A stretch of DNA of 33,233 nt from contig CAYJCC010000001.1 of NCBI GenBank assembly GCA_964368655.1, forward strand, positions 1 through 33,233, written 5' to 3'. Shown piece by piece: positions 1-33,233 of this stretch. Position 1 is the stretch's first letter. Every line of letters starts with the position of its first letter. The position numbers and the translations under genes were made by a program. The notes below the pieces were generated by a model. The model did not search any database. It was not told the origin of the DNA and worked only from the letters and a program-made list of their open reading frames with translations. The DNA comes from an uncultured Lachnospiraceae bacterium. GTDB lineage: Bacteria; Bacillota; Clostridia; Christensenellales; UBA1242.

Positions 1-8
1 TCATTTAG

Positions 9-37
9 TTGACATAAACTTGCAAAATCTTTATAAT
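9..37 (+). promoter_or_regulatory. SigA/sigma-70-type promoter for the giant gene: TTGACA (9-14), 17-nt spacer, TATAAT (32-37)
   Basis: Both hexamers match the consensus exactly and the spacing is optimal. The site lies about 150 nt upstream of the ATG at 195, and no other gene lies between them. Confidence 0.6.
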
Positions 38-194
38 TTAAGTATCGATAATATCGTCAAAAAAGGCAAAGTATCGCTAAATTAAAAAAGACGATAGAAA
101 ACCGACAAAATTATCGCTTTTTCAGATAAATAAAAGTTACGGTTTTACAGAAAATAAAACGATTAGTTTATACTCAAAACATAACAGGTGGAAG

Positions 195-269
195 ATGGTT
201 GGAATTAAGAAGAATTTGTTAGTCATTTGTATGGTTCTGTTAAGTGCCTGTCTTTTACTTGCTGGTTGT
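195..269 (+). other. Lipoprotein signal peptide with lipobox L-A-G-C. The lipidated Cys25 codon is at 267-269.
   Basis: The n-region carries KK, the h-region is LLVICMVLLSACLL, and the lipobox LAG|C is followed by GD. This is the pattern of signal peptidase II substrates. Confidence 0.8.
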
Positions 270-3200
270 GGAGACCCATACAAAAACGCAAAGTTTAGTG
301 TGAATACAAATAACATCTTTATTGAATTGGTCGGCGACGCTGAACAAACTTTTAGCATCGTTGCAAATGTTTCGGGATTAAAAAAGAAAGCAGATAAAAC
401 TGCAGGGTATACAATCGAAGATCCTAATGGATATAACGCAATCAATTTTGACGAATCTACAACAAATGATGGAAAGACAACATTCAAATTTTCAACAAGA
501 GGAAAAGAGGGTAGAGTTACATTAAAAGTTTATTCAAATGAAGCTCAATCTAAGTTAAGTCAAAGTGTTGAGATTGTTATTGTTAAGAAAGTTACATCTT
601 TGGCAATGAAAGACAATCTTGCAGTTGAAAGAGGAACATCTATTGATATTTTACAAAACTTGACATTTGCACCAAATGATACCTCTCAAAAAGATATCAC
701 AGTTGAGTTCACAAATGTTGAGCAGTCTCAACTTCAAAATCTTACATATGAAAACGGAAAGGTTACAGTAAATAGAAACTTTGTAGGAAATTCTTTTGGA
801 ATTAAAGTTACAAGTATTTCTAATCCTGAATGTGTAGAGGAAGAGATTGTTTCAGTTATTGATATGTTAGACGTTGATTCTTTGGTTGCTATTAAGAGCA
901 GTGATTCAACAGATGCAGTTATAAATACAGAAGACCAAATGGCTGGACAATACAGTGTTTCACTCGCAAAGAATGTTACCGATTACAACAGCGTTCAAGT
1001 TATGATAAAACAAAAGGTTGGAGATGCTTTCTTAAATCTTGACCCAGAAAAATATTCAGTTAACATAAAGGGTTTGCAAAGCAACAACTTCTTTGCTCCA
1101 GAATATGCAAACAACGTAGTTAGTGCATCTAGAGTTCTCACCAGCAGTGGAGAGGAGTCGGGGGCTTTCTTGCTTAAAGCACAGGCAACGGCACAAGCAC
1201 TTCAACAGACATACACTTTGACATTCACGGTGGACCTTGTTGGTTACGAAGGAATGTTTACAAGAGAAATTTCTTTGACGGTTAAAGTTGTTTCATATCC
1301 TAACGATATTAAAATCTATGATTCATTTGGAACACAACTTTCAGAAGTGTCTATGTTCTCTCAATATTTTGGAGACATGATAAACACTGGAACACAGATA
1401 AAAGCTGTTGTTAGAAATGGTGAGGGCGAAGAATCTAGAAATTATGCTTACAAGTTAAGTATGCAAAGAGAAAGTGCTGGAGTTTGGACAAATGTTGAAT
1501 ATTCAGCATGGCCATTAAATGTTACATACAAAGAAGGTGGAGTAGTTACAGACAATGCAGTAATTTCTAGCAGCCAAGTATTGTATTTAACAAAGAAAGC
1601 AAGTGATGCTACAAATTCCAAATATAGACTTGTGTTTACGAACACTTTATATCCAGATACAAAAACTGAAATGCCAATAACATTCAAAGATGATTCTGGA
1701 ACAAACTTTACGAACACAACAATGGCATTGCCTATTGGTTCAACTAGAGTATTAACTGAAATCAACTCACAAAAAGTAAATTATGAAATTTTGAGTGGTG
1801 CTGAATATGTAACTATTACAGAAAGCACTAACACTTCAAAATATTCTATTAGAGCAGGAAGTTTGTTCGGTACTGCTAGAATAAGATTTGTTGCAGAGAA
1901 CGGAAGAACTGGAATATACACAGTAAACGTGTACGACGAAATGAGAGATGTTCAAGTATCCGTTGGTGGACAGACAATTTCCATAATTGCAGATGGTACA
2001 AATAATTTAACAAACACAATCGTTCCAGTTATAAATGTCACAACAGGAACATCTTTGGCTATTAACTATACTATCAATGGGATTGATTATCAAACAGCAA
2101 TTCCAAGCAGTCTTACAGCGAACGGGGTAGTTGTAGACCCAACAATTGCTATCTTTGGACAAACTCTTGGAGAAGTTGTTACAAAAACAAAAACAGGGGA
2201 CACTCTTGTTACTATAACATTGTTAGGTTATACCAACACTTATACTTTCAATTTTAGACTCAACGTTATAAACGCTCTTAACTATACAAACTTGAGAACG
2301 GTTGACGGAGAAGGCGAAACAACAATCTATCCTATAAATGCTGGTTTAGGAACAAATACGATATATATTCATCAATATGGGTATAAAACATTGAACTTGT
2401 TGTTAAATCCAACCAATGCAACTGTAAAAGCAGAAGATATAGATTGGCAAATTGTTTATAATAACGACAGTTATAATTTTGTTGAAGACGTTCAAGTAGG
2501 TGGTTCTTATTCAAACTGGACAGCTGAACACGAAACATTCTTCACGAATTCAAAATTATACTATTGCGAAGATATATCGGAAACAGATATCATTTTCTTG
2601 GAAGTAAGTGCAGATGGTAGACAAGCAATTGTTCATACATCTAAGAAAGTTACAGAAGATGAGACAACCTATGTCTTTGACATTGTAGCAAGTATAAGTC
2701 AAAGTTACGTAAATCCAAATGGAAACTTGGTAAACGTTATCAGAGAAAGTAGCGTTAAGGTTACCTTGGGAACAGTCGAGAAAACCTCATCAATTCTTTT
2801 CCAAGGATTACAAATGGTTGCTGATGAAAACAGAATAGTGTTTGACGTCAGAGACATGAATGGGTTTACTCAAAACAACACAAAAACATTTGAGTTTACA
2901 GTAGGCAATGATTTTGCATTAAATAAAGACTTGAAAGTTTCTGTATGGACAGAGACTGGAAACATGTTTGACACAACTGGTACAGTTTCTGCAAACATAA
3001 CAAATCGTGCCGATGGAACAGGAACTCTTGCTGTAACAGTTGAAGGCAATCCAAACAGAATCCTCGTTCTTCGAGTAGAATCTGAAGATGGTGGTTGCTG
3101 TTTTGATATCGTTCTTAAAATAGCAGACGGACTCACAGAAGAGACAGCTTTTGAAATCAAGACTGTTTCAGACCTTATCAGAATAAACCAAGCACTTAAT

Positions 3201-6200
3201 GCTTATTATGTGTTGACAAGTGACTTGAATATAAATGACTACGTTTCTAGAAACGGGTTGGCATCATGGACTCCAATCGGAACTGAAGAAGAACCTTTTG
3301 TTGGTAACTTCAATGGACAACAGACAGTTTCTGGAGAAAATTTGCAGTATACAATATACGGATTGAAACTTGCAGGGAGCATGGCTACTGCAGGACTTTT
3401 TGGTGTTATCGGAGAGGCTGGTACTGTTCAGAATGTTGTTTTACAAGACAGTCGAATAAATGTCAATACAGAAGGACAAACATCAGCATATATCGGAACA
3501 TTGGCTGGAAAGAACTATGGTACAATCGTAAATTGTAGCGTAAACGATGGAAACAATGCAGAAGCTGTTACAACAACAAGTTATGGAATGACTGTTGTGA
3601 ACACTAACGCAGGACTTATAGACTTATACGTTGGTGGAGTAATTGGTTACGCAAACGGGACCGTAACAAATGTAAGCGCTGTTTCTTCTATTAAAGTTAC
3701 AAACTCAAATGAAGCAACCAACGTATATGTTGGTGGTTTTGTTGGTCAAAACGGTGGAACAATCATTAATGATGAAACGAGTGGTGCAGCAATTGGTTTA
3801 GGTAACACACAAGTTGTTTGTTATATTGAAACAGTTGGGGCTGATGCAGTGGGTGGTGTTGCTGGAACAAACATTGGCGACATAATAGATACAAATGTTC
3901 AAGCATATATCAAAGCTGATGGAAACAACATTGGTGGTATTACTGGAAGCAATACTGGTTCAATTAGAAACATTACAGTTGTTCCAACTTTAATGGGCGT
4001 GGACAATGTTGGTGGTATTATTGGATACAACAATGGTGGACAGGTAATATCAAGTAAAGTTGAGTTTATAGACTATTTACAAAATTTAAGCCATTTGAAT
4101 ACTGGCATACACGGTCGTGACAATATCGGTGGAATTATAGGATATGTTGAAAACATAGGAAATTCATCACAGTATAACTCCGTTTATAGTTATTATGTAA
4201 GAGATATTTCAGAAGAAGCATATTCAGACACAGACAACACTGGCTTGTATTATGGAGACATTATAGGTAGAAATCATATCGGTGGTCTCTATGGATTTAT
4301 TAAAAATGGAACATTAAGCACTTGTGGAGTTGTAGCAAACATTTCTGGTGTAAATTATGTTGGAGGATTTGTTGGAGCAGCTGAATCCAACTTTAATATA
4401 GAGAATTCTAGCGCATACGGAAACATGACAGCAAGTGCAGAAAACGCATTTGTAGGTGTTTACGTTGGTGCAAAACAAGACATAATCGAAGAAAATGGCG
4501 TAGAAAACATACAATATAGTACGTACGTTGGTGCAATAGGCGAAGAAATTGTTGTTAACTCATATAGTTTTATCTTCTACATTAACGATGAAGACGATAA
4601 AATATATTGGGCAACTGGTACAACATTACCTCAAGAGTTGATAACAGATGGTGCAACGGCTAATAATTTAGAAGCAATTGAGATTTTCTTGCAAAATAAA
4701 TATGCGTTTGTTCCAGTTGTAGGAAGCGATGCTGACAAATTACAAGCAGTAATTGCTTTCTTATCAAATAATTCAAATACAATATCAAACAATATAAATA
4801 AATATCCTGTAAATACATTGCAAGGAGTTGTTAACTATATCAACTCATTTGATAATGTTTTAACAGGTACGTATACAACAGATGCTGAAAGACTTGCAGC
4901 CATCAATGATTTTGCAAATGTAAATTATAATGACGAAGTATTCCAAAGTGCTGTTGAATATGTGTTTGGCCATGACCTTATAGGCGATGGTATTTTGGCA
5001 AACAAATTTATTCCTCTACTTGTAACATATTTTAACAATATTGATGCAACTGCAGTAGTGGGAACATCTACAAATGCTGAAAAATTAACAGCAATGGAAA
5101 CCTTCTTAAACACAAAGACAACAGAAGCACACAATGCTGAAGCAAATGCAAACGAAGGTGTTTCAAATATTGCTGTGTTCAATCCTGTTTGGGCTAATTC
5201 TACAGCAATGAACAGAGTTGTAGATATTACAAACTTCTTATTAAACAATCCTTATCTTGGAAACTCAATTGTTCCAACTCTCATCGCTGCAGAAATTTCT
5301 TATTTGAGAGAGTATGATACAACAGCATTGACAGGAACATATGCGAATGACAATGAAAGATTACTTGCAATAGACGATTATTTGGCAAGAACAATGACTG
5401 GAAGAGATATTGACTATAACGGTTTTGCTTATAGCCAAAGATTTTCCGTTGTTTCAAGTTATGTAAGAAATAACTTTACATCTGAAGAATCAGAGCCTAT
5501 TGAAGAGTTTGCAGATATCGATGCCATTATTGCCTTGATTAAAGAGGTTGATAACACAGCATTGACAGGAATATATACAACCGACAATGAAAAAATAACA
5601 GCAGTAGAAAACTATTTAACGGGAACAACAAACTTTTCTTATGCTGAAAGATTCTCTGCAGTAGAAGAATATGTTAAAACACACAATTTAGGATTTTATA
5701 CATGGAACGGGTTGACCGGAGAAGATAGTTTATACACAGAAGCTATCGTTAACGCAGATGGCACATATTATGTAAGGAACGCAGAAACTGGGGAGTATTC
5801 TGCAACTATTGTTTCTGTAAGTTTTGCAAACATAGACGCAATAATTACATTTATAAAAACGGCAAATCCAAATGTTTTAACTGGCACATACACAACTGAT
5901 GAAGAAAAACTAGATGCAGTTGAAAGTTACCTTGCTATATATTACACAGAAAGACCATTCACGGCATATACTTTTACTAGTTATTCATATATAAATATGG
6001 CAATAACAGGACTTAACTACTTAGCTAATTTCGGCTATATAGATGGCCCAACATACGCATATGCAATTGAAGACTTGTCACAATATGTTGCATTCATTCA
6101 GAAAAACGTTGAACCAACAGCATTGCAAGGGTTAACCACAGATGCTCAAAGACTTGCAGCAATAACTGACTATTTGGAAGAAAATACTGATTATGAAAGA

Positions 6201-9200
6201 CCAGCTGCAATTAACTTAACAACTTTAGAGGAAGTTGTTGAGTTCCTTAACGAAAATCCATTAAGTGCAAGAACAATAATGGTAACATTGACAGACGTTG
6301 ACAGTGTATTTAATTACTTGAAAGAGCAGTTGGGTGCAACGTTCACAATGAACGCCTTTTTGACAAACATATATCAATTTAACGAGTTGATAGGAAATGC
6401 CAATACCGGATTAAACGACGTGGCTCCTAGCAACACAGATATTTGGTATGTTAGCGTAAACGTTAGCGACGGATATCCAATGTTGTTGTCACAAGAACCA
6501 GTTAAGGACGGAAAAATTTCTGTTATCGCAAACTTGCCTCCAGTAGATGCAACAATTCAACTTGTAGCAGATGGAGAAAGAATATTCGATTCTAACTACG
6601 TTGAAACAACCGGAACCATAGAAGATCTTGTTGTAATTTTCTTCCCTAGAGAAAATTCTATAGCAGTTCCAAGCAATATGATTGCAGAAGTAAACAACTT
6701 CTTCAATAAAGTAAACACATATGATGCAAGCGATATTATTTCTATTGCAACAGTTCCAGGATTTGCAGGGGACTCAAAGTTTACTATCACAAGTAGCAAC
6801 AATTCAATAATAAGTTATTCATCATTAAACAATACATTATCAGTAAAGGGCGAAGGGACAGTCACTCTTACTATTTCCAGTCTATATAATCGTTCATTGG
6901 CAAAAACAATAACAATCAAGGTTGTAAGAGGTATCACAGACTTCGAGTTGTATAAAGAAGTAATGAACGAAGAAAACCTTCTCAATGTCGCTGAAGGACA
7001 AAACAAAGTAGAAAACGCAAAAACAATCGATATCCAAAAGGAAAAATCAAAAACAGTATTCCCATTTGCAGATATTGATGCCGATAAAGTATACGAGTTT
7101 ATATCAAATACAGATTTAAGTGAAGAATTAAAGAATAATATTCATATTGGTCAAAATTCTTCAATCGGGGTTAGATACTATTTGTTAGCCGGTGGCTCAA
7201 TTTATAGCACAAGCGAAATATCTAACAACACAATTACAATTTCTGGACAAAGTTTTGTTAGTCAAGAAATATCTACCGGAAGATGGATTTCATATTTAGA
7301 CTTTGATGAAATTTCAGGAAATCAAATCAGAGGAACAAATGCCGGAATTGCTAACATTCTTGCAGTGCCTTATATAAAATTAAATGACAATTCAAAAATT
7401 GTGTTAGAAAAATACAATATTTTGAACGTGGAACACGGAGACTTTGGTGTGTACTTTAATACCAACGTTTATCTTGGCACAAATTCAGTTACTGTTTCTG
7501 ACTCGGCAAAAACGTTCAAGCCACAAGCTTCAGTTGTTTTTGACGTAATTATCGAGACAGACAAGAATGCAGAAAAATTATACATTAACATAAACGGTGT
7601 TCAAACAGAGATTGGAAATACTGTTATTAAATACGACGATAGCTTAAACATACAATTAGAAACAACACCTCTTTATGTAGCTGGAACATCTCCAACGATG
7701 GGAACAAAAACATATACAATTAGACTTGACGTTCCAGAAAATGGAAGATGGTTTGCTGAAGACAAGAACTACACACTTGAGTTCTATACAATAAATGAAA
7801 CAAATGAGAAGAAATCCGACTCTATCGATATCACAATAAACCCTCAAAGCGTGGAAGACGTTAATATTGCTCATTATCCAAACGCAGAATTTAAGCAATC
7901 TGCCGATGGCACGGTTTGGGAAGCAGGTGACGAGAGTGAAGTTGCTTATGACAACATTATCCCATCTCATATTGGTTTATTGAAAGCAAATATTTATCCA
8001 TACTATGCTAACCTAGATGAAATACAGATATCTAGCAACAGCACAGCACTTTCATTCAACCAAGTATTTGGCGAAAAGACTATTGTGACAAATTCAGAAG
8101 TTGAAGAAGGGTTTATTGTTAAAAAATACAGGTTATTATCTAACACGAGCGAAGATTTAACGACTTTATCTTTGAGACCAAGGTCATACTTTAGCACTAT
8201 AGGTGAAAACTCTATCGACCAAGACAAAAATTACTTTGATGGAAACTTGTATATCACAACATTGTTAAGTCCAGATGCTCAAGAAGGTTCAACTATCACT
8301 ATTACTCTTACAGGGTATTTGAAAGGTGAAACTAAGTTTGTAAAGAGCATTGACTTAACGGTAATCAAATTGCCAACAGTAGTGTTTGACTACGAGGGGA
8401 AAGGAGCCATATCAACTCCAGTTGCAAGAGGACTAGATTTCTCATTTACAGCAACTCTTTCTAACGCTGATACATTAAGTTTAACTGATAGTTATTACGC
8501 AGATAGTGTAGATGGAACACCCCTTGTATCTGGATTAAATAACGCATATTATACAATAACCGAGAGTGGTAACGGCTATTCTGTTTCAGTTCTTCCAAGA
8601 GCAGAGCAGGGCAAATACATTGTAATAGTCGGAAAAGTAACAAAGACAATCAATAACGTTGAATATTCAGGAGAGGCAAGAATTGTACTCAAAGTTGCCG
8701 ATTATGTAATCAACAGTATTTCTGTTGAAAATGCAACAGACGGGTACTTGGTAGGATTGTTCGGACAGGCATACAAGTTGAAAGTTGTAATCAACGCTAC
8801 ATATAGCGAAGTTGTTGCAAACTGGAGTTCATCAACCATATATTCGGATATCCAACGTTTGGAACAAGAACTTTCCATGAGTGGAATTGGAGAAAATAAT
8901 CCATACGTTCCAACATGGTATTTGACAAACACAACAGCAACAGGAACAACATATCAAAGTATAAACGAAGGATTATACGAAGCTGCTGGATTTAGAATCA
9001 GAACAGTAGCAGGGTTCTATGATAGAGTTGTTGCCGGAGTAAATGAAAGACTTACCAATACAGGTTTTGCCTTAACTGGCACAGACTTTAATAGTCAAGC
9101 AGTATTGAGAGCTATAGCGCATATTACTTACGGAGAAAATGGTGCAGAGGTATGTACAGACATTCTTTATACCGATGAATTCGTAGAACTTACTGCAGAT

Positions 9201-12200
9201 TTTGGTTTGGGATTCTATCGTGACAGCACAGAAGATAATCCAAATCCTATTTATACAAAAGAAGAACTTATAGCTTTAGGAAATGCTTCAGACACAACTA
9301 TAAAGGGTGCCTACATTTTACAATCCGATATCGAACTTGATGATTGGGAGCCATTGCTATTAAGTGAGGCTGTAACAAGTCTTGATGGTAACGGGTATGT
9401 AGTATCATTGAAGAACTTTAACTTGCCAGAGAACACGTCTAACGAGGTTCCAACGGCTAGTGGGAACATTGGTGTGTTCCAAAAGATACATTCTGGAATG
9501 ACATTGAAGAATTTTGTGGTTGAGATTCGTCCAAATGCAGATATCAATATTATTAATGAATCAAAGACAACTAGTGACGAGTTCAACACAATAAACCCAG
9601 ATTTAACTGTAAATCTTACGAATTATGCAACCGTTAATTACGGAACTATAGCCGGAATAAATGAAGGTATAATGACAAACTGTCAAGTTGTTTATAATGC
9701 AAATAACATTAGAAGCATGAGAGACACCTTGTTACTTGCCGAAAATGTTGGGACTGTTCCAAGTGGAAACATTATGCAAGACGGTAGAACTTTGGATATA
9801 TCTAAATACAAAGATTCTGGAGTTTCATATAACTATACCAGTGGAGAATGGACAGGTGGAAAAAGAGATTTATCTACTGTAAAATTCGAAACATACGATA
9901 TTAAAACTAGTCTTTCAATGACTATTGGTGGTTTAGTTGCCGTAAACAGTGGATTCGTTACTAACTCTAGCGTAGAAAACATTTCATTAATAACACAATA
10001 CGGTGAACTTGCAGGACTTATCGCTCACCAATCAAACAAGCTTAGTTCATCATACTATAAAGGTGGAAACATTATCAACGTTTCTACATCTTCTGTTGCA
10101 GGAAATATTGCTGCAGGGTTAGTTGTTAGAAACTCTGGAGATATCCAATATAGTTATTCTTATGGTAGAGATACTTATTCTTATAATAAAGAGCAAGATG
10201 CTTATTCAGAAACTGAAGAGTCTGACGCAAACAAGAAAGGGATCACTTCTGGTTCATTTGCTGGACAACAAGACAACAACCCAAATGGCCCAGAAACAGA
10301 AATGAAATATCTCCGAGCATTAAGCTCAAAAGTTTATGCAGGTGTTTATAGTGCCGGATTTGTTTATGAAAACACCGGATATATTTCAAACTCCTATAGC
10401 AACATATTGGTTGACGGAGCAAACACTTCTGGATTCGTATTCAGAAATGGTTCGGCTGAAGCTACAGCAGAAGAAAATGCTGATGTTGTAATATCAGACT
10501 GTTATAGTTTGTCTAGTGTACAAACAAACAGTTTATTAGCATCTCCATTTACAGGAAGAGATAGTTCTGGAAACATACTATCTTATTCTGGAGCAACTAT
10601 TGAATATTGTTATTTCTTGTTTGTAAGAATAAACGATACTGATGCTGAACCAGAACGTTTGAAAGACCAAATAAATAGAGAAAACGAATTGGCTACCCCA
10701 TTGGGAATTTCACAGTTCGGCGAATACAATACTTTTGCCGGATTCTATTTCAACTCCGACTTTAAAACAAATTCAGACATTACAAGAAGTGTTTGGTTTA
10801 TTCCAAAAAGCAACGAGGAGAGTGAGGCGTTATATTCTGGTGTATATGACCAGAGTTTCAAATCTTCATTCTATGGCTTAAACAGACCAGAATTAGTTGC
10901 AGCAAACTTAAAAACATTTAGTCTAAGAGTTATCAACACTTCATTATATACAGTAAATGAACTTGCAAACTATTTGAATACAAATTGGTATTCAAACTTT
11001 GATTTTGTCGATTACTCAAGTTCAAGTAGCAACGATGCAAATCCTAACGTTCAAACAATGGCACAATTTATTCAATTAACAGAAATAATTGGATTTATTA
11101 ACGACCAAGAGTCTGTAAGTGCTAGAAAAATTAATATCACAACAACTGCTTCAGATAGTGCAAAGATTTCTGCAATAGTAAATTACTTAAACAACAATGC
11201 TCAGATTTATCCTGTGACAACATCAGATGTTCCTCTTAGCATAAATAATATAATTCATGCAATCAAGAACAATCCACAAGCATTTAATGGACAAGTTTTG
11301 AACACTCTTGAAGGTTCAGTATTTACAATAAACAATCTTGCAACCTATCTTGAAAGACAAAAATCATCAACATTATCTTATTATTATACCGGTACAGTTA
11401 TCGGTGAAGATATTTCAAACCCAATATTGATTGACTCTGCAGAAAAGTTCAATGCTTATGTAAGCACTGAAAATCTTGGCGTAACTGGGGCTTCTATGCT
11501 CGATAACGCATATATAAGATTTGTTCAAAATATTGAGTACAACAAAGACGGAGACTTAAACGCTGATACATATACAGTTGATTTCAGGGGAGACCTTGAT
11601 GGTAACGGTATGACAATAAGCCAGTTGAGACTTGTTGCAGATAGTGATTATGTGGTTGAAGTTGGTCAAGAAGTAAATAACCTTGGTTTATTTGCAACCA
11701 TTTCAAGTGCATACCAAAACGGAAAAACACAATATGGTAGCGTAAGAAACCTTAACATAGAGGTTGTTTCTGTTGACGGTGTTGGTGTTGAATGTGTTGG
11801 TGTTCTTGCCGGAACTATTGACGGTGGTAAAGTTGCAAACATAAACATAACATCTTATGGAGAAAACCAAGTACTTGTAACAGGTAAGAACTTGGCAGGT
11901 GGTGTCGCTGGATACGTTAAGGGCGATGCTGAATTGGTAAATATCCAAAGCACATTGTCTGTAATGGTAGATTACAAAAATAATGTAAATAATTTCCCAG
12001 ACGCAATCTATGAATTGGGACCAACAACTGACAAAACTTTCTTTATCTATGACAACCGTTTATCATCTCCTAATCTATCTAAGTTGTCATACGCTGGTGG
12101 AATTGCCGGAATTATTGATACTCAAGAAAGAGTAAGCAACGTAGGAAGTTCTAGCAGCCTTTACAATAGTAGAGTAAGAAGAGTTACCGTTTCTTCAGAT

Positions 12201-15200
12201 GCAGTATTATCTGGAGAAATCGTTGGTGGATTATTTGGATTGATTGGAGAATCAACACAAGTTTCAGACGTTTCTTTAATTATAACAGGAACACCACATT
12301 TGAATGCTATCAGAGCAGCAGGTGGTATTGCCGGTGAAAACAGAGGAAAAATTGAACGTGCAACAGTTGTTCATTCTGAAGAGACTCAAGCAGAAATAGA
12401 CCAACTTATTTCTCAAAATGCACAAGTTTCAACAATACATGACAAAACATACAACACGTTATTTACAAGAAATGCTAACTTTATCGGTGGATTGGTTGGT
12501 ATGAATTTTGCTGGAGAAATAACAAACTCATATAACTTGGTGAGCGTAGAAAACCCTAGAGCAGCTTATGCTGGTGGCTTGATTGGTTTGGATATCAGTG
12601 GAACTATAACCTCTGTATATACAACTGCATCAGTTAAAGCTTATCGTTCATATGGTGGTATCACAGGTAAAGAAGTTTCATATAACGCAGTCCTTTTAGT
12701 TGACATGGCAAGAAATCGTTTATCAACAAACATACAAAATGTTGATTATTTGAATGAGTTAGTAAAGAATAGTGACCAAGTTATCTATAAAGGTGTAAAC
12801 GGCATAAACCTTTGGACAGCCGAAGATTTAACAACTTTTAACAGATATAATGGACAAGACTACAACTATGCCGATGTAGGTTCGTTTATTGGAACATTGA
12901 TAGTAAAGGATACCATTGACATTCGTTGTGCAAACTCTGTTGAAATAGATACCCGTTTAAGAAACGAGTATAACTATTTCATGACAGCAAATTATCTAGA
13001 TAGCGCAAAAGCAGGGCAATTATTGCTCCAAGTTGGAAACCTTGCACTTTCAGATTTGATAACTGAAGAAGGTTCAGGTAATTTTGCTTCCAATACACAA
13101 GAATTGGAAGCAAAAATCTCGGAAGTGGAAGGCGCCGCCAGCAAGCCATACATTCAAAGTGGAAACTATATGTATGAGAATTCTGAAGGAAAGACTACAT
13201 ATTATCATGTTTCTAGACTCCAAAAATATGGTTCATTGAGAACTTTATCTGAATTTGTAAGCATGACCCTTGATGTTACTAAAGCAAGACAGACCTCAAA
13301 CGAATTTAATACAGAAACATTGGAATATGAACTTACAAATGAAGATAAATACTTTACGATGATAGATGTAATCAACAATTATATCTTGACCGATAGTGAT
13401 AAATACGAGTTGCTGGGACAATCAACCAATGAGACAATACTTTTATATTCTTATATGAATTCAAATCACACAAAGATTATGACTTCTTTAAGCGAAAATG
13501 AAAATCGCACAAGGTTAGTAGACTATTGTGAAAAGGTTATTATTACTGGTAACACGGTTACAATAGAAACATCGCTAACAGGCATGAGAACAGAATTGCA
13601 ACGAGTTGTTACATATCTTTCCGATGCCTTTACTGGAAACGAGTCAACATTTGCTGAACTTGTTCAAGTGATTAATTCTTATGAACCAACTAGTCAAAAT
13701 TTAATAGACACAAGACTGACTGAAGATGAATTGAAAGCGAGAATAAAAGCGTTTATGGATGCCGATACGAAGAACACCTTTGTAGATGGAACTGATGATG
13801 AAAATTGGAATGCTCCTGGAGTTGTAGAGTCATTAGTTACATACATAAATAACAACTATTCTTTGGAAGCAGGACAACAAATTCCTCAAAGAGCAAATGC
13901 CAAATCGCCAAAAATATTTACAACTTACAATCCAATGTTGTGGCATGGTGTAACATTTAGAGAAGATGGAACAAAAGAGTTCACGGAAGTAGCTCTTCCA
14001 AAACTTGAACCAAAAGCAGACTTGGGTGTAATTACCGTAACAACAGTTGAAGAATTGTTGTTGATTGAAACATATAGATTTAGCAAATTTATAATTGCTG
14101 CCGATATTGACCTGTCCACATACGATGGGGATTGGTTGCCTTTGTGTAGCGAAGATTTTCCATTCCAAGGAACAATTGAGGGCGCTGAAAGAAAAACGGA
14201 AGGTGACCAACCAGTTACTGGTTCTTATTATGGAATATATAATATAAGCATAATAGGAAAAACAAACAAATTAGGATTACTGTCCTATGTTGAAAATGCA
14301 ACATTCAAGAATTTAACTCTTGGTGTAATTAAAGTTGATAATGCAGGTTATAACGGAGAGTCTGGACCAGCTTATGTTGGTGCATTGTTTGCATACTCAA
14401 ACAACACTCAAAATCAAATAACAATCGTCGATAATGTTCATGTTATCTCAAACGATGGCTATATTGATAAAGTTTTGGAAAATGCTACAAGCATGAAGAC
14501 AGCTGCTGAAGAAGAACTTGAAATAAACTTGGCTATCAAAAATGGAAATAGTAGTTATAAAATATCTGCAACATATACTGGGGCAGTAGGTTCTTTATTT
14601 GGTTATGCAAATGGCGTTCAATTAAAGAATGTATCAGTTGGACTAGATGGAAACAACGATTATTCTGGTGTAGTAGAAGCTAGAAGTGTGTATGCAGGAG
14701 CAACTGACACAGTTACTGCTGGTGCTATTGCTGGTAAGATTGTATCTCGTGAGAGCAGAATAAGTGTAAGAAAGAATTTTGCTTCATTGGAAGAAGCTAG
14801 GAATACGTATAAGATAGAAGACTATCTTGCATATACAGTGAATGGTGCTGATAACAACAACACAAGATTAAATATAAAACAGTCCGTTAGTGATGGTGAA
14901 GAAAAAGAAAGTCTAAGCCTTGTTCTTGCTTTTGGTGGATTGTTTGGAGAGATTGAAGACGGACTTGGTGGTGGAACAGCAGTAAATATCAAGAACATAA
15001 AGGTTAATAACCCAGGTGTTACTTCTGACACTATTCGACTAACCATGGACTACAATGCTGGAGAGATATATGTTGGTGGTGCAATAGGAAGAACAGTTGG
15101 TGCTGTTAACATAAACAGTAATGAATACATAACTGAAGAAAGAACCAACATGTTGGCTCTTGGAAACAGTTTATCATTCGAAGATGATAGTACCGATGCA

Positions 15201-18200
15201 AATTCTCCTAACTTAACATTGACAGAAAAGAACGCATATACAATGCAGTTACTTGCTAGAAATGTTGAAGGGTATGCAGTTGCTAACAATTCAATAATAA
15301 GATTAAAATTAGACAACAATAATTCAAGATTATTTGTTGGAGGTTTTGTTGGTTCACATAGTGGAACTTCAAGCCTAAATAGTTCATTCAACAATATTGA
15401 CTTAACCGGAGAAACAAAAATAATCTTGTCTGGTGCAAATACTCCAGCAAAAACACTCGATGAAAAAGTTGATTACAATGTTTACTTTGGTGGAGCAGTT
15501 GGTTATTTACAACAAAACGCTTCAGATATAGATTTGAAATCGGGATCATTTGATATTTCTAAAGAAGATACCTATGAAGGGTTGTTCCTCGGAGGAATTG
15601 CCGGATACATGACCAACTCTGTAATGTCTGACGTTGCAGCTAAAATAAGCTTGGTAGTTCCAAATAATTTAAGTTTCAGCGAGAAATATCTCGGAGGAAT
15701 CGCCGGGTATTCTTATAATAGTAGCTTTGATATGGTTGCCAGTGATGGTAATATAGAATATCTGGGAGAAGACGAAGCCGAAATAGGTGGATTAGTTGGT
15801 AAATTTGTCGCTAAGTCACTAGGTGGAGCGTTTACTATCTCAAGAGTGTTCTCAAATATGAACATCAAGAGTAATGGAACAGGAAACTTTGGTGGATTGA
15901 TTGGAATTCTCCTTGCTGGTGACCACTCAGAGGGCGAAATTAACATTTCTGATAGTTATTCAGCTGGTAGTGTTTGGGCTGCTGCTGATGCCATAGAAGG
16001 CGTTTCAGTAGGTGGGTTCATAGGTTCTGCTAACTTTAAGCAAACAAGTGATAGTGCTTCATGTAAAGGCTTACTAGAAGTTAAAAATAGTTATAGTATT
16101 GCTAATGTTGTTACGGCAACAACTGAAACCAATAAAGCAACTTACTTAAACGAAAATGATGGTTCATACGGAGCATTCGTTGGAAGTATAAGAACAGACG
16201 ATGTAGATGGGGCATTCTATAATGTTTATTATAATGCCGATCTTGCACCACGTTCTGCAGAGATACCAGGAATAACTGGTCTTTCTACTAAAAATATGTT
16301 GTTTGAGTCTCTCGGAACATTTAACGGATATTTAGATACAGAGATTTGGACGCTCGTAAGTGGTGCTTATCCAGTATTAAAATATGCACTTGACGTGAAT
16401 AGTTTCGCTGGCGCTTATGCGAGTCAAACATTGACAGCTCAAGAAAACAAACAATCTATATTCCAACAGGCTGAAACAAATCAAATTCCTGTTGCGAATG
16501 CAGAAGAAACCGAAAACAGCATTGCAGTGATTTATTCTTCTGGACAACTTTCGGAAGTAGGTAACAAAACAATTTATATTGTCGCAGGAAGCACTATTAC
16601 ATACGGAACTATTGCGACTGTTGATACTTTAGGAAGATTGTGGGGAGTGGACGGAACAAACGTTTCAATCACAACCAACAACGGTATTATATCAAACACA
16701 AACTTGACCTTGAATAACAACGATAAAAACTTTGTTGGTACCAATAATGGTATCATTCAAAATACAAAAGTAAATGAAAATCATCTAAACTTAACAACTG
16801 TTGCCAACACAAATAGGTTAGCAAAGCCTATTGTTGGAACAAACAATGGTATAATTGATAAATTAAGCGTTGTTGGATACGTAAAAGCTGACCTTGCTAC
16901 AATATTTGTGGAAGGAACCAATGCTGGCATGATCATTGATTCTGTTGCTAGAACAGACCACCCAACAGCAAAACTTACAACAAATAGTGGGGCTGAGGAA
17001 GCTGGTTCTGGTAACGATTATATCAGAAACAGTTTGTTATATAACGAAAATGGTTTTGTTTATTATGGAAACACTACAAATGGACATGTACTCTCATTCC
17101 CTCTAACTGCTTTCAGCACAGATGTTGAAATTGACCCTAACAGCGACCAATTCGGAGTGTTAACAGGGGAAGAGACTATCGAAGAGTTTATGAGAGCCTT
17201 TGATATCACAAACTATACTGGATGGGCAACCAGCCAAGGCTTTGACTTTGACCAAATTTGGACAATGATAGAGCCTCAAGATGAAAGTGGATATAAGAAC
17301 TTAATTGAAGAAATTCAAGACTTGAAGAGCGAATATGTTGCATTAGCCGACGGTTACAAAGCCGTTCAAGCAAGAATAGCAGAGTTGAAGGGCACAGGAA
17401 GAATAACTACCACGGTTTATGCAAGAATAGCACCTACTTCTGTTGGTGGAGCTGCCACAAACAACTCCTCAATCTCAGCAGCAGTGTACACAAATGGAGC
17501 AATTTATGCAGCGCAAAACACGATGACAAATGCTCGTGCAAAATATGAAGAAGCAAAGAACACATATGATAATATGGTGAGACCTGCTGGTCTTACAGAC
17601 GAAGCTTGGGCAGAAAAGAAAGCCATCGCTGCTACAAATGTAACAAGAGAATGGAACAACTATTTGTCCACAATAGATTCATATAATAACCTGATAGTAG
17701 AATATAGAGCAAGAATTTTGACTGCCGAGGGTGAAAATGAGGATCCAAGAAGTTTGGGTTATGCATTGTTCTTGGTAAAAGAAAAAGCGACTGAAATTGG
17801 TAGAAAAGATGCAAGTTTCGGAGCAAAAGTTGTTAAAGATATAACTAATTCGGGTGCACCAACTCTTCAATGGACACTTAAAGATTATTGGACAAACGAA
17901 AATTTATCTACACAGTATGAATGGAAATTAAACGCTGAAGCTCAAAGTGGAACATTGGCAGGCAATCTTAATTCTATATATGGGGCATCAGGTTCAGATG
18001 GTTTAATAAATGTTATAAACGGAAATGCAACAATCAGTGCTGTATTTGGTGAGAATGTTGTTGGTTCGACGGTTAATGATTTGAAAACTGCAATAGAAAA
18101 CTCTGGAGATACTCTATTTGCAGGAACTGTTGAAAGACTAACAAACGCAGATACTTTAATAAAGATAAAAGCATGGCTTTCAAACAAAGTAATAACTAGA

Positions 18201-21200
18201 GACACTTCTAAACTTATAGAGATTGGTAGAGCAGAAGAACTTGCTTGGGTATCTAATTTGAACAGGGCAGGAGTTGAGTTTAGAGGGGTAACCTTAGAAC
18301 TTACAGCTGACATTGACCTTGGTGGCAAATTATGGCAGCCAATAGGAAATGGATACGACAACGGACAAACAAGATTAGAGGGAGATGTAACTCCATTCTA
18401 TGGTTATATAAACGGAAATTGGCATACAATTAAAAATATTTCAGTATTTGCAAGTGATTCAAATGCTGGATTGTTTGGCACTGTTGTTAATTATGGAACC
18501 ACACCTTTTGCAAAAGAATTGTATATGGAAGGTGGATTCGTTATCAGTGTTAACTCATTAGATGCTATAAATATTGACAATAGTCCATTTGCAAACGCAG
18601 GATCTCTCGTTGGCCATTTAGAAAAGACAAGTAATAGCACTATACTTTCTAAAGTTGTAGTAAAGAATGTAGCTGTAACAGCTACACATAACGCTGGTGG
18701 TATTATTGGAACAACCGTAGGTTCAGCAATCATTGAATATTCATATACAAAAGATATGGTAATTAAGGGTGCAGGCGCTATTGCGAATGTTGAGGGAACT
18801 TCGTCTGTTCTTTCGGGTATTACTAACGTTTCTGGAACAATACTGGCAAATCAAGTTTATTCAAAAAATAGTTACAACATAGGAAGTGCTGGAGTAAGAG
18901 TATATCCAATTACAAACAATACTTTAGCAGCAACTTCTGCAGCATATTATGAAGCATTGCTTCGCGAAACTTCTGCAGCTGGGGCTATAGAAAAAAGTAA
19001 AGAACAAATGGTTTCTGAATCATGGGGAAATTTCTCATGGGCAGATATTTGGTACAGAGATACTAACGGAGAAATAAACGAAGGATATCCAGAACTTTAT
19101 GTATACGAAAATTCAGACTACTGGTACGCTTATGTTCAGAATACTCAAACATCTCTAAATACAAACGGTAGGGTAGATTATTCTGTAAATGGGGATGTCT
19201 ACACAGTATTTACTGGTGCTGGACTTGCATACATGAGCTACTTGGTAGCAAATGGAGATGATTTCTCTGGAAAGACAATAACGCTTGGTAATGATATTTC
19301 ATTGAGTGGAAGATTCTGGACTCCAATAGGTACAACAACAAATCCATTCAAGGGCACTTTTGATGGAAACTTCAAGAGCGTCTTTGGCTTAACTTGTTAC
19401 AGTGTGTTCGTTGGGGATACAGAAACAGCAGCTACATTAAACCTCGGATTGTTCGGATATGTTCAAGATGCAACAATCAGAAATGTAACGGTTGGTGTTC
19501 CAAGCGATGATGAAAATTATGAAACAAAAGTTAGCACAATTGGTGGCGTTTCAAACATTGGTGGTATCATAGGACAAGCAGTACGTTCTACTATTTCAAA
19601 CGTAGTTTCATATACAGTGATTAACACAACAGAAGGACAAACTGGCGAAAATATCGGTGGTATTGTTGGTTTTGCTACAAACTCTAAATTGATAGAGTGT
19701 ACAAACTATGGTGCAATCACAGGTTTAACTACAACTAACGTAGGTGGTATTGTTGGACGAATGACATACGATTCAACAACAGGTGGAACATTTATGCCAA
19801 CAGGAACCTTAAGTGGAGAAAGGATAGAAAGCCTTCTCGGAAACTTAAACTCTTCTAAGTTGGTTAATAACGCAGTTATCCGTAGCAACGGTAGTTATGT
19901 TGGTGGTATTTTTGGACAAATTTCAAATGCAAACCAATTTACTGTTACTGGAACATACAACGGGATAACATATACAAATGAAGTATTTACTCCAAGCGTT
20001 AGTGAGTCATATAACACAGGAATAGTTTCGTCATCAGACAGTTATGTTGGTGGTATTTCTGGATATTCTCAAAGAACAAGTTACACATTGGTTTATAATA
20101 TAGCGAATGTAACTGGCTCAACCAATGTTGGTGGTATTTTGGGATACACCACAGGAAGTGGTTCTTTAGCAAAAGACATTTACATTGACAACAGCATGCT
20201 CGTTGAGGCGGGAAGTGCAAAACCATCAAGTACGGGTACGATAAAGGGACAAAACTATATTGGTGGAGTTGTGGGATATTCTGATACTACGACAATTATG
20301 GGTGTTACTAACTGTAGTCCTATTATTAGGGTATCAGGGGCTTCGCAGGATAGTTATTTTGGTGGTATTGTTGGTTATGCAAACAATTCTAACTTATATG
20401 AAGTAGCAAACAAAGTGGAGCTTACTGTTGGCGCAGGATATGTAGGAGGTATCGCATGTTATGTAGGAGGTATCGCAGGTTATGCTTCATTTGACAACTC
20501 TTCAGAAGCTATCAACTTATATGACACATCGACTCAATATTCAGAAGCAGGTAGCCTTCATATATTCCCAGATAAAGACCCACTTATAGCAAGGTATAGT
20601 GGTACAGCAAATAGAGTTTCAAGTGCTGTATATGGTGGAGCAACTCAAAGTAGAGTTTCAAATATAAACAATTCAATTGTTTCTGCTGCGAATGCTGAGA
20701 CAAATACAATCTTTACTAACTCAAGTGTTTGGGTAAACGGAGTATTAAAATATGCAAGAACCGTAGAAATCTTGCCAAATAAAACAAATAGTAGTGTAAC
20801 AATTAACACTGCAGATGAATTTTACATGATTGCTTATATGATGGCTATGAGATTGAATAGACCAATCGTAACAGAAATTACGCTTGGAGCAGATATTGTC
20901 CTTGATTTGTCTGCAACAAATTATGTACGAAATCTGGAATCTGGTAAAATTAGCCCACATGCTTCTAACTTGCTTGGAACAGGAGATAATTATAAATTCA
21001 AAGGAACATTTAATGGTAATAATAAGACCATAACTCTTTCTAGGACTTCTGAAGAAACATTTTCTGAAGAAATATTTAGTAATATGTATACTGGATTGTT
21101 CGGATGTGTTCAAAACGGACAAATAAGCAACTTAACCATTTCTTTAGCAGGCAATATAGTAGGGTTCAATTATACTGGAGCTCTTGCTGGAATCGTTCAA

Positions 21201-24200
21201 AATGGTAATATTTCAAATGTGACAGTTCTAAGCGGAGGGTCTTCAATAATTGGGAACCAATATGTTGGTGGTATTATTGGAAGAGCAGAAGGTTCAACGA
21301 TAAGCCTTAACACTGCTGGAGTAACGAATAAAACAGCAGTAAATTGCAATGTTCAAGGTGTAATTAATATAGGTGGTATTGTAGGATATGTAGTCAATAC
21401 AAAAATTTATGGCACGGGTTCAGCCCTTGCAACAAACATGGATACAAATGCTATAGTTGGAGGCAATATAACATTTGTAAACACTGGTTCAACCTTTGAT
21501 TCTATTGGTGGAGCCATTGGTTCTGCTAATAGTTCTGAAATATATAATATAAGTAGTACTTCTACGGTTGGAGATGGGACTTTAGGCGCAAATGTCGGTG
21601 GAATTGTTGGAATAAGCAATGATTCTCCAATTAGTTATTGTAAAAATGAAGGAACGGCTAAAGGACGCTCATATGTTGGTGGAATAACAGGACAGGCTGC
21701 TTATGGTTCTATTAACAATTGTGAAAACAGTGCAGGTATCCAAGGTAATTCGTACATAGGTGGAATTGCTGGTATTTCAAGCGGTAACATTGCAAATTGT
21801 ACTAATTCGGGAAAGATTACTGCCTCAATTTTGTCTGACGCAAAAGGTGCTGGTGGAATAGTTGGTGTATTGACGGCACAAAAAGTAGAACAATGTATAA
21901 ATAATGGTATAGTCAACAGTCTTTCTTCAGAGTATGTCGGAGGAATTGTTGGACGTGTTTATAGTCATGCTTCAATATCTGAAAGCGTAAATAATGCAAG
22001 AATTACGGGATTAAGATATGTTGGTGGTATAGTAGGTGGAGTTTATATTGATAGTCAAATATCCATAAATGAATCTGACAATAAAGGACAAATAGTGGGT
22101 AACGGAATAGTTGGTGGAATAATCGGTTATGCAAGGTCAGGGGCAAGTATAACTAACTGTGAAAATCAATCTTCAGCAATAGGAGAAAATGATTCTATTG
22201 GTGGAATTGTTGGACAAATAGATAGTGGAACGATTGAAAATTGTGCAAATAATGCCGCAATACAAGCTAATTACGCGGCCGGTGGAATAGTTGGAAATAG
22301 TAATGGTGGAAGTAGTTCCTTAAACGTTGTAATCACAAATCCAGGATTGGGAATATGGTCTTTTGTGAAGGGAAATTATTATGTTGGTGGAATTGCTGGT
22401 TATGCACAATACACTCAAATAAGGTTCACTTCAAATACTGTTCTAAACGTTGGAACAATAGAAGCTACAAACACTCAAGGGCAGAATGGAGGTTCCTTTG
22501 GCGGGTTGATAGGTAGAGGACAGTTTTGTGAAATTTATGGACAACATATATCTGATACTAATAAATTTGCAACTACAAATACTGGAAATACCCAGGTTAC
22601 GGCAACAATAAAGAGTAAGGATTCATATGCGGGTGGCATTATTGGAAGACTTGAGGGTGGAAAAATATACAATATAACACTTGCATACGGTATCGTGGGG
22701 GAGTCGTCAAAAGTAGACTATGTCGGCGGAATCGCAGGGCATAGCACAGGTGAAATTTTATACTGTTCAAATGCTAATACGTCTGAAATATACGGTCGCA
22801 ATTATGTTGGTGGCATTGCAGGAAGGTCTTCGGGGACGATAACCGATTGTTATAACACTGGCTTGGTTTCAGCAAGTGAGAGTTACGTTGGAGGTATTGC
22901 TGGTCAAGCTTATGGAACAATTCAGTTCGCGGGAGGCAGAAATACTTCTGGAATAGTTAGTGGGTTATCAAATGTTGGTGGAGTTGTTGGAGTTGTTTCC
23001 GATGGAAAATTAACAGTATACGGAACAATGGAATTCACAACTTCCAATAGCACATCTAAAACCTTATTTAGCGGGACACTTTCAAAATCTTCTAAGTTGG
23101 GTGGAATTATAGGATTGGTTGATGATTATTCTTACAACTCAGTTTATATATATAACATGATAAACAATAGTACAATTGCAGGAAGTGAAGCCGTAGGGGG
23201 TATTGTTGGGAATGCTCTTGGTGGTGGAGGAGAAATAAAATACTGTATTAACTATCAATCAATTACTGGCTCATCAAATGTCGGTGGAATTGCTGGAAAT
23301 GTTTTGGCTAAAAGTGGCAGTTATGTTATAGATGAATGCCATAACTATGTGGGTGCCCCAATAAAGAATGGCTCTAATGTCGGCGGAATAGTGGGGAATT
23401 TCAACAGAGGTACAATTTCAAACTGTGAAAATGTGGCGATAATAAGTGGTACATTTAATGTTGGTGGAATCGCTGGAAATAACGTTTCAACAATATACGG
23501 TTGTACCAACAATGGTGAGATAACAGGAACCTACTCCGTTGGTGGAATCGCTGGAACAAATAGTGGGTCTATCGGATCAAATGGAAATTCTTGTACTAAT
23601 TCAGGAAAGATTACTGCCTCAACTTCGTCTAACAAAAAAGGTTCTGGTGGAATTGTTGGAACAAACAGTGGAACCGTACAGTATTGTACGTCAGAAGAAG
23701 ATATTTCTGGGAAAACAAACACAGGTGGAATAGTTGGTTATTCTTCTTCGGGTAGCATTATTAGTAATTGTAAGACTCTTAGTGTAACGATAGAAGGAAC
23801 ATCAAACAATATTGGTGGAATAGTTGGGAGCAATTATTATGGAACAGTTTCTGAAAGTACTAGTTCATATGTAACGATAAAAGGATCGTACAACATTGGA
23901 GGCATTGCGGGTGCGTCGTATGGTACTATTGAAAATTGTTCTCTTGAAAAAGGAAGCTCGGTGACAGGATCGTCACACTCTGTTGGTGGCGTAGTTGGCT
24001 ATTTGTCTGGAACCACGGTTTCAGGATGTTTGGTTTATTCTTATTATCATGAAAAGAGAGTTGGACTTGGGTTTTGGGACTATCAAACACATGACGATCG
24101 AACATATATAACAGGACCCACGGATGTGGGTGGAATAGCCGGATATTCTTCAAGCTCAACGATAACAAATTCTTTTGTTGATTCCTATTCTTATAAGGAT

Positions 24201-25319
24201 TTGCGGGGGTACACCACATATTATGGAGAAGTTAGTTTGACGGGAGTTGGAAATGTTGGCGGAATCGTAGGAAGTGCTTATAGTAGCACAGTAAAACTTT
24301 GCACTAATGAATTTTATGTAAAAGGAAATGGAAATAATAGTGGCTGTTATGCGGGAGGAATCATTGGATATGCTTCTGGAAAAACGGAAGTTAACTCTTG
24401 TTTCAACATGGCAAGTATAACCAATGCCTATGAGGCTGGAGGAATTGTTGGAAGGGCATATAAGGACGCCAGGAGTCCATATCTTGTAAAAATTACAGCC
24501 TGTGGGAACTCTGCAGCTATAGATTCTGGTTGTGCAGGAGGAATTGTAGGAAATGGTGGAGAGTCTGTTTTAGCTGCAGATATTGACTACTGCATCAATA
24601 GTGGTAACGTTTCTGGAAAAAGGCAGGCCGGAGGAATTGTTGGTTACCATGCATACAGTATAAATAACTGTAGACAAGAAGGAACGGCTTCTTCCCAAGG
24701 TTCTAAAAACCCAATTATTGCATCTAATAACTCTGCTTTAAGTATAGCCCCTTCCGGAAACTATTTTTATGGAACCGAGGCTTGGAGCGGGTTTGACCCC
24801 AATGGAAACCCTAGATATTCAAATTATGCAACCGGAGAACGTCCTTATGGACCAGGCGATAATATTGGATATGATGATAACGGGACAGAATTTGATATTT
24901 ATATTGAGGGAACGTATACGGTTCAGGGGTATGCTTTATGGCTGGATGTAAACTCGAAGAGTAGTGGTACAAACAGGTCTTATGATTTTTATGGATGGAT
25001 GCTTGGTTATGAAAACGACACGGGAAAGGTTTCGAAAAACTTAAAAAGAGCTGGAGATTGGATAAATTTTGAAGAAGGCGTCCCTACCATATGGAGCTTA
25101 GGTGGAGAATATTCAATTTGTTTAATATTTTATGGACAACATGCTTATTCGTCTTATATTAGGATTGATAATGTAAATCTCTGGGTAATTCTTGGTACAA
25201 AAACCACTACCATAATTTCTTCATCCGATTCAGGCGATTCAGGAAGCACATTACAAAGAGTTAAATACTATATGTCTAACGGATCAGCAATAACTAATAG
25301 AACTAATAATATATACTAG
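195..25319 (+). CDS. Giant (8,374 aa) predicted cell-surface lipoprotein. Adhesin-like, with Ig-like arrays and seven GLUG-type beta-helix repeat modules. No catalytic motif recognised.
   Basis: The ORF runs 8,374 codons without a stop in AT-rich DNA, while every other frame is broken; the longest competing ORF inside it is 139 aa. An SD-like AGGTGGA lies at 186-192, close to the ATG at 195. The N-terminus MVGIKKNLLVICMVLLSACLLLAGC is a textbook SPase II signal. The stop is TAG at 25317, followed by further in-frame stops and an intrinsic terminator. The composition (N/T/G/S/V-rich) and repeat content are typical of secreted beta-helix adhesins. Confidence 0.93.
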   Translation: MVGIKKNLLVICMVLLSACLLLAGCGDPYKNAKFSVNTNNIFIELVGDAEQTFSIVANVSGLKKKADKTAGYTIEDPNGYNAINFDESTTNDGKTTFKFSTRGKEGRVTLKVYSNEAQSKLSQSVEIVIVKKVTSLAMKDNLAVERGTSIDILQNLTFAPNDTSQKDITVEFTNVEQSQLQNLTYENGKVTVNRNFVGNSFGIKVTSISNPECVEEEIVSVIDMLDVDSLVAIKSSDSTDAVINTEDQMAGQYSVSLAKNVTDYNSVQVMIKQKVGDAFLNLDPEKYSVNIKGLQSNNFFAPEYANNVVSASRVLTSSGEESGAFLLKAQATAQALQQTYTLTFTVDLVGYEGMFTREISLTVKVVSYPNDIKIYDSFGTQLSEVSMFSQYFGDMINTGTQIKAVVRNGEGEESRNYAYKLSMQRESAGVWTNVEYSAWPLNVTYKEGGVVTDNAVISSSQVLYLTKKASDATNSKYRLVFTNTLYPDTKTEMPITFKDDSGTNFTNTTMALPIGSTRVLTEINSQKVNYEILSGAEYVTITESTNTSKYSIRAGSLFGTARIRFVAENGRTGIYTVNVYDEMRDVQVSVGGQTISIIADGTNNLTNTIVPVINVTTGTSLAINYTINGIDYQTAIPSSLTANGVVVDPTIAIFGQTLGEVVTKTKTGDTLVTITLLGYTNTYTFNFRLNVINALNYTNLRTVDGEGETTIYPINAGLGTNTIYIHQYGYKTLNLLLNPTNATVKAEDIDWQIVYNNDSYNFVEDVQVGGSYSNWTAEHETFFTNSKLYYCEDISETDIIFLEVSADGRQAIVHTSKKVTEDETTYVFDIVASISQSYVNPNGNLVNVIRESSVKVTLGTVEKTSSILFQGLQMVADENRIVFDVRDMNGFTQNNTKTFEFTVGNDFALNKDLKVSVWTETGNMFDTTGTVSANITNRADGTGTLAVTVEGNPNRILVLRVESEDGGCCFDIVLKIADGLTEETAFEIKTVSDLIRINQALNAYYVLTSDLNINDYVSRNGLASWTPIGTEEEPFVGNFNGQQTVSGENLQYTIYGLKLAGSMATAGLFGVIGEAGTVQNVVLQDSRINVNTEGQTSAYIGTLAGKNYGTIVNCSVNDGNNAEAVTTTSYGMTVVNTNAGLIDLYVGGVIGYANGTVTNVSAVSSIKVTNSNEATNVYVGGFVGQNGGTIINDETSGAAIGLGNTQVVCYIETVGADAVGGVAGTNIGDIIDTNVQAYIKADGNNIGGITGSNTGSIRNITVVPTLMGVDNVGGIIGYNNGGQVISSKVEFIDYLQNLSHLNTGIHGRDNIGGIIGYVENIGNSSQYNSVYSYYVRDISEEAYSDTDNTGLYYGDIIGRNHIGGLYGFIKNGTLSTCGVVANISGVNYVGGFVGAAESNFNIENSSAYGNMTASAENAFVGVYVGAKQDIIEENGVENIQYSTYVGAIGEEIVVNSYSFIFYINDEDDKIYWATGTTLPQELITDGATANNLEAIEIFLQNKYAFVPVVGSDADKLQAVIAFLSNNSNTISNNINKYPVNTLQGVVNYINSFDNVLTGTYTTDAERLAAINDFANVNYNDEVFQSAVEYVFGHDLIGDGILANKFIPLLVTYFNNIDATAVVGTSTNAEKLTAMETFLNTKTTEAHNAEANANEGVSNIAVFNPVWANSTAMNRVVDITNFLLNNPYLGNSIVPTLIAAEISYLREYDTTALTGTYANDNERLLAIDDYLARTMTGRDIDYNGFAYSQRFSVVSSYVRNNFTSEESEPIEEFADIDAIIALIKEVDNTALTGIYTTDNEKITAVENYLTGTTNFSYAERFSAVEEYVKTHNLGFYTWNGLTGEDSLYTEAIVNADGTYYVRNAETGEYSATIVSVSFANIDAIITFIKTANPNVLTGTYTTDEEKLDAVESYLAIYYTERPFTAYTFTSYSYINMAITGLNYLANFGYIDGPTYAYAIEDLSQYVAFIQKNVEPTALQGLTTDAQRLAAITDYLEENTDYERPAAINLTTLEEVVEFLNENPLSARTIMVTLTDVDSVFNYLKEQLGATFTMNAFLTNIYQFNELIGNANTGLNDVAPSNTDIWYVSVNVSDGYPMLLSQEPVKDGKISVIANLPPVDATIQLVADGERIFDSNYVETTGTIEDLVVIFFPRENSIAVPSNMIAEVNNFFNKVNTYDASDIISIATVPGFAGDSKFTITSSNNSIISYSSLNNTLSVKGEGTVTLTISSLYNRSLAKTITIKVVRGITDFELYKEVMNEENLLNVAEGQNKVENAKTIDIQKEKSKTVFPFADIDADKVYEFISNTDLSEELKNNIHIGQNSSIGVRYYLLAGGSIYSTSEISNNTITISGQSFVSQEISTGRWISYLDFDEISGNQIRGTNAGIANILAVPYIKLNDNSKIVLEKYNILNVEHGDFGVYFNTNVYLGTNSVTVSDSAKTFKPQASVVFDVIIETDKNAEKLYININGVQTEIGNTVIKYDDSLNIQLETTPLYVAGTSPTMGTKTYTIRLDVPENGRWFAEDKNYTLEFYTINETNEKKSDSIDITINPQSVEDVNIAHYPNAEFKQSADGTVWEAGDESEVAYDNIIPSHIGLLKANIYPYYANLDEIQISSNSTALSFNQVFGEKTIVTNSEVEEGFIVKKYRLLSNTSEDLTTLSLRPRSYFSTIGENSIDQDKNYFDGNLYITTLLSPDAQEGSTITITLTGYLKGETKFVKSIDLTVIKLPTVVFDYEGKGAISTPVARGLDFSFTATLSNADTLSLTDSYYADSVDGTPLVSGLNNAYYTITESGNGYSVSVLPRAEQGKYIVIVGKVTKTINNVEYSGEARIVLKVADYVINSISVENATDGYLVGLFGQAYKLKVVINATYSEVVANWSSSTIYSDIQRLEQELSMSGIGENNPYVPTWYLTNTTATGTTYQSINEGLYEAAGFRIRTVAGFYDRVVAGVNERLTNTGFALTGTDFNSQAVLRAIAHITYGENGAEVCTDILYTDEFVELTADFGLGFYRDSTEDNPNPIYTKEELIALGNASDTTIKGAYILQSDIELDDWEPLLLSEAVTSLDGNGYVVSLKNFNLPENTSNEVPTASGNIGVFQKIHSGMTLKNFVVEIRPNADINIINESKTTSDEFNTINPDLTVNLTNYATVNYGTIAGINEGIMTNCQVVYNANNIRSMRDTLLLAENVGTVPSGNIMQDGRTLDISKYKDSGVSYNYTSGEWTGGKRDLSTVKFETYDIKTSLSMTIGGLVAVNSGFVTNSSVENISLITQYGELAGLIAHQSNKLSSSYYKGGNIINVSTSSVAGNIAAGLVVRNSGDIQYSYSYGRDTYSYNKEQDAYSETEESDANKKGITSGSFAGQQDNNPNGPETEMKYLRALSSKVYAGVYSAGFVYENTGYISNSYSNILVDGANTSGFVFRNGSAEATAEENADVVISDCYSLSSVQTNSLLASPFTGRDSSGNILSYSGATIEYCYFLFVRINDTDAEPERLKDQINRENELATPLGISQFGEYNTFAGFYFNSDFKTNSDITRSVWFIPKSNEESEALYSGVYDQSFKSSFYGLNRPELVAANLKTFSLRVINTSLYTVNELANYLNTNWYSNFDFVDYSSSSSNDANPNVQTMAQFIQLTEIIGFINDQESVSARKINITTTASDSAKISAIVNYLNNNAQIYPVTTSDVPLSINNIIHAIKNNPQAFNGQVLNTLEGSVFTINNLATYLERQKSSTLSYYYTGTVIGEDISNPILIDSAEKFNAYVSTENLGVTGASMLDNAYIRFVQNIEYNKDGDLNADTYTVDFRGDLDGNGMTISQLRLVADSDYVVEVGQEVNNLGLFATISSAYQNGKTQYGSVRNLNIEVVSVDGVGVECVGVLAGTIDGGKVANINITSYGENQVLVTGKNLAGGVAGYVKGDAELVNIQSTLSVMVDYKNNVNNFPDAIYELGPTTDKTFFIYDNRLSSPNLSKLSYAGGIAGIIDTQERVSNVGSSSSLYNSRVRRVTVSSDAVLSGEIVGGLFGLIGESTQVSDVSLIITGTPHLNAIRAAGGIAGENRGKIERATVVHSEETQAEIDQLISQNAQVSTIHDKTYNTLFTRNANFIGGLVGMNFAGEITNSYNLVSVENPRAAYAGGLIGLDISGTITSVYTTASVKAYRSYGGITGKEVSYNAVLLVDMARNRLSTNIQNVDYLNELVKNSDQVIYKGVNGINLWTAEDLTTFNRYNGQDYNYADVGSFIGTLIVKDTIDIRCANSVEIDTRLRNEYNYFMTANYLDSAKAGQLLLQVGNLALSDLITEEGSGNFASNTQELEAKISEVEGAASKPYIQSGNYMYENSEGKTTYYHVSRLQKYGSLRTLSEFVSMTLDVTKARQTSNEFNTETLEYELTNEDKYFTMIDVINNYILTDSDKYELLGQSTNETILLYSYMNSNHTKIMTSLSENENRTRLVDYCEKVIITGNTVTIETSLTGMRTELQRVVTYLSDAFTGNESTFAELVQVINSYEPTSQNLIDTRLTEDELKARIKAFMDADTKNTFVDGTDDENWNAPGVVESLVTYINNNYSLEAGQQIPQRANAKSPKIFTTYNPMLWHGVTFREDGTKEFTEVALPKLEPKADLGVITVTTVEELLLIETYRFSKFIIAADIDLSTYDGDWLPLCSEDFPFQGTIEGAERKTEGDQPVTGSYYGIYNISIIGKTNKLGLLSYVENATFKNLTLGVIKVDNAGYNGESGPAYVGALFAYSNNTQNQITIVDNVHVISNDGYIDKVLENATSMKTAAEEELEINLAIKNGNSSYKISATYTGAVGSLFGYANGVQLKNVSVGLDGNNDYSGVVEARSVYAGATDTVTAGAIAGKIVSRESRISVRKNFASLEEARNTYKIEDYLAYTVNGADNNNTRLNIKQSVSDGEEKESLSLVLAFGGLFGEIEDGLGGGTAVNIKNIKVNNPGVTSDTIRLTMDYNAGEIYVGGAIGRTVGAVNINSNEYITEERTNMLALGNSLSFEDDSTDANSPNLTLTEKNAYTMQLLARNVEGYAVANNSIIRLKLDNNNSRLFVGGFVGSHSGTSSLNSSFNNIDLTGETKIILSGANTPAKTLDEKVDYNVYFGGAVGYLQQNASDIDLKSGSFDISKEDTYEGLFLGGIAGYMTNSVMSDVAAKISLVVPNNLSFSEKYLGGIAGYSYNSSFDMVASDGNIEYLGEDEAEIGGLVGKFVAKSLGGAFTISRVFSNMNIKSNGTGNFGGLIGILLAGDHSEGEINISDSYSAGSVWAAADAIEGVSVGGFIGSANFKQTSDSASCKGLLEVKNSYSIANVVTATTETNKATYLNENDGSYGAFVGSIRTDDVDGAFYNVYYNADLAPRSAEIPGITGLSTKNMLFESLGTFNGYLDTEIWTLVSGAYPVLKYALDVNSFAGAYASQTLTAQENKQSIFQQAETNQIPVANAEETENSIAVIYSSGQLSEVGNKTIYIVAGSTITYGTIATVDTLGRLWGVDGTNVSITTNNGIISNTNLTLNNNDKNFVGTNNGIIQNTKVNENHLNLTTVANTNRLAKPIVGTNNGIIDKLSVVGYVKADLATIFVEGTNAGMIIDSVARTDHPTAKLTTNSGAEEAGSGNDYIRNSLLYNENGFVYYGNTTNGHVLSFPLTAFSTDVEIDPNSDQFGVLTGEETIEEFMRAFDITNYTGWATSQGFDFDQIWTMIEPQDESGYKNLIEEIQDLKSEYVALADGYKAVQARIAELKGTGRITTTVYARIAPTSVGGAATNNSSISAAVYTNGAIYAAQNTMTNARAKYEEAKNTYDNMVRPAGLTDEAWAEKKAIAATNVTREWNNYLSTIDSYNNLIVEYRARILTAEGENEDPRSLGYALFLVKEKATEIGRKDASFGAKVVKDITNSGAPTLQWTLKDYWTNENLSTQYEWKLNAEAQSGTLAGNLNSIYGASGSDGLINVINGNATISAVFGENVVGSTVNDLKTAIENSGDTLFAGTVERLTNADTLIKIKAWLSNKVITRDTSKLIEIGRAEELAWVSNLNRAGVEFRGVTLELTADIDLGGKLWQPIGNGYDNGQTRLEGDVTPFYGYINGNWHTIKNISVFASDSNAGLFGTVVNYGTTPFAKELYMEGGFVISVNSLDAINIDNSPFANAGSLVGHLEKTSNSTILSKVVVKNVAVTATHNAGGIIGTTVGSAIIEYSYTKDMVIKGAGAIANVEGTSSVLSGITNVSGTILANQVYSKNSYNIGSAGVRVYPITNNTLAATSAAYYEALLRETSAAGAIEKSKEQMVSESWGNFSWADIWYRDTNGEINEGYPELYVYENSDYWYAYVQNTQTSLNTNGRVDYSVNGDVYTVFTGAGLAYMSYLVANGDDFSGKTITLGNDISLSGRFWTPIGTTTNPFKGTFDGNFKSVFGLTCYSVFVGDTETAATLNLGLFGYVQDATIRNVTVGVPSDDENYETKVSTIGGVSNIGGIIGQAVRSTISNVVSYTVINTTEGQTGENIGGIVGFATNSKLIECTNYGAITGLTTTNVGGIVGRMTYDSTTGGTFMPTGTLSGERIESLLGNLNSSKLVNNAVIRSNGSYVGGIFGQISNANQFTVTGTYNGITYTNEVFTPSVSESYNTGIVSSSDSYVGGISGYSQRTSYTLVYNIANVTGSTNVGGILGYTTGSGSLAKDIYIDNSMLVEAGSAKPSSTGTIKGQNYIGGVVGYSDTTTIMGVTNCSPIIRVSGASQDSYFGGIVGYANNSNLYEVANKVELTVGAGYVGGIACYVGGIAGYASFDNSSEAINLYDTSTQYSEAGSLHIFPDKDPLIARYSGTANRVSSAVYGGATQSRVSNINNSIVSAANAETNTIFTNSSVWVNGVLKYARTVEILPNKTNSSVTINTADEFYMIAYMMAMRLNRPIVTEITLGADIVLDLSATNYVRNLESGKISPHASNLLGTGDNYKFKGTFNGNNKTITLSRTSEETFSEEIFSNMYTGLFGCVQNGQISNLTISLAGNIVGFNYTGALAGIVQNGNISNVTVLSGGSSIIGNQYVGGIIGRAEGSTISLNTAGVTNKTAVNCNVQGVINIGGIVGYVVNTKIYGTGSALATNMDTNAIVGGNITFVNTGSTFDSIGGAIGSANSSEIYNISSTSTVGDGTLGANVGGIVGISNDSPISYCKNEGTAKGRSYVGGITGQAAYGSINNCENSAGIQGNSYIGGIAGISSGNIANCTNSGKITASILSDAKGAGGIVGVLTAQKVEQCINNGIVNSLSSEYVGGIVGRVYSHASISESVNNARITGLRYVGGIVGGVYIDSQISINESDNKGQIVGNGIVGGIIGYARSGASITNCENQSSAIGENDSIGGIVGQIDSGTIENCANNAAIQANYAAGGIVGNSNGGSSSLNVVITNPGLGIWSFVKGNYYVGGIAGYAQYTQIRFTSNTVLNVGTIEATNTQGQNGGSFGGLIGRGQFCEIYGQHISDTNKFATTNTGNTQVTATIKSKDSYAGGIIGRLEGGKIYNITLAYGIVGESSKVDYVGGIAGHSTGEILYCSNANTSEIYGRNYVGGIAGRSSGTITDCYNTGLVSASESYVGGIAGQAYGTIQFAGGRNTSGIVSGLSNVGGVVGVVSDGKLTVYGTMEFTTSNSTSKTLFSGTLSKSSKLGGIIGLVDDYSYNSVYIYNMINNSTIAGSEAVGGIVGNALGGGGEIKYCINYQSITGSSNVGGIAGNVLAKSGSYVIDECHNYVGAPIKNGSNVGGIVGNFNRGTISNCENVAIISGTFNVGGIAGNNVSTIYGCTNNGEITGTYSVGGIAGTNSGSIGSNGNSCTNSGKITASTSSNKKGSGGIVGTNSGTVQYCTSEEDISGKTNTGGIVGYSSSGSIISNCKTLSVTIEGTSNNIGGIVGSNYYGTVSESTSSYVTIKGSYNIGGIAGASYGTIENCSLEKGSSVTGSSHSVGGVVGYLSGTTVSGCLVYSYYHEKRVGLGFWDYQTHDDRTYITGPTDVGGIAGYSSSSTITNSFVDSYSYKDLRGYTTYYGEVSLTGVGNVGGIVGSAYSSTVKLCTNEFYVKGNGNNSGCYAGGIIGYASGKTEVNSCFNMASITNAYEAGGIVGRAYKDARSPYLVKITACGNSAAIDSGCAGGIVGNGGESVLAADIDYCINSGNVSGKRQAGGIVGYHAYSINNCRQEGTASSQGSKNPIIASNNSALSIAPSGNYFYGTEAWSGFDPNGNPRYSNYATGERPYGPGDNIGYDDNGTEFDIYIEGTYTVQGYALWLDVNSKSSGTNRSYDFYGWMLGYENDTGKVSKNLKRAGDWINFEEGVPTIWSLGGEYSICLIFYGQHAYSSYIRIDNVNLWVILGTKTTTIISSSDSGDSGSTLQRVKYYMSNGSAITNRTNNIY
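276..3146 (+). other. N-terminal array of Ig-like/beta-sandwich domains (about 950 aa), including Big_2-like segments
   Basis: Alternating-hydrophobic beta-strand patterns end in '...G.v.l.V......s..v.i.V' motifs, for example GRVTLKVYSNEAQSKLSQSVEIVIV and YEILSGAEYVTITESTNTSKYSIRAGSLFGTARIRFVAENGRTGIYTVNVY. Domain boundaries were not resolved. Confidence 0.5.
3150..4560 (+). repeat. Beta-helix module 1: N-cap (3150-3323) plus about 10 GLUG-type repeats
   Basis: The cap reads FEIKTVSDLIRINQALNAYYVLTSDLNINDY...WTPIGTEEEPFVGNFNGQ. It is followed by periodic repeats such as LYVGGVIGYANGTVTNV, VYVGGFVGQNGGTIIND, DAVGGVAGTNIGDIIDT, NNIGGITGSNTGSIRNI, DNVGGIIGYNNGGQVIS and NYVGGFVGAAESNF. Confidence 0.7.
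4560..6437 (+). repeat. Helical linker region with five copies of an unclassified roughly 31-aa repeat: [IV]xx[FY][IL]xxxxxxxLTGTYTTDxE[KR]LxA[IV]xx[YF]L
   Basis: The copies are at 4827-4913 (VVNYINSFDNVLTGTYTTDAERLAAINDF), 5292-5384 (EISYLREYDTTALTGTYANDNERLLAIDDYL), 5526-5618 (IIALIKEVDNTALTGIYTTDNEKITAVENYL), 5841-5933 (IITFIKTANPNVLTGTYTTDEEKLDAVESYL) and 6084-6176 (YVAFIQKNVEPTALQGLTTDAQRLAAITDYL). There are also shorter half-motifs (DADKLQAVIAFLSNN, TNAEKLTAMETFLNTK, NNLEAIEIFLQNK). The region is followed by a module end-cap, DIWYVSVNVSDGYPMLL (6438-6489). Confidence 0.75.
6490..9242 (+). other. Second Ig-like/beta-sandwich array (about 915 aa) with a clear Big_2-like segment at 6777-6926
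   Basis: KFTITSSNNSIISYSSLNNTLSVKGEGTVTLTISSLYNRSLAKTITIKVV matches the bacterial Ig-like group 2 pattern (tSSN..ia.v...G.v.a...Gt.titA.......itV). The surrounding sequence has beta-sandwich-like periodicity. Confidence 0.55.
9243..10908 (+). repeat. Beta-helix module 2 (cap 9243-9419, degenerate GLUG-type repeats, end-cap SVWFIP...GLNRPELV)
   Basis: The cap reads NPIYTKEELIALGNASDTTIKGAYILQSDIELDDWEPL...LDGNGYVVSLKNF. Repeats include NYGTIAGINEGIMTNCQV, MTIGGLVAVNSGFVTNSSVEN, YSAGFVYENTGYISNSYSN and TSGFVFRNGS. Confidence 0.6.
11418..12830 (+). repeat. Beta-helix module 3 (cap 11418-11636 plus about 9 GLUG-type repeats)
   Basis: The cap reads NPILIDSAEKFNAYV...DFRGDLDGNGMTISQLRL. Repeats include NLAGGVAGYVKGDAELVNI, SYAGGIAGIID, EIVGGLFGLIGESTQVSDV, RAAGGIAGENRGKIERATV, NFIGGLVGMNFAGEITNSYN and AYAGGLIGLDISGTITSVY. 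Confidence 0.65.
14031..16391 (+). repeat. Beta-helix module 4 (cap 14031-14184, about 14 GLUG-type repeats, end-cap EIWTLVSGAYPVLKYAL 16341-16391)
   Basis: The cap reads ITVTTVEELLLIETYRFSKFIIAADIDLSTYDGDWLPLCSEDFPFQGTIEG. Repeats include IYVGGAIGRTVGAVN, LFVGGFVGSHSGTSSLNSS, VYFGGAVGYLQQNASD, LFLGGIAGYMTNSVMSD, KYLGGIAGYSYNSSFD, AEIGGLVGKF, GNFGGLIGILL and VSVGGFIGSANF. Confidence 0.65.
17290..17830 (+). other. Predicted alpha-helical/coiled-coil segment (about 180 aa) in the middle of the giant protein
   Basis: The segment is rich in charged residues and Ala and lacks Gly/Asn: YKNLIEEIQDLKSEYVALADGYKAVQARIAELKG ... ARAKYEEAKNTYDNMVRP...AWAEKKAIAATNVTREWNNYLSTIDSYNNLIVEYRARILTAEGE ... LFLVKEKATEIGRK. 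This contrasts sharply with the flanking beta-repeat sequence. Confidence 0.5.
18213..19109 (+). repeat. Beta-helix module 5 (cap 18213-18447, few repeats, end-cap ADIWYRDTNGEINEGYPELYVYE)
   Basis: The cap reads LIEIGRAEELAWVSNLNRAGVEFRGVTLELTADIDLGGKLWQPIGNG...FYGYINGNWHTIKNISV. It is followed by NAGLFGTV, ANAGSLVGHLEKTSNSTILSKVVVKN and HNAGGIIGTTVGSAIIEYSY. Confidence 0.6.
19200..20768 (+). repeat. Beta-helix module 6 (cap 19200-19392, about 10 GLUG-type repeats, end-cap SSVWVNGVLKYARTVE)
   Basis: The cap reads YTVFTGAGLAYMSYLVANGDDFSGKTITLGNDISLSGRFWTPIGTTTNPFKGTFDGNFKSVFGL. Repeats include SNIGGIIGQAVRSTISN, ENIGGIVGFATNSKLIECTNYG, TNVGGIVGR, SYVGGIFGQ, SYVGGISGY, TNVGGILGY, NYIGGVVGY and SYFGGIVGY. 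Confidence 0.7.
20439..20480 (+). repeat. In-frame 21-bp tandem duplication (2 copies, 20/21 identical) inside a GLUG repeat
   Basis: The two copies are tatgtaggaggtatcgcaTgt (20439-20459) and tatgtaggaggtatcgcaGgt (20460-20480). Together they encode YVGGIAC-YVGGIAG. Confidence 0.9.
20796..24707 (+). repeat. Beta-helix module 7: cap 20796-21044 followed by about 38 consecutive GLUG-type repeats (about 26-30 aa period), many with a conserved Cys (I.NC.N.G.I.G...VGGI[AV]G)
   Basis: The cap reads VTINTADEFYMIAYMMAMRLNRPIVTEITLGADIVLD...YKFKGTFNGNNKTITLSR. It is followed by an almost unbroken series such as SYVGGITGQAAYGSINNCENSAGIQGN, SYIGGIAGISSGNIANCTNSGKITAS, NYVGGIAGRSSGTITDCYNTGLVSAS, SNVGGIVGNFNRGTISNCENVAIISGT and FNVGGIAGNNVSTIYGCTNNGEITGT. 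Confidence 0.8.
24708..25316 (+). other. Non-repetitive C-terminal domain (about 203 aa), aromatic/Gly-rich, predicted beta-sandwich. Possible ligand- or carbohydrate-binding tip.
   Basis: The GG[IV]xG periodicity stops abruptly. The sequence reads NPIIASNNSALSIAPSGNYFYGTEAWSGFDPNGNPRYSNYATGERPYGPGDNIGYDDNGTEFDIYIEGTYTVQGYALWLDVNSK...GEYSICLIFYGQHAYSSYIRIDNVNLWVILG. It ends in a Ser/Asp/Gly-rich tail, with no LPXTG motif and no hydrophobic anchor. Confidence 0.5.
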
Positions 25320-25337
25320 TAGAACTAATAATATATA
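25298..25337 (+). repeat. 18-nt perfect direct repeat at a 22-nt period straddling the giant-gene stop codon, which is followed by two further in-frame stops
   Basis: tagaactaataatatata occurs at 25298-25315 and again at 25320-25337. The in-frame reading is ...AGA ACT AAT AAT ATA TAC TAG TAG AAC TAA. Confidence 0.9.
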
Positions 25338-25404
25338 GATATTAAACGGTAATGATAAAAAATTGGAGAGAATAAACGTTCTTAACAAAAAGTTCTTATT
25401 AATT

Positions 25405-25442
25405 AAAAAACAACGTTCATAATTTGGACGTTGTTTTTTTTT
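25405..25442 (+). terminator. Rho-independent terminator of the giant gene (symmetrical A-tract/T-tract, potentially bidirectional)
   Basis: aaaaaacaacgt (25405-25416) pairs perfectly with acgttgtttttt (25428-25439). The stem can be extended by a U17-G27 wobble and C18-G26, leaving a 7-nt loop. A T-run follows through 25442, about 85 nt after the stop codon. Confidence 0.8.
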
Positions 25443-25554
25443 GAGACCTTCGCCACGTGTTCGCAAAAAATATTTGCTCCCTTTATATGTCGTTTTTAGG
25501 CTGATGGGGTCTAAAAAGTCCCGTAAAAAAGTTGTTTTTTATTAAAGAAAAGGG

Positions 25555-25583
25555 TTGACCATTTGGTTTTTTTATGGTAAAAT
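25555..25583 (+). promoter_or_regulatory. rpoBC promoter: TTGACC (25555-25560), 17-nt spacer, extended -10 TGgTAAAAT (25575-25583)
   Basis: The -35 hexamer is near-consensus and the spacing is 17 nt. A TG lies one base upstream of TAAAAT, and the upstream flank is A/T-rich (UP-like). The site lies between the terminator of the giant gene and rpoB. Confidence 0.55.
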
Positions 25584-25606
25584 ACAATTTGTATATAGTG
25601 TAAAAT

Positions 25607-25638
25607 GCGAGGAAAACCGTCGTTTTTCTTCGCCTTTT
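25607..25638 (+). promoter_or_regulatory. Terminator-like hairpin in the rpoB 5' leader (possible attenuator)
   Basis: GCGAGGAAAA (25607-25616) pairs with TTTTCTTCGC (25624-25633): 10 bp including one G-U pair, with a 7-nt loop, followed by CTTTT. A second small hairpin, cgtc/gacg, lies at 25639-25652. The loop bases ccgtc (25617-25621) could alternatively pair with gacgg (25649-25653). Confidence 0.35.
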
Positions 25639-25706
25639 CGTCTCTATGGACGGGTAAAAAATGGCTTTATATAGCAAAAATTTCAAATTACATACGGAGT
25701 CACTGA

Positions 25707-25727
25707 ATAGATAGAGTTTCTATCTAT
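25707..25727 (+). promoter_or_regulatory. Perfect 8-bp inverted repeat/hairpin in the rpoB leader
   Basis: atagatag (25707-25714) and ctatctat (25720-25727) are separated by a 5-nt spacer. Function is unknown: RNA structure or a protein operator. Confidence 0.3.
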
Positions 25728-25812
25728 AAAGAGGCTTTTGCCCTTATGTAGGTTGTAATGCTTGCTTGTAAATATAAAAAGTTTATTATATTGAAAGGAG
25801 AACCTTGTATAT

Positions 25813-28800
25813 ATGCAAAACATTCCATTGACAAGAAAAGTAAAATATGGAAACAATGTAAGACAAACATTTGGCGAACACAAAGAAGTTGTGGAGATGC
25901 CATACTTACTTGAAGTACAGAAAAAATCTTATGAGAGATTTTTGAAAGAAGGAATTGGTGAGGTTCTCAAAGAAGCATCTCCTATTACTGATTACAGCGG
26001 TAAGGCAGAAGTATACTTTTTGGGATACACTCTCGACGAACAGCCTAAGTACACTAGAAAAGAGGCTAAGAGGAGAGGTGGAAACTATACAATAGCCTTA
26101 AAGGTTAAAGTTAGAATCGTTATTAAAGAGACAGGAGAGATTATCGAGAACGAAGTGTTCTTAGGTGATGTTCCTTACATGACTGACGATGCTACTTTTA
26201 TTTTTAATGGAACAGAAAGAGTAGTTATTAACCAAATCGTTAGAAGCCCTAGTGCTTATTATTCTAAAACCGTAGACAAAACTGGTAGAGAGTTGTTTAA
26301 CTGTACCGTTATGCCTTTAGATGGTAGCTGGTTAGAAATGGAGCAAAAAGAGAAAGACCCTAACTTCATTCGTGTATCTTTGGATAAAGGTGGAAAGATT
26401 TCTCTCGGCGTATTCTTAAAGTGTTTTGGATTATTAAAAAATGACATTCTTGATATTTTCGGAAACAACGATATCATGAAAGCAACATTGGATAAAGACG
26501 TTGCAGAAACACAACACGATGCTCTTATTGAGTTGAGTAGAAAGACCAGACCAAGTGAAATTCCAAGTGCAGAAGCAACAAAGGGATATATCTTCTCACA
26601 ATTCTTCAGCACAAAATACTACAATCTTGGTAGAGTTGGTAGATTCAAAGTTGATAAGAAACTTTCACTTTGCAACAGACTTGTTGGACTTGTTTCAGCA
26701 GAGGATATTGGAAAGAAGAGCGACCTTATTGTTAAGAAAGGTGACGTTATTACAGCCGAACAAGCAAAGACCATTCAAGCTAGTGGTATAAACGGTGTTT
26801 GGGTTGAGATTAACGGAAAGAAGCATAAGATGGTTGGTAACAACCGTGTTTGGTTAACAGATATCATTAAGTGTAACGGTGCAGAGATTGGCATCAACGA
26901 AATGGTTCACTATCCAACACTTATGGAAACAATCAAAGGTTGTAAGACAAAAGAAGAGAAGTTTGCTAAAATTCTTGAAAACAAAGAGAACATTACAAAC
27001 CCAACTTTGACAATAGACGATATGTTAGCAAGTATTAGTTACTTGCTTGACCTTAACGAAGGAATCGGCAAGACAGACGTTGTTGACCATTTGAGCAACA
27101 GAAGAATCAAAAGTGCTGGAGACCTTCTCAAGGATTCATTCAGAGACGGTATCATGAAGTTGAGCAACGTTGCTCGTGAAACACTTCAGTCTCATGATTT
27201 AACAGATATAACTCCAGGACAAGTTGTTAACGCTAGACCTGTGAACAGAGCATTTAGAGAATTCTTGGCTCTTCACCAATTGAGTCAGTTGATGGACGAC
27301 ATCAACCCAGCAAGTTCGTTAACACAAAAGAGAAAGATTTCTGCTGTTGGACCAGGTGGTATTAAGAAAGACAGAGCAACTGATGAGGTTCGTGATATTA
27401 ACCACAGCCACTACGGAAGAATCTGTGTTATCGAAACTCCTGAAGGAAGCAACATCGGTCTTATCAACTCACTTGCTAAATATGCAAGAATCAACGATTA
27501 TGGATTCATCGAAGCACCTTATCGTATTGTTGATAAAGCAAAGGGTATTGTTACAAATGATGTCGTATACCTTATGGCAGATGAAGACGAAGATTGTTAT
27601 ATAGCACAAGCTATCGAGCCTGTAAATGAAAAAGGCGAGTTTGTTAATGACACAGTAATTTGTCGTCATTCCGATACAATCTTGGAAGTTCCAAAGAACA
27701 AAGTTGATTATGTTGATATTTCGCCTAGCCAACTTATCTCTGCTTCAACATCTTTGATTCCTTTCCTTGGAAACGACGATGCTAACAGAGCGTTGATGGG
27801 TTCAAACATGCAACGTCAGGCAGTTCCACTAATCACAACTGAAGCACCATATGTTGCAACAGGTGTTGAGTATAAAATAGCTAAAGACAACGGAGCAATT
27901 ATATGTGCAAAGAATGCAGGTAAAGTTACTTACGTTGATGCAGACAAAATTGAGATTTTAACAGATGACGGACAAAAGGACGAATACGAGTTATTAAAGT
28001 TTATCAAAACAAACGAAAAGAGTTGTGTTAACCAAAAAGTTATCGTTAAAGTTGGACAGAAAGTTAAGAAAGACGAGACCATCGCAGACGGATATGCAAC
28101 CAATGGTGGAGAACTTGCCCTTGGAAAGAATGCCCTTATAGCATTCATGAACTGGGAAGGTTACAACTACGAAGATGCTATCTTGCTTAGCGAAAGACTT
28201 GTTAAAGAAGACGTTTATACTTCTATTCACTTAAGTGAGTATGAATTAAAATGTAGAACAACAAAGTTGGGAGACGAAGAAATTACTCGTGACATTCCTA
28301 ACCTTGGTGAAGAAGCCCTTAAAGACCTCGACGAAAACGGTATTATCCGTATCGGTGCAGAGGTAAAGGCAGGGAATATATTGGTTGGTAAGGTTACTCC
28401 AAAGGGAGAGACAGAACCAACTCCAGAAGAGAGACTCTTAAGAGCTATCTTCGGTGAAAAAGCTAGAGATGTTAAAGATGCTTCCTTGAAAGTTCCACAC
28501 GGAACATCAGGAATCGTTGTAGACGTTCAAGTATTTAGCAAGAAAAACAAAGACGAACTTGAAACTGGCGTTAATATGATGGTTAAGGTTATCATCGCCG
28601 AGAAACGTAAAATCGGTGTCGGAGATAAGATGGCTGGACGTCACGGAAATAAAGGTATCGTTTCAAGAATCCTTCCAGTTGAAGATATGCCATTCATGGC
28701 AAATGGTCAACCAGTTGATATCGTGTTGAACCCTCTTGGAATTCCTTCAAGAATGAACGTTGGACAGGTGCTTGAAGTTCACTTGGGACTAGTTGCTAAC

Positions 28801-29508
28801 GCATTAGGTATCAAGTTTGCTACACCATGTTTCGACGGCGCAACAGAAAAAGATATTAGAGAATTGTTGAAAGCTAACAACTTCCCAGACAACGCAAAGA
28901 TTCAGTTGTTTGACGGAAGAACGGGTGAAGCTTTCGATAACGCAGTAACTGTTGGTTATATGTACTACTTGAAGTTGGAACATATGGCTACAGATAAAAT
29001 GCACGCACGTGCAACCGGAAAATATGCTTACGTTACCCAACAACCTCTTGGAGGTAAAGCACTCTTCGGAGGACAACGTCTTGGAGAAATGGAAGTTTGG
29101 GCATTGGAAGCATACGGCGCAAGTAAATTGTTACAAGAAATGATGACAGTCAAATCTGATGACGTTGAGGGTAGATACAACATGATGAAGGCTATACTTG
29201 ACGGAAAACAATTCCCAGAGCCAGGAGTGCCAGAAGCATTTAAGGTATTGTTAAAAGAATTAAGAGGTCTTGGTTTGGATATCCAAATGTTGACTTCTGA
29301 TAACAAAGAATTCGATTTAAGTGAACTTTATCAAGATACAACCGAAACATTCAGCGAGGTTACAAAACCACGTGAGGAAGTTGAGGACGTTTTACTTGAC
29401 TTCGCTGACGAAGTTGAATTAAAGAAAGATGAAGACGAAGATACAGATGTTGATGACCTCTTTGATGAATCTGGTCTATTTGATGACTTCAGTGATGATG
29501 AAGAGTAA
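25813..29508 (+). CDS. rpoB: DNA-directed RNA polymerase subunit beta
   Basis: The ORF is 1231 aa with conserved beta-subunit blocks readable in the translation: QLSQLMDDINP..LTQKRKISAVGPGG (Rif cluster I), IETPEGSNIGLINSL, NMQRQAVPL, GDKMAGRHGNKG and GGQRLGEMEVWALEAYGA. The SD AAAGGAG lies at 25794-25800, a rather long 12-nt spacing from the ATG. The stop is TAA. Confidence 0.97.
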   Translation: MQNIPLTRKVKYGNNVRQTFGEHKEVVEMPYLLEVQKKSYERFLKEGIGEVLKEASPITDYSGKAEVYFLGYTLDEQPKYTRKEAKRRGGNYTIALKVKVRIVIKETGEIIENEVFLGDVPYMTDDATFIFNGTERVVINQIVRSPSAYYSKTVDKTGRELFNCTVMPLDGSWLEMEQKEKDPNFIRVSLDKGGKISLGVFLKCFGLLKNDILDIFGNNDIMKATLDKDVAETQHDALIELSRKTRPSEIPSAEATKGYIFSQFFSTKYYNLGRVGRFKVDKKLSLCNRLVGLVSAEDIGKKSDLIVKKGDVITAEQAKTIQASGINGVWVEINGKKHKMVGNNRVWLTDIIKCNGAEIGINEMVHYPTLMETIKGCKTKEEKFAKILENKENITNPTLTIDDMLASISYLLDLNEGIGKTDVVDHLSNRRIKSAGDLLKDSFRDGIMKLSNVARETLQSHDLTDITPGQVVNARPVNRAFREFLALHQLSQLMDDINPASSLTQKRKISAVGPGGIKKDRATDEVRDINHSHYGRICVIETPEGSNIGLINSLAKYARINDYGFIEAPYRIVDKAKGIVTNDVVYLMADEDEDCYIAQAIEPVNEKGEFVNDTVICRHSDTILEVPKNKVDYVDISPSQLISASTSLIPFLGNDDANRALMGSNMQRQAVPLITTEAPYVATGVEYKIAKDNGAIICAKNAGKVTYVDADKIEILTDDGQKDEYELLKFIKTNEKSCVNQKVIVKVGQKVKKDETIADGYATNGGELALGKNALIAFMNWEGYNYEDAILLSERLVKEDVYTSIHLSEYELKCRTTKLGDEEITRDIPNLGEEALKDLDENGIIRIGAEVKAGNILVGKVTPKGETEPTPEERLLRAIFGEKARDVKDASLKVPHGTSGIVVDVQVFSKKNKDELETGVNMMVKVIIAEKRKIGVGDKMAGRHGNKGIVSRILPVEDMPFMANGQPVDIVLNPLGIPSRMNVGQVLEVHLGLVANALGIKFATPCFDGATEKDIRELLKANNFPDNAKIQLFDGRTGEAFDNAVTVGYMYYLKLEHMATDKMHARATGKYAYVTQQPLGGKALFGGQRLGEMEVWALEAYGASKLLQEMMTVKSDDVEGRYNMMKAILDGKQFPEPGVPEAFKVLLKELRGLGLDIQMLTSDNKEFDLSELYQDTTETFSEVTKPREEVEDVLLDFADEVELKKDEDEDTDVDDLFDESGLFDDFSDDEE

Positions 29509-29523
29509 TAGGAGTTGTAGAGT

Positions 29524-32500
29524 ATGTTTGAATTAAACAATTTAGCGTCAATAAGAATTGGTATAGCCTCACCAGAGAAAATCAGAGAATGGTCTCATGG
29601 TGAAGTAACCAAATCAGAGACAATTAACTATCGTACACATAAACCTGAAACAGGTGGTTTGTTGTGTGAAAGAATTTTTGGACCTAGTAAAAACTGGGAA
29701 TGTCACTGTGGTAAATACAAGAGAATACGTCATAAAGGCGTAATCTGTGACAAATGTGGAGTTGAAGTTACAAAGAGTGCTGTTCGTCGTGAGAGAATGG
29801 GACATATTGAACTTGCTACTCCAGTTGTTCACGTTTGGTTTATGCAAAGCGTTCCTTCAAGAATAGGTATCTTGTTAAACTTAAACGCAAAACAACTCGA
29901 AAAGATTGTTTACTACGTTAGTTTTATTGTAACCGATCCAGGAAAAACTGAATTCACAAAGATGCAAGTTATTTCTGACTTGGAATACAGAGAAGCAATC
30001 GAAAAGTTTGGATACAATTCATTCAAGGCAAGTATGGGTGGAGAGGCTATCAGAACATTGTTGTCTGAAATAGACCTTGAAAAAGAAGCTGCCGATATGA
30101 AGAAAGACTTGGAAACAGCTAAAGGATTGAAGAGAGTTAAGTTAAACAAGAGAATAGAAGTTGTTCAATCTCTTCTTAAGAGTGGTAATAGACCTGAATG
30201 GATGGTTATGGAAGTCGTTCCAGTTATCCCACCAGAGTTAAGACCTATGATTCAGCTTGACGGTGGAAGATTTGCGACAAGTGATATAAACGACTTATAC
30301 AGAAGAATAATAAACAGAAACAACCGTTTGAAGAAATTTATTTCAATGGGTGCGCCTGAAGTTATTGTTCGTAACGAAAAGAGAATGTTACAAGAAGCTG
30401 TTGATGCCCTTATCGAAAACGGAAAGGGTAGAGCAAAGAGCGTAACAGGACCAAAACAAAGAGAGTTGAAGAGCTTGACATCTGGATTGAAGGGAAAACC
30501 TGGTAGATTCAGACAAAACCTTCTTGGAAAGCGTGTTGACTATTCAGGTAGAGCAGTTATCGTTGTTGGACCAGAATTGAAAATATATCAATGTGGTCTT
30601 CCAAAAGAAATGGCACTTGAATTGTTCAAGCCATTCATTATGAGAAAGTTGCAAGAGAGAAATCTATCCCTCAGCATTAAGAGTAGCAAGAAGCTCATTG
30701 AACAGAAAAAACCGGAAGTTTGGGATATTCTTGAAGAAGTTATCAAAGACCATCCAGTATTGTTGAACAGAGCTCCATCATTGCACAAACTTTCATTCCA
30801 AGCGTTTGAACCTGTGCTAGTTGAAGGTAAAGCTATAAAACTTCACCCATTGGTTTGTGGTGGGTTTAACGCCGACTTCGACGGAGACCAAATGAGTGTT
30901 CACGTTCCTCTATCTGTAGAGGCACAAACAGAAGCTAGAGTTCTTATGTTGGCAAGTAACAACGTATTAAAACCATCAGATGGTAAACCTGTTATGAAGC
31001 CTACCCAAGACGTCGTTTTAGGTATTTACTACTTAACAATCGATAAAGAAGGGGCAAAGGGCGAAGGTATGGTATTTGCTGATGAAGACGAAGCGATAGT
31101 TGCTTATTCCACTGGAGTTTTGGACCTTCAAGCAAAGATAAAAGTAAGAAGACAAGCAGAATTTGAGGGCGAAACAGTTGAAAAACTTGTTGAAACAACT
31201 GTTGGTAGAATCTTATTCAACCAAAAGATTCCTCAGAATATCGGTTTTGTTGATAGAACATTAAAAGAAAATGCTTGTGAATACGAAATAAACAGAACTG
31301 TTGGAAATAAGGATTACGGAGATATTATCGGAAAATGTTTCGATAAACTTGGTATCACACAAACAGTTATCATGTTGGATAACATTAAAGAAATGGGTTA
31401 CAAATACTCAACTCTTGGTGCTATCACAATCAACGTATTTGATATGCATATTCCTGCAGAGAGAAAGATAATCATTGATGAAACTCAAGCAAAAGTTAAA
31501 GAAAACGAATCATTCTATAATAAAGGATTCTTGACTCAAGACGAAAAGCTTACAAGAAATATCGAACTTTGGGGTATTGCTACTAATAAAATTAAGTTAG
31601 CAGCTCTTGCCAACATGGACAAGATGAACCCGGTTAAGATGATGGCTGAATCTGGTGCGAGAGGAAACCCTGAACAGTTGATGCAGCTTTGTGGTATTCG
31701 TGGTATCATGAGTAGCGCATCTGGTAAGAAAATAGATATTCCAGTTCTTAACAACTTCCGTTTGGGATTGAGCCCACTTGACTACTTCTTGTCATCACGT
31801 GGTTCACGTAAATCCCTTACCGATAAAGTTTTGAAAACAGCTGATGCTGGTTACTTAACAAGACGTTTGGTTGACGTTGCTAATGACGTTATCGTTGTAG
31901 AAGACGACTGTTTCAAGAACAACGGAGAAAAGCCAAAGGGAGTTAGAGTATCTGCTATTGTTAAAGACGGAACTCCTGTATGTTCATTACAAGATAGAAT
32001 TGTTGGAAGATACACTGTTGAGGAGGTTGTTGACCCTAAGACAAAGAAAGTTATCGTTCCAGCTGATGCACTTATTACTCCAGCTTTGGCAAAAGCTGTT
32101 GCTGATGCAGGTGTTACATCTGTAAATATCAGAACATTGTTCACTTGCCGTAGCAAAAACGGAATATGTGCTAAATGTTACGGAAAGAACATGACAACAA
32201 ATAATATCGTTCCTATTGGTGAAGCAGTAGGTATCATCGCAGCTCAAGCTATCGGTGAACCAGGTACACAGCTTACCATGAGAACCTTCCATACCGGTGG
32301 TGTTGCATCTGCAGCCGATATTACTCAAGGTCTTCCAAGAGTTAACGAGTTGTTCGAAGCAAGACGTCCAAAGGGTGTTGCAACAGTTGCTGAAGTTGCT
32401 GGTAAAGTGCTTATTAAAGAAGTTAAATCTGCTGGTAGAGACGGTGGTATTTACTACGAAATCTTTGTTAAGAATCCAGAAGGAGATGGTCACTATATCA

Positions 32501-33126
32501 TTCCTGCCGGAATTCAGTTAAAGGTTAAGAATGGTGAACAAGTTGAAGCTGGTACAGTATTAACAGATGGTCCTATCTATCCTAACGACTTCTTAAGAAC
32601 AAGAGGTGTTAGAGAAGTTCAGGATTACATTATGTCTGAAGTACTTGCAACATACAACAGTCAAGGTGTTCGTATCAACCCTAAACACGTTGAAATCATC
32701 GTTAGACAAATGTTACAAAACGTTCTCATTGAAGAGTCAGGAGATACTTCATTGCTTGTTGGCGATATCGTAAACGTTTACAAGTACGAAGAAGAAAACG
32801 AAAGAGTTCTTAGCGAGGGTGGAGTACCTGCTACAGCAAAGAGACTTGTTCAAGGTATTACAAAGGCAAGTCTTGCAAGTGAAAGCTTCTTATCAGCAGC
32901 AGCCTTCCAAGAAACCTCAAAGGTTCTCACCAGCGCCGCTATAAAGGGAAAGGTAGACAAACTTGTAGGTATCAAGGAAAATGTTATGATGGGCAAGTTA
33001 ATTCCAGCAGGAACAGGCTTCAAGAGCTTCAAAATGGTTACTCCAGTTGATCCAACTGCTACAAAAGTTGTAGACGACAAGATTGACGAATCAGTAGCAA
33101 AATTCTTTGAAGAAGAAGTATTATAA
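29524..33126 (+). CDS. rpoC: DNA-directed RNA polymerase subunit beta'
   Basis: The ORF is 1200 aa. It has the Zn-binding CHCGKYKRIRHKGVICDKCG, RAPSLHKLSFQAFEP and the catalytic NADFDGDQM (30868-30894). The length is typical of Gram-positive beta' without the large proteobacterial insertion. The SD AGGAG at 29510-29514 is 9 nt before the ATG, and there is a 15-nt gap after the rpoB stop. Confidence 0.97.
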   Translation: MFELNNLASIRIGIASPEKIREWSHGEVTKSETINYRTHKPETGGLLCERIFGPSKNWECHCGKYKRIRHKGVICDKCGVEVTKSAVRRERMGHIELATPVVHVWFMQSVPSRIGILLNLNAKQLEKIVYYVSFIVTDPGKTEFTKMQVISDLEYREAIEKFGYNSFKASMGGEAIRTLLSEIDLEKEAADMKKDLETAKGLKRVKLNKRIEVVQSLLKSGNRPEWMVMEVVPVIPPELRPMIQLDGGRFATSDINDLYRRIINRNNRLKKFISMGAPEVIVRNEKRMLQEAVDALIENGKGRAKSVTGPKQRELKSLTSGLKGKPGRFRQNLLGKRVDYSGRAVIVVGPELKIYQCGLPKEMALELFKPFIMRKLQERNLSLSIKSSKKLIEQKKPEVWDILEEVIKDHPVLLNRAPSLHKLSFQAFEPVLVEGKAIKLHPLVCGGFNADFDGDQMSVHVPLSVEAQTEARVLMLASNNVLKPSDGKPVMKPTQDVVLGIYYLTIDKEGAKGEGMVFADEDEAIVAYSTGVLDLQAKIKVRRQAEFEGETVEKLVETTVGRILFNQKIPQNIGFVDRTLKENACEYEINRTVGNKDYGDIIGKCFDKLGITQTVIMLDNIKEMGYKYSTLGAITINVFDMHIPAERKIIIDETQAKVKENESFYNKGFLTQDEKLTRNIELWGIATNKIKLAALANMDKMNPVKMMAESGARGNPEQLMQLCGIRGIMSSASGKKIDIPVLNNFRLGLSPLDYFLSSRGSRKSLTDKVLKTADAGYLTRRLVDVANDVIVVEDDCFKNNGEKPKGVRVSAIVKDGTPVCSLQDRIVGRYTVEEVVDPKTKKVIVPADALITPALAKAVADAGVTSVNIRTLFTCRSKNGICAKCYGKNMTTNNIVPIGEAVGIIAAQAIGEPGTQLTMRTFHTGGVASAADITQGLPRVNELFEARRPKGVATVAEVAGKVLIKEVKSAGRDGGIYYEIFVKNPEGDGHYIIPAGIQLKVKNGEQVEAGTVLTDGPIYPNDFLRTRGVREVQDYIMSEVLATYNSQGVRINPKHVEIIVRQMLQNVLIEESGDTSLLVGDIVNVYKYEEENERVLSEGGVPATAKRLVQGITKASLASESFLSAAAFQETSKVLTSAAIKGKVDKLVGIKENVMMGKLIPAGTGFKSFKMVTPVDPTATKVVDDKIDESVAKFFEEEVL

Positions 33127-33131
33127 AAATT

Positions 33132-33163
33132 AAAAAGAGTTGGTGTAAGCCGACTCTTTTTTT
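33132..33163 (+). terminator. Rho-independent terminator after rpoC
   Basis: aaaaagagttgg (33132-33143) pairs with ccgactcttttt (33050+: 33150-33161): 12 bp including one U-G pair, with the 6-nt loop tgtaag. The T-run extends to 33163 and the structure begins 6 nt after the TAA stop. Confidence 0.8.
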
Positions 33164-33199
33164 GTCTTTAATATATAAAAACTTTTTTCAAAAAAGGTA

Positions 33200-33228
33200 T
33201 TTACAAAAACCACAATATATAGTATAAT
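33200..33228 (+). promoter_or_regulatory. Promoter for the next downstream gene: TTTACA (33200-33205), 17-nt spacer, TATAAT (33223-33228)
   Basis: The -35 hexamer matches 5 of 6 positions, the -10 is perfect and the spacing is optimal, directly after the rpoC terminator. The downstream gene lies outside the window. Confidence 0.5.
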
Positions 33229-33233
33229 ACAAC

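Follow-up and report, generated by a model that had tools for sequence, protein, structure and literature searches.

An rpoBC-adjacent gene of an uncultured gut bacterium encodes a predicted giant lipoprotein of Ig-like and beta-helix modules, probably a surface fibre

Introduction

Several bacterial surface proteins reach thousands of residues. Staphylococcus aureus Ebh, Salmonella SiiE, Pseudomonas LapA and Marinomonas MpIBP are built as multi-thousand-residue, Ig-like beads-on-a-string stalks that carry distal ligand-binding modules. They are anchored by a C-terminal transmembrane (TM) segment, by T1SS retention or by sortase, and their tandem repeats are near-identical. A different use of an elongated fold is seen in the IgA1 protease, in which a beta-helix acts as a non-catalytic gate of the active site (PMC7695701). 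Giant proteins have also been described in gut Clostridia, where passages of a recent survey report Listeria-Bacteroides repeats; giants of the Omnitrophota type are described there as rich in TM regions and as carrying a SecA/DEAD helicase domain that is divergent (West-Roberts et al. 2023, bioRxiv 10.1101/2023.11.21.568195).

Here, we analyse a window of 33,233 nucleotides from an uncultured gut bacterium that has a low GC content and is related to Christensenellales. Most of the window is a single gene for a protein of 8,374 aa, which a first-pass annotation, made from the letters alone, had read as a lipid-anchored surface protein. All features described below lie on the + strand.

Results

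The giant gene is confirmed as real and native to this uncultured gut Clostridia bacterium. It runs without interruption from an ATG to a single terminal stop at 25317-25319 (195..25319; 8,374 codons). The chance of so many stop-free codons, computed from base composition, is ~1e-291, and the other five frames hold 340-758 stops each over the same interval, which bears out the earlier claim that the ORF is too long to be accidental. Our ORF scan returned the figure given before for the longest rival ORF within the gene, 139 aa. GC content is close to that of the flanks (36.3% versus 37.9%). Repeat collapse is unlikely, because the DNA repeats within the gene are short (30-69 nt) and at most 88% identical; at the protein level, internal repeats share only 25-35% identity. 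Near-identical full-length family ORFs were recovered from independent assemblies. Exact look-up of RpoB and of the giant protein in sequence collections found neither, and peptide patterns of the giant protein, scanned against genome contigs and metagenome contigs, gave no match.

Signals at both ends support the gene being a separately promoted and terminated unit. A sigma-70-type promoter, TTGACA-17-TATAAT, lies at 9..37 and matches the consensus at 12/12 positions; in three relatives (L091, L093 and L094), the gap that precedes the orthologous gene contains a TTGACA-type promoter about as far from it. A Shine-Dalgarno sequence, AGGTGGA, can be read at 186..192, 2 nt 5′ of the ATG at 195. 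Beyond the stop codon, RNA folding reveals an intrinsic terminator (25405..25442), comprising a hairpin at 25405-25439 with a 15-bp stem and a 5-nt loop, then T9. The fold has a free energy of -17.4 kcal/mol (z = -6.6), and 0/200 shuffles fold as well; a simple terminator scanner missed the hairpin owing to additional pairing between the A and T runs on either side. The perfect promoter and the gene's own terminator, both proposed in the first-pass annotation, thus hold up. The next genes are rpoB (25813-29508) and rpoC (29524-33126), assigned by Pfam and by synteny in relatives, and a promoter scan places a promoter-like site of their own at 25555-25583. An Rfam scan of the window gave no match. 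Phase variation was considered and rejected, as the gene and its promoter contain no homopolymer or SSR tracts, and the idea of leading-strand placement was dropped after strand skew gave no clear signal.

The N-terminus (195..269) reads MVGIKKNLLVICMVLLSACLLLAG/C, where the slash marks the predicted cleavage site of signal peptidase II (SPase II) and the Cys is Cys25; a conserved GDPYKN motif follows. As a lipoprotein signal we took a positive n-region, a hydrophobic h-region and [LVI][ASTVI][GAS]C at the cleavage site, and the protein has the n-region MVGIKKN, the h-region LLVICMVLLSACLL and then LAG/C. This is also its sole TM-like segment: hydropathy peaks at 2.68 over aa 8-26, and the scan detected no second TM segment and no C-terminal hydrophobic segment. 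In other family proteins (P0001-6, P0008, P0010 and P0012) and in the ORFs of L096-L103, the last covering both tandem paralogues, the lipobox Cys lies at position 24-26. The Cys and a C-x3-YKN motif are kept in 9/11 of the full-length orthologues examined, as well as in metagenomic paralogues. The lipobox LLAG/C noted earlier is therefore well supported, its Cys being conserved although orthologues share just 24-37% identity with the window protein. Lipidation at Cys25 is predicted from these features, and the lipid would be the only tether of the protein; the organism's lgt and lsp lie outside the window.

Searches for other anchors and for enzymatic features were negative. HExxH, HxxEH and LPxTG occur nowhere in the 8,374 aa; in the absence of both LPxTG and a C-terminal hydrophobic tail, nothing indicates a sortase anchor. 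Pfam and NCBIfam contain no match to SLH, CWB2, choline-binding or other wall-binding families even at E <= 1 to 10, and none to CAZyme, lyase or peptidase families. For Peptidase_M26 there is no Pfam or NCBIfam match and no PDB sequence match, for SecA or DEAD domains there is no Pfam match, and PDB sequence and profile searches returned nothing meaningful. Motif, profile and hydropathy scans thus agree with what had been judged by eye, namely that the protein lacks a catalytic signature of the HExxH kind and an LPXTG, SLH, choline-binding or C-terminal TM anchor.

Starting after the lipobox Cys, about nine Ig-like beta-sandwich domains make up aa 26-985 (270..3149). AF2, given a 9-sequence alignment, produced an all-beta beads-on-a-string model (pLDDT 73.8), for which Foldseek returned the titin I-band, the S-layer proteins Sap, SbsB and EA1, and cadherins, all at probability 1.0. 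The Ig arrays of the first-pass annotation are thereby borne out by AlphaFold and Foldseek over aa 24-985; their proposed identity as Big_2 (PF02368) is not, since Pfam fails to recognise them as such (E = 0.36-0.41, not significant). By Foldseek, the array is as much like S-layer proteins as like adhesins.

Beta-helix module 1 (aa 983-1450; 3141..4544) was identified by the cap profile, by Pfam GLUG and by self-similarity to the other modules. It is followed by putative helical repeats with the motif TGTYTTDxEKLxAIxxYL (aa 1451-2060; 4545..6374), which form a block in self-BLAST and have no match in Pfam; this block is expanded in the window protein only, and orthologue alignments skip it in all but one case. 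A conserved beta-rich region (aa 2080-3004; 6432..9206), with 28-36% identity to orthologues, probably contains further Ig-like domains, for which Pfam gives a weak Big_2 match only. Module 2 (aa 3005-3580; 9207..10934), with the cap SLDGNGYV, was modelled confidently by AF2 (model residues 1-475), matches the beta-helix fold in Foldseek and ranks among the best-conserved parts of the family. A predicted helical linker (aa 3582-3726; 10938..11372; AF2 pLDDT below 50), common to the window protein and the orthologue P0010 only, separates it from module 3, which together with a conserved extension spans aa 3730-4370 (11382..13304). Module 3 is also confidently modelled (residues 725-1150), and this region is 35-37% identical to all orthologues.

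The distal half begins with module 4 (aa 4603-5390; 14001..16364), identified by a cap match and GLUG-like self-similarity. Next come TNNGxI repeats and then a putative helical, possibly coiled-coil, segment (together aa 5391-6007; 16365..18215), both read from the letters and without any family match; the putative coiled coil would lie near aa 5700-5880. Modules 5, 6 and 7 (aa 6008-8170; 18216..24704) are dense in GLUG rungs, as judged from caps, motif density and Pfam GLUG in 9 plus 10 stretches. The protein ends in an orphan, aromatic-rich tip of ~200 aa (aa 8171-8374; 24705..25316). This tip has no match in Pfam, none among 5.8 billion protein clusters in a word-indexed search and none in any relative, so the C-terminal domain called unique before still has no detectable relative.

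GLUG (PF07581) is the sole Pfam family in the window protein. As anticipated, HMMER places it above threshold, with scores of 48-86 bits against a gathering cut-off of 20.5 and at least 26 stretches across the segments. A profile derived from the beta-helix caps finds exactly seven of them, at aa 983, 3017, 3744, 4613, 6008, 6338 and 6868, a count that is partly circular because the profile was made from those seven caps; AF2 and Foldseek support the fold in a model of modules 2 and 3. Module cores reach pLDDT 80-97, and Foldseek matches them at probability 1.0 to 3n6z and to the IgA1 protease beta-helix (6xja, 7uvl and 7uvk). The Lactobacillus reuteri SRRP adhesin (5nxk) is also among the matches. 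Comparison with PL1, PL6, GH28 and tailspike proteins gave fold-level likeness only (TM 0.1-0.4), with no sequence-profile match. About 75% of the window protein has no match in Pfam or any other curated family.

A full HMMER scan recovered 618 relatives, of which the top 12 full-length proteins (6,280-7,804 aa) are collinear with the window protein. BLAST follows this collinearity over aa 1-1277, 2083-3580, 3729-4364 and 5881-7375. Homology thus places the window protein in a family, as yet unnamed, of 5.4-7.8k-aa lipoproteins with a common architecture; it shares collinear homology over the proximal ~4,400 aa, a lipobox-YKN N-terminus and a gene immediately 5′ of rpoB-rpoC on the same strand, and is the longest member seen. 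The earlier statement that the protein corresponds to no adhesin that could be named stands in so far as we found no characterised adhesin family with the same architecture; it must be amended in that an unnamed, lineage-wide family of relatives exists. Literature searches returned no description of an rpoB-adjacent giant lipoprotein family. Word-indexed searches with aa 1-1200 and aa 2540-4370 detected no relative among 8,000 word-sharing candidates each, which reflects a limit of the method, because the search saturated at 8,000 candidates and exhaustive HMMER found the family.

Related genes come from goat, yak and roe-deer gut MAGs and from Hadza and Nepali human gut metagenomes. One example, P0004 (7,525 aa), is from the goat-colon MAG RGIG2139 (JAFQTP010000002.1). 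It has in common with the window protein the lipobox and C-x3-YKN motif, and its Ig-like array and modules 1-3 are collinear with those of the window protein. The window gene and its relatives in Christensenella-labelled MAGs also share a distal GLUG region and a site directly 5′ of rpoB-rpoC. The window protein differs from the rest of the family in the expanded helical block at aa 1451-2060, in its orphan tip and in the absence of Listeria-Bacteroides (Flg_new) repeats, in which some orthologues end.

The nearest genomes are gut MAGs labelled Christensenella, and in about 20/28 of them family genes lie directly upstream of rpoB. A giant run-off ORF occupies the 10 kb 5′ of rpoB in 20/28 close relatives and in 3 more distant genomes. 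In L091, L093 and L094 the order is gene A, gene B, rpoB, rpoC, and four of the relatives with a readable upstream flank carry another giant paralogue in tandem, which is likewise a lipoprotein wherever its start is visible. The window itself begins 194 nt before the ATG, within what is the gap between genes A and B in relatives. The giant gene thus appears to belong to an old paralogous set, often present as a tandem pair in the relatives examined and in many of them directly 5′ of rpoBC. Two related proposals were discarded: P0096 (5,357 aa) is not the upstream paralogue but an unrelated GLUG protein of different architecture, and the pair is not inserted between rplL and rpoB, as L101 lacks rplL upstream of paralogue A and instead has there an M23-like peptidase, an ACP, a SpoIIID-like protein and a PP-loop ATPase.

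In a tree of RpoB, carriers of the gene, the window included, form one clade; no relative has an RpoB more than 74.9% identical to that of the window. One subclade has no giant gene next to rpoB, implying that there the gene is dispensable or has moved. Conservation among orthologues peaks at aa 2500-4000 (55-77% identity) and decays toward the C-terminus, down to 25-37% in the last third, with the part matching modules 5-7 diverging fastest.

Discussion

We favour the view that the window protein is a lipid-anchored, non-enzymatic giant surface fibre that most likely works as an adhesin; its stalk is conserved and its distal end evolves fast. After export by Sec, Cys25 would receive a lipid and signal peptidase II would cleave the protein, so that its N-terminus would tether it to the outer face of the cytoplasmic membrane. 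From there, the proximal stalk (aa 26 to ~4400), made of the roughly nine Ig-like domains, modules 1-3 and the beta-rich and helical segments between them, may carry the protein through and beyond the wall. Domain counts suggest a length of roughly 150-200 nm if the fibre is fully extended; it might instead fold back or assemble laterally. The beta-helices, predicted to be of the non-catalytic type found in IgA1 protease and beta-solenoid adhesins, would act not as enzymes but as rigid spacers and as faces for ligand binding. A binding surface would then be presented by the fast-evolving distal half (modules 4-7 with their GLUG rungs) and the lineage-unique tip of 200 aa. The adhesive function, and with it a ligand, is what this pattern of sequence features suggests.

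It is possible, though we think it rather unlikely, that the giant lipoprotein, with its tandem paralogue where present, instead forms a fibrillar coat or S-layer-like lattice that is not specific for any ligand. Such a scaffold would set wall spacing or cell shape, or act as a protective barrier. The lineage-wide, vertical presence of the gene at a fixed housekeeping locus beside rpoBC, the strong conservation of the proximal 4,400 aa, the consensus promoter and the lack of phase-variation tracts all fit this idea, as does the match of the Ig-like array to Sap, EA1 and SbsB. Yet Ig-like arrays are generic, the searches revealed no family that forms lattices or binds the wall, SLH and CWB2 included, and a subclade has lost the gene from the rpoB locus. 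Moreover, the distal third diverges fast and swaps its end modules (Flg_new versus orphan tip), which is typical of ligand-facing adhesins.

A broader proposal, which we put forward only tentatively, would combine the two roles. The rpoBC-adjacent giant lipoproteins could be a vertically inherited envelope organelle that defines a family-level clade of uncultured gut Christensenellales-like bacteria: a lipid-anchored fibrillar coat with a structural, conserved base and distal halves that diversify for partner or host recognition. If so, Gram-positive bacteria would have a way of building their surface that differs from the sortase, SLH and S-layer systems. Contigs of related MAGs often stop within a few hundred bases of rpoB, and because assemblies break at this locus, the organelle would be largely invisible in genome catalogues.

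Could the protein be a tethered set of enzymes? Some beta-helix modules might be active lyases, hydrolases or depolymerases, or a protease might hide in the unannotated parts, attacking dietary fibre, mucin or the envelopes of other cells from the cell surface. Enzymes of PL1, PL6 and GH28 do have the right-handed parallel beta-helix fold, as do the depolymerases of phage tailspikes, and GLUG repeats elsewhere occur with M26 proteases. In passages of the survey cited above (bioRxiv 10.1101/2023.11.21.568195), degradation of cell walls is linked to giant proteins that predatory bacteria make. With three quarters of the protein unmatched, a catalytic or other activity could be concealed there. 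PL6 alginate lyases even give the lowest Foldseek E-values for a two-module model (7.5e-05 and 4.5e-04), but with TM-scores of 0.11-0.19 and an rmsd near 30 Å, these matches reflect the two-helix layout only. The confident matches, those with probability 1.0 and the best TM, are BACOVA_03286 and the GLUG beta-helix of IgA1 protease, a non-catalytic one. The invariant columns are mostly Gly and Asn, structural rung residues, and the lack of HExxH, of any CAZyme, lyase or peptidase family in Pfam and NCBIfam, and of a PDB sequence match also argues against catalysis. We regard this alternative as improbable.

Somewhat more doubtful still is the suggestion that what the fibre attaches to is another microbe and not a host or dietary surface, be it in episymbiosis, in syntrophy or in contact-dependent antagonism. 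Methanogens are known to have Christensenellales as partners. The extreme length, variable distal end and orphan tip would suit such a tether, and Foldseek finds the Ig array similar to the base of GhpA, the grappling-hook protein of Aureispira. Against this, the protein has no toxin, Rhs, lysozyme or secretion-system domain, and nothing in the window or in the flanks of relatives points to a partner organism. In effect this would be a special case of adhesion in which only the ligand differs, and from sequence alone the two look the same.

Finally, that the ORF arose by chimeric or collapsed assembly, or is a pseudogene in decay without a functional product, seems very remote: although exact and peptide-pattern searches of the collections supplied no other assembly of exactly this gene for comparison, the stop-free length (8,374 codons, chance ~1e-291), the low similarity and short span of its internal repeats (25-35% in protein, at most 69 nt in DNA), the collinear orthologues in many independent assemblies and the intact start signals, lipobox and terminator all speak against it.

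If the window protein is the lipid-tethered fibre we favour, it would show a new way to anchor surface structures of great length in Gram-positive bacteria. With its constant stalk and variable tip, the family would also provide a natural series in which to study host or partner specificity in an uncultured and little-understood gut lineage. Where the tandem pair is present, it spans ~40 kb and encodes up to about 13,500 aa, which would amount to a few percent of the genome if these genomes are small. The ~75% of the window protein outside Pfam is in itself a large block of sequence beyond curated libraries. Such genes are likely under-counted, given that contigs end near rpoB and that word-indexed searches missed the 618 HMMER relatives.

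How does the window protein compare with the systems described so far? Set against Ebh, SiiE, LapA and MpIBP, it has an N-terminal lipobox, its repeats are only 25-35% identical, and its beta-helices alternate with Ig-like and helical segments. Some of its orthologues carry Listeria-Bacteroides repeats, as do the gut Clostridia giants in passages of West-Roberts et al. (bioRxiv 10.1101/2023.11.21.568195). Those passages make no mention of an rpoB-adjacent, lipobox-bearing GLUG family. Relative to the types they describe, the window protein differs from the Omnitrophota giants in having one hydrophobic segment only and no SecA/DEAD domain, and from the Oscillospiraceae giants, which have RCC1 repeats only.

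Individual modules have closer counterparts. The GLUG beta-helix of M26 IgA1 metalloproteases (Streptococcus pneumoniae ZmpA/IgA1P, 6xja and 7uvl; G. haemolysans, 7uvk) and BACOVA_03286 (3n6z) have the same right-handed beta-helix (Foldseek 1.0), and the F-x-G-x-(F/L)-D-G-N-G cap and the Pfam GLUG motif, above threshold, are common to these helices and the window modules. The window protein, however, has no M26 catalytic region, HExxH, G5 domain or LPXTG; there is no active site for a helix to gate, and instead of a single helix of ~270 aa it has seven modules totalling ~4,000 aa. The binding region of L. reuteri SRRP (5nxk) and S. pneumoniae PfbA are, like the window protein, parts of surface proteins with a right-handed beta-helix, with a gut commensal context in common. 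They differ in having a C-terminal sortase/LPXTG anchor and one helix and in being 10-20 times smaller, and SRRPs use aSec; the window protein shares no sequence homology with them and is predicted to be held by a lipid at its N-terminus.

Results

The giant gene is a single open reading frame on the + strand (195–25319), with an ATG start, 8,374 codons and a single terminal stop. The remaining five frames across this stretch contain 340–758 stop codons, and the probability of 8,374 stop-free codons arising by chance, computed from base composition, is about 1e-291. This agrees with the first-pass annotation, which had argued against a chance ORF and put the longest competing ORF at 139 aa, the length we find inside the gene. 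GC content is 36.3%, versus 37.9% in the remainder of the window. Internal repeats of the protein are diverged (22–35% identity in self-comparison), and DNA-level repeats within the gene are just 30–69 nt long with at most 88% identity. No homopolymer or SSR tracts suggestive of phase variation were found in the gene. An exact 18-nt direct repeat, TAGAACTAATAATATATA, lies at 25298–25315 and 25320–25337 (period 22), straddling the stop codon, which suggests a small tandem duplication at the gene's 3′ terminus.

Both expression signals proposed at first pass are present. A TTGACA-17-TATAAT promoter on the + strand (9–37) matches the consensus at 12 of 12 positions, and AGGTGGA precedes the ATG. 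Downstream of the gene, a 15-bp hairpin followed by T9 (25405–25442; −17.4 kcal/mol, z = −6.6) corresponds to the intrinsic terminator; base pairing between the A and T runs on its two sides kept a simple terminator scanner from detecting it. Next come rpoB (25813–29508) and rpoC (29524–33126), identified with Pfam, which indicates that the locus is chromosomal and lies within a housekeeping region. The rpoB leader carries its own promoter-like site, TTGACC-17-TAAAAT (25555–25583), with an extended −10 element (TG precedes), and could plausibly serve a transcription unit of its own. A terminator-like hairpin of 10 pairs is also seen in this leader (25607–25633), roughly 180 nt ahead of the rpoB start codon; on sequence grounds, the promoter-like site and this hairpin could be a transcription attenuator.

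The protein begins with a textbook SPase II signal, MVGIKKNLLVICMVLLSACLLLAG/CGDPYKN, which is its only strongly hydrophobic stretch. In 9 of the 11 full-length orthologues examined, a signal peptide is followed by the lipobox Cys at residue 24–26, within the motif C-x3-Y-(K/E/Q)-N. HExxH, HxxEH and LPxTG are absent across the giant protein. The lipobox recognised at first pass is thus conserved, and the absences noted there (HExxH, LPXTG and a C-terminal TM anchor) hold.

GLUG (PF07581) is the sole Pfam family recognised, with at least 26 stretches that cluster mainly within aa 1000–1450, 3900–4200, 4900–5300 and 6000–8170. Big_2, the other Pfam family suggested at first pass, falls short of significance (E = 0.4). 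NCBIfam gives no match in the giant protein, and PDB sequence searches give none for the protein or for family profiles; about three quarters of it is unannotated sequence. Seven modules, the number of beta-helices counted initially, share an opening cap (I-x-T-x-E-(E/D)-L, D-I-D-L, W-x-P-I-G, F-x-G-x-F-D-G-N-G) followed by GLUG rungs; a profile built from these same caps matches at aa 983, 3017, 3744, 4613, 6008, 6338 and 6868 and at no other site. Between modules lie beta-rich regions (aa 26–985 and 2080–3004), putative helical repeats with the motif TGTYTTDxEKLxAIxxYL (aa 1451–2060), single copies of which precede later modules, and a TNNGxI-repeat plus putative helical segment (aa 5391–6007). 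In the last of these, a short-period repeat with core TNNG-x-I (16662–16994; aa 5490–5600) separates modules 4 and 5, and three orthologues (P0001, P0002 and P0004) have similar NNG-x-I runs at the corresponding place. The last 200 or so residues form a C-terminal tail rich in aromatic residues.

AlphaFold2 modelling of aa 3005–4204 (modules 2 and 3), using a 12-sequence family alignment, gave a pLDDT of 67 and a pTM of 0.70, with two confident beta-helix modules (core blocks at pLDDT 80–97) and a low-confidence helical linker. In Foldseek against the PDB, BACOVA_03286 (3n6z) and the Gram-positive IgA1 metalloprotease beta-helix (6xja, 7uvl, 7uvk) matched these modules with probability 1.0; weaker matches came from PL6 lyases, pectin enzymes, tailspikes and the L. 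reuteri SRRP adhesin. The AlphaFold2 model of aa 24–985 (pLDDT 73.8) strings roughly nine sandwiches into an all-beta chain, resembling in Foldseek the titin I-band, the S-layer proteins Sap, SbsB and EA1, cadherins and the GhpA base; we interpret this region as a predicted generic Ig-like array. Hence the domain grammar first proposed stands for the Ig-like array and beta-helix modules; the Ig-like domains are not recognisable to Pfam as Big_2.

Three word-indexed homology searches with segments of the protein returned no match. The first two of these nulls reflect a method limit, as low-complexity and GLUG words filled the list with 8,000 low-complexity candidates; negatives from such searches are unreliable for repeat-rich giant proteins. 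An exhaustive HMMER scan with aa 3500–4699 found 618 proteins, the top full-length matches being 6,280–7,804 aa long, with the query aligning at matching positions (about 3100–4300). BLAST against orthologues is collinear over aa 1–1277 (24–26% identity), 2083–3580 (28–36%), 3729–4364 (35–37%) and 5881–7375 (24–28%). Identity between orthologue pairs is 55–77% around aa 2500–4000 and declines steadily to 25–37% in the last third. Some orthologues terminate in Listeria-Bacteroides (Flg_new) repeats; the C-terminal tip of the window protein, already called unique at first pass, has no detectable relative, whether among family members or in an index of 5.8 billion clusters. Two family members with shorter frames also have the lipobox-YxN N-terminus. 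One is a complete ORF of some 3,250 aa (L099, 1483–11235), and the other is a frame of at least 2,834 aa running off its contig end (L102, 2663–11164), indicating that the family probably covers a wide size range.

Synteny emerged by an independent route: an RpoB scan of the genome collection yielded 80 loci from uncultured Clostridia, mostly Christensenella-labelled, of animal and human guts. Of the 28 closest loci with full flanks, 20 have a single open frame that fills all 10 kb upstream of rpoB and runs off the locus; three more distant genomes have this arrangement too. These frames contain GLUG and are mutually homologous over about 3,000 aa, and the C-terminal sequence of P0004 (7,525 aa) is that of the ORF upstream of rpoB in a goat-colon MAG (L011). 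Around the genes for P0004, P0003 and P0008, the order is giant gene A (5,360–5,973 aa), giant gene B (the orthologue of the window gene), rpoB and rpoC, with a gap of some 400 nt between A and B; the second giant paralogue, gene A, is at L091 1–9631, L093 1–9601 and L094 1–9552. Gene A is a paralogue of gene B (25–28% identity), and the gap contains a terminator and a TTGACA promoter. The window starts inside the equivalent of this gap, so an upstream paralogue may exist here too. On two metagenome contigs (L101 3017–20647, L103 3002–20539), a gene of about 5,850 aa is present in full, with the lipobox FLAGCGDKYKNM, and a second gene starting ...LLFGCGNKYKNLK begins about 100 nt downstream; both paralogues have a lipobox and C-x3-YKN start and are predicted lipoproteins, and any rpoB after this pair would lie beyond the visible sequence. 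A HicB-like antitoxin gene lies shortly 3′ of rpoC at L091 42126–42404 and L093 38149–38415; the window stops before the equivalent position.

In a neighbour-joining tree of RpoB, carriers form one large clade, and the window diverges deep within it on a long branch. A giant gene is also present at the locus in a second clade, separate from the first. Within the carrier clade, an inner subclade (L020, L021, L025, L027, L030, L038) has ordinary-sized genes upstream of rpoB, with no family member detected in those 10 kb; the giant genes have either undergone secondary loss there or been relocated. Across 185,579 species-representative genomes, no RpoB is more than 74.9% identical to that of the window (25813–29508). 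Exact copies of this RpoB and of the giant protein are missing from every collection searched, including a 15-billion-protein set, so the source organism is a deep branch of the gut clade that these collections do not represent. Five MAG contigs (L012, L015, L019, L028, L046) end 79–551 nt upstream of rpoB, at the place expected for the giant gene. This locus may be a point where assemblies break, and if so the family would be under-represented in genome catalogues.

Discussion

With the gene, its signal and the conservation of that signal, the fold classes, the family, its synteny and the conservation gradient established, the evidence is consistent with a surface fibre that is exported by Sec and tethered by a lipid. 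After export, the presumably lipidated N-terminus would tether the protein, Ig-like beads and beta-helix rods would form a conserved, membrane-proximal stalk, and the rapidly diversifying distal half would face the environment. Domain counts suggest an extension of about 150–200 nm. Its most likely role is adhesion, with the fibre presumably binding host glycans, dietary polymers or other cells.

A structural coat instead of an adhesin might be considered, given the S-layer proteins resembling the Ig-like array; we regard this as unlikely. A tethered enzyme array could be read into the lyase and pectin-enzyme matches. The IgA1 protease beta-helix is a non-catalytic gate, catalysis residing in HExxH domains (PMC7695701); the window protein, in contrast, lacks such domains, and an enzyme array is improbable. 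A cell-to-cell tether, to which one might relate the likeness of the generic Ig-like array to the GhpA base, is slightly less probable still. That so large a gene is an artefact is extremely improbable: its short, imperfect DNA repeats argue against assembly collapse, and near-identical full-length family copies, none named in its source, occur in several independent assemblies.

As a probable lipid-tethered adhesin, the protein can be compared with known systems. The lipobox, Ig-like domains, the GLUG beta-helix and giant fibrillar surface proteins as a kind are already known. The giant protein belongs to none of four known groups: it lacks the HExxH of M26 proteases, the LPxTG of sortase-anchored adhesins, the SLH feature of S-layer proteins, and the numerous TM regions and SecA/DEAD domain of Omnitrophota-type giants. 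Literature searches turned up no account of its rpoB-adjacent giant lipoprotein family. A predicted lipid anchor at the N-terminus combined with seven GLUG beta-helix modules is new. Also new are the lineage-wide position adjoining rpoBC, with a tandem pair in several relatives, and, in the window member, the record size, the expanded helical block and the orphan tip.

Follow-up and report, generated by a model that had tools for sequence, protein, structure and literature searches.

The first GLUG-type beta-helix module of a giant cell-surface protein (8,374 aa) from an uncultured gut bacterium of the Clostridia (Christensenellales-like) has, in its C-terminal tail, an array of about 600 residues: six clear repeat units, preceded by a partial one and followed by a degenerate tail. 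The array shows a hierarchy of repeats that are old, judged by their synonymous sites, and it defines a sequence family for which the protein and contig collections searched yielded no relative. Our tentative best reading is that it consists of lineage-specific tandem repeats of alpha-helical units that would form a helical-bundle rod or an adhesive segment, a structural role being the most likely. In uncultured gut anaerobes, attachment to host mucus, dietary particles, or other microbes probably depends in large part on giant surface proteins, which to our knowledge are almost entirely unannotated.

Host protein and array location

The host gene occupies positions 195–25319 of the window, the 33,233-nucleotide stretch of DNA analysed here, as a single uninterrupted ORF (ORF list and translation); this gene and all features described below lie on the + strand. 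The protein contains at least seven GLUG-type beta-helix modules, with matches to the Pfam Glug profile (PF07581) confined to its C-terminal half. Its N-terminus, MVGIKKNLLVICMVLLSACLLLAGC, reads as a lipoprotein-type signal peptide with the lipobox L22-A23-G24-C25 (found by eye in the translation), in agreement with the bacterial lipoprotein pattern [LVI][ASTVI][GAS]C. On this reading, the protein is N-terminally lipid-anchored at the cell surface. An Rfam scan of the window returned zero RNA families.

The region under study (nt 4560–6437) corresponds to aa 1456–2081 of the host ORF. The helical array starts immediately after the first half of the module-1 C-terminal tail motif, SYSFIFYINDEDDKIYWATGTTLPQELITDG (aa 1456–1486, nt 4560–4652), and is followed by the second half, or end-cap, TDIWYVSVNVSDGYPML (aa 2081–2097, nt 6435–6485), which carries the motif [DE]IW[YT]...[GA]YP-x-L. 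The whole protein has just three copies of this motif (aa 2082, 5383, and 6284), the latter two directly after beta-helix modules. When aa 1490–2073 were removed, the module-1 tail, including its first half, was colinear with the tails of modules 4 and 5, and the three modules shared the pattern [FY]Y...TG[LT][ST]...DIW...GYP-x-L. The preliminary description had placed the array inside module 1, and this insertion is supported at the sequence level.

The same description regarded helical repeats within a beta-solenoid module as an unusual arrangement, which was an overstatement. A diverged single three-helix unit follows module 2 (aa 3627–3722, nt 11073–11360); its match to the profile of unit alignment A2 (10.1 bits) spans nearly the full profile length, and none of 300 block-shuffled controls reached this score (maximum 5.9 bits). 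A possible further diverged copy in module 3 (aa 4419–4495, nt 13449–13679) gave a weak score of 3.9 bits, which was reached by 6 of 300 shuffles. Single copies of the unit thus also end module 2 and perhaps module 3, and rods combining beta-solenoids with alpha-helical repeats are known in other giant Firmicute surface proteins (PMC12863079).

An assembly or binning artefact that placed foreign DNA within the gene would fit the lack of identical or close sequences in the collections searched. This explanation is extremely improbable, however, as the array is in frame within the uninterrupted 25-kb ORF, the tail motif picks up exactly after it, and the ORF has the array unit again 5 kb, and perhaps also 8 kb, further downstream.

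Organization of the repeat units

The five previously described copies of the core motif were found in frame at nt 4827, 5292, 5526, 5841, and 6084 (aa 1545, 1700, 1778, 1883, and 1964), and their alignment gave the pattern [hydrophobic helix]-x-x-LTGTYTTD-x-E-[KR]-L-x-A-[IV]-x-x-[YF]-L. The repeat was confirmed, but not its proposed length of about 31 aa: in alignment A2, the true conserved unit is about 65–105 aa long and has three helices. The proposed spacing of 78–155 aa was likewise revised to 64–105 aa, with a sixth copy at aa 1609–1641 (nt 5019–5117), scoring 12.6 bits against an HMM of the other five, filling the 155-aa gap. Each unit runs from helix A (xIDAIIxFIK) through the loop LTGTYTTD to helix B (xEKLxAVxxYL) and helix C (xRFSAVxxYV), and the core pattern Phi-x-A-Phi-x-x-[YF]-Phi is common to all three helices. 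Conservation across units is strongest in the loop and at the start of helix B. Unit length is variable, and inserts are present.

The array opens with the partial unit U0 (aa 1487–1537, nt 4653–4805), which consists of helix A NNLEAIEIFLQNK, a helix-B-like half-motif SDADKLQAVIAFLSNN, and a terminal N/S-rich linker, and which scored 14.8 bits in leave-one-out profile searches (shuffle maximum 11.3; alignments A1 and A2). It is followed by U1 (aa 1538–1603, nt 4806–5003; 39.7 bits), which contains the first of the five original copies with its core from nt 4827, and by U2 (aa 1604–1690, nt 5004–5264; 25.1 bits), which contains the diverged sixth core that had been missed. The second to fifth original copies correspond to U3 (aa 1691–1770, nt 5265–5504; 36.2 bits), the cleanest three-helix unit, U4 (aa 1771–1875, nt 5505–5819; 48.8 bits), U5 (aa 1876–1955, nt 5820–6059; 39.5 bits), and U6 (aa 1956–2030, nt 6060–6284; 32.0 bits). 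Leave-one-out scores ranged from 25 to 49 bits for U1–U6, with shuffles of these clear units staying under 10, and shuffle maxima for U0–U6 were 7–11. The degenerate helical tail U7 (aa 2031–2080, nt 6285–6434) scored a non-significant 4.3 bits against a shuffle maximum of 15.2; the elementary helix motif matches it once, at aa 2035.

The half-motifs reported between the copies are real: the region has 15 instances of the 8-mer Phi-x-[A/G/S/T/V]-Phi-x-x-[Y/F/L]-Phi versus 1.2 expected (maximum 6 in 2000 shuffles), with a modal spacing of about 25 aa. A profile built from helix B alone scored 3.4 and 2.1 bits on A/C helices (sum 5.5; shuffle mean 0.1, maximum 6.1), and homology of helices A and C to helix B is weakly supported.

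GLUG rungs show a comparable spacing. The rung V-G-G-I-V-G-Y-A and the helix core L-D-A-V-E-S-Y-L share Phi-x-x-Phi-x-x-[YF]-Phi with a period of about 25 aa, and one loose regular expression fits the helix cores and many rungs, as would be expected if the helices were degenerate beta-helix rungs that had changed fold. Such a descent is very improbable and was rejected, since the profile of the 15 elementary helices matches no GLUG rung in the protein; Pfam Glug has no match in the region, and the likeness is limited to hydrophobic spacing. The GLUG modules form the host scaffold, with the array in the C-terminal tail of one of them; unlike their rungs, the array is predicted to be helical and is glycine-poor, and neither the Glug nor the helix profile links the two.

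Compositional analysis agreed with the earlier view that the region is distinct from the rest of the protein, with less G (4.6 vs 10.6%) and S (5.0 vs 9.5%) and more A (10.6 vs 6.8%), E (7.3 vs 5.4%), and F (5.0 vs 3.1%). G, S, and P are scarce in the array and A, E, L, and F abundant; Tyr, Thr, and Asn are also frequent, and its pI of 4.1 makes it acidic.

Age of the repeats

Codon comparison between units showed 242 identical codons among 478 identical residues versus 208 expected, and the DNA repeats in the array are short only and 60–92% identical. A 23-nt stretch shared by copies 1 and 5 had been taken as a sign of relatively recent duplication or gene conversion. The stretch exists (nt 4878 and 6138), but as evidence of recency it is borderline, as stretches of this length appeared in 3.5% of simulations in which codons were redrawn from the usage of the gene with amino acids fixed. 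Recent duplication or gene conversion as a general feature was rejected because synonymous sites are near random and the DNA repeats are short. These comparisons indicate that the duplications are old and that the amino-acid motif has been retained; its preservation despite near-saturated synonymous sites argues for purifying selection on the motif.

Structure prediction

The proposed helical nature of the region was borne out at moderate confidence, with four helices (pLDDT 66) predicted by AF2 using an alignment of paralogous units that had seven rows only. The unit model showed three helices per 65–105-aa unit and, with a pTM of 0.43, was too uncertain for helix packing to be read from it. 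In U3, the predicted helices span aa 1694–1707, 1719–1735, and 1746–1761. U4 has an additional insert of about 45 aa (aa ~1830–1875) predicted as a beta-hairpin, with strands in the low-confidence single-sequence model. Single-sequence AF2 of the whole region showed A-B-C helix periodicity throughout, and its pLDDT of 36 makes it uninformative on fold or disorder. A Foldseek search of the PDB with the unit model returned nothing at E ≤ 0.001, a weak negative given the moderate confidence of the model.

Two structural observations count against a rod or spacer: the tertiary fold is poorly supported, both for the unit (by pTM) and for the whole region (by pLDDT), and Foldseek found no similar solved structure.

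The array might instead be fast-evolving, weakly structured filler with transient helices, its repeats tolerated as neutral insertions into the tail loop and serving no specific function. Its orphan status, the variable length of its units and their inserts, the very low confidence of single-sequence AF2, and the apparent functionality of orthologues without the array would all suit this explanation. We consider it quite improbable, as filler would not be expected to conserve an amino-acid motif across units with near-saturated synonymous sites, to keep a regular amphipathic hydrophobic pattern (15 occurrences vs 1.2 expected), to be low in Gly, Ser, and Pro, or to reach a pLDDT of 66 with just seven paralogous rows.

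Database searches and distribution among relatives

The array had been described as unclassified, and we found no match in Pfam, NCBIfam, PHROGs, or the PDB and no homologue in large searches. In Pfam, NCBIfam, and PHROGs scans, run with the whole protein as well as with the region, thirds of it, and individual units, matches for the array did not rise above chance level. FIVAR (PF07554) was absent from hmmscan results for the region, its thirds, and each unit at E ≤ 10, and Pfam gave no match at E ≤ 10 to the GA module (PF01468), the protein A B domain (PF02216), or the spectrin repeat (PF00435). Dockerin type I, which is characterized by a duplicated calcium-binding loop D-x-N-x-D-G followed by a helix, also had no Pfam match, and the Asp/Asn calcium ligands of that loop are missing from LTGTYTTD, judging by its sequence. 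Searches of all PDB sequences by phmmer and profile at E ≤ 10 returned only the unrelated chance matches 4ysk, 3brc, and 9n69; the solved Ebh/Embp repeats 6GV8, 6GV5, and 2DGJ were not among them.

Neither the region nor a profile including the module-2 copy had a match in word-indexed searches covering 5.8 billion proteins (profile search at E ≤ 1), exhaustive phmmer against 1.84 billion representatives gave 0 matches at E ≤ 0.001, and scans of genome and metagenome contigs with the region and with the LTGTYTTD pattern gave none. The stretch downstream of the array (aa 2081–2900) likewise had no match in a word-indexed search, and close orthologues were thus not retrieved by that route. Six-frame translations of 80 rpoB-anchored loci yielded nothing significant against the unit and core profiles. 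In the syntenic orthologue L057, about 58 aa stand in place of about 790 aa of the window protein; L062 and L052 likewise leave little space for the array, and L012 has module 3 without the helical part. The array thus appears to be lineage-restricted, with syntenic orthologues in distant relatives leaving no room for it.

Possible function of the array

In the rod reading that we tentatively prefer, each unit would consist of three short amphipathic helices, with the LTGTYTTD turn ending in a T/D-x-x-E helix N-capping box. Old, in-place duplications of a unit that is otherwise single at module ends of the host protein would have produced the array, within a loop of the tail motif at the C-terminal end of the first GLUG-type module. 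The small helical bundles would line up as a semi-rigid rod measuring a few tens of nanometres, which would lengthen the protein and keep the distal beta-helix modules off the cell surface. The repeats, with their hierarchy, position, age, and absence from the collections searched, are observed, and we infer the bundle fold, rod shape, and spacer role.

Among known systems, the F and FG repeats of Ebh (Staphylococcus aureus) and Embp (S. epidermidis) are strings of FIVAR and FIVAR-GA helical bundles (PMC7587433; PDB 6GV8, 6GV5, and 2DGJ). Like the array, they are tandem alpha-helical units of about 100 aa in a giant Gram-positive surface protein, with a small set of conserved residues and a shared helix pattern by which units are recognized. 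The Ebh/Embp repeats form elongated rods and are also able to bind a ligand. The array, however, has no sequence similarity to them and no Pfam FIVAR or GA match; Ebh/Embp units have 125–170 aa and two connected three-helix bundles and occur in 10–50 copies, whereas those of the array have 65–105 aa and three predicted helices in 6–7 copies inside a beta-helix module tail. The Apilactobacillus kunkeei proteins Giant1–3 combine a beta-solenoid with a long rod of parallel alpha-helical repeats, the stiff parallel stacking of which comes from AlphaFold3 models (PMC12863079). They resemble the host protein as giant extracellular Firmicute proteins (3,000–8,000 aa) with a beta-solenoid and previously undescribed alpha-helical repeats, and in their fast evolution and lineage restriction. 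Giant1–3 consist mostly of helical repeats, which follow a single N-terminal solenoid, whereas the array (600 aa) is only a small part of a protein with at least seven beta-helix modules; by sequence, no relative of the array was detected in the protein libraries searched, which may or may not include Giant1–3. The predicted three-helix unit also recalls protein A B-domain, GA-module, and spectrin-type three-helix bundles, which occur in tandem in surface or cytoskeletal proteins, but loop lengths and the conserved motif differ, and PF02216, PF01468, and PF00435 gave no match at E ≤ 10. By analogy, the array is best read as functionally comparable to the Ebh/Embp or Giant1–3 repeats while lying outside those families.

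The array could alternatively be the adhesive, ligand-binding part of the protein, as the preliminary description suggested it might be, with the LTGTYTTD loop as a binding site in each unit. Six or seven such sites would make attachment multivalent, in the manner of Velcro, and the target could be a polysaccharide, a host glycoprotein, or another microbe. Its models would be the Embp F/FG repeats and the three-helix domains of protein A and GA, and Embp helical-bundle repeats do bind fibronectin (PMC7587433). An adhesive array is possible but doubtful. Its most conserved residues lie in the loop and at the start of helix B and were kept despite near-random synonymous sites, and its acidity (pI 4.1) and richness in Tyr, Thr, and Asn would suit binding; the loop conservation can, however, be explained structurally by the turn and N-capping box, Pfam and PDB searches did not link it to any known binding domain, its position is in the proximal quarter of an N-terminally anchored protein, away from the distal tip, and a ligand cannot be inferred from it. 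A bolder and rather unlikely proposal is a new small helical domain fold whose invariant Thr/Tyr-rich loop is a repeated binding site. The array would then be a new multivalent adhesin module presented from inside a beta-helix C-terminal cap, and it would have arisen within one uncultured gut Clostridia lineage through amplification of a connector that is single at other module ends.

Lineage-specific repeats are common in giant adhesins, and if the array is only a spacer, it is an ordinary result. If its units can fold on their own, the known repertoire of bacterial surface repeats would gain a new small helical domain. The array is a clean example of protein growth, in which a short connector in a beta-helix tail loop would have been amplified in place, and its units could serve to mark the lineage.

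The best-conserved segment of the unit is the LTGTYTTD loop, and conservation is not confined to the hydrophobic core. Conservation of this kind is unnecessary for a pure spacer and would be expected of a repeated binding site too, and in both respects it counts against the rod or spacer.

Giant gene and its neighborhood

The window (GC content 36.7%) carries three genes on its + strand: the giant ORF (195..25319; 8,374 aa), rpoB (25813..29508), and rpoC (29524..33126), the latter two recognized by Pfam. The giant surface-protein gene immediately precedes rpoB-rpoC, in the same orientation. It is separated from rpoB by a 493-nt spacer (25320-25812) with a promoter-like site (25555-25583; 10/12 matches, extended TG) followed by a terminator-like hairpin with a T-run (25607-25633), which together could form a candidate attenuator or leader for rpoBC; an Rfam scan of the window matched no family.

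Translation of the giant ORF revealed an N-terminal lipoprotein-type signal peptide, MVGIKKNLLVICMVLLSACLLLAGC, with the lipobox LAGC, followed by several beta-helix modules with GLUG-like rungs. With an N-terminal lipid anchor, the chain would run outwards from the membrane. Pfam Glug was recognized solely in the C-terminal half of the protein; the N-terminal 4,500 aa (window 195-13694) matched no Pfam or NCBIfam family, and aa 2081-2900 (window 6435-8894) had no homologue in a word-indexed protein search. From its sequence, most of the giant protein is unannotatable.

Anatomy of the repeat array

The array (nt 4560-6437) corresponds in frame to aa 1456-2081 of the giant ORF, between about one fifth and one quarter of the protein length from the N-terminus, and its composition differs from that of the remainder of the protein, as had been proposed. 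All five repeat copies of the preliminary description were found in place (aa 1545, 1700, 1778, 1883, and 1964), but a sixth, which it had missed, was detected at aa 1609-1641 (LVTYFNNIDATAVVGTSTNAEKLTAMETFLNTK; 12.6 bits) with an HMM of the five, and the odd 155-aa spacing between copies thereby disappeared. Alignment of the whole inter-copy segments (A2) revealed that the repeat unit is real but longer than originally described. It consists of helix A (x-I-D-A-I-I-x-F-I-K), a loop (x-x-D-x-T-A-L-T-G-T-Y-T-T-D), helix B (x-E-K-L-x-A-V-x-x-Y-L), a variable loop of 8-25 aa, helix C (x-R-F-S-A-V-x-x-Y-V-x-N-N), and a linker leading into helix A of the following unit. The interspersed "half-motifs" noted earlier correspond to the core segments of helices A and C, together with those of the weaker B helices. 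Within the array, the pattern Phi-x-[AGSTV]-Phi-x-x-[YFL]-Phi occurred 15 times, against a shuffle mean of 1.2 and maximum of 6, with a modal spacing of 24-27 aa. A helix-B-only profile detected helices A and C only weakly, so that a common origin of the three is no more than suggested.

Since A2 profile scores on its own units are high by construction, the fair test was leave-one-out scoring of non-overlapping units. Units U1-U6 scored 25-49 bits (shuffle maxima 7-10), the partial unit U0 scored 14.8 bits (shuffle maximum 11.3), and the tail, U7, scored 4.3 bits, which was not significant. Six units of the array are therefore clear and one is partial, and its tail is degenerate. That this in-frame series was created by an error of assembly is the least probable of the readings considered. 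U4 carries an insert of ~45 aa (window 5682-5819, aa ~1830-1875; HNLGFYTWNGLTGEDSLYTEAIVNADGTYYVRNAETGEYSATIVSV), an insertion within an insertion, which forms a beta-hairpin in a low-confidence AF2 model.

Age of the duplications

The preliminary description had taken a near-identical 23-nt stretch as a sign of relatively recent duplication or gene conversion. The stretch is present, at nt 4878 and 6138; however, a stretch of at least 23 nt with at most one mismatch arose in 3.5% of simulations in which codons were redrawn with the amino-acid sequences fixed. DNA shared between units was confined to short stretches (26-63 nt, 60-92% identity), and TRF reported a single small repeat in the array, a 21-nt tandem repeat of 2.2 copies (window 4762-4806) coding for the Asn/Ser-rich linker SNNSNTISNNINKY between U0 and U1. 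At residues identical between units, the same codon was used in 242 of 478 comparisons, versus 208 expected from the codon usage of the gene, so synonymous sites between units are close to randomized. It follows that the duplications are old and that the motif is held by selection on the protein; recent duplication or conversion is not supported.

Position in the beta-helix module and further copies

Exactly three instances of the motif [DE]IW[YT]...[GA]YP-x-L are present in the giant protein, at aa 2082, 5383, and 6284; the second and third immediately follow beta-helix modules 4 and 5, respectively. When aa 1490-2073 were removed, the tail of module 1 gave a colinear alignment with the tails of these two modules, all three following the pattern ...[FY]Y...TG[LT][ST]...(12-20 aa)...DIW...GYP-x-L. 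At the sequence level, this alignment places the array in a loop of the C-terminal tail of module 1, in agreement with its proposed location inside that module. Derivation of the array from the GLUG rungs is very improbable, as a search across the rungs of the giant protein argues against it.

Searching the rest of the protein with the A2 profile revealed a diverged, near full-length copy just after module 2 (aa 3627-3722; 10.1 bits, a score reached by 0 of 300 block-shuffled controls) and a doubtful one in module 3 (aa 4419-4495; 3.9 bits, reached by 6 of 300 shuffles). From these copies, the unit looks like a connector element, single at module ends and amplified in module 1. A second helical segment (window 17292-17834, aa ~5700-5880; KNLIEEIQDLKSEYVALADGYKAVQARIAELKG...EYRARILTAEGENED) is of another, coiled-coil-like type, stands after the cap-like motif FDFDQIWTMIEPQDESGY, and showed no relation to the LTGTYTTD unit by profile.

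Search for relatives

Pfam searches (E ≤ 10) with the array, its thirds, and each unit returned scattered chance matches, none common to two units, and NCBIfam and PHROGs gave no match to the array. Comparison with PDB sequences by phmmer and profile found nothing significant. Word-indexed searches of 5.8 billion proteins returned no match, either with the array as query or with a profile including the module-2 copy (E ≤ 1), and exhaustive phmmer against 1.84 billion cluster representatives gave zero matches at E ≤ 0.001. GTDB genomes and JGI metagenomes, scanned with back-translated patterns that included LTG[TI]Y[TA][TN]D[NEA], likewise yielded no relative. The designation "unclassified" thus held across the family, structure, protein, and contig collections searched. 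The helical repeat array is real and on firm statistical ground, of old date, and maintained by selection, and it represents a new sequence family, of which the databases searched held no detectable relative. It belongs to an already-known type, the lineage-specific helical repeats of giant Gram-positive-type surface proteins.

Predicted structure and possible role

AF2 modeling of U3 plus the following helix A, for which the other six units supplied the alignment, predicted helices at aa 1694-1707, 1719-1735, 1746-1761, and 1775-1785 (mean pLDDT 66, pTM 0.43); a Foldseek search of this pLDDT-66 model against the PDB found nothing at E ≤ 0.001. A model of the whole array without alignment (pLDDT 36) was uninformative about folding; it displayed A-B-C helix periodicity in every unit and strands in the cap. 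The models lend moderate support to helical units and no real support to any particular helix packing. Helices and periodicity were thus predicted, and not the disorder that the preliminary description had named as refuting its reading; folded helical bundles remain a prediction. That the array is weakly structured filler appears unlikely.

Its most likely role, which we propose tentatively, is that of a semi-rigid extension. The array would make the giant protein longer and increase the spacing of its distal beta-helix modules, with the conserved LTGTYTTD-x-E serving as a turn and helix N-cap. Such a role may be likened to the rods formed by strings of helical bundles in Ebh/Embp (PMC7587433) and to the predicted rods of beta-solenoid and alpha-helical repeats in Apilactobacillus Giant1-3 (PMC12863079). 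The main rival, possible though less probable, holds that the array is a putative multivalent adhesive segment in which the conserved Thr/Tyr-rich loop recurs as a binding site. The sequence data are unable to separate extension from adhesion.

Synteny and distribution among relatives

With one genome per species, the nearest rpoB relatives were 72-75% identical, all of them uncultured gut "Clostridia" or "Christensenella sp." MAGs from goat, human, deer, and other hosts; at this distance, the source represents an unrepresented gut Clostridia lineage near Christensenellales. A look-up of the identical rpoB protein returned no record. Among 80 rpoB-anchored loci from related genomes, 23 (L001, L003, L004, L006-L008, L012, L014, L016, L019, L021, L023, L024, L027, L029, L031-L033, L037, L052, L057, L062, and L068) contained a + strand ORF of >2,700 aa that extended beyond the 5' limit of the locus and stopped ~0.5 kb before rpoB. 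The giant proteins compared from these loci were 22-34% identical to that of the window, with rpoB at 56-75%. These ORFs and their resemblance indicate that the giant gene is syntenic in this gut Clostridia group, apparently combining a conserved position with a very fast-evolving protein.

Three distant loci reached module 1 (L057, L062, and L052; rpoB 56-58% identical). The module-1 beta-helix of L057 (query aa 968-1316) was followed by ~58 aa and then by the domain that follows the cap in the window, where the same interval spans ~790 aa; L062 and L052 similarly had little sequence between the two. L012 (rpoB 72%) was without the helical part of module 3. The loci of closer relatives with rpoB 72-75% identical, such as JAFQTP010000002.1, DJSB01000048.1, and CALWGY010000002.1, covered the final 10 kb of the upstream gene and stop short of module 1; none of the proteins of these relatives was retrieved by the protein searches. 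One reading is that the lineage of the window gained the array; alternatively, the fast-evolving giant protein may have diverged beyond recognition in relatives, a reading that the interval length rules out for the distant relatives alone. One further locus (L046, CAVEBU010000006.1), labeled Alistipes finegoldii, has an rpoB 57% identical to that of the window, as in the listed Clostridia MAGs, and its contig was probably mis-binned or mislabeled in its assembly.
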